DNA of 64,000 nucleotides, taken from contig OX597822.1 of NCBI GenBank assembly GCA_951406725.2, forward strand, positions 18,228,001 through 18,292,000. Direction: 5' to 3'. A program made the translations under genes and the position numbers. How positions within the stretch are numbered: the stretch's first letter is position 1; the number at the start of each line of letters is the position of its first letter. Source of the DNA: Octopus vulgaris. Taxonomy: Eukaryota. Shown one piece after another: positions 1 to 64,000 of this stretch. The notes beneath the pieces are model-generated. The model did not search any database. It was given only the letters and a program-made list of their open reading frames with translations, and was not told the DNA's origin.

Positions 1-1902
1 AAAGCATTGTTTTGAGTTGACTGTGTGTCTTGTGTGTGGAATGGAAATAATGGTTTACTGGTTTCCCTTCTGGGTTAACATGAAATATCATTACCAATGC
101 CTTCATTTTAGAGTTTCATAAAGCCATGATCCCTGTGACACTTTTATTATTTAACGAGAAAATCACTTATACCTTCGTTTAAATAATGTTCTCTTTCATT
201 TCATCCTTCCTGAATTTTCTCAGCTCAATCTACAATAACGGTATATGTAGTCTTTAAATCTCTGAAAGGATTATTTGATTTAAGAGTCTTCACTTCAGAT
301 TTTCTACTCACATTTTGCCAGTTGTCTCTCTGGACAGTATACTTATTTCTAGATACTTCAGTTTACCAAACTGTCAGAATGGTTATCAGGCTTTTCAGGA
401 AAAGTTTACTTGCTGTAAACCAATGAAGTATCAAGTAAGAAGAAAATTCCTCATATTGCATCTATTTAATGTTGCTGAAATCAAACTTAAATTCTTGGCC
501 TGTGAATTATTGTGGTTTCTGAAATATTAACTTCTGAATATGAGAGTTCTTAATAAAATTCTGTTGCTAGGCCTTTAAGAGAACTGTGATAAGAGTAGAG
601 AAATGAGAATAGAGCCTCAGTAAATACTTTGCAAGCACTAAATTCTTCATGGAACCCACTTGTAAGATTCTTGACATCTTATTTGAAACATTATGTTACC
701 ATTCCATACAAACGTTCGCATAAAACTCCACTAAAACATTTCCCTTAGTTGTGAGGAATTTATTTGTAGAATTCAGTTTTTCCTATTTTTTATTTCTATT
801 TCCATATCTGAGTAATTAATTAATCTGTTTATGTAGTCAATTTGAATTAAATTTGTGTGATTGTCTCAACTAATTAGTATATGAAAGGTTTTTGTTTCTC
901 TCAGTCTGTAATTAAGGTTTATTATTTTGTAATTGCAGTAACTTAAGTACAGCTAAGAAAAGAACATCGATAATGTTCATCTGATGACATAGGTTTGTTT
1001 GAGTTGAAGCTTATTGAAGGAAAATAGCTTTGTTCTATGCTTTGAAAAAAATTGGTGGAAAGGTTAAAAAAGAGAGAGAGAGAGAGAAATAAAGAAGCCA
1101 AGAAAAAAGATATACTTAAATATTGTTGTTTACTTTCAATTGAGGTTATGTGTTTCACTTTCTTACTGATGGAAGAAAGAAAATGGTTACTTAACCATAT
1201 AATCTACCTTTCTGCATCTGAAATGACTACAAGCTGTTTAGAATATAATGAGCTGTTTTGCATCTCATTTTGCTACAAAACACAACATTCTTAATTATCT
1301 TCAGCAGGAATCAAGGAATAAATTAGATTTTCCTTCTTTTTCTTTTTTTTTTTTTTGTTACTTGATTAGTTGATAATAATATATATTATTTGTCAAAATA
1401 GGGTGACAATGAGGAAAATTTAAGACATCCTGTCGTTGCAGTATTTGTTATAATCTCACTTCTTATTTGTCTGTGGGAGATGATTTCTTATATCAAATGT
1501 CTTTGATATGAGCCAAGTTTCTAGATTAGAGTAACTTGAGTATGTAAAGAGTTTTTAAACATTAATCTCTAATAATATAATCTCTGATAATGCCATAAAC
1601 CAGTCTGTTAAAGCAATGTTCATGAGTAATCAATTTTTTAAAAATTATTTCTTGGAAACTTGGTCTTAAATCTTTTAACATTTACTCATAAATGCTAACA
1701 TGAACCAATAAGTCATATTTAATATTCTGTGATATTTTCTTGTGATTATACATTTCAAATAAGATAATTTCATTAATCTTTTAATTTTGATTTAATTTGA
1801 TTTTTAAAAAAAAATTATTTTACTGTTGCAGCATGGAAGGTGTTTATAAGCCATTTAAGAAACACACAAAACCGTTAGATTCACTTCAACATTTAAATTT
1901 AA

Positions 1903-1953
1903 TTTGTCAAAATATTTTCGTCGCTTTGAGACCACGACCTGTTCACTGACAAA
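1903..1953 (-). ncRNA. Hammerhead-topology RNA motif with non-canonical core
   Basis: Minus strand reads TTTGTCA-GTGAACAG-GTCGT(ggtctcaaa)GCGAC-GAAA-ATATTT-TGACAAA: stem I, stem II, GAAA and palindromic stem III are present, but the core is GUGAACAG rather than CUGANGA. Confidence 0.35.
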
Positions 1954-3537
1954 ACTTCGTGCTAATATACTTTTTTTCAAAAATTTATGAGCATCTTAGA
2001 TGAAACGCAATATATAATCAACTTGTGGCCACAAGTTCAATTCATACCATTGTTAGTTAAAGAAGCCAAAATATTTCATGGAACAAACTGCAAAATAGGG
2101 AATTGGCAAAATTATTAAAGTATCAGAGAGAGTATCTTACAGTGTTTGTTTGGGGTCTTGAGTTCAAATGCAGTTGAGGTAAAGTTTGCATTTTATTTGT
2201 ACAAGTTCATAAAAAGTAGTATGGGTCAGATGGAGTCGAGGCAAATAATCTATGGCCATTTGTCCTTCTAGTCATCATACCTCATCTATTTTCAGGTCAG
2301 GTGATATTTCCTCATGGCTAGACATGTTCTGGCAGAATATTAGAAAGGAACAACACTGCATATGTGACAGGGATACTCATTTACAACTATCACACGTTGT
2401 TAAGACAAGGAGACACACACACACACAATTACACATATTGCAGTGGGCTTCTTTTAGTTTCCCTCTACCAAATCTGACCACAATTCTTTGGTTGGCCCAG
2501 AGCAGATATTTACCCAAGGTACTACATTGAGAAATTGAACCCAAAATCATATGGTTTCAAAGCACAATTCCTCAACCACAAAGCTATGCCAGTTCTAGAC
2601 ACATCAGAATGGTCACAGTTGCAACACTATTGATCATAGATATTGGCCTAATCATTCAGGACTTTTCTGGAGCTAGAAACAACAACATACAGGTATAAAT
2701 ATTTCAATATTGAAAATTAATCAGTATGACAGTAAGTTTAGCCGATATTACCTTTGTCTATAAAAATACCCTTCTATCTTCCTCTCTGCCCATCCATCAG
2801 AGTATCTATCTTTCTGTCTCTGTATTTATCTCTCTATTAAACGAAATAAGGAAATGGTGATACATTGTGTGATATTTAAGAAATCTTGTTTAAAATTCTT
2901 TCAACTTTGACAGTTGATGCAAATTGTTTAAAATAACGCCATGTCTATCATGAATTTCGTTGTTTTCATTTGTTTTTCTTGTTTTGTTCTCCACCCCACC
3001 CCCGTGTTTTTTTTCTTTTTGTTCTTTAAATGAAGCAATTTGAGCAAACTTGTCAGACAGTTTTTCACAATAAATATTATAGAAGTGTGTGTTGTGTTTG
3101 TGTGTATGCACATACATATACTTATGTTTGTGTGTTTATGTGTGTATGTTTGTAATGTGTGTATATGTATGTGTACATACTCACCCACATGTTTGTGTAA
3201 ATATATTTACACACATACACACATGTGCACTTGCGCACACACACTCACACATCTTTCTCATGAAAACATTTACACAAACTTTTATTCCACTTTTATAACA
3301 GAGAAGCTCATTTGTTGCCCACGTGTATAGAAATATATTCATAATCTAGGCTGTATGCCATCACTGTCTGTTCAGAGGCTTATTCTCAGAACCCTACCTT
3401 TCTCTTGTGTATGTGTCTCTCTCTCTCTCTTTCTCTCTCTCATGTACTTGTGTTCGTTTATGCAAAATGAATTGAGAAAATGTATATGTACAGAAACATA
3501 CTATTTATGTGTATATATATGTGTGTGCCTGTATGTC

Positions 3538-3663
3538 AAGGGCATCCAGCTGTAGAAACACTGCCAGATCAGACTGGAGCTTGGTGCAGCCTCCTGGCTT
3601 CCCAGACACCGGTCGAACCGTCCAACCCATGGAAAACAGACGTTAAACGATGATGATGATGAT
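3538..3663 (+). mobile_element. RTE LINE 3' terminal fragment with (GAT)n tail
   Basis: AAGGGCATCCAGCTGTAGAAAC...GACGTTAAACGATGATG matches the 3' end of the RTE copy at 5582-7467. Confidence 0.8.
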
Positions 3664-3769
3664 ATATATATATACATACACATTCTATTATTCTATTATA
3701 TGTTTCAGCCCTAAAGCTGTTGCCATGCTGGAGCACCATCAGTGTAATCACCTTTTAATTGACCAATTC

Positions 3770-4162
3770 TATGTGATTGGCTTTTGGTGAAGGAGGGAGT
3801 TTGACACTGTTGTTCTGTTTTGAGTTTCCTACTTTGATATTGGTTCATCTAGGATCTTGAATAGCAAGAGGTAAAGCTGTTTCTTGAAAACATATACCCC
3901 TACTCCATGGAGATCCCTCAGATGTTTTAGCAAGGTATTACGTAGCTGTGGGACCTTGAATCCCAAGCTATAGTACATGGTCCTCACCATAGATGAGACA
4001 GCCAAGCCTTTTGGAATGGTGCAGTGGCGTCCAATTCAAGGTCTGGTACAATTCTCAATTCCAAAATTTGGCACGATCCCCTCCAGTATCTTCCACACAT
4101 ATATCACTGCATACCTTTCTCGTCTTTGCTCCAGGGAGTAGAGTTGTAGCTCTTTCAGTCTA
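3770..4162 (-). mobile_element. CR1/L2-group LINE ORF2 C-terminal remnant
   Basis: Minus-strand peptides RLKELQLYSLEQRRERYAVIYVWKILEG and approximately LRNTLLKHLRDL..FKKQL..ILDEP resemble CR1-group ORF2 C-termini; frameshifted. Confidence 0.65.
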
Positions 4163-4179
4163 TACACACACACAGATGC

Positions 4180-4214
<35 letters not shown>

Positions 4215-5202
4215 TGTGCATTCAAAGCCATTGAACTGCAATGATGACTCCGGTTTGACTTTGAATCTCTTTAACAATTCAAAATAATGAATTTAATTCC
4301 TCTTAATTCTATCTCAGTTCATCTAATTGTATTTATTTATCATTACTTTTCATAAAAAAGCCTTTATTTTTTTAATATTTAACGTGCATTTTCGATTTTT
4401 TTCTTCTTCTTACTTTCTCCATATCTTTTCCATGTGTATTTCTATTTTCTGTTTGAAACATATAAATATGTTTAGGAGTGTTAGTTTTCTTACCATAATA
4501 GGTACGTTGTATTACAAATACATTTTTTTTAATAATCCATTATTGTTTATCATGTTTTATCGAACTCTTTTTGAACACAGGTACTTTTGTGTATGAATAC
4601 AAATATTAATATATTAATCATACAATTACATATTTATATTTTTTTTTCCACATTTAATTACTACACAGTTATTTACATATATTTATTATGTATATACATG
4701 TGAATATGCATAAGCATGTATGCAAAATTAGATAATTAATATATGTACCTATATATACAAGTATTCTAATGTATTTATTTATATGTCACATATGTATATA
4801 TAAATATTTCTATGATTTTATTCCTTTTCCATTTTTTTACTCATTGATTTGCACACCTGTAAACCTAAGTACTTAATCTATTAGATAAATCCTTTTTTTA
4901 CTCTTAATAACTTCTACTTATTGCTAATCTCTATAATCATAAACTGTAAATATATTTACCCCAATATTAATATGATACTTATATACATGGGAAATTACTA
5001 TTTATTATATATCTCTTTACACCTTCTAACTATTATCTAGAGTATATTAATACATATTTACTTCCCCATTAAATATGCACCCTATCCCCCCCCCCCCCAC
5101 TTAAAATTTTATACCAAACTTATCCATATAACAATGCTTAGGTTTGCTGTAATATTCTGTATACTTAACACCTAATAATAAATTGGTATATCTTTCTTTC
5201 TG

Positions 5203-5285
5203 CCTCTAACGAGATTCTGCTTTATAAAATCATTTAATTATTAAAATTATAATCGTTAAAGTATGAATCAAAACAGCTGTTAGGG
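5203..5285 (+). ncRNA. Decayed type I hammerhead motif at the end of an AT-rich probable PLE 3' remnant (~4250-5350)
   Basis: CCT-CTAACGA-GATTCTGCTTTA...TAAAGTATGAATC-AAAAC-AGCT-GTT-AGG; two G>A changes from CTGACGA and GAAAC; long stem II and palindromic AGCT loop are retained. Confidence 0.55.
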
Positions 5286-5372
5286 ATTATGTTTAGTTTT
5301 GCAGTTAATAAAGATACTTAATTGATTTATCTACATTTTCTTATTTGTCTGATATATATATCAGGAAGGGCT

Positions 5373-5515
5373 TTGGCGTTAGGAAGGGCATCCAGCTGTA
5401 GAAACACTGCCAGATCTGACTGGCCTGGTGCAGCCTCCTGGCTTCCCAGACCCCAGTTGAACCGTCCAACCCATGCTAGCATGGAAAGCGGACGTTAAAC
5501 GATGATGATGATGAT
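5373..5515 (+). mobile_element. RTE LINE 3' terminal fragment
   Basis: TTGGCGTTAGGAAGGGCATCCAGC...GGACGTTAAACGATGATG; inverted relative to 5582-5736. Confidence 0.85.
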
Positions 5516-5755
5516 ATATATAACATATATATATGTAGGAAAATGTTTTCAACAACACATTTTCCTATATATATATATATATCATCATCATCATCATCAT
5601 CATCATTGTTTAGTGTCCGCTTTCCATGCTAGCATGGGTTGGACAGTTCAACTGGGGTCTGGGAAGCCAGAAGGCTGCACCAGGCCCAGTTTGATCTGGC
5701 AATGTTTCTACGGCTGGATGCCTTTCCTTACGCCAACCACTCCATGAGTGTAGTG

Positions 5756-6036
5756 GGTGCTTTTTACGTGCCACCGGCACAGTTGCCAGACAGGTCTGGC
5801 AAACAGCCACGATCGAATGGTGCTTTTTATGTGCCACTGGTACGGGGTCAAGGCGAGGCTGGCAATGGCCACGAACGGATGGTGCCTTTTACATGCCACT
5901 TGCACGAGGCCAGTCGGGGCGGGTCTGGCAACGGCCACAAACGGATGGTGCTTTTTACGTGCCACCGGCACAAGGCCAGTCGGGTTGGCACTGGCAACGG
6001 CCACGTTTGGATGGTTCTCTTACGTGCCACCGGCAC
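5756..6036 (-). repeat. Five ~62-66 bp tandem units in the RTE 3'UTR (core GTGCCGGTGGCACGTAAAAAGCACC)
   Basis: Plus-strand core GGTGCTTTTTACGTGCCACCGGCAC or variants at 5756, 5819, 5881, 5947 and 6013. Confidence 0.9.
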
Positions 6037-6284
6037 TGGTAACTTCCATTGATCGATTTCGATTCTGTTTCTCACTTGCCTCAACAGGTCTTCACAAGTA
6101 GAGTTTTGTGTCCCAAGAAGAGAAGGTATGCATAAGTCGACTGGCTACATCCCGTGTAGAAGGCCACGGGTTATGGTCTCACTTGTCCTGCCGGGTCTTC
6201 TCACGCACAGCATACTTCCAGAGGTCTCGGTCTCTAGTCATTTCCTCAGTGAGACCTAAAGTTCGAAGGTCGTGCTTCACCACC

Positions 6285-7283
6285 TCATCCCAGGCCCTTC
6301 AATTCTAATCCTTGCTTCCACACCTGAAACTTCTCCTCCAGTTCTGGTAGTGACTCAGCAATTAGAGCAAGGTCATCAGCATAGAGGAGCTCCCAAAGGC
6401 ATCCTGTCTTGAACTCCTCCGTTATTGCCTGGAGGACTATGATAAATTGGAGGGGGCTGAGGACTGAGCCTTGGTGGAATCCTACTTCTACCCGGAATTC
6501 TTCACTGTACTCGTTGCCAACCCTCACCTTACTAGCAGTGTCCCTGTACATGGCTCGCACAGCTCTCACTAATCATTCATCTATCCCTAGTTTCCTCATT
6601 GACCACCAGATAAGAGATTGGGGGACCCTGTCGAAGGCTTTCTCCATGTCAACAAAAGCCAGGTACAGGGGCCTAGCTTTGGGTAGGTATTTCTCCTGCA
6701 GCTGCCTTACCAGGAATATAGCATCAGTGGTACTTTTCCCTGGCACGAACCCAAACTGCATCTCATCTAAACTAACTCTCTCTCTAATTAGTTGGGCTAT
6801 GACCCTCTCCGTAACCTTCATTACCTGATCCAACAGCTTGATACCTCTGTAATTATTTGTATCTAGGGCGTCACCTTTACCTTTGTAGCAGTTGACTATT
6901 ATGCTGCTACACCAGTCATTGGGTATGACTCCTTTGTGTATCACCTGATTAACTATATGGGTGACTAGGCTATAGCCGACACTACCAGCTATTTTGAGCA
7001 TCTCTGCAGTGATTCCTGATGGGCTTGGGGCTTTCCCTGTCTTCATGCTTCTAATTGCCTTAACTACCAAGGAACTGTCAACTCGGATAGCTGGTCCCTC
7101 TCTTGGGTCGACATTCGGCAGACTCTCTTTATCCCATTCATTCAGCAACCTTTCATAGTGGCGTCTCCAAACCTCTCTCTTTGCATCCTCATTTAGTGCA
7201 AGTGAACCATCTTCCATGCGAACACGCTTCTCTCCTACCACATCACAATTCTCTCTCACACACTGTCTTGCAACACGAAACAC
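6285..7283 (-). pseudogene. RTE reverse transcriptase, disrupted
   Basis: ORFs 6573-7283 and 6285-6569 are consecutive RT segments split by a stop; a deletion at ~6292 removes the later RT region. Confidence 0.9.
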
Positions 7284-7489
7284 CTCCAGTTTTTGGTCCT
7301 CACAGCGCAGAACATTGGCAAATTTTTTCTTATCTGCTTCCCCTCTGGCTAGATAGACTTATCTCCTAGCTTCCCCTTTGGCAGTCTGATACAATTCCCT
7401 GCAACCACCATTCTTCCAGTGCTTCCAAGTCTGTCTCTTTTCTCTAATAGCCCTGTCTACAACACTGAATGTATATATATGTATATATA

Positions 7490-7539
<50 letters not shown>

Positions 7540-7815
7540 TCAAAAAGGGGGTCGAATTAATTAATTGTTAATAAATTCGACCAAGCAGTATTCGGTATGT
7601 AAAGACCATTTACGGTATATTTGAAGTATTGATTTATAAAAATATGGTAAAGGAAAAGAATTCACTTTACCACATACCGAATTTTTCAGAAATAGCAGCC
7701 AAAAATTTGGCTATTTCTTCAACTGCAAATAAAAGTCTCCAGACAATGCATACTCAGAAAAATAACTCACATAGTATAAGGGAAAAACAATGAAAGATCA
7801 CATCCATATACGATA

Positions 7816-7877
7816 CCCGAGGACAGTCTGTTTCTGGATTTGTGGGTAAAACGCCACTTTTCCTTCATCAGCTCAGA
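7816..7877 (-). ncRNA. Type I hammerhead ribozyme motif
   Basis: TCTGAG-CTGATGA-AGGAaaaGTGG..CCACaaaTCCA-GAAAC-AGACT-GTC-CTCGGG; stem I UCUGAG/CUCGGG; GUC cleavage triplet. Confidence 0.8.
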
Positions 7878-7967
7878 GATTTCTTCTGATTTAGATTTGA
7901 AAATACTAAGAATCAAACACGGGTATGTTTGATTCTTAGTATTTTCAAATCTAAATCAGAAGAAATC

Positions 7968-8029
7968 TCTGACCTGATGAAGGAAAAGTGGCGTTTTACC
8001 CACAAATCCAGAAACAGACTGTCCTCGGG
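7968..8029 (+). ncRNA. Type I hammerhead ribozyme motif (mirror copy)
   Basis: Same motif on the other arm, with one stem I mismatch (TCTGAC). Confidence 0.75.
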
Positions 8030-8216
8030 TATCGTATATGGATGTGATCTTTCATTGTTTTTCCCTTATACCTATGTGAGTTATTTTTCTGAGTATGCAT
8101 TGTCTGGAGACTTTTATTTGCAGTTGAAGAAATAGCCAAATTTTTGGCTGCTATTTCTGAAAAGTTCGGTGTGTGGTAAAGTGAATTCTTTTCCTTTACC
8201 ATATTTTTATAAATCA

Positions 8217-8219
<3 letters not shown>

Positions 8220-8256
<37 letters not shown>

Positions 8257-8324
8257 GTATGTATATATATATATATGTATGTATATATATATATATGTAT
8301 GTATATATATATATATGTATGTAT

Positions 8325-8358
<34 letters not shown>

Positions 8359-8405
8359 GTATATATATATGTATGTATGTATGTATATATATATATATGT
8401 ATGTA

Positions 8406-8439
<34 letters not shown>

Positions 8440-8446
8440 TGTATAT
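8220..8446. repeat. Compound (TA)n/(TATG)n microsatellite
   Basis: Direct inspection. Confidence 0.95.
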
Positions 8447-8800
8447 CATCTTCATTTAGCGTCTGCTTTCCATGCTAGCATGGGTTGGACGGTTCAATTG
8501 GGGTCTGTGAAGCCAGAAGGCTGCATCAGGCCCAGTCTGATCTGGCAGTGTTTCTACGGCTGGATGCCCTTCCTAACGCCAACCACTCCATGAGTGTAGT
8601 GGATGCTTTTTACGTGCCACCTGCACAGGTGCCAGACGTAGCTGGCAAACGGCCACGGACGGATGGTGCTTTTTACGTGCCACAGGCACGAGGGCCAGGC
8701 GAGGCTGGCAACGGCCATGAACGGATGGTGCTTTTTACATGCCACCAGCACGGAGGCCAGTCGGGGCGGCGCGGGCAACGGCAACAATCAGATGGTTCAC
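8447..8800 (-). mobile_element. RTE 3'UTR fragment with three tandem units
   Basis: Homologous to 5582-5960. Confidence 0.85.
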
Positions 8801-8810
8801 TCACTTGTCA

Positions 8811-8844
<34 letters not shown>

Positions 8845-8924
8845 GTATGTATGTATATATATATATATCTATATATATAGACACACACATAGACTTACAT
8901 ATATACATACATATACTTACAATT

Positions 8925-9080
8925 GATTTCTTTCAGTTTCTGTCTACAAAATCCACTGACAAGGCTTTGGTTGGTCTGAGGCTATAGCAGAAGACACATG
9001 CCAAGTTACCACACAATGGGACTGAACTGAGGACCATGTGTTTTGGAACCAAGGTTGTTACCACACAGCCACACCTGTAC
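8925..9080 (-). mobile_element. tRNA-derived SINE head
   Basis: Minus strand GGTGTGGCTGTGTGGTAA...AGTTCAGTCCC (A/B-box-like); related copies at ~15.7-15.87, 25.5, 31.7 and 48.8 kb. Confidence 0.7.
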
Positions 9081-9498
9081 CTATGTATGTGTGTGTGTGT
9101 GTGTGGGTGGGTGGGTGTATGTATGTTTGTATGGGTGTATATATGTATGCATGTATATATGTGTGTACATATTACATGTACATCTATATAAATATACATC
9201 TAGACATACATGTATATCTATGGAAATACATCTATACATATACAGCTATATATATATACATATATATATATATACATCCATATATATATACATGTATATA
9301 TAAATAGATGAGTGTATTTTTACCTTGTTAACAATTAACACGGAAAAATAAATAAATAGTTACCAGGGCAGCAAAAATCTCACAAGTAAAGATGTTGTAA
9401 CTCCTTGTTTATAAAGGTTGAAACTTCGTGTTTACGTTGAATATTTTGAATAATATGAATAAAAAATGGAGTTAACGCAGGTTTAAACAAGTATTTTT

Positions 9499-9584
9499 AC
9501 TTTCGACACATGTTTCGAAAATTCCACTGATACTATTCAAAAGAATAAATGGTATAAACAATGCAATCTTCTCTTCGGGAAAGT
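9499..9584 (-). ncRNA. Hammerhead motif in the PLE pseudo-LTR (CCGAAGA core variant)
   Basis: ACTTTC-CCGAAGA-GAAGATT...AATTTTC-GAAAC-ATGT-GTC-GAAAGT. Confidence 0.72.
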
Positions 9585-9787
9585 GAAAAAAACGAAACTC
9601 GTCAATACAACATTTTAGCAAAATATGATGGATTTGTATAGTGATAGACAGAATGCTATTAATATTGTTTAAAAAAAAATGTTATATGATATAACGTCAT
9701 AAGTAGCTAACAGAAAGAGTAGGGATATTAATAGTGAATGTTAAATATAAAGGAAATTAAAGTTTAAATTATATATAATGATAGAGA

Positions 9788-11700
9788 CTACTTATATGCA
9801 CTAAATGTATGTTTCTGCCAATGCTTACATCTGTATGCTCGTTCTATAACCGTGTTTAGTAGAGTATTTTTAGAAAAAATAATGAAAAATAGCTCAGAAT
9901 TGCAGAGAAGACAGAATTTCTTGCCTTTGTCATATGGTATCGAAATTGAGAGGATCAATCATTCTAAATGAAATTGTTCATTGTGGTCTTTTAAATCCCA
10001 AATCAGTTTGCTGAGACTGGTACTATTCCGTTTATTTCTATCCCTAAATGTTGAGTAATGGATAGAAATTCTTTTAGATAACTCTAACGATGTGCTTCCA
10101 ATGTAAAATCATACTTTATTACGAGTACTGATTATACACTGGTATATAGAATTTTTAATCTTAGAGTTACTTGACATAAATTTAATTCTATTGGAATTGA
10201 CTTCAGATACAATAACCTTGTTATTAATATTTCTAGAGGGTTGGATGGTATTAGCTAAATTAATGTTAGTATTAGTAAATGTATTAATATTTAACAGTTT
10301 GTTATTATGAGAAGATATAATTTGCAAGAGATTTTTTGTGTTTGAAAAACCTATCCTAACCTTATGTGAATTAATTATAGAGTAATATCTAGAATTGTTT
10401 GGAAAATTCCTAGCAATAGCTTGACGAAACAGCAGTGGGAGATTAGATTTAATTTGTCTCCCGTAAGGAATTATTAACCAAATATTTTTACTAGTATTCA
10501 TAGCGTAATTACTTCTGAAGGTGTTATATTTACTTTTAGATCGATAATAGGGGATTAAATAAGGGTTATCTGCCTTCATTCGCTCTGTATCGGTGTGTAA
10601 GTTATGTTTGTTATCAATAATTCTTTTATGACTAGAAATCTTATCTACATTATTGAATTTACAATTAGACTGAGCAGAATCAATGTAGAAATTTTTTCTG
10701 TATAACCTGCTTTGATTAAGGCAGAGTTATAGAATTCAGCGTTATTATCAACATTAGCAGATAATTTAGATAATCTAAATGAAATATTCCTAACTAAATT
10801 CTTAGTAATTGCTCCAGGATGATTACTAAATTTGCTAATGTACTTAAGATTGGTCAACGGTTTAGGATATGGGAAGTAAGAGTCACTGTGTAAATTAAGC
10901 GTAATATCTAAAAAGTTGGCCTTTGTCATATCGTCATCAAAAACGATTTTTAAGCCCATTCTACTGAAAAAATTAACTAAACTATTCTTAACTTTTTGTA
11001 CCTTTTGGTTGGAAACATTTTGGAGGTAAAGTAAACAATCATCACGATATAGACCTCCATAAATGTTAGGGAACTCTTCAGCCATTTCAAAAAGAATATA
11101 TATACAGACCAAATCAGCTATCTGTGCTGAATCAGAACTTCCCATTGGTATATTGAAACTATCTGGTGTGTCTTTACGGACCCACAACTTATCAAATTTA
11201 ATAATAGATCTTCTGGCTGCCAACACAACATTAATTTCTTCTCAGGTGAGACCAGCTTTGTTATGAGCAAGCCAAAGTACCTTATTAAGTACTATTGGAT
11301 TAATAGACGAATAAAAATTGGAGATATCAAACTGGATAAACTTAGTACTCACCTTACTGTTAATAGACCTAAACCAGTCAACTACTTCAAATGAATTAGT
11401 CCATAAACTAAGTTTTAATGTTTTGATTAAATTAGGAATATATTTATCTAGTATATTTTTACTAAGGATACCGATGTCAGAGCTAGAAGGGCAGATAAGC
11501 CTTAATGATGGGTTAGTAAAAAAATTTGGTTTGTGATCCTTCAAAATGAACCGAGGTTGCTTAGGAACAAGTGGTTCTGTCTTCATTTGTAGGTTATATT
11601 TCTCCATGATTTTCATAGCCTCAATGTTGGCTTTCTTAAGTATTCTTTTATCAGCAATTTTATACTTTTTCTGAATTTCTTTTTTAAGTAATTCCAAATA
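9788..11700 (-). pseudogene. PLE RT plus GIY-YIG endonuclease ORF, disrupted
   Basis: Reads as one frame once TGA stops at 11242, 10109 and 9959 and a frameshift near 10690 are bridged; C-terminus SIYQCII..FYIGST..STSLSKLIWDLK..FCLLCNSE..LLN..CKH. Confidence 0.88.
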
Positions 11701-11803
11701 ATATAACATTTTTTTTTAAACAATATTAATAGCGTTCTGTCTATTGCTATACAAATCCATCATTTTTTGCTAAAATGTCGTATTGACGAGTTTCGTTTTT
11801 TTC

Positions 11804-11889
11804 ACTTTCCCGAAGAGAAGATTGCCTTGTTTATACCATTTATTCTTTTGAATAGTATCAGTGGAATTTTCGAAACATGTGTCGAAAGT
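11804..11889 (+). ncRNA. Hammerhead motif in the inverted pseudo-LTR (CCGAAGA core variant)
   Basis: Same motif; 6-bp stem I ACUUUC/GAAAGU; GUC triplet. Confidence 0.72.
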
Positions 11890-11954
11890 AAAAATACTTG
11901 TTTAAACCTGCGTTAACTCCATTTTTTATTCATATATATATATATATATATATA

Positions 11955-13106
11955 TATACACTTTTTAATCCGAGGGGAGGCAATGCGAGCAGCAACTAAA
12001 AGAGCACTACAAAATCCACAGAAGGATCAAACACATACATATATTCATATATTCATTTATATCTACAGAACAGATATAAAGCCCGACGTTTAGAAATATA
12101 TAGTAATATATAAATATATAAACATCATATAAAAATATATAAATATATAAGAGAATCAATGTTGCATATATAACAACTTGAATTTGCGCTTAAAGTCGTA
12201 AAACATTTGGTATAAATTTGTTAAATTAAACATTTGGGGTAATAAAACATACAAAGACATATTAAAAAGACGAATTAAAATTCCAGAGAAAAATACATAG
12301 AAGATAAATATACAAATTTACAAAAATACATAAAAGTTCATCTACAGGCCGTTTCAGAGATGCGCCAATTAATATGAAACATATCATATATTTAAAATTG
12401 ACACTCCCCTCGTCAGGATGTTTTTTACACACAACACATGCGAAAGACCAGACATTACGTACTCCCCAAAATTCTCATAGATACTGAATGCTACTTTATA
12501 AGCATATAATTCAATCTAGCAGCCATAGTAAATGGTATGCACACAGCTCCATCTGAACTAATTCACTTCTGCACTTAATTTAATTTTAATCTTTTAATTT
12601 CTCCCATTCATGCAAAGCTACATATTCCAGTTCAAGTCCTTGATACATTTTATACTAATTGCTATTTTTTCTTTTAATTGTTATATTACAATTTAATTAC
12701 CATACTTTAGTTTTATTTTAATAACTACTTACTATATTTACTATATTTAATTCAATTGTTATTATTACCTCTAACTTTTATTGCTATTTTTATTTCTAAA
12801 TTTCTTATGGAACGTCGAGTGGATCTTATGTGTACAATATATTTTTATATGATGTTTATATATTTATATATTACTATATATTTCTAAACGTCGGGCTTTA
12901 TATCTGTTCTGTAGATATAAATGAATATATGTATGTGTTTGATCTTTCTGTGGATTTTGTAGTGTCCTTGTAGTTGCTGCTCGCATTGCCTCCCCTCGGA
13001 TTAAAAAGTGTATACAGCTCATTTGAGCACTACTATTCCAGTCTGTTATATATTTTTAGCGTTGTTGTCACTAACGATCTCAAGATATAACTTTATATTT
13101 TGTAAC
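11955..13106. mobile_element. Non-coding fold-back PLE-type insertion with a hammerhead
   Basis: 11955-12140 is inverted at 12837-13014; ~90-bp tail to 13106; TA tracts on both sides. Confidence 0.75.
12339..12420 (-). ncRNA. Type I hammerhead ribozyme motif
   Basis: CATC-CTGACGA-GGGGAGTGTCAATT...AATTGGCGCATCTCT-GAAAC-GGCCT-GTA-GATG; 14-bp stem II including G-U pairs. Confidence 0.8.
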
Positions 13107-13523
13107 ATATATATATATATATATACATCCTTATACATACAATAGAGTGATGTTTTTGTTTCACTATTAACACGTAATACTGAAATAGTGGAGAAGATAT
13201 GATATTGCTGTGGGCTCGCCCTTGGCAAAAAGTTAAACATTTTTTTTCCCATGACACTACATGGACCCTAATTAAGGCATGTCTAAAATTTGATTGAAAT
13301 TGGTTGTGTAGTTCTCAAGTTTTAGGGAATCATAGTGGAGAAGATATGATATTGCTGTGGGCTCGCCCTAGGCAAAAAGTTATAAATTATTTTTGCCAAT
13401 GACACTCCCCAGACCCTAAGTAAGGCTTGTGTAAAATTTGAATGACATTGGTTGTGTAGTGCTCAAGTTTTAAAGAAACACACAGACAGACAGACAGACA
13501 CACATTCTCAGTTTTATATATAT

Positions 13524-13526
<3 letters not shown>
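13107..13526 (-). mobile_element. Non-autonomous Helitron 5' segment with two ~146-bp tandem units
   Basis: Starts A|TCTATATATATAAAACTGAGAATGTGTGTCTGTCTG like 60029; the unit repeats at 13186 and 13332; no 3' terminator seen. Confidence 0.7.
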
Positions 13527-13586
<60 letters not shown>

Positions 13587-13588
<2 letters not shown>

Positions 13589-14790
13589 TGAGAATGTAGG
13601 TGTGTCAAAGCACATGGTTGGATATATAGAAAATAGAAAAGAGTGAAAAAACTACAGAAGGCTTGTTTTATAAGGTTAAAGAATATATTTAAGTCGTTAT
13701 GTTAGAAGAATGTTATAAAATTTTGCATATAGTAACATAGCTTTTGAAGAAATTACCGGTTTCGTGTTAACTTTTCTAATATCTCAAATGTCTTTACCTA
13801 CGTCATGTCATGTCTTCATTATGCAGTGCAAAGAAGAGTTCCAGGCAGGGGGAGGTAATAAGCGATTTCTTCCGGTATAAGGGAGATAATCGCTTTATAT
13901 TTCTTTTCCCTTATTTAATGAGATGAGTTTCTCTGTATAAGAATGTTAGGATGGTTAAGTTCAGGCTTATATTTTTCAATGAAGAATGTTTTCTTGTTTA
14001 ATCTAATTTGTGTCGGTGTTCCAATAGCACATTGATAGAATGGAAAGATTAAAAATTGTGGAAGTAGTTGCTTTGCACATTTCTCAATATGCTCACTGAA
14101 GGGTATCATTCTGTATTCTCGGAATGCAATCTGTTGTCGATGCAGAGTGCATCTACATCTGAGTGATAATCCCGTGGACCCCACGTAGTTTTGGTGGCAG
14201 CCCGAGCACCTTATGACATAAATTATGTTTTCAGAAGCACAAGTAAAATTAGATTTGATCGTAGTTTTAGGTCCTCCAGGTTAGGTGTGTGTATGTATGT
14301 CTTTGGTGATTTTTTTAATGGTTTCATTTATAATTTGGCTTTTATGTATTTTTGGAAGACCATAGAAGAAGCTAGTTTTGCATTTAAAGTTTGTTAGAAA
14401 GTCAATCTCTTTGGTTGTCAGTTCCTTTTCATGGGGTTTAATTAGTGAGGAGAGAGTGTTCATTATTTTTTGCAGGGTGTAGTTGGTGATTTTTTCATAA
14501 TGTTGATTGTCATCAAGCAAGGAAATTACAAGATTTCTATAGTATAATGTATCCATTATTACAACTGTACTTCCTTTGTCTGCTTCCTTAATGGTTATAT
14601 CTTCATCATTTTGAAGTTCTATCAGTTCCTTCCATTGACTTCATTTTGGTTGGCTCTGCATGGAGTTGGCGTAAATTTGAGTCCTTTTGAGAGGATGTCA
14701 ATTTTTATGTTAGAGAGAAGTTTGGTTGAAAGGTTGATTATCTTCAGTTTTTCCTAGACAGTTAACTCAAATTTTAGCACTGCACAATTT
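13587..14790 (-). mobile_element. Penelope-like element, Neptune-like, with the RT core deleted
   Basis: ITIKEADKGSTVVIMD..FYGLPKIHKS is joined near 14280 to KSNFTCASENIIYVIRCSGCHQNYVGSTG..LHR..FFIEKYKPELN (GIY-YIG). Confidence 0.85.
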
Positions 14791-14971
14791 GGTTTACAGT
14801 TTTTCTGATCCTCTTCTAATAGACGGTTTCGCTTGTAGTTGAAACTAGTTTGGTATATATGTAAATAATGTATTTTAAACATTTATAAATTTTTGAAATT
14901 TAGATGCATTTTCAACAAAACATTTTCCTACATTTTTTTCCTGTGGGGAAATACCACCCCCTCTTTTGTTA

Positions 14972-15008
<37 letters not shown>

Positions 15009-15126
15009 AAAGTTTATGAAAAAAACAAAAGACGAAGACAGGTGTTGCATAAAACAAACAGATGTATTAGTATAACACTCAGGAATGTGTGTGTGTATAT
15101 ATATATGTTTATAAATATATACATAC

Positions 15127-15373
15127 ATAGGGAGCTCCTCTATGCTGATGACCTAGCCCTCATAGCAGAATCACTACCAGAAATAGAAAAGAAATTTCGG
15201 GTGTGGAAGCTAGGTTTAGAATGAAAAGGCCTTTGAGTCAATGTAGCAAAGACCAAAGTTCTAGTAAGTAGGAAGGCAAACTCACCACACACACCCTCAG
15301 GTAGGTGGCCCTGCTCAATCTGTAGAAAAGGTGTAGGTAGAAACTCCATAAGATGTACACAGTGTAAGCTATG
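15127..15373 (+). mobile_element. RTE RT fragment with a Cys-rich segment
   Basis: ELLYADDLALIAES..VNVAKTKVLVS..GRWPCSICRKGVGRNSIRCTQCKL. Confidence 0.85.
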
Positions 15374-15424
15374 TGTACTTGTGGCTGACAAAGAGTAAAA
15401 GAAAATATATATATATATATATAT

Positions 15425-15657
15425 TTATTCTTTTACTTGTTTCAGTCATTTGATAGCAGCCATGCTAGAGCACTGCCTTTAGTTGAGGAAATCGACCCCA
15501 GGACTTATTCTTTGTAAGCCTAGTACTTATGCTGGGTCTCTTTTGCCATACTAATAAGTTACAGGGACATAAACACATCAACATCGGTTGTCAAGCAATG
15601 GTGGGGGTACAAACACAGACACACAAATACATATAAATAAATAAATAAATAAATATA

Positions 15658-15706
<49 letters not shown>

Positions 15707-15872
15707 GATAGGCTTCTTTCAGTTTCTGTCTACCAAATCCACTCACAAGGTTTTGATCAGCCTGAGGCCATAGTAGAAGACGTGCTCAAAGTGTCATGCA
15801 GTGGAACTGAACCCAGAACTATGTGTTTGGTAAGCAAGCTTCTTACCACACCGCCACTCCTGAGCCTATGTA
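15425..15872 (-). mobile_element. tRNA-derived SINE, near full length, with an internal microsatellite
   Basis: Head GGAGTGGCGGTGTGGTAAG..GGGTTCAGTTCC; tail ..GACTGAAACAAGTAAAAGAATA. Confidence 0.75.
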
Positions 15873-16050
15873 TATAAGGCCAATAAAGCTCCTATTCTTC
15901 CCTTATGCCAGCCACAGTCCAATGATGCTGACTGGTGAACCAGTTTTTCAGAGTTGCATCAATTTGTAGCGTTATGATATAGGATGAATATAATAATAAC
16001 AACAATAATCCTTGGATGGAATTTATAAACACTTAATGCATTGCTACAAG

Positions 16051-16374
16051 TGTTTCCACAAATCACATGACTCTTAAAATCACAGTCCGTATTCCTGGGA
16101 TGATTACAGTTTAGTCCATAGTATCCATGGCCATCCAGTTGATCATCTTCATGGATTAATTTCTTCAGGTGATATAACATTAATGGATGTATACAACAGA
16201 GGGATGCTTAACTCAGTCAACTTTCATATTTGTTAAAAGGGATAAACATCCCTCCCTTAAACATCCATTAATGTTATATCACCTGAGGAAATGAATCCAT
16301 GAAGATGATCAACCAGATGGCCATGGATACTATGGACTGTGACTTCAAGAGTCATGTGATTTGTGGAAACACAT
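16051..16374. repeat. Inverted repeat (16051-16190 vs 16261-16374)
   Basis: Arms are reverse complements apart from a ~29-nt indel and a few substitutions. Confidence 0.85.
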
Positions 16375-16386
16375 GTATATAGTATA

Positions 16387-16782
16387 CTAGCAGTATCACC
16401 CGGCGTTGCTCAGGTTTGTTTCGACCCTTTAGAATTGGAATTTTTTAACAGTAAAAAATTTGCATTCTGTAGCTTGTTATTCTCTTTAAGTGAACATTTT
16501 TCTGGTTGAAATACACCGAAAAATGACGACACAGCAGTAAAAAAATCGTAAAAAATAGGGATTTTCATAGAAAAAAAAAGCACCTTTTTGATGTAAATAA
16601 TTTTTGGTGTTAACATGGTCCGATTTCAATTTTTTCTTCTATGGAAGGAAGAGTAAGCCTTCTTCTATCATACTCTCAATTTTAGTCAACTTGCGCTGCA
16701 GGGACGCGGAGGAGATAGTGTTAGTTGAAGGCTACCAAACCTGCCATACACAGACAACTTCAGTTTTATATATATAGAGAGA
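16387..16782 (-). mobile_element. Non-autonomous Helitron (~396 bp)
   Basis: 5' TC (TCTCTCTATATATATAAAACTG); 3' hairpin CCTGAGCAACGCCGGG then ..CTGCTAG; inserted between A and T with no TSD. Confidence 0.85.
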
Positions 16783-16818
16783 TTTGTATTATATCATTCC
16801 TCTCTGTGTGTATGTGTG

Positions 16819-16850
<32 letters not shown>

Positions 16851-16852
16851 TA

Positions 16853-17512
16853 CAATGCTACATGGATGGTAGTGAGATGTGGGCCCTGAATGCAGAATAC
16901 ATGTGAAGGTTAGAGAGGAATGAAGTTTGTAAGCTCCACTGGATGTGCAATGTCAGCGTACATGTGCAACAGACCGTCAGTGTATTGAGTAAAAAACTGG
17001 ACGTAAGAGGAATTGGATGTAATGGGCAAGAGAGAAAGCTGTGCTAGTTTGGTCATGTGATGCATATGGATGAAGATAATTGCATCCAGAAGTGGTGGTC
17101 ACTTTAAAGTGGATGAAACTTATGGAAGAGGGTGACCCAGGAAGACATGGGATGAAGTATCAAAGGCTGATCTCAAGGCACTGAACCTTATGAAGGCAGT
17201 TACTGATGCCCGAGATATCTGGTGCCTTGTTGTACTTAAAAAGACCCATCTGTCACAACTGAACTGATACTGGTGCTGGTGCTGCAGAAAAAGCACTCAT
17301 GCCTGGTGCCAGATTGTAGGCACTGGTGTTGGTACCACATAAAAAGCACACAGTACACTGTGTGGAGTGGTTTGCATCAATAAGGGCAACCAGCTGTAGA
17401 AACCTTGCCATAACAGATAATGGAGCCTGGTATGGCCTCTGACCGTACCAATTCCAGTCAAACCATCCAGCCTGTGTCAGTATAGAAAATGGATATTAAA
17501 CGATGATGATGA
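16853..17512 (+). mobile_element. Older RTE ORF C-terminus plus 3' tail
   Basis: Decayed MLHG.ETW / FGHVMHMDED / GRG.PRKTWDEV..ADL motifs, then repeat cores and a (GAT)n tail. Confidence 0.8.
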
Positions 17513-17519
17513 GTTGTCA

Positions 17520-17703
17520 TAATAGATCGCTAGCCACTACGCATTCTTTATTTTCTCTCCTTGTTTCTTTCTGTGTTCCTTTCTGTGGAAGAGTGTAGGC
17601 TCGAAATGTTAAAAACTTTTCCCTTCCTGAGCATTATACTAAAACATCTGTTTGTTGTCTACACCACCCTGTCTTCGTCTTTTGTTTTTTTATTCTCCCT
17701 CTA
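17520..17703 (+). repeat. Probable PLE 3' tail with a hammerhead-like remnant (also 35741-35870 + and 15006-15083 -)
   Basis: GAAGAGTGTAGGCTCGAAA(C/T)GT followed by a shared CTGTTTGTTGT..CACCTGTCTT tail, ending at TA/CA tracts. Confidence 0.5.
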
Positions 17704-17731
17704 TACATATATATATATATGTACATACATA

Positions 17732-18592
17732 TGAGGTCTGATCGGTAAGTATCCAGACCGTTGCCATAGTAACAAAGCTAAAGCACACAGAGTAGAGCTG
17801 CTTGGCACAGATTAACCTTGACCCCTGCTGTGCATGTCCACTAAGTTTTAACATTCCAGATCACTTCTGCTGTTTACAGCAGTGCTTTGAAGTAATGTGT
17901 GTAACATATGATCATCGTATTGACCATGACAGAGAACGTTGTCATGGCGATACTTGCAGAAAGTGTATGAAGAGGAGTGTATGAGGCACACACAAGTGTA
18001 CGAGTGTTTCAGACATTTCCAAGATGGCCGAAAAAATGTCGCTAAGGACAAACGTTCTTAGGGAACTGAGAAAAACACAGCAGGATTGAGAAAAATATCA
18101 TTGATGTGCTTGCAGCTTTGATGAGAAATCATGGAATCACCATTTGTGAGTAATCAGAGGATGTGCAGATTAGTTACGGTTCAGTTCAGTCCATTATCAC
18201 TGAAGATTTGGGTTTGAGACGGTTGTCTGCTAAGTTTGTGCCAAAACTGCTTTCAGCTGACCGAAAAGATACTCGGGGGTTTCAGTTGCACAAGAATCCC
18301 TGATTGTGTTGAGAACAATGGAAAGTTTTTGAAAACTTTGCCTAGGCCTCTGAGCAGGTATTGCCAAGCATTTGGCAAAATTTGATGCAGATTCTCTGCT
18401 CAACTTCCTCTATCATGGTCAATGTGATGAACGCATGCTACACATGATACTTCCAAGCACTGCTGTAAACAACAGAAGCAAGCTAGAATGTTAAAACTTA
18501 GTTCAAGGTCAATCTGTGCCAAATGGCTTCACTCTGTGTGCTTTCTCTTCATTACTATGGCAACAGTCCAGATACTTATTGATCAGATCACA
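17732..18592 (+). mobile_element. Mariner deletion derivative with ~200-bp inverted ends
   Basis: TA-flanked; ends are reverse-complementary; internal LQKVYEEECMRHTQVYECFRHFQDGR is a mariner N-terminal HTH-like segment. Confidence 0.8.
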
Positions 18593-18967
18593 TATGTATA
18601 CATACAAATATATAAGAGAGAGAGAGGGAGAGAGAGAGAGAGAGCAGTAGATAGCTTGCTAGCTAGGTAGATATCACATATGTGTAGTTATTAGTTGATA
18701 TCAATTTACATATCTCATACATTATGCTGAGATTTTTATATGATAATTTAATTGATGCCTTCTTCTCTCCATCCTCCACTTCTTCCCCCCTCATCCTCAC
18801 TACTCACTATCCCCCACTCCCCCTTCCTTTTCCACTCTTTCTAGAGAATAAAATAAAAATACTTTTTTTTTATATATTCTATGGTGTATGCATATGGAAC
18901 TTAATTATTTTTGTGTCTGCATTCTTGCATCTGCACACATGCACATAGACATTCTTATATACATGTG

Positions 18968-19012
<45 letters not shown>

Positions 19013-19026
19013 TTACAGATATATAT

Positions 19027-19066
<40 letters not shown>

Positions 19067-20844
19067 CCACACACATACTTTGATGTTCCATAGAGCAAGT
19101 AACACTCACACACTTATGCATGTGTGTGTGTGTGTAATGGAAATGTGACTCTCCAAGTTCAATGATGGGTTCGTTGTATAGTCTGTTATAAGACATTTAA
19201 ATCTGTCCCCAAGTACAGCTTATTGACTTTAATAAAGTGCATTGAAATCTTCCATTGTGATAAGATGGAACCATTTGTGCACTTACAATGGAATCCTGGA
19301 GAATATTCAAGTTAAGTAGAATAGGTTTAATGTGTATGTATATATATATATATATATATACACTATACTATACTATTCTATACATTCTCGCCACTCTGCT
19401 GAACAATTGATCAAAGTCTTTAACTAACTCCATCATCTCGCAAAGTCGTTCTTCCTCTATAAAATATCTTCACTTCTTTTCTAATATGCTGTCAATATTT
19501 CCTCTTATACTCAAAATAATTTTCGGTTTGAGGCCATATGAGATGCATTGATTGTGTTGGAAAATATGGATAGATAAATAATTAACAACTTTGATAGATG
19601 ATCAAACAAATATTAAAAAAAGAAAGACACAAAGGAGAAAAAGAAAGCCAGAGGGGTGAGAGCAGGAAGGGGGTGGGGACTGAAATAAACATGTTGACAG
19701 AGTTTCTGAAGGAGATGTGAATGAATTGACCACCAACAACAAATAACTTTATTTAAAGAGTAATAGTGAAGGAGACGAGATTTCTTTCAGATGCAAATTA
19801 ACGATGTTTCAATGGGACCTGCTCGAGTAATGATTGAAAAAAAAGAAAGACTCGTCGTTTGTTCAGACATGTATTCAACCTCATTTGCCGACATCAATGG
19901 CTGTCTTTCCTATTTTTGTCTTGAGAGTATCATTAGAACATCACACAAATGTCTTACAACATTTAGCTATGAGTCTTTAGATCTTGAGTTAAAATCCTGT
20001 TGAGGTTGTCTTGCCTTTTTATCCTTTCTGAATTCTTTATCTTTTATTATTTACTTATTTCAGTCGTTGCACTGTGGCCATGCTAGAGCACCACCTTGGT
20101 CAAACAAATGAAACCCATTTCTTACTTGGAAGTGTGGTACCTAGTCCATCAATCTGTTGTGGTCAATGACCCTGAGAGTTATGTCAGTTGAGTGTATGTT
20201 CCTACTTGGGCCTCCCATGCTGGACAGTTCAAAGAGTAGGGGTTAGTCTGATGGGGACCACCACTCCTCAGAGATAAAAACTGGTTCATGAAGGGCCAAC
20301 ATCCATAGCTAGGAAAAAAAAACAAAGTGATAGAAACACTGGGGAAAATTCAAAACCAACCAAATCTGAAAGAATAATTCTTTCCATTTTGGAAACTATA
20401 CACACCTGAAGTGCAAGTGAGGATAAAACCCACAAAGAGGACCGAAGAAACACTGAAAAAGGCAGGGATCGAATTGGGGAGAAGCAGAGAAAATAATCCA
20501 AAGTTGAAAACAGTGAAGAAAAGTCATCAATGATCTACGCTTCGCACAGTGTGAAGGGTTCAAGTAAAAGTAATTACTCAAGTCCTGGGGTCAGTTAAAC
20601 CAGGGGACACTTGTGTCTTTGAGGCTCCTTCAAGGTAGAGATTACTAGGGAGAATTGAAAGGAATCTGTTTGGCACCATTTGTTGTTTAACGGCAGATGA
20701 AGGTGTAAACCTCAAATTTTCATGTGAGGAGTATTATTGTTTTTATAAGAAATAATGAGAAAACAAGGAAACAATACTGCACTAATCCTTGAGATGTGTG
20801 AGGGTGTCCGGGCCATCATCTTGCTCAATACAGGTTGACAATTG

Positions 20845-22522
20845 CAGTGAATTAAATTGTGTTTCAAATGAAAAAGGCTCCCTGATCATTGGTTGATGGT
20901 ACAGCACTGCTAATATTGGTTTAACTTATGCCAGAGATGACATTATTAGTAGACATTAAGGCCTTGGTCATCACATTATGAGCTTTATTTATTATAGATA
21001 AAACTACAAGTAAATCTAAAAGGAGAAATATAATATTAAATGACCTGAGAAAGAGGAGGAGGAGGAGGAGCTGAATTTTAAAAAGGGCAAGCTAAGTTTG
21101 TTGTAATGAAGGGTTGGCATGGAAGGAAATGTGAACTGTAGAGAATGTCTGGGGATTGTTGTTTGATATTAACAGAATCATCATCATCGTTTAACGTCCG
21201 TTTTCCATGCTAGCATGTGTTGGATGGTTCGACTGGGGTCTGGGAAGCCAGGAGACTGCACCAGGCTCCTGTCTGATCTGGCAGTGTTTCTACAGATGGA
21301 TGCCCTTCCTAACACCAACCACTCTGTGAGTGTAGTGGGTGCTTTTTACATGCCAGGGGAGGCTGGCAATGGCCACAATCGGTTGGTGCTTTTTACGTAC
21401 CATTGGCACGGAAGCCAGTCAAGGCTGCACTGGCATCGACCACATTTGGATGGTGCTTTTTATGTGCCACCAGCACAGGTATCACAACTACAATTTCCCT
21501 TTGATTTTTTGATGCTGATATACTTAACTCAATAGGTCTCCTCAAGCACAGCAGGTCACCCTACAATCCAAGGTAAGCACAGCAGGCCGTCCTGCGATCC
21601 AAGGCACTTTGGATGGGCTGGGGCTTCTATGTGAAGCTGGTGCAGGAAACAACCATGAACTCATACTATTTGTCGGGTCTTCACAGTCACAGCATATCTA
21701 GACACAAAGCCACTAATAATGAACACAAAGTGCAGATATGGCTATAGTCACAGTGATGTATGTGTGTGTGTGTTTGTGTATCTATATATCTATGTTTATG
21801 TGTATGTTTGTGTGTGTATGCACATATGCATGCACACATGAAGTTGTTTTTTCATTCCTTCACATGAGGCAGTCTGAGCTAAAAACATTGTCATTGTGCT
21901 TAAATTCCTGGTGAACTTTGTTGCATAGTTCTACAGTTTTGAAGCTTAGTGGATAAAAAAAGTCTTTCACTTGAAAACCACATCGTTGAGGTTTATGACA
22001 AGAAGGGCATCCAATTATAAAATATTGTATCCACGAAGTATCCATTTAACCTATGCCAGTATAGAAAAGATGGACATAAAATGAATAAACATATGAAAGA
22101 GCACTTCTTTTTTCTTTCTTTCACCAATTTCTAAGATTGAACTTGTAATTGTTTCTAGTGAAACTGAGAAACTAAGACAACATCTCGCAAACCAACAATC
22201 TATTGAATATTAATGGCTTTAAGTAAGATAACACTTGATTAGTTCTGCTGGACATTTTTGTATTCAGCTCAGTTTTCTCTATTGATGTGCAGCCATGAAC
22301 ATCTGCTTGCTGTAGCATTTCAGGTCATTTAATATTATATTTCTCCTTTTAGATTTACTTGTAGTTTTATCTATAATAAATAAAGCTCATAATGCGATGA
22401 CCAAGGCCATAATGTCTACTAATAATGTCATCTCTGGCATAAGTTAAACCAACATTAGAAGGCTGTACCATCAACCAGTAAGCAGGGAGCCTTTTTCAGC
22501 TTAAACACGATTTAATTCACTG
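20845..22522. repeat. Inverted duplication ~203 bp (20845-21048 vs 22320-22522)
   Basis: Direct reverse-complement match; the inner halves are nearly identical. Confidence 0.9.
21178..21700 (-). mobile_element. RTE 3'UTR fragment
   Basis: (CAT)n followed by GTTTAACGTCCG..., three repeat cores and a ..TATGCTGTG..GAAGACCCGAC ORF end. Confidence 0.82.
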
Positions 22523-23319
22523 GTTCTATTCAGTTCAGCTAATTCTAAAGACAGAATTAATAAGAGGTCAGATCAGTAATGATGCCTATCATGCTCAGTT
22601 CCTACATCACAGCAACGAGAAAGACCGATTGTTAGACACAGCCCACTCCACTATCGTTCTCTATTGAAAATTTGATAAAATGCCTGAAATGAAATGTCCA
22701 TTAACAGCTACATTTCCTGTGTAAAGAATAATCTAATTAGATAGCTTGCCACCGAACAAAGGAATCGGATTAAATTTTGTAAAACAGAGGCTGTATTGTG
22801 TAGCCGTATAACTTTGCTTCCTCCTCCATCACTAACACCATTAGCTGACATTTAGCTTGCCTAACTTAATTCAAAGAAATACAGGTTTCAGGAAAATTAC
22901 TATTGCAAGATATTTGGCAAATCTTTCAATAATTTTTGAATGCATTACAATCAGTATTTCATAATCTTAGTTACAATAAAGTTTGTATTAATAATGACTA
23001 CCAAATACAATGGGAAAATATCATGTACCATTATTTTCTAATCATTAGCAGCAGCAACATTGTATTGCCTTCATCCTCGTTACCAGCATCAATGCTACCA
23101 TTTTCATGAACATGATGTAACATTGCTCTCATTCACATTTTTGTCCAGAATACACAAGTGTTGCAGTTTCCTGTGTGGTAGCTTCACTTCCGTAGAACAA
23201 ACAAACAAACCTCTTTTCAACAAATAACTGCTTACTTATACAAGTATTTCACTCTTTATCAACAATCAGCCATCAACGACTTCTCTCCATTGTCCTTAAC
23301 CCTGGGCTGTCTTTACTGC

Positions 23320-23860
23320 TTCTTCTCTCCATTTGGATCTCTTCTTCAATCCAGTTGGGTCTCTGCTTCAATCCATGTGAATTCTTCTCTCCAATTGGAT
23401 CTCTGCTTCTCTGCACTTGGATTACTTCTTCAATCCAGTTGGGTCTCTTCTTCTCTCCAGCTGAATCTCTGCTTCTCTCCGTTTGGATCTCTTCTCTCCA
23501 AATGGATCTTTTCTTCTTGCCACTTGGATCTCTGCTTCAATCCAGTTGGATCTCTGTTTCTCTCCAGTTGGATCGCCTTTTTTCACTCGGATCTCTTCTC
23601 TCCATTTGGATCTTTTCTTCTCGCCACTTGTGACTCTGCTTCTCTCCAGTTGCATCTCTTCTCTCCCCTTGGATCTCTTCTTCTTCTTGTCAGTTGGATC
23701 TCTTCTTCAATCCACTTGCATCTCTGCTTCTCTCCATTTGGATCTCTTCTTCAATCCATTTATATCTCCTCTTCTCTCCAATTGGATCTCTTTTCTCTCC
23801 AGTTAGATCTTTTCTTCTCTGCACCTGTATCTCTGCTTCCTTCCAACTGGATCTCCCCTT
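23320..23860. repeat. Degenerate ~18-21 bp minisatellite (TCTCTGCTTCTCTCCAGTTGGA-like)
   Basis: More than 20 recurrences of TTGGATCTCT..CTTCTCTCCA variants. Confidence 0.9.
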
Positions 23861-24603
23861 CATATGTTACCCAGAGGAAAGACCTTTCTCCCCAAGGTCT
23901 TCATAATTTTGAATCATCATTGATGCTTCTCTTATTTTGATCTTTTCCAGGTAGGGTTGTTGGTCCTATGCAAGTCTATTTTTATCTTTGAACAGAGGTG
24001 GTCTATATTAGACTGCCTTCTGTCCTTTGAACTGTATCTAGCATGAGGTCCCACTTAAAGCTTATGATTCCCTGACACAGTTGTTAGGGTGACAGGCATA
24101 CAAACCCCCTTGCTACAATAAGGACTGCACTTTGTTGCAGATTATTTAATTTATAGGGTTCCAAATATCTTAGGACCTAAATTTTCAAGCACTATAACCC
24201 AGCAAGGAAACCAGGATGACCTCAAGTAATAATGAAAAAAAAAAAAAACTTACAGAATCAAATGGACAAGGAAACCTGTATGTAGTAGCCGGTCCTGCTA
24301 GAAATAGCAGCCAAATCTCTCTCATACAACTTTCTAATGGAAAGGACAAGTTAAGTAATGTTGTTGTACATCCCCTAAAAATTACAGGATGGTCATGGCT
24401 GAATTCCCTTTGATCACGAGTTTGCTTGGTTGATATGACACAGTGGTTCCCTTTTATGGCTTTCCACACTGTGTGGACCCCTTAACTATAATTGATAGGA
24501 AACCCCTGTGACATCAAATGAAGGAAAAACCATTTTAAAGAGAGAATTTATTGATATTGAGATAAAAAGAAAACTATGTAAAAATTGAATTTTCTTTAAC
24601 TCT

Positions 24604-24803
24604 CATCATCATCATCATCATCATCAATTAATGTCCCTTTTCCACACTGACATGGGTTGGCTGGCTGGACAGGAGCTGGTAAGACCAGGGGCTACATCAA
24701 GCTTCATTGCCTGTTTTGGTTTGGTTGCAGTTGGTGGCCCCTTTTAATGCCAGCCACTTCACAGAGTGTGGACTGGATGCTTTTTATGTGGCACCAGCAC
24801 CAG
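24604..24803 (-). mobile_element. Diverged RTE-type 3' tail
   Basis: (CAT)n..CATGGGTTGG..GATGCTTTTTATGTGGCACCAGCAC. Confidence 0.65.
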
Positions 24804-25289
24804 CAGAGTTACCAAAGGAAGTTGCGAGACAAAAGCCCCTTCAGCCAGGAGGAGATGATAGTAATGAGGTGGATGGTTTTGTGCCAGTTGATGGGAGATT
24901 AGAGGTGTAGAGGGACAGGGGTGGGTATCTTGTAGAGTGGAGACATGGGTACCTGAGTTGGAAGAGAAAGAAGGGTGAGATGGAGAGTAAGACAAAGAGT
25001 AAGACAAAGAGAGTGAGTTTGATAAAGAAAGCAAGAGTTAGAGAGATGGTGGTGGGGGGGAAGATGTGTTGGGACATGCCCTTGAAGGGCACTGGGGATG
25101 GTGAGCATGAGTGGAGGTGATGCTAAGTGAAATGATGGAGTGAAATATAGAAGAGACTCAAGGGTGAGGACTATGGTACGTATGTGGTAGTGGTGGAGGG
25201 GTGGGGGAGAATTGAGGATAATTAGCAAATAAACAAGGTGTTAATGATGGAGTGCAGAAAGGAGGTAGGTGGTGGAGACATATATTTAT

Positions 25290-25640
25290 ATCTTTCTTTT
25301 AATTTTTACTTGTTTTAGTCATTAGACTGTGGCCATGCTGGTGCACCGCCTTGAAGAATTTTTTGTCAAATGAATCAACCCCAGGACTTATTCTTTTGTT
25401 AAGTGTGGTAAATGCACCAGCACCAGTTGGCAAGTGATGGGGTGGGACAAACACAGACACAAAGACACATACACACACACACATATATATATTTATATAT
25501 ATACGTCAGGCTTCTTCCAGTCTCCATCAACCCAATCCACTTACAAGGCGTTGGTCGGCCCAAGACTACAGTAGAAGATACTTATCCAAAATGTCAATCG
25601 GTGGGATTGAACCTGGAACCATGTGGTTGGGAAGCAAATA
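25290..25640 (-). mobile_element. tRNA-derived SINE, same family as 15425-15872
   Basis: Shared tail TTTTACTTGTTT.AGTCATT.GACTG.GGCCATGCTGG and head segments. Confidence 0.7.
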
Positions 25641-25723
25641 CATATATATGAGTGTGTGCACAAAGGAAAGAAAAGGGCAATCAATACATTTAGTAGGAGT
25701 TCCGTGTATTATTATTGAAAACA

Positions 25724-26509
25724 GTTTGAATTGGTTCCATGCAGACTAAAGTTTCCCTGGTTTCTAACAAAAACCCATCTCTTTCAGGCTTAGATTACTG
25801 AAGGATGAGGCAAGAAAGTCCAAGAAGGCTGCTGGAAAATGGGCTGCTATTGGTCAAGGTGGGTCGTCACATGGTGTTGTTAGAGGAAGATCAATTTTCA
25901 GTGAGAGCAGTTTCATTAGAAAGGTGAATTTCTTGGACTGTGTGGCTGGATCGCAAGCTGGTGACACCAAAGTGTCAGGGAGCCAGCAGACAACAAGGCC
26001 ATGGAGTGAGTGAGGGTGTGTGTGTATGCTTTTAGTATTTATATGTGCAGGTGTGACAGATGTATGCTAGTGTGGCAGATCTGGTATTTGTGTGTGTCAA
26101 TGTGACAGATGTATGCTAGTGTAGTCGCAACAGTGTTGTGGGGTGGCGTAGTGAGAAAGCATTCGATTGAGGTCTGGTGGCATGGGGGGAAGAGGAAGGA
26201 GTATACATATATGGACATGTGTGTAGTGTGTGAACGTGTGTGTGTGTGTGTGTGTGTGCATGTGTGCACATATGCATGTATGTGTTTTTGGCTGGTGTGT
26301 GTGGGTGTATATACCACATACCAAAATTAGAAAAAGGTGTTTAACTCCTTTTTCTAATTTCGGTATGTGGTAAAGCAGTTAGCTGAAACCTAATTATAAT
26401 TATGTAGATAATTTTACCTATAAAGGTTATTTTAATGTCCCGATCTACTTGGTAGAATTGTTAATTAATTAATTTAATTGATTAATTTTACCCTTCTATT
26501 ATCAATATG

Positions 26510-26541
<32 letters not shown>

Positions 26542-27580
26542 TACATATATACATGTGCACACACACATATATACACACATGGGCACACATATACATACAT
26601 ACACAAATATACATATATGTATGTTTTTGGTGTTCAAGTATGTGGGTATGTTAGATGACAGTGATTGCAACACTACGACTGGGTGGGGAGGGTGAGAAAT
26701 GGGTGTTGGACTGAGGTTTGGTGATGCAGGGGAAGGGATGAAGGAGCAGTGTGCATACTTAGGTGTGTGTATTTGTGTATATGCATATGTATGCGTGGTT
26801 GTGTGTAGGTGTGTGTGTGCACATAGGTGTTTGTGGATGTGTGTGTTTATGTGCACACGCCATGTTTATGGAGGTGGAAGTAGGGGTTGTAGGGGATGTG
26901 TAAGGTTGTGGGGTCAGTCTGCATAGACACTGGTGGTTGGAAACCCTGTCTTTGGTTTTGGAGAAGCCAACGTTAAGATGGTATATCTGGGTTGTTGGCA
27001 GCCAGTGGTTTGAAGTTCACCAGGAATCCCTCTGGTAGCAGCAATAGGATAGTTCATATCTCTTGCTGACTGATACTGCAGGATGATGAAGGATATGCAG
27101 TCTTTCACAGAGACAGAGCTGGAAATTACAGGTGCCAGGTGAATAAGGGGACACCATATTGATGGTGGTCCATTCAATGCTGGGTGTTGCATTCCAGAAA
27201 TAACAGGAATTCTTTCTATCCCTGCATCTAAGCAAGTGCATGTACTCTGTGTACTTCCCCATGAAACCATTGGCTGCCACACCTATGTAGTGTCATGTGA
27301 TACCACTGGTTGATGTGAGGGTGGGTCCGTAGACGACAGCACTTGAGCTTCCTGTCCAATCATGTGGTCCAAACGTTTCCTGGTTCTAATGAAACAGCTG
27401 TTGTTGATTCATTGGTCTTACACTAACAACACCATGTGACCCGCCTTGACCAATAGCAGCCTATTTTCCAGTTGCCTCCTTGGACTTCCTTTGCCTCTTC
27501 CTTTGGTAATCTGAGCCTGAAAGAGATGGGTTTTTGTTAGAAACCAAGGAAACTTTAAGTTGCATGGAGCCAAATCAAAC
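25724..27580. repeat. Diverged inverted pair ~235 bp (25724-25959 vs 27346-27580)
   Basis: For example TTTCTAACAAAAACCCATCTCTTTCAGGCT vs AGCCTGAAAGAGATGGGTTTTTGTTAGAAA. Confidence 0.8.
26312..26506 (+). mobile_element. Short fold-back PLE-type 3' end (61-bp palindrome plus tail)
   Basis: Palindrome at 26312-26372; TTCGGTATGTGGTAAAG and the tail CTTGGTAGAATT..AATTAATTAATT..ACCC resemble the 7536-8219 element. Confidence 0.6.
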
Positions 27581-28276
27581 CATGTTAAATTATATATACA
27601 TGCATGTATAATTAGTTTATTTTCTGTAGATGTGTGTGTGCACATAAATGCACAAATGTATTTATTTATACATGCATATGTGTGTGTGGGTGTGTGAAAG
27701 CATGTGATTAAATCAGAGCTCAACATTTTACTTTCTTTAATCTGTTCATTTATTTCAATATTCTATTATTTTTAACATTTTTTTTTTTTTGTATTCTAAA
27801 ATAACCATTTGTACATAAAATGGCCTCTGCAGTTCTGTAATATCTGCTTCAACTGATGATGACAAAATACCAAAAGACAAAACCAAAAAATCTAGATTTG
27901 ATTATTCAAGAGTTGTGGTCCTCTACGATTGCTCCACTTATTCATGTCATTGTGTATCAAAATGAAGACTTTGATAAATATCAAACCATCTTCTCATCTG
28001 CCATACAATCTCGTTAAGCATCGTAATCCTTCTCTTTCGACTATATTCTCACTGAAATAGCTCTTTACTTGAATCACTCTGTCTATTTCCCTCCTCCCTC
28101 TCTCCTCTCTTGCTCTGTCTGTCTATCTTTATTTCCTTCTAACAAGCCATCCATTTATCTCTCCATTCATACGTCTGTCTACCTATTTATCTCTATGTTT
28201 ATCTGTCTCTCCCCCTCCCCATATTTCCGGGAATTTTCTATTTCTGTCCATCTATTTGTCTTGTTATCAGTCCGTC

Positions 28277-28330
<54 letters not shown>

Positions 28331-29016
28331 GTGCACACACTTTATTAAATTATCTTCACATTTTTTCCCCTTCTCTTTCTCTCTCACCTCCTCAGTCTAC
28401 TGTTTCAATGGGACTTACCGACATTCAGTTCCAGTTCTGCCAAAATAAATGCTGTTGAATTCTTTTGATCAGTGCCAGAGATCATTAAAATGCGAGTCAA
28501 ATTCGAAAAGGCCATGCTCTTTGATAACCAAATTATCCAGTTCTAGATTCCAAGGATTATGTCCTAAATGCTTTGAACATATGCACTCTTCAAAGTTCTG
28601 TTCTTGGCAAAACCTTCCCAACTGATTGGCAGGAAGTCACTCACCAACAAACACACTCCAGCTTTTGACCAGCAAGCCAATGAAGAGCTTCTACATGATG
28701 TGGTTGCTTGATTTGCTGGAAATGGCAATCAAATCTTCCTCAAATCACATTCATCTTAGAAAAGATTATGTTGAATACTGTGGTCCGGAGATATCTGTGC
28801 ATACGAAAATGACAGGATGGTCAAGGGTGGAATGCTTTTGATCAAGATTTACCTGAGATAAAACAATGACATTAACAACTACATCTGACCTATAAATGTC
28901 CTTTCCTCAGCTTGTCTTTCCTCTGGTTACTATAGTCACCTCTGCCTGTCAGCATCACTTTCTGCAACATAGAAAAGACTGCATCGCTGAGACTAGCCTT
29001 CCTTATCACAACCTAT

Positions 29017-29248
29017 TTCTTTACTACCCACAAGGGGCTAAACACAGAGAGGACAAACAAGGACAGACAAACAGATTAAGTCGATTATATCGACCTCAGT
29101 GCATAACTGGTACTTATTTAATTGACCCTGAAAGGATGAAAGGCAAAGTCAACCTCTGCAGAATTTGAACTCAGAATGTAACAGCAGACGAAATACAGCC
29201 AAGCATTTTGCCCGGTGTGCTAACGACTCTGCCAGCTCACCGCCTTCC
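29017..29248 (-). mobile_element. tRNA-derived SINE, second family
   Basis: Minus strand AAGGCGGTGAGCTGGCAGA..GAGTTCAAATTC..GCCTTTCATCCTTTC.GGGTC..AAGTACCAG; other copies at 44640, 58370, 63065 and 63375. Confidence 0.8.
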
Positions 29249-30564
29249 TTATCACAACCATTAAAGAGAGAGAGATGGTGGTGGAGTGTGAGGGCATGCT
29301 CACAAGCAATGTGGATTAGAATATAAATGGGGATGGTAGAGTAAGGCAAGTAAGGGACAGATGGTGGTGAAGTGCCTGGGCATACCCTCATGATATGGCA
29401 GAGTGCAGAATATTGATGGTAGGGTATTGCCAAAGGTGTATGAGTAGGGAGTAGAGACTCCACGTGAATGCAAAGAGTGTGAGGGTGGGGAATATAGTGT
29501 GTGGTGAAACCTGGGTGTATAGAGGAGGACATGAGGATAGCAATGATACAATGAGCAGAGCAATGAGGACAGGAGAGTGAGAGGTACATGTCTAGTTGTA
29601 TGAAAAGAGGAAGAGGAAGAGTTGTGTTTTGGTTTGGTTTGTTGAGGTTGAGTGTGTGAAAAGTTTTATTGTTGTGTGTGGATGGAACACGCAGCACTTC
29701 TAGAACTCAGTTTTGTTGAAGTGGGTGGGTCTTCACAAGCACCTCATACTGTCAGGTATCTCTGTCCATTGTCATCTCCTTCATGAGGCCCAACATCCTG
29801 AGATCGGTCCTCACTACTGCATCACAGGTCTCACCACTTTGGATGAAAGGACACACACTCACATATACTCTTAATACTTGCTTTGGTGTTGCTCTCATTG
29901 CGTGTGGATGTTTGTTAAAACAGTTTTTTATTAGTAAAATAATGTCATCTCCTATAAATGCCTTTATAGCCTCCCAATATAGAAAACTACCATTTGTCCA
30001 CCAAACTTTCTGGCATTATATGTGCATCTGTGTGTGTGTGTTCCCTTTTCACCTGTCACTACCCACTGAATATAGTCATAGGGATAGGATGGAAAAAAAA
30101 CACAGAAGCAAAGCAACATTGACAGCTTTTTGATTGGGGAAGCAACCTGTTCACCACAGAGAAATCTGAATCTGAATGTATGATAATTTCCTGTTCAAAT
30201 TATATATCCAGCTAGATATAATGCTCCTAGAATTTCTGATAGGAGATATCTTACATGTTTCTACCACATGTGCAGTTTTATATTCTCCTATTACCAAATA
30301 AAACATGTATAATGGTGAATAAATTTTACCAAAAAATTTTCCATTCACTTCTTATGCATACCTTGCACAAATAAAATATCTAAATCTGGATTTGGAATAC
30401 CGGAATAGGCACATGTGCTTCAAGATGACCCAACTTGAATTTTAACCCTGTTTACATAACATTCTGCTATCTGTCTGTCCATCTATCTGTCTGTCTGTCA
30501 ACATGTTCTGTTAATTGTATATGTGTGAACGTGTGTATGTTTGTGTCATTTTGTCTTGGCAGTG

Positions 30565-31450
30565 TATGATTATTGTCAAAAAGTTCCCAGATTGGTTATG
30601 TTTAATACAAAATACCTTATTTACCTAAATTTTACCATCATCTCTTTCGAAATAGTCACCTTGCACAGCAATACACCGGTTCCAGCATTCTTGCCACTTT
30701 TGGAATCTGACCTGGAAGTTGTTTTTCATAAGTGAGTTGAGGCCTTTGGTGATTCGTTCTGGATCTTGACAACGATGTTTAAATGGCAACCTTTACATCA
30801 GGTGCTAAATCTGGTGAATAGAGCAGGTGCAGAAGTGATACCATGTTGTTTTGGGTGAGAAACTCACAAATAAGGAGAGCTTGGTGACAAGGTGCGTTGT
30901 CGTCGTGAAGAATCCAGTTCTTCACACTTCACAGATTCCGTTGCTTTCACTGAATGTCTTCCGACAAATGTTTTCAAAAGTCACAGCAGAACTCTTGATT
31001 GATGGTTGGGCCCTGGAGGATGAAGTTTTTAATGCACAATACCATATTTCTGGTGGGTGGAGTGACAATCATGGCAGGTCTTCCAGATCGCTTATCTTCC
31101 AGGGACATTCTTCCACTTTTGAAGCACCTGTGCCACTCAAAACATTCTGCACAACCCATTGCCTCATCGTCACCATAATCTTGCCAAAGCATGCTCAGTG
31201 TCTCTGTAGCAGACTTCCCAAGTTTAATGCAAAATTTCATGTTGGCTTTTTGTTCCTGTTCATGACAAAATTGCAGATGACAGCACACATGTGGACATAA
31301 ATTTCACAACTTGCAAAGTAAACACAGTGATGTCACTCAACACGCTGCCTCGTGAAAGTCACTTCTGGCTTTCACTGTGCAATGACCATGTGCCACCATC
31401 TGTTGACATGCTGTAGAACTACTCTGAGAACGTTTTGATACCACCTCACA
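30565..31450 (-). mobile_element. Mariner transposon remnant, internally deleted
   Basis: EQKANMKFCIKLGKSATET..FEWHRCFKSGRMSLEDKRSGRP, then WILHDDNAPCH..YSPDLAP motifs. Confidence 0.88.
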
Positions 31451-33700
31451 AATGAGTGTTATCTATTTGCAAAAACATGTCTAGCCACTGGGAAATATTT
31501 TGTATGGAAGGTAAAGGTTAGTGACAGGAAGAGCATCCAGGTGTAGGAAATTTGCATCAGTAACCATCGTTTGCTCCATATAAGCATTGGAAAAGTAGAC
31601 ATTAAGATGGTGATGATGATGATATAAACATAAGCAACAGGCTTCCTACTGATTCTGTTGACAAAATTTAGCCACCAGCCACTGGAACTGAACCTGAGAT
31701 CACTTGGTTGCAAAGTAAGCTTCTTAATGAGACAGCCATGTATGTATGTGTGTGTGTGTATGTGTGTGTGTGTGTGTATGTGTGTGTGTATGTGTGTGTG
31801 TACTGTCTGTCACATGGATGGATAGACGAATGTATACATTTACAGACAGACAGAGAGATTTGGATATATTTAATGTTCAACAGATTTTTGGTTACTGTCC
31901 TTTGTTTGACTAACTCCAAACAAAAGAAATTTAGCAGAATTATTACCATTCCTTTCTGCTTTGGTTGTGTTTTCTAAATGTATCACAGACTTGTTGTTTG
32001 ATTGTGCAATGACTGAAGACAAAACCCAATTGCTGTTGTAAAACATCAAGACATGGAACAAAGATTTTCTTTAAGAATGGAGGAAGTTTTTGCAGTTGTT
32101 TTTAGTAAATGACAAGTTTAGCTTTGTTACATGTCTGACAGAGACACAGCAACAGCAATAACAAGAACAACAATGACAACAACAAACCACATTTAAAGAA
32201 AGAAAGAAGAAATGTTAAAATTGCTGCAGCAACTTCTGAAAATAGTTTCATTGCATGAAGTTTATTGGTCGGAATGACAGGAACCATTTTTCTTGAACCT
32301 AGTGAGATATAACTTTGGAAAAATATTGTTTCGAATCCAAGTTGGATGTGTTTTAATTATAACATTTTAGTCTCGTCAATTGATCTTTATTTCGTTGTAG
32401 TTGTTGTAGTGGTGGTGGTTCATTTCAGATCCAGCATGCCTAAGCTATCATCAAATGCATTCCATCCATGACCATCTTATCTGTTTTAGCAGATCTTACC
32501 AACTGTGGACTTCCTTATTTTGTTACTAAGGCATGGAATGATTTGAGAGAATTTAGTTGCTGTATGAAGCAGATTGATCAGCCCCATAGAGACTCCAGTA
32601 GTAGTAGTAGTAGTAGTCCCTCACAGCATCAATTGACAATAAACATGATGTTATCTAATACCAGCAGTTCTTGTTGGGCCTCATTTGTGCTCAACTGTTT
32701 CTGTTTCTTTGGCCACATTTCAAGAGAAATACTGCAACATGATCCATTGATCTACTAGAAATAGCAGCAAAATTTCATTTCTCAAATCACATCATCATCA
32801 TCTTTGTTTTAACATTTATTTTCCCATGCTTGCTTGCTTAGATCAGACAGGATTTATTGAGGAAGATTTTCTATGGCCGGATGCCCTTCCTGTCACCAAC
32901 CTTCACCTGTTTCCAAACGGGATATTTCACCATGGCCAGACATGTTTTTGCAGAATATTGGATAGGAATGACACTATTTCTATAATAATGACTCATATTT
33001 ACAATTATCACACACTGTCATGAGAAGGGGACATACACACACACACTTATAACCATGGGGTTAGGAAGCAAATTTCTTAACCCCACAGTCATGCCTGTAG
33101 ATAACCAGCATGGTGGTTGTAAATTGAACATCATCATCACACAAGCAGTGTTGTTTGTTTCTAGTCTTCTGTGATAAACATGTCTGCATTACTACAGACA
33201 ACCAGCAATACTATAAGACAACCATTAACACTACAGACAACCATCGAAACTACAGACAAGAAGCATTATTATAAACTGCAAGTATTCCTCTAAATGCCAC
33301 TTTGCTTCATTAATTGCCACCATTTAAACTTTTTTTTTGAATAAAGAATATTTTTGAATTAACAAAACAATAGTTTTTCCACCAACTACTTAAAGGACAG
33401 GAAGTGAAATCATGTGAATATTTTGCTTTCTTATAGATTAGTTAGAATCTCATTAATTAAACATTTTGGGTTAATTCTTGGAAGGGGAAGATGAGAAAAT
33501 TTGTTGAAATCTAATAGTGTTTGGTATCACTGGCAGAATTACTGTTCCCGATGTGCCCCTGGGAAATAACAGCATCCGATGTTTTCCATTCACGTGTTAG
33601 ATTCTGGTTTCTCTTCACATTTCCAATATCTCTCTAACTATTGTGAGCAATAATTTGTAATGTCTGTTGGATGTAGTTCTTTCTTGACACTGGTTGAGAT

Positions 33701-33745
33701 CTGACAGCTGCTTTCGTCTACTAAAAAGTTGTAGTTTATCTGCAG
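33701..33745 (-). ncRNA. Decayed hammerhead-like motif
   Basis: CTG-CAGATAA-ACTAC(aacttttta)GTAGAC-GAAAGC-AGCT-GTC-AG; two core substitutions. Confidence 0.4.
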
Positions 33746-34949
33746 TATAAGATAATAACAATTTACAATGTCTTTGAGTCATGCCTTATTATCTTTACTG
33801 TGCAGTAATGGTTCGTTGAGTTAATTAACTTCACTATAGTTAAAATTCTGCTCTCAACTAATGCTTTGAAATTAATATAGTTGCTATCGTTTTATACTTC
33901 TTTTTCTTTTCTTTTCTTTATTTTTGGTCTGTTGTCTTTTCGTCTTTTTGTTCAGAAGACAAAAGGCTTGTACGTTTTGGCTTAGGAGTGTTCTGGATTG
34001 AAACATCTTAGAAATTTTGGTGGAATTTTTCATTTTCATTGAATGGCTGTAATTTTCTGTGGTGTACTATTTAAATAAAGTGCTTACAACAACAACATCG
34101 GAAAGATGTCACCATCCGTGCAACAAGATCATCAGATTTACAACACTAATAATAATGTCTAATAGGCATGAAACATTGATAAAAACTAAAAAAAAAACAC
34201 ATCTAAAAAGTTATGTAAGAAAATAAAATTAACTCTGGATAATGCCATTTTATCGTAGAAATAAAAACGGGTGGTAAATTATCATGTTTCTAGTGTAAAT
34301 TGTAAGTAATGTAGTCTAATATCAGCTCGACTTTGCTGGTTAATGTTAATGTCTTGTTGGTGAATATCAAAGCCTTCTTGCAGTCAATAATAATTTGCTA
34401 TTGTTTGTCTTATCAGTAAAACGTCTTTTCTTCGTTAATATTCCTTTATTTCTTCACCATCTTTCATCTCTTTTAAGTAAGATATCAGTGTCTGTGTCTC
34501 TATCAGTTTAAATAAGTAAACATCTCTCTCCATCTCTTTCTCTGTCTCTGTCTCTCTCCACACACACACACACACACATATATGTATATATATATATATA
34601 AATATATATATATATACATACATAAAACATACACACATATATATATGTATGTATTATGTATCTGTATATATATGTGTGTGTGTATATATATATATATATG
34701 TATGTATTATGTATCTGTATATATGTGTGTGTGTGTGTATATATATATATGTATGTATGTATCTTTGCAAGAAATGCTACACAGCTGATTTAAATCAGAT
34801 CTACAGAATATATTCTTTGTGGCAGGAATAACTATAGAGAATTGATTTAGTTTACTCTTTCATATGCATGTATGTCTATGTGAGCATATGCATTTGTATA
34901 TAATGAATGTAAATAATGTGTGTGTGTGTGTACACAGATAGATAAATAG

Positions 34950-34985
<36 letters not shown>

Positions 34986-35082
34986 CTGTTATAATTTTGT
35001 GTTATTTATATTCAAATTGATGGCAGTGGTATCTCTCACAACTTCAAAACATTCCTTTTAATCTTTTTTTTTTACCTATGGA

Positions 35083-35114
<32 letters not shown>

Positions 35115-36469
35115 CAACAACAGCAGCAGCAGCAAGCAGAAGAATGATAAATCATACTCTTCATGATGGCTTAAACTAAAATATTGCATAGAAAAGAGAA
35201 TATCTATAAGAATGGTAAATATTGTAATGACAAGAACATTGATGGTGATGGTGATAGTAGTGGCGGTGGTAGTGGTGGTGGTGAAGTTGGTGGTGGCTGT
35301 GGCAGCAGAAAACAGCAACGATTGTGATACAATTGACTGTGAAATAAACACATTTTGGTAACTAACTATATTTGGAGAAGTCTACAGCAGACATTGGTGA
35401 GAATGTATGTATATGCATTAACATGTTGCTTGCCTTCATGCTATATACACTCAGCTTTACATGAAAACTCAGGGCCCCATGGCATGAGCACAAAACCAAC
35501 AAGGAGCTTTACAGACACACACTTTCACCCATTTCTAAGCAAGAATGGTTTGGTCACTATTGTTGTACTGAAGAAGAGACCATGTCATATTCTGGAGAGT
35601 TTCACACTTTGGAAGAGGATGAAGACCACTAACCTCATTGATGTTATTGGCAGAGAGACACACTGCAGTCCCAGGTCAAGCTATGTCTTGTGGGTGGATT
35701 TGAGAGAGACAGCAACTAAAAGAAACCTGTCATAATGTATATTGAAGAGTGTAGGCTCGAAACGTAAAAGACTTTCTCACTTCCCAAGCATTAAACTAAT
35801 ATACCTGTTTGTTGTTTACACACCTGTCTTTGTCTTTTGTTTCATTTTTTTTTTTGTAAATTCCAACCACACATGTACACACACATGCATATATATATAT
35901 ATATATATATATACAAACACACACAGAGGAAGAGAGAAGAGAAAGCTGTGCATGTTTGTATCTTTGTTCTGACATCATATGGTTGTAAATGAGCATCACC
36001 ATCATACAAGCAGTGTTGTTTATTTCTAATCTTCTGTGATAAACATATCAGGTTATAGGAAAATATTACCAAATTTGGAAACAGGTATGGGTTGGTGACA
36101 GAAAAGGCATCCAGCCATAGAAAATTTGCCTCAACAAGTTCTGCCTGACCCATGCAAGCATGGAAATATGTTAAATGATGACAGTGATGAAGAATGAAGT
36201 ACTGCAGTAGAACCAGATGTCACACACAAGCAAGAATGGTTTGGTGAATTGTGCCATGCCATTGCTAATTGTTTAGGTACACAGCCTCTGTCCCAGCATA
36301 TAGCTGGTACTCATTACAGCTGAATTAACAGGAGCAACATGGAATGAAGCGCCTAGCTCAAGAGTACAAAGTACTACCCAGTTCAGGAATTGAACTCACG
36401 ATATGAGTGGCATTATGACCACTCAGATGCAATATATGTATATATGAAGCACCTAGTTCACATTGTAAA

Positions 36470-36607
36470 GCTGTTGGTGTTAGGAAGGGGCATCCAACTC
36501 TAAAACCCATGCCAAAGTAGACAGTGGAGCTTGGCACAATCCTCTGGTTTAGCAGTTTCTGTCGAACCATCCAACCCATGCCAGCATGGAAGACGGATGT
36601 TAAATGA
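36470..36607 (+). mobile_element. RTE-type 3' tail
   Basis: GTTGGTGTTAGGAAGGGGCATCC..CCAACCCATGCCAGCATGG..GTTAAATGAT. Confidence 0.75.
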
Positions 36608-37067
36608 TAAAATTATACTCATGTCACATAAATGTAAATCTAATGTACAGATTAGTAATTTAATTATTGAGCATTAATTGAGACAGCTGTAAGAAGCGAA
36701 GATGACCAATTTGTTGTTAATAAAAAATAATTATTAACTTCCTAATCATCATTTATTTTCTTCTTTTAAATATATATATATATATATATATATATCATAA
36801 GGTTCTAGAAAGATATGGCAGTCCTTTCTCCCTCTACATAGAAAACAACTGGAAGAGATACCTAGATGACTGTTTCATTCTTTGGCATGAAAATATAGAG
36901 AAACTTAAAGAATTCCTAGCACTTTTAAAAGGACTTGACGTAAACATCCAATTCACAATGGAATATAGTCAGCAACAACTCTCCTTCCTTGACATCCTCA
37001 TTAATAAATCTAATAACGCAACAGATATATATACTATAAGCCTACAGATTCCAAGCAATATCTTCCA

Positions 37068-38314
37068 CTAGCAGTATCGCCCGGCGTTGCTCAGGTTGTA
37101 AGGGAAATAACTATATAAGCATTTTTAGAGAGTTATAGCCAAAAAATAGCAAAAAAATGCATTAAAAATTGAAAAAAAATTAAGGTAAATTTTTTTTTAA
37201 ATCGTTGACACATCGTAGATATTTTTAGAGAGTTACTTCCCTTATATAAAAGCGAAAAAAATGCATTAAAATGGAAAAATATGATGGTAAATTTTTTTTA
37301 AATCGTAGACTCATCGTAGACGCGCACTAATACCCAGAAGGGCTCGATATGAATCACGACTATAAGATACCCGGTTTTGGTTAAACTGCACTGCAAAATG
37401 TGGGAGTAGTTACGAATCTAAATCGTAGGAGACAGACACACAACTTCACTCTTATATAAAGATGCTTTTTCTTTTCAGTCATAGAGTTAGATTTATGAAG
37501 GTCTTCAGTAGAAAATCCTTCGAATTCTGACTCGCTGCTTGATATAATGAAATTCGTATCCATTTTTTGTCAGAATTACAAATTTTGAAAACACAATAGG
37601 AACAAATTTCGGAAAAAAATCTCCCATAATTCACGGAATTAAAATTACACTTCGATTTTTGTACAAAACTGTATTTGAAGTGTTTACGAAGTATAATACG
37701 TGTTTTCACGAATGTACTAAAGAGATTTACTCTGATATTCTCATTTAAATATGAATAGGTAAATTCGGGCGGTTTGGTAACGAAAGGGTTAAACGGATGC
37801 ATACATAACTATATATAAGTGTCGTCTGTTTATACATAAACACTGTTTCATACTTTCAGTTTAGTCTTCCTCAAATCACTCTGTCGCTATTTACTCTCTT
37901 CCAAGAACATTTTCACTCACTCTTATCTCTTAGCTTGCCATACATTTTACTCATGTATCTATCAGCGTGATAGACAGAAACAAATATTACATCGCCAACG
38001 CCATCGCATTCTATTGTCTACCTGTCAACACACACGCAGTGAATTAGTTTCACTTTATTTGTTGCACACTGTGTGTGTGCGTTTGCGTGTGCTGTAAACC
38101 AGACTAAGAAAAGCATTTGACATACACACCAGAATGTGAGTTTTCTGTAAATTTTGCTTAATTGGAGTTTAAATTTTAAAAACTGGACCTGGCATGACGC
38201 GATGCATTGTACTCTTAAAACTGCTAGGTAAATTGTAATTGAAGAAATCCTATATTGTAGATTTTTATAACTGACAAAGGGAGGCAGATAAAATCTGCCT
38301 TTTATAATAAGAGA
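37068..38314 (-). mobile_element. Composite non-autonomous Helitron
   Basis: 5' TCTCTTATTATAAAAGGC at 38314; second internal 5' end at 37462; 3' hairpin plus CTAG at 37068; removal restores the PLE frame at A|T. Confidence 0.88.
37463..37792 (-). mobile_element. piggyBac-like left end captured in the Helitron
   Basis: TTAA-CCCTTTCGTTACC terminus followed by an acidic ORF start, MDTNFIISSSESEFEGFSTEDL. Confidence 0.55.
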
Positions 38315-39677
38315 TTCAATTCATGCCACCCCAGACACACCAGAATGAATATCCTCTTCAATCTAGCAAAAAGGATATGTACTATAGTTTCTAATGCAAA
38401 CACCAGAGACACATGACTACATGAACTAAAAGATACCCTCATCACCAGGAACTACCCACCTTCACTAATTGACATATGCATTCAACTCAACATCCAGGAA
38501 CTCAGACATCCTAAATTAAAGAAAAATTTACGAGCAAAAGCCTTACCATACATCTCCACACACAACCCTCTCAACAATGAAGCCTTCGACACCATCCTCC
38601 AAAACATAAAAAAGGACCACAGAATGAACTTAATCCTCCAAACACACACTATTATAAAAAGCAAGAGACAGCCCAAATCTATGAAAAGTCTCCTAACACA
38701 AGCTCACATATGCTCACCAACACAGAAGCCGACAGTAAAAAAATGTGGAAGACCCAATTCTGGGATATGCAATTATCTAATTGAGGGATCAGAGTTCTCC
38801 TTCAAACAGGGACAACGTTTCACAGTGAAAAGCAACTTCACATGTGCTTCGGAGAACCTGATATACACACTAACTTGCTCTGGGTGTCAAAAAAATCATT
38901 TACGTAAAAGAATGGCCCTGCACAGATCCCAGATAAAAATTCCCCAAAACAGAAAAATAACATTCAGCCAACACATAGATATTTGCACCAACAACAAAAC
39001 TCCAAGCTTCAGGATTTTTCCCCCCTACCAATTCAGGGACGATACAACCTGGAGCCAACGAATTAGTAAAGAAACTCTCTTTATTACAAAATACAGGCCC
39101 CTTCTGAACGCATCTACAACAAACGATATATCCACCTCAGCCTTAGAATAACACAAATACACATGCAAATATTACATTCCTAAGAATCCATTAAAAATCA
39201 GCCCCAATCACTGCTATAATCCATAACTTTAAATCATCCAACACCTCACTACTTTCACTCATTCATATTCTCCCTTCTCTTCTTCTTCTTCTTATTCTTC
39301 TCTTCCTCCTCTTCTTCTTCTCCCCCTTTTCCTTCCTTCTCCTTCCTAACTTTATCACTAATGCTTTTTAGTAGAACACCTATGCAAATTCTATAAACAA
39401 AACTTTCAATAGAAATATTTTCATGAATTGAACAGCAACTGCTAGCCTCCACTGACCATTCAAAATACTACAATCAAGGCACTCCCAAATTCTTCCTTCT
39501 TCTCCTCCTCCTCCTTCTTCTTTCCTACTGAGAATTCATAAGGGGGAACCCACAAGAGTAAACATGAGAGACAGAGAAAGGCAGAAACAAGGAAAATGCC
39601 ACTTATATTTGAACACTATACAAATATTCTTTTAAAAAGAACTTTTTTAATTTTTCTAAATTTAATCATTTAATTGT

Positions 39678-39717
39678 TACAGTTGAAAAGGTCTCAATGG
39701 CTGAAACCAGGACTGAA
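39678..39717 (+). ncRNA. Decayed hammerhead-like motif in the PLE 3' region
   Basis: CAG-TTGAAAA-GGTC(tcaat)GGCT-GAAAC-CAG-GA-CTG, at the position expected for a pseudo-LTR hammerhead. Confidence 0.4.
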
Positions 39718-39801
39718 ATGTTCTTTATAAAATTATTTTAGCATTTTCTATCCTGACTTGTTTTTTCATATATATCAACTCGTGTGTTCCTTTTCATCCT
39801 T

Positions 39802-39864
<63 letters not shown>

Positions 39865-40070
39865 TTGAGGGAATATTATTCCAAACTTACAGGGAGAAAT
39901 ATATAATATATATATAAAAATTAGAAAAAAACACCTTTTATCAATTCAAAATAAACAATTAAATTACACCATCTAGAAAATTACATATAATAGAAATATT
40001 AAATATAAAATAACAATAATATACCAGTGATTAAGTAATGTGAAAAATAATAAATAAAACATATAAATTT

Positions 40071-40125
<55 letters not shown>

Positions 40126-41851
40126 TAATTCAATATTTATCTATTTCAGGGGTTCCCCACCACCAATGCTTGCATTGCTCTCCATCACCAGCATGATTAC
40201 TGATCCCTATTGCTACTTCTATATAACTTCCACCACCACCATGTACAACCAACCCTCCTTCCCTCACTCCCAGCAACTTAGACCCACCAAGTAGTAACAG
40301 AACTAGCAGAACAAAAACAATGCAGCTTCTCTCAGAATTCCTGACATGTTAAGTGGGTAATATAGAATCTTTAGCATGGCAGAACAATCATGAAGAAACA
40401 TAAATACTATGTGCATATCTAGTTCTTGCTCTCTCTCTCTCTCTCTCTCTCACGTTCTCTCCATATGTGTGTGTGTGTAAAACCATCAATATGTTCTTGT
40501 GAATGTTTTAGTTGTTGTTTAGTCCCAGGTCTGTCTTAATTGAACAAACTTATGTTGAGTTACCATGCAGAACCTCTCCCATTGGTTCGTGTATCCCAGA
40601 TAGAACTATCATTATGTATATATCATACATATATATACATACACACAGACACATATATGCACATATATACATACACAAACACATGCTCAAGCTACTTGGT
40701 AATAATATAAAAGAGTAGTGTGGCTGTTGGTAGTCATGAAAATTAAAAGGGGCCTTCTTTCCTCTTTCAAGGATGTAAGACTGTAAGGATTTCTCATATA
40801 TGCTCCACTCTTCCTTTCAAATTCTTGTTAAATCTAGAAATTTATGGAAGTCTTCGCATTTTGATGTAATGCATTTTGCAGAGAGTTGAGAGACCCAGGA
40901 ATGCATTCAATGTAAGTTTCTTTCAAAGATATTGCCATAAGGAGGGGGAGGGGGGTTAATTGTTTGGAGATGAAATGAAAAGAAAGAGGAGGGTATGAGG
41001 TGGGTTTCTGGGAGTTGCTGGGAAGGAAATTTGCTTTTTATCTCATTATTTATTTATTCCCTTGTTATTCATTCTTGCAAGTAATTTCAACATCAGCCCT
41101 CCAAAGACATGGTTATTTTCCTGTGCTATACCTACAGGTGTGGGTGATCATGAACCACCATGCGAAAGACTAAAGATTAATGATTTTTCTTGAGAAAAAT
41201 ACAGTAGTGATTCCTTGTTACCTTCTATCAGGAGTTGAACACAAGGCCTTATGGTCATAAACTGAATATCTTAACCACTAGGCCATCTAACAACATGGAA
41301 TAAAAGACAATAGCAAGTTCACGACTGCCCACCACCTGCACATTTTTCAGTAGTTTGTTTACACTTTGCCCTGTGAGTCTTTTCCTTTCTTGAGCTCATT
41401 TAGTCTTTTACAAGGGGGCCTCAATCACATGATATCAGGTCTGACACATGTCTCGAGGCAAATACCCCTCTGAATCTTGTATGCCTAAGCCATACAACCA
41501 TCATGCTGCTTTTAATCCCAAACTGGGTTCTCAATAGCAATTATTGCTACTCCTGACCAGAATCTGTTTGAGAGTTGTAGTAACCAAGGAGTAACTCCAT
41601 ACTCCCCAGCACTCCTAAACTCCTGACCTGGGACTTTGTCACTAAATGCAGTTTAATGCCGGGACATGTGTATTTGTTTCCATTCCCATAACTAGCAAAA
41701 AGCCCTAATTAGATATGTACCAAATTTTAAAATAATTACTGAGGCTGCTTTGTTCAATTAAGCCCTTCCAGGAGGTGCCCCCCACCCCACAGCATGACCA
41801 CAATCATGATGACTGAAACAACTGAAAGATAAAAGATGCATGCATAGATGG

Positions 41852-41910
<59 letters not shown>

Positions 41911-41993
41911 GGTCCCGGGTTGATTCGGGGTTAACCACAGTAAATAAGGTACTCAATACATAGCAGAGTAAACTTAATTTATTATATAGAAGG

Positions 41994-42044
41994 AGCTTCT
42001 ACAGGACTAGAACTGTTTCATTCAAGAGAAATCATCAGGAAGCT
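41994..42044 (-). ncRNA. Type I hammerhead ribozyme motif (mirror copy)
   Basis: Identical sequence on the opposite strand, overlapping at the central AGCT. Confidence 0.82.
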
Positions 42045-42091
42045 TCCTGATGATTTCTCTTGAATGAAACAGTTCTAGTCCTGTAGAAGCT
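42041..42091 (+). ncRNA. Type I hammerhead ribozyme motif
   Basis: AGCTTC-CTGATGA-TTTC(tctt)GAAT-GAAAC-AG(ttctagtc)CT-GTA-GAAGCT; 6-bp stem I, 4-bp stem III, GUA triplet. Confidence 0.82.
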
Positions 42092-42100
42092 CCTTCTATA

Positions 42101-42139
<39 letters not shown>

Positions 42140-42143
<4 letters not shown>

Positions 42144-42483
42144 TTCACCACCTCATCCCAGGTCTTTTTGGGTTCACCTCTTCCACAGGTTCCCTCTACT
42201 GCTAGGGTGTGACACTTCTTTACACAGCTGTCCTCATTCATACACATCACATGACCATACCAGCACAGTCGTCTCTCTTGCTCACCACATCTGATGCTTC
42301 TTATGTCTAACTTCTCTCTCAAATCACTTACACTCTATCGTGTATGCACACTGACATTACACATCCATTGGATCATACTAGCTTCATTTCTTTCGAGCTT
42401 ATGCTTGGCCTCTCGATTCTAGACTTTGCTTCCACACCTGAAACTTCTCCTCTAGTTCTGGTAGTGACTAAGCTATTAGAGTA
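42140..42483 (-). mobile_element. RTE fragment with an internal deletion
   Basis: LPELEEKFQVWKQSLESRG is joined to KLERNEASMIQWMCNV..RRLCWYGHVM..GRGEPKKTWDEVVKH. Confidence 0.85.
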
Positions 42484-42680
42484 ATACATACATACATACA
42501 TACATACATACATACATACATACATACATACATACATACATACATACATACATACATACATACATACATACATACATACATACATACATACATACATACA
42601 TACATACATACATACATACATACATACATACATACATACATACATACATACATACATACATACATACATACATACATACA

Positions 42681-42716
<36 letters not shown>

Positions 42717-42730
42717 TACATACATACATA
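42484..42730. repeat. Long (TACA)n microsatellite
   Basis: Direct inspection. Confidence 0.97.
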
Positions 42731-44639
42731 TATGTATGTATGTATGTCTATGTATTTTTATATGTTGCATACAGATATTTCAACAGAGAGTAGCAAACAT
42801 GGTTAAACAAGAAATAACAGCTCAGCCAACCAAGTGTGTGGGATTGCATTGATTCCTAATAGAAAGCCGGGTCACATGATCTATGACGTCAAATATCCTT
42901 GAAGAGACTATGATCCTTCATTCCACATGGCATTCATCCTTCTCTATTAATTTATGGCTTGAGAAATTACTGTTTATAAAGAAAAATTCAACAAGGAAAA
43001 TATTCTTGACAACCAAGAATTTAAGCTTATGAATTTTAAAAAAGATGCTTCCTGAAAATACATGTATTGTGCACACACACACACACATACACAAACACGA
43101 AACCACATCCACACACACACACACACACAAACGCATACACACACAAAATGAAATCATACAGAACCACACATGCACACAGACACACATACACACACATCAT
43201 ACATGTTCTTTTTTGTTTTGTTTTTTTTCCTATGTATGTAAGCAGAATAATATTCAACTAATTTGGAGAAACTGTTTGCTGAGTTAATAACACTAATATA
43301 AATTGCCAAGTATTTATGACTGAAGAATAAATATTTTACTAAAGGATGTTACAAAAATAAAAGTTAATTAGTCAATTTAGAGACAAAAATGGAAAGAAAA
43401 AATATGTTGAAAATTTTGATAATTATAATAAATTCCCCATTATTATTGGAAATTATTAAAGAGCATATTGATTAATTGAAATATATTATCAAAATATTAC
43501 CAAAGTATGTATAAGCAATAAATGTGAATACATTCACACACACAGACATTCACACATACATACACACATACATACATGCTTATATACATATACACACACA
43601 AACACACATATATATAGATACATACATTCGTAGCAGTCAGGTATAATATATTTCCACAAATTTGTTGTATTCGGATATACATATGTTTGTATATATGAAT
43701 GCATATTTACATGTATATATGTATGTGTGTGTGCGTGTGTGTGTGTGTCTGCAAGTACATGTGCATATATGTCAATGTATATATTTAAACATAAAAGTAT
43801 ATATACATGTGTGTGTGTATATATATATATACACACACACCCCTTTGTATATGTATATGTGCATATATTTAAATATAAAAGTATGTATGTATATATATAT
43901 ATACACAATTTGATACAGGTGTGTGTGTGTGTGTGTGTATTTAGTTGTGTGTCTTTAAATACACACAAAGTCCCATAGATTTATTAACATGGTTTTGATG
44001 ATGAGCTTTGTTAATGCATATTGAATTCTATCATTATTGAAACGTATCTTAACCTTCTCCATCACCCTCTGACCCCCACCCCCATGGATAAAAACAACTT
44101 ATTATTTTTGTTGGGGTGCGGGAAGGAAAAGGTAGCTGTTTAGCCGACTGGACCATTGGTTTTTTATGATGATGATGATCATCATCATCATCGTGATCAC
44201 CACACTGGCATGGGTTGGATGGCTCATTGCCACTTTTATTTGATGAGTTAGATGACCATATCTCATAATTTACATTTTTTTAATTTGGTTTGTACAGTTG
44301 GATGTCCTTCCCAATGCCGACCACTTTACAGAGTCCACTGGGCGCAATTCCTTTTGTGGCACCAGCACTAGAGAGAAGTGGTGGTGCCTTTAACAAGACT
44401 AAATGCCCTCCACACTTAACAGACCAGCTCCATGCTATCATGGTGCCAGAAAATTATTTTAATCTCAGATTCATTTTATATTGCTGTTGAGAAAAGATGT
44501 AGCTTTTGAAAGAATGGGTTTAGATATTTAGACATGAAAGAATAAACTTCAGTAATATCAAACAGAATTAATTCACAGTGTTGTTTGCCAATAAATACCA
44601 TTGAACCATTTTACTACAAAGACAATAATGCTCTATGGT

Positions 44640-44855
44640 AAGGCAGTGAGCTGGCAGAATCATTAGCATTCCTGGTAAAACACTTAGTGGCATTTCACCT
44701 GTCCTCATGCTCTGAGTTCAAATTCTACCAAGGCCCCAACTTTGCTTGTTGTCCTTTTAGGGGCAGTAAAATAAATACCAGTTGTGTACTGTGGTTGACG
44801 TAATCAGCTTATTCCATCTTGAAAATTGATGGCCTTGTGTTAGAATTCTAAATCA
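44640..44855 (+). mobile_element. tRNA-derived SINE, second family, diverged
   Basis: AAGGCAGTGAGCTGGCAGAATCATTAGCA..GAGTTCAAATTC. Confidence 0.7.
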
Positions 44856-45922
44856 ATATTGTTCCATGGTGATTGGGAAATTACATTTCTTATGAAGAAA
44901 TCTAAAATATGTTTGCTAACTCTGCCTGTTTAGTAGATTATATTAACTTGTATTTAGAGCAATTAAAAGCAAAAAAAAAAGATTCAATTGCAATCTTTAA
45001 TGTGCATGAAGTTGAAAACTCTTCCATCATCTATACTCATTGTAACAGGAGAGATGTTAGCCTCCATGTTTCTGTAGTTACTATATCCTTTCTGTGTTTA
45101 TCTGCCTATCTATTTATATGTATCTGTCTATCCATACACACACATACACATATGCATGTATACTCACACACGCACAGATATTTGTGTGTATATGTATATA
45201 TTTGAAGCAAACATTGTTAGCAATAGTTTTCCAATAAGCTTATTATTGGTTCACTGTATTTCTGAAGGCAAAGAGCAACAAGGAAGTGCCTGAAAATTAG
45301 TTCAGAACAAATACAACCAAGGATTTCATTTGAAGTGTAGTTTTTGCTTCTACGTCCTTGTTGGTGTTTTTGTTGCAGGAACGTTTAATCTTTTGCCAAT
45401 GTTTAAGTATGCGTGTACACATTCATGCAGGCACACATTGACATTCTTATGTCAGGCACTATTTACCAAATTCCACTTACCAGCCATTGGTTAATCTATG
45501 AATATGGTAGAAAATACTTGCCTTTCTTACCGAGCAAACACATTTAAATAGACATCTGGCCATCTAAATTTACATAAACCTCTAAATTTATAAGTCATTC
45601 TAATAATTGCTCATATACTGTATCTACTGATGTATAAGATGTGTTTTATTCATTATTAAATGTGACAAAAAAATTACCAAGCATCTAATTAATGTGACTG
45701 CAATTACAGATGTGATATCATGTGTAGGAGTGTTTAATGAAATATGTTAAATTGGTTTTGTTTTCTTTCTCTTTTTTTTTCTTCTTTTTTTCCCCCCACA
45801 AACAAAATGCAGGGGTTCATCATATGCAAGACTGCACCTTATACACCAGCAAACACAAAAGAAAATTAATATGGAATAGTTTTGAAATGCATACGTATAT
45901 ATACACAGAATGACAAATGCAT

Positions 45923-45957
<35 letters not shown>

Positions 45958-46208
45958 CTTATATAGACATGAAAGGATATACGTACAAAACTCATTAGGA
46001 AACATGAATATCAATTTTAATATTAATATTTGTACATTTTAGTGTATTTTGCTTGTATATTATATTGTTTTAGCTCTGTTACAAGATATTGAGCATCATG
46101 TATCTATTGCAGAGATATATCCAGAGATGCATATAGTATATATGTATTTGTTGATGCATGTGTGTATGTGTGTGTATATATATATATATATATGCATATA
46201 TGTGTGTA

Positions 46209-46288
<80 letters not shown>

Positions 46289-47134
46289 GGCTGCCCCCTC
46301 GTTATCGAGTATGGTCAATATATATATGCATATATGTGTGTATATCTTTATAAATATAAATATATATATATATATATAATCATCCAATCACATTATATAT
46401 TTATGTGTATCAAAGTTTGTTTCCTTTCATTTTTCATTTTCATTTTTGCTTGTACAGAGAGAGAAAGAGATGTATATTAATGGAATATAATTTCTTATGA
46501 ATTTTCATCAGTATATATTCATAAACTTTTGTGTGTGTGTGTATATATATCTATATGTGTGTGTGTGTGTGTGTAACTATATATTTCTATATATTATTTT
46601 AAAAGAAAATGAAATTGTTTGAAAATTCACACAGCATTCTGAGCTTTTGATGGAATTGGTATGTTCTATTTTTGCTGCCAGAAGGGAACTACGTAATGGA
46701 AGTTAATATTGGTTCCCATGCCGTACATAATAAAAACACCAATATTCATTACGATGAGAAAACTCCATCATCTTTCTTTGGTAACTTATGCAGCGCTAAT
46801 GTGTCAGGACAAAAAACCTCTCCATACATATATTATTTTCACCTCCCTATACTTTCTGCTCTTTATTTTATGTGTATATATATTCATATTAACACACACA
46901 CACATATATATATATACATGCAGTCATTTTTACTACATACATGTGAATACCTGTATCTATATGCATGTGTATACCTGTGTATTTTTGTGATGTAAATATG
47001 TGTCTGTGTTTGTTATGGAATTTGTGTCTGTGTATTTGTAATGCTGTAGGCACATTTGCACAGAATATTCATCTGACTATATTGTTCTCTCTTATTCTCT
47101 TTCTCTGTAGGTATGTATACATACGTACTTTTAT

Positions 47135-47234
47135 ATATATCATCATCATCATCATCCTTTAACAACTTAATACATTCTGTATTTCCTTTTGACTTTTGTT
47201 GTTTTGTTATTTTTTTATTTTCTGTTTGACTATA

Positions 47235-47309
<75 letters not shown>

Positions 47310-47412
47310 TTAACAACTTAATACATTCTGTATTTCCTTTTGACTTTTGTTGTTTTGTTATTTTTTTATTTTCTGTTTGACTATATATATGTGTATATAT
47401 ATATATATATAT
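47135..47412. repeat. Tandem duplication, ~151-bp period, bounded by (CAT)n and (TA)n
   Basis: CCTTTAACAACTTAATACATTCTG..GTTTGACTATATATATGTG occurs twice, identically. Confidence 0.9.
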
Positions 47413-47424
47413 TTACACCCACCT

Positions 47425-47463
<39 letters not shown>

Positions 47464-48056
47464 AACACACATACACTTACCTCTCAGTCCGTATGGAAAT
47501 TTCTTTTATGAAATCCATCTACAATTTGAACCTGTTACGCAATGCTTTACACACACTGATGACTTGCTAATGTTTATCTGATCTGCACTTCCCCATTTTA
47601 CTTCCTCGACTCTCATAATGTTAGATACCAAAACTCAAATGTATTAAGTATCTACCACTTGGCTTTAAGGTTGAACAAGAAACGAAAAGAAAAAAAAATG
47701 TTTTTTTCTCTGCTGGAACGTGAGGAAAATTTGGGAAGCTTCATTTAGAAATGTGGCCCATTTTTGTTTTTTAATAAAAAAATTAAGATATATTTGCCTA
47801 TGAACATATATGTGTTTATGAGTGTATGTGTGTGTGTGTGTGTGTATGTATATATATGTGTGTATAATGTATGTACAAATATATATATATATATATATAT
47901 ATACCTTCATATAGTTTTTGTAAGTTTTTCATTAGTCCAAAGAAAAGAGTGTTTGTAGAGGGTTGCATTTTATTTTATTAGTTTGCATTAATTCATTGAT
48001 ATGTATTTTGTGTGTGAAGAGGTTTTAAGCAAAGGTATGTTGCCTGCCCATGAATA

Positions 48057-48102
<46 letters not shown>

Positions 48103-48123
48103 CATATATATATATATATACAT

Positions 48124-48155
<32 letters not shown>

Positions 48156-48825
48156 GGCAAATGGAAGATGGATATATATGTATACATGTGTGTACACACA
48201 TGTATGCATATAAATACACAACTGCATGTATACACACACACACACAAACACACCCAGAATAATAGACTGACTGATCAAAGTTGTCAGCATCATCATGGTT
48301 CTCAGCTTCATTTATTGTCCAATTTTCTTCCAATGCTAACATGAGTTAGGGCAGATCTTTTCTGGTCCAGCATCTCTTGTTGTCATCTCACACACACAGC
48401 AACAGGGAAACTTTTCAATTTCTATTTTTGTTTTTGTGATTTTTCTCTTCCAGTTTTTTTTTCCCCTATGATTGGGGTTGGTAAAAGAAGTACCATGACA
48501 CTGGGATCTATGTAATCAACCAACTCATTCCTCTTAAAAATTGCTGAAAACCATTATTACCAGGGTCGACGTGATCAACTAGTCCCTTCTCCACAAATTT
48601 CAGGCTTTGTACCTAAAGTAGAAAGGAACTTCAAGACTGATGGGAAGGAAGAGGGAGATCTCAACAATCTGAAAAGAAGTGAGTCCAAATGCCAGCAGCA
48701 GAATGCTCGCTGCTAAAAGTAACCAAGATATTACGTGAGAGAGGGTGTTAAACCAGGCAATGAAGAAATTCTCTAAATCACTTAGTTATTTTAAAAATTA
48801 ATTAAAATGCAAGGACATAATGGGT

Positions 48826-49115
48826 ACAGAGATAGTTGCATGGTTAAAAAACATGCTTTGCAACCACATGGTTTTCGGGTTCTGTCCCACTGTGCAGCAC
48901 CTTGGCCAAGTGTTATCTATTATAACCCTGAGCTGACCAATGCTATGTGAATGAATTTGCAAGATGGAAACTGTATGGAATCCCAGCATTTATATGTGTG
49001 TGTCTTTGTGTCTATGTTTGTCACTCCACCACTTGACAGCTGGTGTTGGTTTGTTATGTCTCTGTATCCTAGCCATTTGGCAAATGAGACTGATACCATA
49101 AGACTTTAAAAAATA
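48826..49115 (+). mobile_element. tRNA-derived SINE, first family, diverged
   Basis: CAACCACATGGTTTTCGGGTTCTGTCCCACTGTGCAGCACCTTGGCCAAGTG. Confidence 0.7.
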
Positions 49116-50489
49116 ATAAGTTTAAGAGAGTGACCTTTTCCTTCAAACTGGCCAAATGAGAAATTTGGAATCATCCTTAACTTTTCAAATCTTTTGTTTT
49201 TACTTAGCTTTGTTTATGAGCCATTTTTAACATAAGAAAGGTTGGGTTAGGGTGGATAACGAAGCTAATATTCCTTCCCATAAATCCTAAGAACTTCAAC
49301 ATGCAGGTGTATTGAAAAGAATTACTATGGAATACAATGTCTTATATTCTTCTTAACATAAATATCTCACAGATTATTTCATAATGATTCAAGTGTCTTT
49401 GGTGACCTCCTTCTTTGTCGTGTTAAGTTCTTTTCATGTTGGAATATTCAAAATATATTATTTAAAGCTTAATATCTCCTAATTACATCAGCATGATGCC
49501 AAAATCTTCTAAAGAATATTTACATTCATTCACATAAAGCTTATTCAGCCGACTTCTCTCATTTTCATTCTCTTCAGATTTGTTAACCTCGCTTGTCCTT
49601 AGCCTTTGAAACTAAATGCAATTTGTTGAATATTGTTATTTGGTAAAGACTGCAGAGGTGAAGAGGTTTGAGTAGATAAAGCATTTGACTGCCAACTTCA
49701 TGGACCATCAGTTCATACGTGGAAAAGACAATTTCATTATATTTCAAATGAGCATACGTAATGCCACATGCTGTATTTTCCTTCAGAGTTGCCAGAGAAA
49801 AGAACCACAACATCACTTAACATTGTGGTGATATTTATTGCAATAAATTAGGCACTGCTTTGTATGTTGAGTGCTTCTTATTGTTGTTTATTTTCAAAAT
49901 GGATTGAAACAAAGATAGAATATTTGGCCAGAATTTTTTGATAACAAAAGATTTAAAGGAACTGATTGTGGGAAACTACTCTGAGTGATGCCTTTCTGCA
50001 TAAAAACATCTTCCCTCTTTTTGCAACTATGGTGTGACATTCACTAATTGCTTTGGGTGGGGTGGGGCTGTCCAATTGTGAGTGAATATTGAGCCCCCCG
50101 CCCCTCATATTTGACTTGGCAGAACATACAGGATGAGAGAGCTGGAGAGAAACAGGGTTGCACTAACACTCGTCTGATTCTCATTTTGGCTGACCATACA
50201 AGAGTAATATGAAATGAGGTGTCGTGCTCAAGGACACAATGCCCTACATGGACCAGGAATTGAACCTCCAACCTTATAATGATGAGCTAGACATTATAAC
50301 CACTCGACCATGTATACTCATCGGAATGAATCATTGTGAAAATTGGTTTCCTTTACTATTTCTGTAATTGAGATTAATAAAAACTCCTTACATATACCAC
50401 TTCTCTGTGCTGAAGAGGATTGGTCAGCAAGAGCCCTGTGTTGGTGCCATTTAGAAGCACTGATGTCAGCACCATGTAGAGGGTCCATG

Positions 50490-50686
50490 CCACAGGAAAA
50501 GCACCCAGCAGGCTCTGTGAAGTGGTTGGCATTAGGAAGGGCATCCAGCCTTCCCAAAAACTGAACCAAATCAGACAATGGAACCAGGGGCAGCTCTCTG
50601 GTTTGCCAGCTCGGGTCAAAGCATTTGAATCATCCAACCCATGCCAACGTCGTCGTCGTCGTCGTCGATGTTGATGATGATGATGT
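50490..50686 (+). mobile_element. RTE-type 3' tail
   Basis: AAAAGCACCC..GTGGTTGGCATTAGGAAGGGCATCCAGC..CCAACCCATGCC plus a trinucleotide tail. Confidence 0.72.
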
Positions 50687-51539
50687 TTTTGCTGCTGTTG
50701 CCTGTGATGATGATGGTGGTGATGAATAATGTCAAGAATGTTAGCCTCTACTTAATGTAATAAGAACAGTCATATTATTACTGGAGCCGGAGACCAGTTT
50801 TTGCATCATCACTTTACTGTACAGCAGCCATTTGGTCAAGAATTCTAAGTTTGATCTCATTCTCTGGGATCAACAATTAGAATTTCTGTGTTCAGTGAAA
50901 CAACTTTGACCTTCATCTCAAAAGTTGCCTGATTACTTGAGTAAATTAATAACTGATGCCGATGAAATAATTAACTGACTCCTAAGAAATAGAAACTTCT
51001 GCGTCATACTTTGGCCACTCCTTCTTTCATTGGTAAATGAAAACATGTATGCATATATGTGTATATATATATATATCTATGTGTATATATATATATCTAT
51101 AAAACTGTTTAGTATATGTGTATATAATAAACTATATTATATATGTGTACATATATATCCTATTCTTAAATTATATATGTGTATGTGTGGGCATAATGTG
51201 TGTGTGTGTGTGTTTGTATATCCCTTATGTTGTTGGTGTTTGTGTGGATAAGAATTGACTTTGTTGTCTATTTTATTTCGTTTACATAAATCATGAGAGT
51301 TCTTAGATTCCTGTCAATGAAAAAAATAAACACAAACATACACACACTATTTGTTACTTTAATCGGAAATAGAAGACGTGTGTGTGTGTGTAAATGTACG
51401 CAAATACTCTTGCATACAAACAACACACGCACATTTGTATTTATATGTACAGACACCAAAGCAAACAAAATCATGTACCTGCTGGTTTAATCTGAATATG
51501 TATGCATATACATCTGTTCACAATATAGTTTTGCATTTC

Positions 51540-51572
<33 letters not shown>

Positions 51573-52961
51573 AATATACATATATATATATATCTTTGGC
51601 ATATGTGTGTGTGTTTATGCACATATATCTGTTGGCTGACATATGCAGGCAGGCAAACTCACACATCTAACTAGTCTATAAGTCATATCAAAAGTGCAGA
51701 ACAGCAGCAAAAACAAAAACCAAAAAACAACAACATTTGTTAAATACAGTCTTAAATTCAATATTTTTCTTTCCTCAAAGAAAGAATTTCCAATAATTTG
51801 CTGATTATTCTGCTCACACAAATACACACACACACCCACATGCACTCATACTTTCTTATATTAAATTCTTAGATTTTTATTTTGGCAAAGGGAACTGGCT
51901 GACCTCAAATATATACATACATCATCACCATCATTTAACACCCAGGTTCCATGCTGGTATGGGTTGTATGCGCGCACACACACACACAGACATGCACACA
52001 CACATGCACGCACACATATGCACACACATACACATGCATGTATACATATACATATGTTCGATAATATTTCAACAAAATTCCTTTAGCTTTGCAAACCTAT
52101 CAAACACCAAAATGTTCATTGTAGCACAACAGTTGTTGTTGTTGTTGTTGCTGTTATTGTTGTTGTTTACGTTGATGTTTTTTTCTGTAACTTTGAAAAT
52201 ATTTCATTTTGTTTTTGTTTGTTTCATTGCATTTGTTTTCTTATTTTTTCCTATAATTTTTTCATTTAGTTTCAATTTAAAAAAAATATTTTTTTCCCCC
52301 AACATTATTATCTCTATTCCAGTCATCTCCTGAGTTTTTCATTTTTTTTTTTTTGTCTTTTGGCTTCAAGTAAATTTCTACAAACCCCTCTTAAAACCTT
52401 CTTCCCTTTTACTATTTTTCTTCATGTGCCTGCTTCTCTTTTCTGAAGAAATTTTATTTCACTTTCTGAATAACACCATTAAAGCATGCACCACTCTTTC
52501 CTTTCTTTCTTTCTTTGTTCTATTTTATTTTTTTTCTTTACTTATGATTATAGTTATTTATTTTTGGTGTGTTATTTTTAAAATCTAGTCTTTCCAAAAT
52601 GGTGCTATGACATTTTAGCTATTTTCACATCATTCATATTCCTGATTTTTGACTCTATTGTATAAACTTTCCAATTTATTTTCTTACTCTTCTTTTTGTC
52701 ATCATCATCATCATCATTATGATCATTTTCATCTTCCTCTTCCTCCTCATCATCTTTGTCTTCATCATCATCATCATTCCAAACATGGCCAACCTCCTCC
52801 TCCTCATCATCATCACCATTATCATCGCCTTCATCATCATCACAGCCATCACTATCATCCTCACCATCATCATTATCATCATTGTTTATTGCTCTTTTTT
52901 TTTATTTTTGCTATTACAAGTCCTGTTGTTACAATTATTAATATTGTGATTCATCATCATC

Positions 52962-53012
<51 letters not shown>

Positions 53013-53690
53013 TATTATTAATCTGTGCAAGTGATTGGACAGAAATGTTATTGATATTGAATGAAAAATTTCTGGAAAGCTTATAAAATCATAAATAAAT
53101 ATTGTCATGAGATCGTGAGATTGGAGAAAATGTTGAAGGTTACGGAACCAAATGGGTGGATTACAGGTAGAAATTGCATTTTGACTTTTCTAAAGTTTAA
53201 AATGAAAACAACAAAAAATAAATAAAAACAATTTTTTTTTCTTCAAACATAATATAAATTTTTGCTCCTAAAGCAAATTCAATTTTCCTCTTATTTTCTG
53301 CTGAATAAAAGTTGGAATTTAACATGATAATTTTATAGAATTGATAACTGTCGACCTTCCTTTGTTTATGTAAATAGTTTAAAGGTTAGATTTAATTCAG
53401 ATTTAAAGATCTTGCTGTAACTTGTACTACATGGAATTATAGTGTTGTTGGTGTTGTTGTTGTTGGCTTTTGTTTGGTATTGAGAGATATGGCAAACAAT
53501 GTGTGCATTTAAGAAAGGAAGGAAGAAAAAAGAAAGGAGGGAAGAAAGAAAGAAAGAAGGGGGAAGGAAGGAAGGAAATATATAAATAAGGCATTTAATG
53601 AATTAAGGCCATGTTCTGTTCATTATAACATGAAAGTTTATTTTTATTGAGAGAATTCTTTGTGTATTTGTGTGTGTGTGTACATGTGTT

Positions 53691-53725
<35 letters not shown>

Positions 53726-54290
53726 GTACACACACACATTTGTGCATATAAATACATATCCAGATATATAAGCTATTTTTAAAAAGCCAAGTATTTTGCC
53801 ATCCAGTTAGGAAATTGTACTTGTAAGCTGCTTAACATTCCAACTGTAAACTAACAGACGTGTATTTATATGAAGTTTCTGGGTTTTGTGTTGCATGTCT
53901 GTCCTCAACCCACCTTCATCAATTCAGCCGATGGCCTCTGACAAACTTCTTTGCTTCTTTGTGGAAAAAAGGACTTATTGTTTGTTTCTGCTTTTTGTTG
54001 TATCAGCTTTTCTTGTTTCTCTCTCTCTTCTTTGCTCCTACCTACCTAAGTGGGGATAGGTAGGAGCATGCACTTGCCAGCAGTTTCTCCTCCCTCTCAC
54101 ACCCTGCTTTCCCTCTATTTTAGTTCAGTGAATCTATGTCTGTCTGCTGCCTTCCTTTAGTCACCATTATGTTGATTTCTATTGCAGAGAGATCCAAAGA
54201 GGCCACTGGATCTAAATAAGCGGACATGTGTTACCTTTTATCTTTTACTTGTTTCACTCATTGAACTGCAGACCATGCTGGAGCAATGCC

Positions 54291-54928
54291 TTAACCGTTT
54301 AGCATTTAAACCAGCTATATCTGGCCCAATTAATTCTTCCTTATGTTCAAACTGGTCATATCAGGCCTCTCACACCTACCCTACAATGACATTCTAAAAC
54401 TAAAAAGTCACTTCACTGAAATCTGAAAGCTACAAGGTAATGCATGACTGATTCAAAATAATGTGAATAAATAAGCTTTACATCATCATCATCATCATCG
54501 TTTAACGTCCGCTTTCCATGCTAGCATGGGTTGAACGATTTTGACTAAGGACTGGCAAACAAGATGGCTGCACCAGGCTTCAATCTTGATCTGACAGAGT
54601 TTCTACAGATGGATGCCCTTCCTAACGCCAACCACTCCGAGAGTGTAGTGGGTGCTTTTTACGTACCACCAGCACGGGGGCCAGTCAAGCGGTACTGGCA
54701 ACGACCTCGCTCGAATGTTTTTACACTGCCAAGTGCCAGTAAAGTGACACTGGTAACGATCACGCTTGAATGGTATCTTTTGCGTGCCACCGGCACAGAG
54801 GCCAGTTAGCCGCTCTGGCAACGATCATGCTCAGATGGTGCCTTTTAAGTGCCACTGGCATGGAAGCCTGTTAGCCACTCTGTCAGTGATCACACATGTG
54901 ACTGAATAATCTGAATGTGAAAGGGTCG
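54291..54928. mobile_element. piggyBac-like MITE interrupted by an RTE tail and nested in a SINE
   Basis: Left end TTAACCGTTTAGCATT; decayed right end GAATGTGAAAGGGT; SINE tail sequence on both flanks. Confidence 0.5.
54481..54894 (-). mobile_element. RTE 3'UTR fragment with four tandem units
   Basis: (CAT)n GTTTAACGTCCGCTTTCCATGCTAGC.. and repeat cores at ~54651, 54715, 54771 and 54837. Confidence 0.85.
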
Positions 54929-55974
54929 AAGGTTTGGCTGAGCAAATTGAAGTCAGTTGTCTGTTTTAAAGTCTGCTACTTATTGTATCATTTCTTTTGC
55001 TGAACTGCTAAGTTAAAGTGCCAGCTAATGCCTGGTGAATGAATTTGGTGGGTGGAAACTGTGTTGATACCCTTCATCTGTGTGTGTGTGTGTGTGTGTG
55101 TATGCACACCTGTGTTTGTGTCCTCCCACCACCTTGACAATCAGTGTTGGTTTGTTTGCATTCCTGTAACTTTGCGATTCAGCAAAAAGGACCAATAGAA
55201 TCAGTACCAGACTGAGGTAAATTATTTTCAAGTAAAAGCTGTAAAGCAAATGCTCTAGCATGGCCACAGTCCAATGAGTGGAACAAATGAAAGATAAATG
55301 AGAACTATGTTGAAAACCCCTGTTTCCCAATCTGATGACAACGAATGCTCTGAGCTGTGAGTGAGGGTTATGTAACTTGTATTCTCTCAGTTCGCCTGAA
55401 TGAATAAATAGATTCTGTGCCTTGCTCGGGGTTAAATGATTATTAACATAGATTCCTGGTTGTAGAGACAATTGCTCTAACAAGAACCATCCCATAAATA
55501 TTAACAAGTACGTTAAATAATAATTAATATAAAAGTTGGGAGGCAGCAAGTGAAGAAGGCTCGTTAACTCTTTACACGGGCTCGTTTGAGTTGTTTCTCA
55601 GTCATTAGATTTGTCTGCTCTAATAAAACAGAATTATCCTCAAGGAGAATATGTTTATCATCAACTTAACATTGTTGTTCCTGTTATTGTTACCAGCAGC
55701 AGCAGCAGAACGAGGACAATACCATTTCTAAACCATACAAAACTCTCATTAACATTTGTATCACAACTACTATCTCCAGTAAGATTAATCCCATAAACCA
55801 ATGAAGGAGTCATTCAAGTTGCTAGACAGAGCAGTCAAATCGTCCTTAAATTATATTCTTGAATAAAATGAGATGAATGCCTTAGATAATATAGTCCTAG
55901 ATACCCTTAAAAAAAGGGAATCTAGCTGGAGAGAAGCAGAAAATGGCAACCAAATGTCTCTCTCTCCAAGTGAA

Positions 55975-56588
55975 GGGAAGATTGTATGCTGCATGTGTAT
56001 GAACTGCAATGCTGCATGGTAGTGAGACATGGGCCCTGAATGTGGGGGAAGATGTGAAGGCTGGAAAGGACCAAAGCTGGTATGATCCACTGGAGGTGCA
56101 ATATCAGTGTGCAGGTGTATTGAAGGAAAAGCTGGGCATAAGAGAAATCAGACGCAGTGTGCAAGAGAGGAGACAGTGCTGGTTTGGTCATGTGATGTGG
56201 ATGGATGAGGACAGCTCCATAAAGAAGTGCCAATCACTTAAAGTGGAGGAAGGTTGCGGAAGAGGAAGATCCAAGAAGATATGGGATGAAGTTTTAAAGG
56301 CTGATCTTAAAACACTGAGCCTTACAAAGGAGATGACAGGGAACTGAGATATGTGGTGCATTACTGCACTCGAGAAGACCTGCCCACCACAATAGAATTG
56401 AGATCCTAAAACTAAGGTGCCACTTAAAAAGCTCCTGTGATGGTGCCACGTAAAAAGCACCCTGTACACTCTGTGTAGTGGTTGGCATTAGGAAGGGCAC
56501 CCGACTGTAGAAACCCACCCAAAACAGGCCATCCAAGCCATGCTGGCATGGAAAACAGACATTAAATGATGACGATGATGATGATGAT
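55975..56588 (+). mobile_element. RTE ORF C-terminus plus 3' tail
   Basis: ORF 56009-56347 MLHGSETWAL..RRQCWFGHVMWMDE..GRGRSKKIWDEVLKADL; (GAT)n tail. Confidence 0.88.
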
Positions 56589-56589
56589 G

Positions 56590-56812
56590 TACCCAGTGCT
56601 AGCTATGGATACGTATGAGGTGCAATGGAATAACAGGAAGATTAGCAGAGAGTAGTCTTGGTATGTGACAGATGTGCCTATACAATAAATACTAAGACTG
56701 TACAGGAATAATTGCTTATCATACATATATGTGTATGTATATATATATATATATATATATACATACACATATATGTATGATAAGCATGTATGTATATATA
56801 TGTTTATATATG

Positions 56813-56885
<73 letters not shown>

Positions 56886-56997
56886 GTATGTATGATAAGC
56901 AATTATTCCTGTACAGTCTTAGTGTTTATTGTATAGGCACATCTGTCACATACCAAGACTACTCTCTGCTAATCTTCCTGTTATTCCATTGCACCTC

Positions 56998-57000
<3 letters not shown>
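56590..57000. repeat. Inverted repeat with 114-bp arms (56614-56727 vs 56887-57000) around a microsatellite
   Basis: One mismatch seen; a third 15-nt partial copy at 56772. Confidence 0.9.
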
Positions 57001-57049
<49 letters not shown>

Positions 57050-59975
57050 TTAGTTAGATAGAGTGATAGATAGATAGATAGATAATCAACTACGTATGTA
57101 CTGAGTCACACATGCAAGGTTATATGAAGAATATATGATCAATGATAAGATAAAGTAGACATTTTTCTAAGACTGTGTGAATGTACTGAATGGCTTCTGC
57201 AAAAAATTCTTAATGAATTGAAATTTTCCCTCAGCTGAAGAAAGAAAAAATATCCTGGCAGGATTCGTTAACTACACACACAGAAATTTATGAATAACTT
57301 AATACATTAGCTGAGTAAAAAACATCATCCACATCGTCTTTACTAAATTGATATAAGTTGGTCAAGAAGTTTGTTTTGAAACTACATGCTTCCAGACATG
57401 AACTTTGAGAGAACTTTTGCAAGGTAGAATAGGGTAAGGTTGTTGGGGCCCCTGTTTGGGGAGTGGAGCCTCCAAAGCCCCCCCTCCCTTTGAAGACCTC
57501 CAGGTTCTTCTTTAGATCCCCAAACTAAAGTACTGACTGAAACTGTCATCACTCTTTCATAGGCCTTGATTCCATGGTTTGGTCCAGTTGCATGGGACTT
57601 TTGCAAGTGCTTTCTACTCTTGCCTTCAGGTTGACTAATACTTTACAAGTAATGTTGCCTCAAAGTTTTTCCTATGGAATGGACACAAATATTTGCTCAT
57701 ATGAACATTTTGTTTTTGTTTCTCAACCATGTGCACATCCGTACGAGTAATTATCTTCGATTAAAAAAATTCAGTTTCATCATCAAAACCGTGAAGGCTC
57801 ACATTTTGCTTTCGTTATTCAAGTTACAAAATTGTGTGTTCAGACAAGCACACTGCTTAGAGAAGTCATTGCTTGTGAATGGAATTTCATAGATGGAAAT
57901 TATGCAGAAGTCTGTCGTGTGTGTGCACACATACATGTGTGTGTTTGTGTGTGTGTATATGTATGTATATATGTGTGTATGAGTGTGTGTTTCTATATGT
58001 GTGTGTGTGTGTCCCCATGTCCTTGTCTGTTTTTAAGTGTGTTGTTAAAATGTGTGCCTGAGTGATTCAATAAATACAGATCAATAAAATAATTGAGTGG
58101 AATTAATACCGGGGATAGATGTGATCACCATGGCAAGAGTCCAAAACTGAAACTAGTAAAAGAGTAAAAATAACAAAACAAAACAAATAACAAGATAATC
58201 TCATATAAAGAGTAAAGGATTTTTCTGTTTCCCACCATTTAAAAAAGTTTTTTATTCTTTAATTTTTTACTTTTTGAGAATTTCTTCTCAAATACACCCC
58301 TTTATAAAGTCTGAACCATTTTCTTTTCCACATATTCTTCACTAAAATATACTTGCAGCTAGATGACAAGCGGCCGAGTTGTTAGCAATGCCGGACAAAA
58401 TACTTAGTGGCATTTTGTCCATCCCAACATTCCAAATTTAAATTCCACCATAGTCACCTTAGGCTTTCATCTTTACCGAAATAGGTACCAGTTGCACAAT
58501 TGGGTCTATGTAATTGACTAGGCTCACCACCAAAAAGGCAGGCCTTGTGCCTGGTAGTACAAATAATTGTCTTGCATCATTTGTTCAAGTTCCATATTTT
58601 CTGAATTCATTGTTTCAGGGCTTTTCACTGTCTCAGGGCTGATAAAATGAAATACCAATCAGATATGAAGGCACATGGCCCAGTGGTCAAGGTGTTACAC
58701 CTACGATCTGGCAATCATGGGTTCAGTTCCTGAACCAGGTGTCATTTTGTGTTCTTGAGCAAAACACTTCACTTCATTTTGCTGAAGTACTGTGTGGTGA
58801 ATAGACCCAACATTTCCTACACATGTCATAAAAGGCAGCAAAAAGACGTCGAGGTAGGATTTTCACTTCAACCTTGTAAAATCCTCTCACCAGCAACAAC
58901 TATCCAAACAGACCCATGGTTTGGAAGGTTGTTGCCTGAGTGGTACAAAGGTGTCATCTGCCAGGGGTCGTAAGGAATCTCTAACAAATGGTGGATGCAG
59001 TGGTGCACTGTTACAGTGCATGCTCCCATGCTGCTGCTGCTACTACCACTACTATTACTAAATACAGGAGTTGATAATATCAATTGACCTTCTTCCTTCA
59101 AAATTGCTGGCATTGTGCCAAATTCAGAAATTATTATTTTCCACCATTCAAACTGAATATATGATTAATTATCCGATAAAATATACATTGATAAAATTAT
59201 ATCTTGCTCTAATAACTTCAATAAATTAAGAATTAATTAAAAAAATAAGATTAATTCTTATTCCTAAGGTGAAATCTAAACATGTCCATTGATAGCAATG
59301 ACCTTGCAAAAAAAGATCAAATTTCCCTTGAAGCGGAGGAATGAAATTATTTTTTTAATTAATTCCCAATTTATTGAGATTTTCACTGCTTTTCTTTGTG
59401 AGTCACAAATGAATGCTGTTGCGTTTTTTTTTTCCTCTCAAACTACGCAGAAGATATCAAGTCATTAAGATTTTTGACTGCGTATGTATATGTGTATATG
59501 TGTGGACTCATGTCTCTGTATGCGTGTGTGTGCACTCATATGTCTGTAATATAAAAGTATATTTTATCTTCTAATTGGTTGGATAGTCATTAAATATGCT
59601 TGAAAATATTACAACTTTGTTTCTAGGGTAAACTATCTTTTTGCATGGAATATGTTCAAAAGAGTATCCAGGAGACCTGGCAAGAGACTTTTAAATGAGG
59701 AAATAACAAAAAACAAAAACAATAATTAGAAGGGACTGGAAAAAAAAATACTTCAATTGTATTATTATATTTGAGCAATTCAAACCCTTTTCCCTTTTTA
59801 CTGGTTTCAGTTATTCAGCTGATGACATGATGGGCTATGCAAAGTTTTTTTTTCTCTGTTTTGGCATGGTTTCTATAGTTGGACGTCGTTTCTATTGCCA
59901 ACCATATTACAGTGTGTACTGGGTGATTTTTTTCAAGGCACCAGCACCTTCAAAGACAGGACAAAGTACCCCCTG

Positions 59976-60021
<46 letters not shown>

Positions 60022-60028
60022 CTTGACA

Positions 60029-60288
60029 TCTCTCTATATATAAAACTGAGAATGTGTGTCTGTCTGTCTGTCTGTCTGTCTGTGTGTTTCCCTAAAACTT
60101 GAGAACTACACAACCAATTTCATTCAAATTTTACACATGCCTTAATTAGGGTCCATGTAGTTTCATGGGCAAAAAAAATGTTCAAATTCTTGCCTAGGGC
60201 GAGCCCACAGCAACATCATATCTTCTCCACTATTTCAGTATTACATGTTAAAAGTGAAACAAAAACATCTCTCTATTGTATGTATATG

Positions 60289-60319
<31 letters not shown>

Positions 60320-61267
60320 TACAAAATATAAAGTTATATCTTGAGATCGTTAGTGACAACAGCGCTCAAAATATATAACAGACTGGAATAGTAGTGCTCA
60401 AATGAGTTGTATATACTTTTTAATCCGAGGGGAGGCAATGCGAGCAGCAACTACAAGGGCACTACAAAATCCACAGAAAGATCAAACACATACATATATT
60501 CATATATTCATTTATATCTACAGAACAGATATAAAGCCCGACGTTTAGAAATATATAGTAATATATAAATATATAAACATCATATAAAAATATATTGTAC
60601 ACGTAAGATCCTCTCGACGTTCCATAAGAAATTTAGAAATAAAAATAGCAATAAAAGTTAGAGGTAATAATAACAATTGAATTAAATATAGTAAATATAG
60701 TAAGTAGTTATTAAAATAAAACTAAAGTATGGTAATTAAATTGTAATATAACAATTAAAAGAAAAAATAGCAATTAGTATAAAATGTATCAAGGACTTGA
60801 ACTCGAATATGTGGCTTTGCATGAATGGGAGAAATTAAAAGATTAAAAATTAAATTAAGTGCAGAAGTGAATTAGTCCAGATGGAGCTGTGTGCATACCA
60901 TTTACTATGGCTGCTAGATTGAATTATATGCTTATAAAGTAGCATTCAGTATCTATGAGAATTTTGGGGAGTACGTAATGTCTGGTCTTTCGCATGTGTT
61001 GTGTGTAAAAAACATCCTGACGAGGGGAGTGTCAATTTTAAATATATGATATGTTTCATATTAATTGGCGCATCTCTGAAACGGCCCGTAGATGAACTTT
61101 TATGTATTTTTGTAAATTTGTATATTTATCTTCTATGTATTTTTCTCTGGAATTTTAATTCGTCTTTTTAATATGTCTTTGTATGTTTTATTACCCCAAA
61201 TGTTTAATTTAACAAATTTATACCAAACTAGCACTATGACCCTGCAACGCCAGGTCATAAATGGTAG
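60029..61267 (+). mobile_element. Non-autonomous Helitron carrying PLE-derived, hammerhead-containing cargo
   Basis: A|TC 5' end; 3' hairpin TATGACCCTG-CAACG-CCAGGTCATA then GTAG|T; 60029-61227 is an inverted copy of 12206-13526; the flanks rejoin as one SINE-like repeat (compare 35961 onward). Confidence 0.8.
61013..61094 (+). ncRNA. Type I hammerhead ribozyme motif
   Basis: CATC-CTGACGA-GGGGAGTGTCAATT...AATTGGCGCATCTCT-GAAAC-GGCCC-GTA-GATG. Confidence 0.8.
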
Positions 61268-63025
61268 TTGTTTGATAATTATAAAACAAGCATCACTGTT
61301 ACTGAAGCAGTATCTTCATTCCCAGTCCCGTGTGAAAACATGTCTGGCAGTGGGGAAGGAACCAGGTGAGGGTTGGTGTTAGGAGGGGCATCTCGCCATA
61401 GAAAATCTACTTGAATGAATTCTGTTTGATCCATTCAGTCATGGAGAAGTGGGCATTAAATTGTTAATGATGATGGTAGCAGCAGTAGCAGCAGAGGTAG
61501 CAGTTGCAACAATGTTGATGCTGGAGAAGGACCAAGTTGACTTTTGTGATATTTGGATTCAGAATGGAAAGAAACTGAAATGTTAGCCTTGACTTCATAA
61601 ATCACACTTATTCTCTTCAATTGTTCTGATAAATGCTTCCAAAAGTATTTTTCTTTAAATCTTCAAATATTGATTGTTTTCATTGGCACAAAAGCCAATT
61701 ACATTGCCCCCCCAGTCTTATAAAATAAAATTTGGAACGATGTTGCAGTAGAGTTTGAACTCATGATGTAAACAACTGAAACAAATCAGTAGTCTAACTG
61801 CTGGACACTCTGAGGTCAATTCCCACCACTTCTCTAACATTCGGTGACAATGATTTCACTCTCATATCTCTTCCATTTAATGCTGTGCTTTTGTACAAAC
61901 ATTATTTTATTCTTTATAAAAAAAAATCTCCCCTCCTTCCCCCATTCCAGGTTATACCCCACCCCCACTGATTCTCTTCTAAAATCATTTCTTGTCACTG
62001 AATTTTTTTTTTTTACCTAATTTTAGAACCCCTATTGTTCTGCCACTCCTTATTCCAAGTTTACACTGTTTCCCCCACCCATCTCCGGCTCTTTCCACAT
62101 CTTTTCACTCTCATCCTTTTACTCTGTTTTTCCTGGGGTGGGGGGAAGGAGGATTTACCATTTATTTTTATCTGGCTTTCATTATATTTCTTTTTTTAAT
62201 TTCTTACATTTTCTATCTTTTCAAACCAGTCTTGTCTTTTAACATCTTTCATTCTTTCTTGTACTTCCTTTCTACAAAGTTATTTATTTCTTTAGATATT
62301 TTTCACTTTTTTTTTGTCTTTTCCCTGACCCCTATTCACCTTTATTTTTCATTCTCCATTTTTTATTTGTGTCTTTAATTATCTGTTAATCTTATTTTGA
62401 AAAAGAAAAACTTTAATAAATAAACAGTTCTTTGCTTTCCAGAGGCCGCCTGTTCCCTTATCTCCACCTATTGTCCACCCAGCTCTCTCACTGCTCTCCT
62501 TCTTATCTCATTATATCAAGACAGATATCACTGGTTGGTTGGGGTTGGGGTGTAATTCTGTATAAACTTTAATGATGTCAGTCCACTACCTTTATCCTTA
62601 CAACTGCACCCATCCCTCCTTTGTTAACAATCTAACCAACAGCCTTGTTGTGGTGAATTTTTTTCTTTTTTCTTCAATGGTTTCTAGTTTTTTTTTTTTC
62701 CCCTTTATTCTTCTGCTTATTCATATTCTATCATCCAGAAAACAATTCTTTCTTTTATCTAACTAAACTAAGAGGCAGGTAGGAGTGGTTTTGCCACCAG
62801 GGTTTTAACCTCTCCTAGATAGTTCTAATTAGCTGACGACTGTTTCTGTCTTTAAGAAAGATCAAAGTTTAACTGAGGAAATATTTCAAAAAAAGATAAT
62901 TATTATTATTTATTGGCCACAAGGACAGAAAAATACATTTAGGACAATGCAAAGAAAAAGGACAGAGAATAACAATTAACAAGGAAATTCCCAGTTGGGT
63001 GGGTGGGGGGATGCCATCCAGGTCA

Positions 63026-63067
<42 letters not shown>

Positions 63068-63374
63068 CTTTTAAATTTTGGCACAAGGCCAGCAATTTCA
63101 GGGGAAAGGGTAAGTCAATTGCATTGACCCCAGTGCTCTACTAGTACTTATTCTATCTCCCACAGAAGGATGAAGACCAAGTGGACCTCAGAAGAAATGT
63201 CAGTAAGCATTGTTTTCCAATGTGTTAATGATTCTGTCTGCCACAGGGGCACTAGAAAAATAGAACATTACAAAGATAGATTACCCATAATCACAAAAGG
63301 TTTATATGAAACAGGCAAGTGAGGTGGAGGGGGATGATGAAGAGCCAAAAAAAAAGGATGATAATGATAATAAC

Positions 63375-63580
63375 AACTCAGAGAGGACAAACAAGGACAG
63401 ACAAACGGATTAAGTCAATTATATCAACCCCAGTGCGTAACTGGTACTTATTTAATCGACCCCGAAAGATGAAAGGCAAAGTCGACCTCGGCGGAATTTG
63501 AACTCAGAACGTAGCAGCAGATGAAATACTGCTAAAGCATTTCACCCAGCATGCTAACATTTCTGCCAGCTTACTGCCTT
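63375..63580 (-). mobile_element. tRNA-derived SINE, second family, beside a long (AAT)n
   Basis: Close match to 29017-29248. Confidence 0.8.
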
Positions 63581-63581
63581 A

Positions 63582-63653
<72 letters not shown>

Positions 63654-64000
63654 CATGATGATTATGATGACAATGATGGTAAATTTTATTTTTTATATGT
63701 TTCTTCTTCAGCCTCCCTTTCTTTTTTCTTTTTCTATTTATTTTCTGTTCTTCCTCAACAAACTAGAAAACTATTGAGATTTTTTTTTCTTTTATTTCTT
63801 GTTTTTATCTTGACTCTTTTCTTGCTTTGTGACTCCATGACAAGTTGATATTTTAATGCTCCAGCATGAATAACAACAGGGCCCCTGATAAACATTGACA
63901 ATGAAAACCTCACCAGTGTTTAAAATTGTGGAAGATTGTCTTCCTCATGCAACGCTTTCCCCCTCCCCCTCTTCTTTTTCTTCCTCCTCCTCCTCCTCAT

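Follow-up and report, generated by a model that had tools for sequence, protein, structure and literature searches.

A head-to-head hairpin with hammerhead-like motifs in Octopus vulgaris DNA, a probable dead insertion product of a Penelope-like retrotransposon

Insertions of Penelope-like retrotransposons (PLEs) typically carry an inverted, 5'-truncated copy at their 5' end, a tail at one end only and a microsatellite as target (PMC8557442), and the tail, in the accessible portions of the published descriptions, measures 30–40 nt. Work with a purified PLE protein has revealed that it cuts and extends both strands, starting at two sites that delimit the tail; the hammerhead of that system needs the protein and is dispensable for insertion in vitro, and the later steps of insertion are left unvalidated in the available text of the report (PMC11167929). 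Head-to-head PLE junctions with palindromes are also on record, and self-priming has been proposed for them (PMC3846280). Short hairpins may bear on the mechanism by which PLEs make the inverted 5' copy. In the published consensus of the minimal type I hammerhead, a C stands directly before GAAA (PMC4209133, supplement), and dual minimal hammerheads lying 100–700 bp apart on opposite strands are reported in Schistosoma (PMC4209133). Dimeric cleavage requires two motifs in sense orientation, as in tandem repeats (PMC4209133; PMC6765202). Retrozymes are tandem units of 170–400 nt (PMC7229834; 10.64898/2026.07.22.740005). The Penelope families of an octopus genome are given in PMC13282606, whose accessible part does not mention hammerheads.

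The locus described here lies in an AT-rich window (the whole 64,000-nt stretch of DNA that was analysed) with many microsatellites and interspersed repeats. It consists of two short pieces of one repeat family, set head to head in (TA)n, and it is most probably the dead insertion product of an endonuclease-bearing PLE, in which the hammerhead-like motifs are predicted to be inactive passengers. A sequence-only reading of the window had described a hairpin of about 590 bp with arms of about 293 bp, a 6-nt loop and four differences between the arms, and the arm alignment bears this out (Table 1): the left arm has 293 nt and the right arm 294 nt, and they differ at 7872/7973, 7682/8164 and 7675/8171 and by one extra base at 8071. 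The whole range 7536–8219 had been taken as hairpin; this holds for the arms, from 7627 onwards, but the first 91 nt are a tail of the left copy only, unpaired with the right copy, whose arm has no tail. Folding, which had been suggested as a check, gives −521.3 kcal/mol for 7536–8219, far below the −141.6 ± 7.4 kcal/mol of 20 shuffles. Both outer ends of the element adjoin (TA)n repeats, and no target-site duplication is discernible at its flanks. The absence of an ORF is confirmed: 7536–8219 holds no frame of 150 aa or more, and for that reason the hairpin is not filed as an autonomous EN+ Penelope-like element. The right arm has a stop-free frame of 71 codons at 7920–8132 (+), whose left-arm counterpart is broken by the indel, and this frame has no Pfam match at E 0.1.

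Table 1. Coordinates of the hairpin, its parts and flanks, and of two further head-to-head elements in the window
Feature	Position	Strand	Basis or remarks
(TA)n-rich microsatellite, left target flank	7471..7535	.	sequence
One-sided tail of left copy, 91 nt; small hairpin 7550–7582 and 3' strand of a long stem	7536..7626	-	sequence; X7 and X10 contigs extend past with similar family sequence
Left arm: 5'-truncated repeat end (probable pLTR), sense on minus strand	7627..7919	-	arm alignment, family contigs
Left hammerhead-like motif: 6-bp stem I, core CUGAUGA from 7871, stem III ACAG-A-CUGU, predicted cleavage after C at 7822	7816..7877	-	
Loop CGGGTA, 6 nt, the right copy's first six bases	7920..7925	+	TACCCG loose ends in 4/4 runs
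Right arm: inverted 5'-truncated copy, no tail	7926..8219	+	arm alignment
Right hammerhead-like motif: core from 7974, C17 at 8023, C-C mismatch at stem I closing pair (C7973)	7968..8029	+	
(TA)n/(TATG)n microsatellite, right target flank	8220..8445	.	sequence
Decayed PLE-like element	9301–11935	-	238-bp head-to-head arms 97% alike; RT-like and YIG frames between
136-bp perfect palindrome, 68-bp arms	41908–42110		motif on each arm; 67-nt one-sided tail; TA repeats either side

Within the window, the arm has no further copy apart from matches of 34 nt or less. A LINE-type RT fragment at 6000–7470 (−; Pfam RVT_1, E 8e-11) adjoins the left TA flank. A 48-nt GT..AG stretch at 7723–7770 (−), with the donor GTGAGT and a pyrimidine-rich acceptor ending in TTGCAG, is a possible retained pLTR intron; the contigs of four sequencing runs (X1, X3, X7 and X10) contain no spliced joint there, and one joint in X1, from 7710 to 7828, does not fit this candidate.

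The features of a PLE insertion that are present at the locus are the inverted, 5'-truncated head-to-head copy, the tail at one end, the hammerhead-like motif in the repeat end and the (TA)n target. As the inverted truncated copies, the one-sided tail and the (TA)n target match the published layout, the PLE origin supposed in the earlier reading is retained as most likely. The tail of 91 nt, which exceeds the published 30–40 nt, counts against it, as does an extra A that departs from the published hammerhead consensus. The upstream continuations of the arm are visible for 30 letters each and do not reach an RT/endonuclease ORF.

These continuations come from assembled contigs of sequencing runs. 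Part of the hairpin sequence is held by 20 of the 24 runs listed, with a best share of 0.61, and the four named above were compared, as contigs only. The contigs matching 390 bases number 517 in X1, 326 in X3, 8 in X7 and 22 in X10 and spread over likeness classes from 99+ to under 90, so that the arm is a member of a repeat family; summed contig depth is not copy number. Among the loose ends listed, at least 5 contigs in X1, 11 in X3, 1 in X7 and 2 in X10 extend beyond 7919, and in all four runs these continuations start with TACCCG, the reverse complement of the loop. Since the family continues in this way, the two truncation points are staggered by 6 nt, and the loop is this stagger: the right copy starts at 7920, six bases upstream of the start of the left copy in the family sequence. 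The loop cover computed as zero in X7 and X10 derives from last-depth-bin arithmetic and is not evidence. The 30-letter upstream continuation folds into a 12-bp stem (−13.8 kcal/mol, z −4.0) or an 11-bp stem (−13.0 kcal/mol, z −3.0), and both truncation points bracket the foot of this stem, the right copy starting three bases within the 3' foot and the left copy immediately beyond that foot. A 23-nt motif from this continuation is absent from the window at up to 3 mismatches.

The same stagger bears on two rival explanations. Long inverted repeats without an ORF and with TA flanks would also be expected of a DNA transposon of the foldback or MITE type that targets TA and has the 293-bp arms as its terminal inverted repeats; the ends, however, are asymmetric, with a 91-nt tail on one side, the family contigs pass 7919 into other sequence and do not turn back, and the arms meet at a stagger of a linear family sequence, which together make such an element scarcely credible. 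An assembly or library fold-back artefact, to which the lack of a contig spanning the junction among the best 32 of 882 pieces lends some colour, is as improbable: the mirroring does not extend to the flanks, the arms differ at three of four sites by alleles that are common in the family, and a mirrored left arm would not supply the loop, itself family sequence, in that orientation. On the same three grounds, the earlier judgement that an assembly mirror is unlikely stands.

On the tail side, contigs of X7 and X10 extend 103–181 nt beyond the tail with similar sequence, among the best supported loose ends, as expected if the tail leads into a next tandem unit. Two X1 contigs end the tail at a TA repeat, and their source may be the hairpin locus or other loci. 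The family unit is at least 414 nt long (384 in the window and 30 upstream). A 50-bp hairpin part of the arm, at 7654–7705, is common to other repeats with different flanks (loose ends at 7654–7669 and 7702–7705), and it may represent a conserved structural element across subfamilies. A 20-nt pattern retrieved two loci from metagenome contigs, which match over at most 35 nt and lack the remainder of the motif, and these were taken as chance; the gapped motif pattern returned nothing from viral genome contigs or prokaryote genome contigs. The family motifs do not appear in the supplement text of PMC8557442, where long runs are cut, which makes their absence there weak; the family is accordingly assigned to no clade. 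The repeat family was not found catalogued; the hairpin is otherwise most likely an ordinary PLE-type insertion product.

It could also be argued that the family is a non-coding, hammerhead-bearing, retrozyme-like non-autonomous element moved by a PLE enzyme, the hairpin being its inverted insertion. No ORF is reached, the motif is of type I, the family is present in contigs of runs guessed to be RNA, and an origin from PLE pLTRs has been argued for animal retrozymes (10.64898/2026.07.22.740005, available part). The locus is nevertheless inverted and contains no tandem unit, the family unit exceeds the 170–400 nt reported for retrozymes, and these have canonical rather than minimal motifs, as described in the accessible portion of PMC7229834. 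This origin is accordingly regarded as unlikely, and an insertion product of an endonuclease-bearing PLE is preferred.

The motif CTGATGA..GAAAC-AGACT-GTC is found at 7871 (−) and 7974 (+). Either arm provides CUGAUGA-A, a stem II region of −7.9 kcal/mol, an extra A, GAAA, a stem III of ACAG-A-CUGU and a GUC triplet, so that the CUGANGA core with H, the GAAA and the NUH triplet of the PMC4209133 consensus are all represented (CUGAUGA-A, GAAA and GUC). The G10.1–C11.1 pair is also present, but the extra A parts C11.1 from G12, and C11.1 does not stand directly before GAAA; because of this, the motif is filed as a variant, and not as a consensus member, of the minimal type I hammerhead. The earlier reading had credited each arm with the motif and a paired stem I. 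The motif is indeed in both arms, but the full 6-bp stem I is confined to the left one (C17 at 7822), while the C-C next to the cleavage site leaves 5 stem I pairs in the right one. A strict purpose-built hammerhead descriptor matched the left motif and failed on the right one, and it matched none of 5000 arm shuffles and none of 40 window shuffles. At gathering scores, no Rfam family matched anywhere in the window. The near-palindromic stem III (ACAG-A-CTGT), pointed out previously, is real: ACAGACUGU, which comprises the palindromic stem III and loop 3, pairs with itself at 8/9 positions with −6.9 kcal/mol.

Lack of conservation among copies had been named among the conditions that would refute the earlier reading. 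No variant letter of 5% or more is listed at 7776–7919 across the four runs, from which it follows that the motif is conserved in the family and that C7973 is private to the right arm; the family carries the paired letter at 7872, the C-C mismatch being confined to the right arm. The motif part is thinly sampled at 7822–7847 in X1, where the depth is 2.6–6.9 thousand against 46–56 thousand alongside, and the dip in X1 and X3 was not counted as evidence. Cleavage is predicted at 7822, where two X1 contigs stop, but the end of a contig cannot reveal an RNA end.

The two motifs sit on opposite strands and point outward from the centre. A dimer between them, the cleavage mode put forward in the earlier reading, cannot form in cis, since one transcript contains one sense motif and the antisense of the other. 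In read-through RNA from either strand, the antisense arm is made first and the sense motif second. Whichever strand is read, long-range pairing across the motif has a predicted mean probability of 0.983, and the duplex of sense and antisense at the motif reaches −148.6 kcal/mol against −13.5 kcal/mol for the best fold of the motif alone. Each hammerhead-like motif is therefore predicted to be about 98% paired to its antisense in such RNA, i.e., locked shut, which, together with the strand geometry, speaks against dimeric cleavage between the motifs of the hairpin. A motif would be freed only by a transcript starting near the centre, and a partner in trans would then also be needed.

As a by-product, read-through of the hairpin would yield a dsRNA of 293 bp that could be edited or diced. 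The sequence-only reading went further and saw in the locus a strong candidate source of long dsRNA against its parent. Taken as a rival explanation, this would make the locus one kept by selection to supply siRNA or edited RNA with which the parent PLE is silenced. A 293-bp duplex with four differences would suit this role, and there is a precedent in D. melanogaster, where Penelope siRNAs map to the inverted regions of rearranged copies; those siRNAs, however, did not efficiently silence Penelope (PMC3681739, as far as its accessible text goes). The duplex covers the repeat end alone, and no promoter or host transcript was identified (a scan for sigma-70 promoters and terminators was set aside as inapplicable to an animal-like genome). 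None of the listed holders of the hairpin sequence is on record as RNA, which has no bearing on expression. Moreover, the 64-kb window shows the head-to-head hammerhead layout three times over, each time in another family, as a by-product of transposition would give, and the locus is thereby not singled out as a dsRNA source. Selection for such a function is very improbable, and a dead insertion product remains the preferred reading.

The other two occurrences of this layout are the elements at 9301–11935 and 41908–42110. The former has hammerhead-like motifs at 9578 (−) and 11810 (+), with the core CCGAAGA instead of CUGAAGA and a 6-bp stem I, and a one-sided tail of about 150 nt. Its RT-like frame matches Pfam RVT_1 at E 9e-4, below the cut-off, and has HTH_animal (26% and 14% of members) and RVT_1 (11%) among its Atlas neighbours; no GIY-YIG Pfam match was obtained for the YIG piece, and none of 972 candidates scored at 1e-10 as a longer homologue of the RT. 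In view of the weak RVT_1 score, the missing GIY-YIG match and the lack of homologues, its likeness to the Hydra clade rests on a by-eye comparison of motifs. The palindrome at 41908–42110 resembles the hairpin in layout and belongs to a different family; its hammerhead-like motifs have a 6-bp stem I, a GUA triplet and a 4-bp stem III with an 8-nt loop.

Several further repeats were noted in the window. A third hammerhead-bearing repeat is present in two copies 96% alike, at 12206–13332 and 60085–61227, with cores at 12416 on the minus and 61017 on the plus strand and a 54-nt stem II region, and its first copy is accompanied by a 186-bp inverted piece at 11955–12140. The inverted repeat at 56590–57000 has unique arms of about 140 bp, a TA-rich centre and extra sequence on the left only, and no hammerhead pattern was found in it. 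A stop-free frame of 244 codons at 38417–39151 (+) resembles, on inspection by eye, the linker and endonuclease portion of a further PLE and has no Pfam match. A common short repeat forms two inverted copies at 5373–5736, 86% self-complementary over 370 bp, and recurs at 8414–8796, 21177–21476 and 54481–54860. The 252-codon stop-free frame at 23182–23940 (+) runs over an imperfect tandem repeat (23316–23862) and has a low-complexity translation.

The mechanism proposed for the hairpin begins with a PLE protein that would cut AT-rich DNA. Reverse transcription would start from two sites close together, of which one is the tail end and the other lies 91 nt further in; both cDNAs would halt after some 300–380 nt at the 3' foot of the 11–12-bp template stem, and the two halted cDNAs would be joined head to head. 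Two separately primed cDNAs are slightly favoured over the fold-back of a single one. The ribozyme would work in tandem transcripts of the parent, as a dimer or assisted by protein, and not in the hairpin copy.

The differences between the arms bear on whether one template or two were copied. Three of the four are common family alleles: the extra base at 7773 accounts for 63% of depth in X1 and 74% in X3, and the alleles at 7675 and 7682 account for 43% and 25% in X1 and 44% and 69% in X3, respectively, shares into which, at 7654–7705, relatives having only that hairpin in common are mixed. With 9 common variable sites in 293, the chance of three matches is about 1e-4, which is a rough figure. 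That the differences coincide with common alleles is a hint of two RNA templates. On the other hand, the letters at 7631, 7653 and 7658 are common to both arms and missing from 90–100% of family depth in X1 and X3, and such shared rare letters appear to fit one template better than two; the three allele differences lie within 100 bp and could have arisen in a single gene-conversion tract. Thirdly, the template may have been edited, given that A7675 and A7682 sit in A-U pairs of the predicted stem. Taken together, two templates, or edited ones, come close to an even chance; fold-back followed by gene conversion is a serious contender, at somewhat under even, and any other origin of the differences is improbable.

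A more specific scheme may be put forward tentatively, at well below an even chance. The arms would have been copied from two RNA molecules, a dimeric PLE enzyme priming one cDNA per cut strand at the two start sites bounding the tail; both cDNAs would have stalled at the same stem and been joined head to head, and the templates would be marked by family alleles or by A-to-I editing of A7675 and A7682 in the 3' stem. As regards a two-primer model of PLE inversion, the literature covered, which leaves out most subscription papers, yielded the self-priming of PMC3846280.

The hairpin locus itself matters little, as it displays a known insertion pattern. What it offers is a caution, since hammerhead pairs on inverted arms are not dimers, and a way into the formation of the inverted end: short hairpin copies keep both truncation points and the alleles of both templates, so that fold-back and two-template priming could be told apart by counting all such copies in a single assembly. 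If the two-template reading were true, the way in which inverted ends form could be read off short PLE hairpins, and this record would speak against the self-priming proposal. If many such hairpins were transcribed, they would also continually supply dsRNA to the editing and small-RNA pathways.

Among described systems, compared here from the accessible portions of the sources, Pen2a of Adineta vaga (PMC3846280; scheme in PMC8557442) has the same arrangement of an inverted, 5'-truncated copy next to a direct copy, of slightly unequal lengths, with a tail at one end and an AT-rich or microsatellite target. In contrast to Pen2a, both copies of the hairpin are too short for any ORF, and their junction lacks the upstream stem instead of keeping it as a palindrome. 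Published PLE insertions differ further in their 30–40 nt tails, against 91 nt here, where a target-site duplication is not discernible either. The non-LTR retrozymes (PMC7229834) share with the locus a non-coding repeat with a type I hammerhead, whereas the hairpin is inverted and not tandem, its motif is minimal and not canonical, and its unit is longer than 400 nt. From Hydra-1_oBim, a Hydra-clade PLE in the supplement of PMC8557442, the motif differs in stems I and II and in the cleavage triplet; the (TA)n target and the build of stem III, of 4 + 1 + 4 nt (acca-a-tggt against acag-a-ctgt), are the same. Compared with the minimal type I hammerheads of metazoan PLEs (PMC4209133), the motif of the hairpin has an extra A (C11.1/G12) and, in the right copy, a C-C closing stem I, and its cleavage is a prediction. 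It has in common with them CUGAUGA followed by one extra base, a long stem II, GAAA, a near-palindromic stem III and GUC, and, like the dual opposite-strand motifs of the same study, the two cores of the hairpin lie on opposite strands, 103 nt apart.

Follow-up and report, generated by a model that had tools for sequence, protein, structure and literature searches.

Penelope-like elements (PLEs) are retrotransposons. Those of the Hydra clade target (TA)n and carry hammerheads, and they have CxxC..E..N..CxH without CCHH (Craig et al. 2021, PMC8557442). In the supplement of that paper, the target is (TA)n in 26 of 27 Hydra families, one family comes from Octopus bimaculoides, one has an inverted 5' copy with a hammerhead on both strands, and some hammerheads have a U.U mismatch below stem II together with a palindromic stem III of 4 bp. 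An inverted 5'-truncated copy plus tail in PLEs is reported in the same paper, palindromes at the inverted junction were described by Arkhipova et al. 2013 (PMC3846280), and Cervera and de la Pena 2014 (PMC4209133) found pairs of minimal hammerheads on opposite strands, 100-700 bp apart. A Poseidon PLE, when purified, cut both strands and extended them, and its two start sites bound the tail (PMC11167929).

We analysed a window of 64,000 nt of Octopus vulgaris DNA (contig OX597822.1, positions 18,228,001 to 18,292,000). Inverted arms, tails, (TA)n flanks and hammerhead motifs are present in it, and endonuclease remnants occur in three of the elements (E2, E3 and E7). With good probability, each insertion arose in a single integration event and consists of two copies of a PLE 3' end placed head-to-head, with several Hydra-like families that target (TA)n as the source. 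It means that they are likely ordinary truncated PLE end-copies with the predicted hammerhead of this group, and not a new mobile RNA class.

Shared plan of the fold-back insertions

7536-8219: E1, a fold-back within (TA)n whose two arms read outward in the element sense
7536-7626, minus strand: 91-nt tail of E1, on the left arm only
7920-7925: fold-back junction of E1, a 6-nt spacer
9306-11935, minus strand: E2, 5'-truncated Hydra-like PLE, tail 9306-9452, inverted tail-less copy 11698-11935
9791-11721, minus strand: broken RT plus GIY-YIG frame of E2, three in-frame TGA codons and one frameshift
11959-13106, minus strand: E3a, 5'-truncated PLE 3' end, body from 12836 to 11959
12771-12836, minus strand: endonuclease end of E3a, last 21 codons plus stop, with the CxH motif
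25705-27600, minus strand: E7, older fold-back enclosing E5, arms 25705-25921 and 27384-27600 (83%)
26312-26506, plus strand: E5, the shortest stub, without hammerhead
41908-42110: E4, 203-bp fold-back, palindrome centre 42042/42043, tail 41908-41974
56590-57000: E6, inverted arms of 107 nt with a microsatellite between them, extension of 24 nt, doubtful member

A preliminary description of this DNA had proposed sequence-distinct insertions with one common plan, in which a terminal tail of 67-150 bp stands on one arm. We confirm this anatomy: inverted arms and a one-arm tail of 67-147 nt (E1 91, E2 147, E3a 96, E4 67 and E5 134 nt) occur in five distinct (TA)n insertions, E1 to E5, and TA-type microsatellite was found on the flanks of each. 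The arms are 7627-7919 and 7926-8219 in E1 (290 matches, 3 mismatches, 1 gap), 9453-9690 and 11698-11935 in E2 (97%), and 11959-12140 and 12837-13010 in E3a, where the inverted copy 12837-13010 bears the tail at 13011-13106. E4 is a perfect palindrome of 68+68 nt with 100% identical arms, and the arms of E5 are 30 nt long. E5 had been described as having a similar geometry without a visible ribozyme, which agrees with our result. The similar geometry claimed for E6 was also found, but no feature ties E6 to PLEs, and its left flank is (GAT)n.

A head-to-head inverted 5'-truncated copy with a tail at one end is the insertion unit of PLEs, and E1 to E5 have this structure. They resemble canonical units (Penelope/Poseidon; Adineta Pen, PMC3846280; Anolis PAc, PMC11167929) in the head-to-head ends, the junction palindromes, the optional one-end tail and the AT-rich targets, and differ from them in the tails, which are all longer than the published typical 30-40 bp, and in a TA match at the tail-less end. 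This match, TA or AT, was present in 6 of 6 elements (E1 to E6; background 0.234, p about 2e-4, or 7e-4 when counted as 5/5), while the RT start sites in PMC11167929 are not homologous to the cut DNA. No reading-frame start was recognised in the tails on inspection by eye.

The coding part of E2 aligned to positions 122-706 of 709 in a profile from 20 relatives; 4,739 representatives matched at E<=0.001, and the match to Pfam RVT_1 was weak (E 9e-4, below the cut-off). Its YIG and CxxC motifs align with those of the relatives, and E2 has the RT plus GIY-YIG combination of EN+ PLEs. CxxC..E..N..CxH is present (as in 35 of the 41 long relatives) and CCHH is absent, as in the Hydra clade, and E2 is like Hydra-1_Obim and Penelope-13_HM (PMC8557442) in the C-terminal GIY-YIG behind the RT, short length, (TA)n target and inverted 5'-truncated copy. 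Unlike the clade, it has a degenerate hammerhead core. It also lacks the linker CxCX5C cysteines, whose strict pattern is in 19 of 41 long relatives, and because of this we name it Hydra-like and not a Hydra member. Of the N-terminal Hydra-clade motifs RWK and DKT, the long relatives show RW in 23/41 and DK[TS] in 35/41, whereas the truncated E2 has no sequence before profile position 122. We rejected a selenoprotein reading of the three TGA codons, as one of them stands at a conserved Trp of the alignment and the frame contains a shift as well.

It had been stated that only one insertion has coding sequence, which is not correct: the body of E3 opens in frame at the CxH endonuclease end in both of its copies. 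One hand-picked BLASTP pair of this end with P0005 gave E=0.003. Five contigs of public run X1 continue past 12836 into different sequence with one open frame, and therefore 12836/7 is taken as the truncation junction. A plus-strand reading of E3, in which the hammerhead would be antisense, was rejected, because the endonuclease end with its stop, the hammerhead and the native continuation are all on the minus strand.

E1, E4 and E5 have no endonuclease remnant. E5 is akin to E1 at the 3' end, and it folds back at a point downstream of where the hammerhead would lie. Most likely, the short palindromes are copies truncated twice at the 5' end, which hold a hammerhead only if the truncation falls upstream of it. 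The elements belong to separate families, and what had been seen as a series from a coding PLE down to a small palindrome is a range of truncation lengths and not descent.

Predicted hammerheads

7816-7877, minus strand: predicted type I hammerhead of E1, stem I of 6 bp, palindromic stem III
7968-8029, plus strand: mirror hammerhead of E1, first stem I pair mismatched
9500-9543, minus strand: hammerhead-like remnant of E2, degenerate first core box; mirror copy 11845-11888, plus strand
12339-12420, minus strand: predicted type I hammerhead of E3a with long stem II
41994-42044, minus strand, and 42041-42091, plus strand: predicted head-to-head hammerheads of E4

Five type I cores (7871, 12416 and 42038 on the minus strand, 42047 and 61017 on the plus strand) have CUGANGA, GAAA and UH with stems I-III, and every one lies within fold-back elements. 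In 100 block-wise dinucleotide shuffles 0.43 +/- 0.68 cores were expected (maximum 3; five were reached in 0/100), with descriptor tolerances that were chosen after the candidates had been seen; a stricter first descriptor gave no match. The claim of hammerheads in four insertions stands for E1, E3a and E4, which pass the descriptor, but not for E2, which has the right hammerhead half only, with the first core box degenerate in both arms. The Rfam search that had been suggested as a check revealed no hammerhead at E<=10 in three sub-regions (E1, E3a/E2 and E4), and for the whole window none is among the 150 matches listed out of 304. The best of the listed Rfam matches were miRNA models below threshold.

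The predicted structures in E1, E3 and E4 are like Hydra-clade hammerheads (PMC8557442), being 3' type I with palindromic stem III and frequent mismatch under stem II, and they are combined with (TA)n insertion as in that clade. The minus-strand hammerhead of E1 has an A.A mismatch at the stem II base and those of E4 a U.U mismatch; predicted energies of the stem III self-duplex are -6.9 to -12.8 kcal/mol. By eye, the hammerhead of Hydra-1_Obim is identical to none in the window. PLE remnants in Schistosoma mansoni (PMC4209133) similarly have two opposite-strand PLE hammerheads about 100-700 bp apart, but they belong to another PLE clade and host, and the E4 cores are closer, at 9 nt. Related loci were not found in viral contigs, one alignment (A2) was too divergent to reveal any, the E3 pattern had 0 matches in metagenomes, and two metagenome matches to the E1 pattern were rejected as chance, with only 20-35 nt in common.

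E3 copies and their Helitron-type surroundings

13123-13526, minus strand: Helitron-type 5' part, A/TC start at 13526 (the slash marks the element boundary), adjoining the E3a tail
16778-16387: complete 390-bp Helitron-type example, same A/TC start as the unit around E3b, CTAG/T end
60029-61267, plus strand: probable non-autonomous Helitron-type unit around E3b, TC start, hairpin 61238-61256, GTAG/T end
60320-61227, plus strand: E3b, second E3 copy, corresponding to 13106-12206, hammerhead 61013-61094

The unit around E3b has the 5' TC after A and the subterminal 3' hairpin of Helitron HLE1 (terminal rules in PMC11417382). Unlike HLE1, it carries a PLE fold-back with a hammerhead and has no 3' CTRR before T, because it ends with GTAG/T on the TC-start strand and shows CTAG/T on the opposite strand. 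For the latter reason we call it Helitron-type and not Helitron HLE1.

Junction recurrence in public contigs was examined for E3. The E3 family is very large (2,239 public contigs matched), and its fold-back junction recurs in E3a, E3b and one X1 contig (8 differences in 134 nt); a contig of run X12 at this junction was one letter short of the bridging rule. X12 had 49 contigs and is only guessed to be RNA, and it was not counted as expression evidence. Strand-change joints were not listed in any public run, so that no variety of junctions was seen, and contigs show presence and not absence. The raw DNA runs X22 and X23 had 3 and 0 matching reads, too few to serve as a test. The hairpin/CTAG junction at 12206, which is the 3' junction, is also in one X12 contig, the 5' flank having been passed over as repeat, and summed contig depth in X1 falls there from 28,040 to 3,206 and 495, which are noisy values and not copy number. 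Divergence between E3a and E3b is 1.2% in the body and 6.0% in the shared flank (p=2e-4).

Recurrence of this junction and the gap between body and flank, which is not expected from simple co-duplication, speak against an origin as by-products, as do the tails longer than published and the fold-back point of E4, which lies 4 nt before the core so that both hammerheads just stay whole. The non-homologous RT start sites of PMC11167929 and the missing linker cysteines of E2 count on the same side. Some fold-backs could instead be fixed non-autonomous units, transcribed whole and re-inserted in (TA)n in trans by a Hydra-type RT/endonuclease. This is consistent with one junction common to E3a, E3b and a contig of X1 in so large a family, with unequal divergence as would be expected if the insertions had been independent and had hit different copies of a single Helitron family, and with the E4 centre at the 5' edge of its hammerhead; non-autonomous PLE derivatives and pLTR-driven trans mobilisation are also known. 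However, E3b is bounded by Helitron-type ends, the 12206 junction is shared by the X12 contig at the place where X1 depth falls, E1, E4 and E5 have one copy each within the window, and a whole E1 transcript is predicted to be a near-perfect hairpin (-521 kcal/mol). We regard fixed units as unlikely, and it is equally doubtful that E4 (203 bp), E1 (684 bp) and E3 are MITE-like double-ribozyme non-autonomous retroelements, distinct from tandem retrozymes. If true, mobile units would mean a new class of non-autonomous retroelement.

The E3 junction more likely recurs through rolling-circle carriage, as E3b lies between Helitron-type ends. We lean to the view that a 1.2-kb Helitron-type element spread an intact predicted hammerhead to high copy number.

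Origin of the insertions

Integration by-products had been one of two options in the preliminary description; our data support this option, which is already published (PMC8557442, PMC3846280, PMC4209133). In the proposed course, the GIY-YIG endonuclease would nick both strands of (TA)n, and the first nick would prime cDNA at the RNA end and give the tailed arm. Priming from the other nick might start 67-147 nt farther inside, where TA or AT offers a short match, and give the tail-less arm. The far ends of the two truncated cDNAs would then be joined, in many cases where a short stretch is self-complementary. The same product would arise if one cDNA primed itself, and the two routes are indistinguishable here. 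One long cDNA would result in E2, E3 and E7, and two short ones in E1, E4 and E5. Such stubs are predicted to be dead, and the hairpin would mask their hammerheads. Later, a non-autonomous Helitron probably amplified E3 as its cargo, and the junction would recur for this reason.

The palindromes might also be fold-back artefacts of assembly or library, or hairpin repair products unrelated to PLEs. In favour of this are the 100% identity of the E4 arms and the ability of (TA)n tracts to extrude cruciforms. But the arms of E1, E2, E3 and E7 are not identical to each other, the tail asymmetry and the outward-facing hammerheads of E1 and E4 fit the PLE plan, and the E3 junction was found in an independent public contig, which makes this explanation very improbable.

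Least credible is the other option of the preliminary description, a retrozyme-like class in which hammerheads excise a monomer that is then circularised and reverse-transcribed: hammerhead motifs are above chance, pairing is kept in 5 of the 7 listed E3 stem variants, none of the 40 variants listed out of 49 lies in the core, and animal retrozymes are PLE-derived (bioRxiv 2026.07.22.740005), but the stem changes affect one side without compensation and may derive from an active parent. Further against this option, the E1 and E4 cores lie wholly in paired sequence in the read-through fold that is predicted, E3 is a coding element cut short, and E5 follows the plan although it has no hammerhead. 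Non-LTR retrozymes (PMC7229834; bioRxiv 2026.07.22.740005), which are likewise short, mostly non-coding and PLE-related with a type I hammerhead, are tandem head-to-tail repeats giving circular RNA, whereas the window has single inverted duplications with one hammerhead per strand and no direct repeat of any hammerhead unit.

The reading as PLE integration products, which explains the insertions best, carries an annotation point: in TA-rich genomes of animals, Hydra-like PLEs would deposit numerous short palindromes with double hammerheads, which can be mistaken for microRNA precursors, MITEs or retrozymes. As a natural record of how PLEs integrate, the insertion set is useful. Beyond the literature it makes modest additions, namely the long tails, the TA microhomology at 6/6 tail-less ends and the probable Helitron-borne hammerhead. 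The long, family-specific tails together with the TA match offer a testable model of second-strand priming, and E2, which lies in (TA)n and lacks the linker zinc finger, is relevant to the idea of finger-guided targeting.

Four other inverted pairs in the window (5373-5736, 16045-16377, 17725-18599 and 20845-22522) had no match to the hammerhead descriptor and no PLE link. E7, which was absent from the list in the preliminary description, has a Hydra-type endonuclease remnant at 27349-27017.

Fold-back insertions in the TA-type microsatellite

The window had a GC content of 35% with abundant microsatellites. Its self-comparison bore out the fold-back plan in TA-type microsatellite: five inverted duplications (E1 to E5) carried a terminal tail on one arm only, and the feature itself is real. 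An older fold-back, E7, absent from the preliminary description, was also found.

7536-8219: E1, arms 293 nt, spacer 6 nt, tail 91 nt
9306-11935: E2, arms 238 nt, tail 147 nt
11959-13106: E3a (one of two copies of E3), arms ~180 nt, tail 96 nt
26312-26506: E5, arms 30 nt, tail 134 nt
41908-42110: E4, perfect palindrome 136 nt, tail 67 nt
25705-27600: E7, arms 25705-25921/27384-27600 (83%)

E5 was nested inside E7. Both E7 arms had a degenerate hammerhead-like core, and a Hydra-type endonuclease remnant lay between them (27349-27017, E 2e-11). The geometry of E6 (56590-57000) is similar in that its inverted arms enclose a microsatellite, with an extension of 24 nt, while nothing else ties it to the set. 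A smaller hairpin (56714-56787) is nested within E6. At 5373-5736 and 56614-57000, repeat ends occur in inverted pairs with a microsatellite centre between them.

The insertions most likely represent new Hydra-like families of Penelope-like elements (PLEs), in which the standard PLE insertion unit occurs truncated to various lengths; this is a known kind. An inverted copy with a tail at either end is described for PLEs (PMC8557442), but those tails are 30-40 bp, against 67-147 nt in E1-E5. The same source lists (TA)n as target in 26 of 27 Hydra families, places one octopus family within the Hydra clade and gives a Hydra consensus that contains an inverted copy, with a hammerhead on each strand. 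Opposite-strand hammerhead pairs are also published (PMC4209133). We found no report of tails of this size or of a mobile palindromic class in a search outside which lay most subscription papers and Repbase. It is rather improbable that E1 and E4 are mobile palindromes. The suggested retrozyme-like class is not supported, because tandem units, required of non-LTR retrozymes (PMC7229834; bioRxiv 2026.07.22.740005), were absent from the window.

Coding sequences of E2 and E3

E2 had on the minus strand a reverse transcriptase (RT) and GIY-YIG endonuclease frame, broken by one frameshift and three TGA codons (11242, 10109 and 9959, minus strand). One of these in-frame stops aligned to a conserved Trp, and the TGA codons are probably decay. 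There were 4,739 homologous representatives at E<=0.001, the best with 43-44% identity (~620-810 aa); the only named homolog, a protein of Octopus sinensis, was 70% identical across 45% of the query. On a profile of 709 positions built from 20 of the 4,739 representatives, E2 matched positions 122 to 706. As the match starts at position 122, E2 is 5'-truncated at the fold-back junction.

The endonuclease end of E2 was CxxC..E..N..CxH without CCHH, the same as in Hydra elements as far as PMC8557442 describes them. The linker motif CxCX5C, present in 19 of 41 long relatives, was missing, and therefore we call E2 Hydra-like and not a member of Hydra. In the linker region (~10190-10250, minus strand) E2 has none of the relatives' cysteines, although it is inserted in (TA)n, a point relevant to the proposed role of the linker finger in guiding insertion to its target.

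Only one element had been thought to be coding. However, the E3 body opens with an endonuclease end, making it a truncated coding element as well. From 12836 on the minus strand there were 21 codons, starting with CxH (CTH in E3a, CTR in the other copy, E3b) and then a stop. They matched the last residues of the relative P0005 at 7 of 17 positions (E=0.003, single chosen pair), and the search with the 20-relative profile did not report this end. Four public runs (X1, X12, X22, X23) were compared with the E3 region 12141-13184. Of the raw runs, X22 contributed 3 reads and X23 none, too few for any test. Run X1 gave 2,239 contigs (200 at >=99%, 412 at 95-99% and 1,627 at 90-95% identity), which shows a large, varied E3 family. 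Beyond 12836, five X1 contigs ran into different sequence, and their 30-nt consensus (agreement 0.71) had one frame open, with T, D and P spaced as ahead of CxH in P0005. It means that 12836/7 is a truncation junction, and the E3 tail is on the shorter, inverted arm.

Predicted hammerheads and insertion mechanism

The strict hammerhead descriptor gave no match in the window, and Rfam hammerhead models gave none on three sub-regions (E1; E3a/E2; E4). A relaxed descriptor, tolerating a mismatch or bulge at the stem II base, gave five cores, every one in E1, E3a, E3b or E4, against 0.43 +/- 0.68 in 100 shuffles, the tolerances having been chosen after viewing the candidates. A simpler pattern recovered both copies in E1 and in E4, with 0 expected. 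The hammerhead ascribed to E2 is not intact, its first core box being degenerate in both arms. The predicted motifs match published Hydra-clade hammerheads in style: E4 shares their U.U mismatch below stem II, and in E1 and E3, as in the published set, stem III is a 4-bp palindrome (PMC8557442 File S2).

Among the 40 of 49 E3 contig variants listed, the hammerhead core was free of change, and five of seven listed stem changes preserved pairing, all one-sided. The E1 and E4 hammerheads point outwards, so the complementary arm is transcribed first in read-through RNA; each of the four predicted folds had the whole core base-paired. E5 has the 3' end of E1 yet folds back below the hammerhead, and therefore the plan needs no ribozyme. 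Hammerhead mutants of the Poseidon PLE still insert in vitro (PMC11167929).

The tail-less arm ended on 2-4 nt matching (TA)n in six of six elements, E1-E6 (background 0.234). Purified Poseidon protein cuts and extends both strands, with two start sites bounding the tail (PMC11167929), although the start sites are non-homologous there and match TA here. Both nicks would prime, and two truncated cDNAs would then be joined. Self-priming of one cDNA yields the same product (PMC3846280). The fold-back point of E4 was a 6-nt palindrome within stem I, and the loop was 1 nt in E5, against the 6-nt spacer of E1; short palindromes (6-8 nt, no chance comparison) were at or near the junctions of E2, E3 and E7.

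A 7-nt stretch (7920-7926), made up of the spacer at the E1 junction and one further base, recurs 2 nt 3' of the predicted cleavage site, which may be chance. By eye, splice-donor- and acceptor-like motifs were seen at 8078-8126 (plus strand, E1, downstream of the hammerhead) and 9306-9370 (minus strand, E2 tail), as would be expected of PLE terminal introns.

Helitron-type flanks of E3 and other repeats

The E3 fold-back junction was common to E3a, E3b and X1 record 5, which spans it with 51 and 83 letters per side and 8 differences. X12 record 14 had 30 letters on one side, one under the bridging rule (among the 16 of 2,294 records listed). The flank beyond the tail was also common to E3a and E3b. 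It has an A|TC start and the same first 19 nt as a Helitron-type unit in the window (16778-16387).

16387-16778, minus strand: complete non-autonomous Helitron-type unit, 390 bp; A|TC start, hairpin, CTAG|T
13123-13526, minus strand: Helitron-type flank beside the E3a tail
60029-61267, plus strand: Helitron-type setting, TC start and hairpin end enclosing E3b

E3b ends at the equivalent of 12206, where a hairpin like that of the Helitron-type unit comes next, and one X12 contig had the same 3' junction. X1 depth at 12206 fell from 28,040 to 3,206 and 495, although adjacent bins elsewhere differ up to tenfold. The likeliest reading is that E3 is one PLE insertion multiplied as Helitron cargo, and the E3b unit probably represents a Helitron-type element of high copy number that bears a predicted hammerhead. 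Against this, the unit closes with GTAG, not CTRR, on the strand with the TC start, no comparable hairpin was on the other side of E3a, and the flank beyond the tail was left out of contig matching as a repeat. Moreover, the flank diverges more than the body between E3a and E3b (12/200, 6.0% vs 11/898, 1.2%; p=2e-4). Judged by titles and abstract openings, none of the four papers found on Helitrons and hammerhead ribozymes described a hammerhead as Helitron cargo.

Two broken PLE-type RT/GIY-YIG remnants of a different type, with Cys/His-rich endonuclease, each adjoining (TA)n, were at 13915-14900 (minus strand) and 36724-39151 (plus strand), which we take to be Neptune/Nematis-like; some other repeats are presumably SINE-like. 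The 204-nt inverted repeat 20845-21048/22320-22522 (94%), whose copies are separated by 1.3 kb, has neither (TA)n flanks nor a hammerhead and is possibly a DNA transposon remnant. Also present, both on the minus strand, were remnants of a LINE-type RT (6573-7358; Pfam RVT_1, E 8e-11) and of a Mos1-type transposase HTH (30974-31303; E 2e-5).

Follow-up and report, generated by a model that had tools for sequence, protein, structure and literature searches.

Most of the features examined place the segment at 60029–61267 of the window (the whole stretch of DNA analyzed here, 64 kb of repeat-rich animal DNA with 35% GC, whose repeats seem octopus-like) among the canonical, non-autonomous Helitrons that have captured cargo. 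Our preferred reading, to which we assign a probability of a little under 60%, is that this element (copy A) is a Helitron inserted at A/T, the slash marking the insertion point, that it carries as cargo a hammerhead motif likely to come from a Penelope-like element (PLE), and that its mirrored terminator was likely dropped in as a separate, portable piece. A related structure without this terminator, copy B, lies at 12 kb in inverted orientation. The coordinates of both copies, of their parts and of the elements used for comparison are collected in Table 1.

Table 1 Features of copy A, copy B and neighboring or control elements in the window
Feature	Coordinates	Strand	Remarks
Copy A, whole non-autonomous Helitron chimera	60029..61267	+	between A60028 and T61268, without target duplication
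Helitron left end (TC, TA-rich) with (GT)/(GTCT)n tract	60029..60084	+	start same as Helitron at 16782
Single ~147-bp internal unit, very abundant repeat	60085..60231	+	copy B holds two
Helitron-side body with TA tract	60232..60409	+	~5% divergence from copy B; 9 substitutions in 60231-60414
Arm 1, inverted copy of PLE-like 3' end, from a TATA	60410..60595	+	97.8% to 11955-12140
Spacer between arm 1 and hammerhead, without ORF	60596..61012	+
Type I hammerhead motif	61013..61094	+	descriptor search
T-rich tail, cut at A61227	61095..61227	+	copy B identical over 61096-61227
Mirrored terminator, inner hairpin with GCAACGC	61227..61268	+	last 8 nt decayed in copy A
Interrupted host repeat, left half	60018..60028	+	alignment to window copies
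Interrupted host repeat, right half	61268..61431	+	BLAST, alignment
Copy B	11955..13526	-	left end in TA tract, two units, 65-nt continuation, then (TA)n; no terminator
Copy B parts	arm 1 13014-12837; hammerhead 12420-12339; empty A12206/T12205; arm 2 12140-11955	-
Broken PLE adjoining copy B (RT, GIY-YIG-like end)	9453..11935	-	RVT_1 E=9e-4, below curated cut-off
PLE remnant upstream of copy B	13587..14800	-	GIY-YIG E=0.04, weak
Control, ordinary non-autonomous Helitron	16387..16782	-	same left end, GCAACGC hairpin, CTAG/T, no mirrored left arm
Control, second ordinary Helitron	37068..37462	-	at A/T within PLE reading frame, no mirrored left arm

The 5'-TC of copy A directly follows host A60028, and its right end reads GTAG, three of the four letters of CTRR, before host T61268, with a GC-rich hairpin ~10 nt upstream. 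These ends match those of the two ordinary Helitrons of the window in the left end, the GCAACGC hairpin and the short spacer, the ordinary elements ending in CTAG/T. Copy A interrupts a host repeat that we take to be SINE-like. In all three aligned host-repeat copies of the window the empty site reads ...T(G or A)ACA straight into the sequence to the right of 61267, and comparison with these copies reveals no target duplication. An earlier note on this DNA had claimed that the flanks rejoin at A/T as one older repeat without a duplication, and that a Helitron-ended element with a PLE-type hammerhead had moved as a unit; the three host-repeat copies bear out the former, and the precise TC...TAG ends at A/T together with the rejoining empty site uphold the latter. 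The internal unit has a summed contig depth 44–118 times the cargo median in all four public runs described below, and a 21-mer from it gave 0 matches in prokaryote genomes and metagenomes. Two further features of the ordinary Helitrons were observed: the element at 37068–37462 (-) has two ~100-bp units and lies in a PLE reading frame that spans 36724–39151, and an inverted repeat at 16045–16377 (76%, ~290 columns) reaches to within 9 bp of the element at 16387–16782, on its right-end side.

Copy A and copy B are inverted near-copies, as had been noted for 60029–61227 and 12206–13526: BLAST aligns 61227–60085 with 12206–13332 at 96.4% over 1143 columns, and the homology reaches the 5' end of each copy (60029 and 13526); on the other side the last letters in common are ATACCAAA (61227/12206). 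Past this point copy B continues with a T, 65 nt and then arm 2, which is an inverted copy of arm 1, whereas in copy A there follow 40 self-complementary nt. Apart from TA tracts, the alignment detects no homology between the two loci beyond the element ends. The previously reported unit counts, one in copy A and two in copy B, are correct, but the period is ~147 bp and not 146 bp. Since arm 1 must have arisen together with arm 2, the structure of copy B is older than that of copy A, and the 12-kb form shows the A/T site empty, in line with the claim that the terminator was gained inside the cargo.

Contigs of four public runs, one best run for each of four organisms drawn from 24 runs, were compared with 59900–61600. 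The cargo is present in many copies: the median summed depth of its 14 bins is 195, 527, 558 and 248 times that of the first right-flank bin, a ratio that is not a copy number. Depth rises to several times the cargo level at 60356–60412, 60470–60526 and 60641–60697, and these spikes may be simple-sequence matches, a more abundant relative or blocks shared with the main Helitron body; a joint between 60234 and 60649 is found in two of the four runs.

Among the 32 pieces listed (18,115 more exist), two cross the junction between cargo and terminator. Record 23 (61115–61250) extends 23 letters past the junction and shows, over its 136 letters, 8 differences and a single gap. Record 31 (61139–61242) extends 15 letters past it and shows 6 differences and two gaps over 104 letters. 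Both overrun the junction by less than the 31-letter threshold, and the continuation present in copy B would mismatch at 21 of the 23 letters and at 15 of the 15, respectively. These contigs differ from copy A by 6–8%, compared with 0.9% between the two cargos of the window. Record 31 is assigned to a paralogue because its run also holds the right flank of copy A (61379–61548) with 1 difference in 170. A contig of run X1 joins 60536 to 61219, the shorter side having 29 letters, and reads as a deletion derivative that keeps the junction; it has a 14-letter filler copied from sequence beside the junction, which we assume to be of the kind left by polymerase-theta end joining. A second deletion derivative in X1, 60386–61026, removes the first half of the ribozyme core. 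Records 8, 22 and 24 end at 61227, and two of them continue with 150–166 unlike letters. None of the contigs in the four runs covers a whole element, and neither a full-length copy besides copy A nor a solo terminator with rejoining flanks was seen among them.

The end that copy A gains at the junction is a mirror of the Helitron terminus. Starting at 61227, 15 nt repeat the last 15 nt of the Helitron family in reverse complement, and the symmetry begins on the A of the A/T that is empty in copy B. Both arms lie within the 41 bases of the mirrored terminator, and 61227–61268 forms a single hairpin when folded as DNA (-8.7 kcal/mol, z -3.4, equaled by 2 of 200 shuffles), which agrees with the earlier description of copy A as stopping at the same A/T and gaining a self-complementary end. 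Neither control Helitron has such a mirror, the letters upstream of its hairpin bearing no relation to its end. The majority end after 61259 in the contigs is GTGCTAG/T (57–82 contigs with varied flanks, in 4/4 runs), for which reason the GTAG of copy A is read as decay; the contigs that diverge behind 61259 share GTGCTAGT, which completes 15-bp arms.

Contig matches that begin exactly at 61227 after unrelated DNA number 36 in X1, 29 in X5 and 31 in X8, counts of loose ends that were taken among the matches listed (24 of 961), where X3 has no row for 61227. The left-side loose ends at this position have an agreement of 0.46–0.49 and medians of 28, 130 and 117 nt (X1, X5 and X8), and the depth of the terminator bin is 4.5–7.9 times that of the adjoining tail bin. 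That these contigs are ordinary Helitron ends in reverse is disfavored, since a reversed end would match 15 letters only. Pieces that short evidently do not enter the comparison, since chance matches of 15–16 letters would give a depth of 1,800–6,200 in a flank bin where 25 is observed; furthermore, the loose end near 61242 expected of reversed ends is absent among the matches listed. The mirrored end therefore has many different left neighbors, which could be bodies of many subfamilies instead of empty targets. Derivation of the inner hairpin of copy A by CpG decay of a perfect one is unsupported by the contig change counts, in which exact-word seeding may introduce a bias, and an origin of the mirror by fold-back into the flank was set aside, the symmetry here ending at A/T. 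Metagenomes gave 0 matches to the terminator pattern, and in viral contigs a 16-mer was found at three loci, none of which runs on into the hairpin, and was taken as chance.

According to the preferred reading, a truncated PLE with an inverted 5' copy would have inserted at a TA site 3' of a Helitron left end, giving the 12-kb structure. In an aborted integration, the right end of a donor (CTAG) alone would be joined to a target T, and the free A of the target would pair with the joined T and prime copying of the right end back to the hairpin stem. Once the flap of the remaining donor had been displaced and cut, what stayed behind between A and T would be a 39-bp near-palindrome, its loop in the original direction. 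A mirrored piece of this kind would constitute a complete terminator, and one that landed in a PLE-like tail would found an A-type element, in which left end and new terminator would form a unit moved in trans by RepHel, as extrapolated from work on Helraiser; an autonomous RepHel partner was not seen in the DNA examined. Later, gene conversion between the two inverted neighbors would homogenize 60415–61227, with the ribozyme riding as a passenger. In PMC4778049 the left end is described as essential, the hairpin as terminating transposition and the ends as bypassable, and new 3' ends in bats are said to arise from downstream 5'-truncated Helitrons; according to PMC5876387, only the plus strand of a Helitron is transposed. 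The present arrangement suggests that stray terminators may let Helitrons capture fresh cargo. The wider proposition, that aborted integrations leave 39-bp mirrored right ends genome-wide as ready terminators for any upstream left end and its cargo, is advanced tentatively and with the odds somewhat against it.

A different account of the same observations would be that the mirrored end arose once and is the normal right end of a large Helitron family, solo or truncated copies of which would play the same part. The cargo would then have been acquired when ordinary read-through ran on as far as a copy downstream or one truncated at its 5' end, and the different left neighbors would be truncated copies or other captured bodies. 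The several-fold excess of terminator over cargo depth is compatible with this, as are the inner-hairpin letters of the contigs, which match the window (no T>G at 61243, 4/4 runs), and the new ends described for 5'-truncated bat Helitrons in PMC4778049. We nevertheless regard it as unlikely. In 29–36 contigs per run the boundary on the left is one and the same base, the mirror of the CTAG/T junction. It coincides with the empty A/T of copy B, and random truncation would not choose this base; moreover, the origin of the mirror would still have to be accounted for.

The divergence between the two copies bears on whether copy A came directly from the 12-kb locus. It is stepped, with 18/302 differences in 60085–60414 versus 7/813 in 60415–61227 (Fisher p=3e-6, and p=9e-4 when the tandem unit is left out), and there is no difference over the last 132 nt to 61227. 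Eighteen positions with a clear majority letter were taken from the contig variant table, among 40 of 70 rows listed. At 10 of the 12 in 60415–61227 (span 60458–61202) both copies share the rare letter, and at 5 of the 6 in the 5' part copy B carries the majority letter. In addition, ~40 nt at 60994–60997 are absent from both copies and present in contigs of several runs, in which a 36-nt segment was observed between two TCGC repeats just 5' of the hammerhead. The shared rare letters, the shared 40-nt gap and the stepped divergence suggest that the two cargos are recent private sisters within older, separately diverged elements. We infer gene conversion between the inverted neighbors as the best explanation of the near-identical 60415–61227; a crossover inversion of the 47 kb between the copies is excluded, since the two flanks of copy A still belong together.

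The 12-kb locus, which had been called a pre-capture locus, thus appears to preserve the ancestral structure without being simply the parent of copy A: the structural part of that claim stands, and the literal parentage is not supported, given the step in divergence and the junction contigs that are 6–8% off. A direct origin, with the terminator gained at 12 kb and the element moved 48 kb as one piece, would fit the proximity of two cargos only 0.9% apart that have 10 rare letters and the 40-nt gap in common, as well as the empty A/T in copy B, and the very abundant unit family could have converted the 5' part later. This origin predicts even divergence, however, instead of the observed step and the difference of one versus two units; the same junction occurs in the 6–8% diverged contigs, and the decay of the last 8 nt of the copy A terminator fits an old insertion. 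We consider it quite unlikely.

The hammerhead of the cargo is likely derived from a Penelope retroelement, as its architecture indicates. No reading frame is present in the cargo at 60321–61227, and thus no RT and GIY-YIG frame, on account of which the cargo is called PLE-like rather than PLE and its origin is argued from architecture. Copy B has the hammerhead near its 3' end, an inverted 5' copy and a TA target, and the same fold-back plan is found in the RT-bearing neighbor at 11935–9453, which carries at its 5' end a 238-bp inverted copy (97%) of its 3' end. PMC4209133 describes metazoan PLE motifs with the same hammerhead plan of short helix I, long helix II and short helix III. According to PMC8557442, PLEs characteristically have inverted 5' copies and TA targets, and the fold-back of copy B between TA tracts fits these traits. 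The RT-bearing neighbor lies within the TA tract that directly follows copy B, and its repeat contains a degenerate hammerhead-like GAAAC-ATGT-GTC stretch. For the spacer at 60596–61012, tblastn returned no match with E<0.6 to the PLE peptides of the window, and descent of this A-rich stretch from an ancient inverted duplicate of the tail was ruled out, 199 of 300 shuffles scoring as high.

Elsewhere in the 64 kb there are five further fold-back palindromes (5373–5736, 7473–8350, 26312–26372, 41975–42110 and 56614–57000), one of them perfect over 136 bp and several starting or stopping at TA tracts. Inverted pairs of ~200 bp placed 1.3–1.5 kb apart, 20845–21048 with 22320–22522 (94%) and 25705–25921 with 27384–27600 (83%), are possibly TIR elements or more fold-backs. 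A degenerate short-period tandem array at 23316–23862 yields long open frames on the + strand.

Type I features are present in the motif, namely the core CUGANGA, GAAA, NUH and three helices. Helix I has 4 bp, the core reads CTGACGA/GAAA, helix III has 3 bp, and helix II is long (14 bp plus an inner hairpin), with the cut predicted after GTA at 61090. The hammerhead descriptor matches the window at 61017(+) and 12416(-) only; controls at the same stringency gave 0 in 40 window shuffles and 0/1000 element shuffles, and a looser stringency gave a mean of 0.1 in window shuffles. Each element has one hammerhead, and there are no tandem units each with a hammerhead. Rfam returned no match for 60950–61300, probably owing to the long helix II, and the 150 window matches listed, out of 186, include no hammerhead. 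A G-C pair closing helix II at the core is important in type I hammerheads. Here the closing pair is G61024·T61077 (G·U) in both window copies and not G-C, whereas C occupies 61077 in 84–91% of the contig depth, so that the earlier wording of an intact-looking ribozyme is accurate for the core letters and fails at this position.

The ribozyme is likely a passenger, given its single motif, 3-bp helix III and weakened core-closing pair. That it is kept by selection, being transcribed and cleaving or circularizing like a retrozyme so that RNA and DNA mobility are combined, is very improbable. The core letters are intact in both copies, the five variant rows within 61013–61094 preserve the fold and none falls on a core letter (among 40 of 70 rows listed), and copy B lacks a Helitron terminator, its PLE-like 3' end lying in a TA tract, all of which speak for selection. 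Variant rows are, however, at least as frequent in the motif (5 over 82 nt) as in the cargo (34 over 796 nt), again among 40 of 70 listed, both copies have the G·U pair, copy A is without a PLE 3' end, and the deletion contig 60386–61026 has lost half of the core. Furthermore, single hammerheads with a 3-bp helix III are thought to require dimers (PMC4209133), and each element here has one. Segmental duplication, finally, is rejected, as the homology does not outrun the element, the cargo is a repeat and the junction recurs in diverged contigs; the earlier note had set a single-copy junction and homology past the termini against its own proposal, and the junction is found in records 23 and 31 and in the joint 60536–61219.

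Copy A resembles canonical Helitrons (Helitron1; Helibat/Helraiser, Heli1Xen1), as described in PMC4778049 and PMC12001565, in its 5'-TC, its TA-rich left end and the 3' hairpin placed a few bases before (C)TAG, and likewise in A/T insertion without duplication, lack of an ORF, captured sequence and new 3' ends. Helibat termini are described in PMC4778049 as having no inverted repeats beyond the short hairpin, whereas in copy A the last 15 nt are mirrored 5' of the hairpin, and the mirrored unit borders many unrelated sequences. The cargo differs as well, being a retroelement ribozyme motif instead of a gene fragment.

Helentrons, HINEs and DINE-1 have subterminal inverted repeats near the 3' hairpin, internal tandem units and a microsatellite; their target is TT, and a repeat on the 5' side pairs with one on the 3' side. 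Copy A has inverted repeats near its 3' hairpin, internal units and a microsatellite in common with them, but it is TC...TAG at A/T and holds both arms in its last 41 nt. With the pseudo-LTR hammerheads of PLEs (minimal type I HHR) the cargo shares the short helix I, long helix II and short helix III (PMC4209133) and the T-rich tail, inverted 5' copy and TA target (PMC4209133, PMC8557442). Unlike them, the cargo lacks an RT or GIY-YIG frame and has a much longer helix II (14 bp plus inner hairpin), and copy A carries a Helitron terminator in place of the PLE 3' end. Non-LTR retrozymes, thought to be PLE-derived, are similarly non-coding repeats with a type I hammerhead (bioRxiv 10.64898/2026.07.22.740005); copy A, in contrast, is not tandem, has one ribozyme and, judged from its ends, DNA rolling-circle mobility. 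Copy A is thus neither a retrozyme nor a PLE. Our literature search, incomplete for subscription journals and covering PMC6431247, PMC12001565 and PMC13282606 among others, turned up neither a hammerhead carried by a Helitron nor mirrored ends standing alone, and no paper with five short motifs.

Helitron capture is already known, and a ribozyme that rides along with it is a curiosity. The terminator, however, could bear on two open points of Helitron biology, i.e., how new 3' ends are gained, and how joining and repair of the transposed single strand proceed at the target. With a mirrored end beginning precisely on the target A, the intermediate to be predicted is one in which the right end is joined first and the target 3'-OH primes on it. 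If this is true, solo footprints would give Helitrons a way of capturing cargo that has not been described, and would preserve in the genome the order in which strands are transferred; a Penelope ribozyme would here have shifted from RNA-based to DNA-based spread. The case also cautions against reading dispersed genomic hammerheads as signs of retrotransposition or function.
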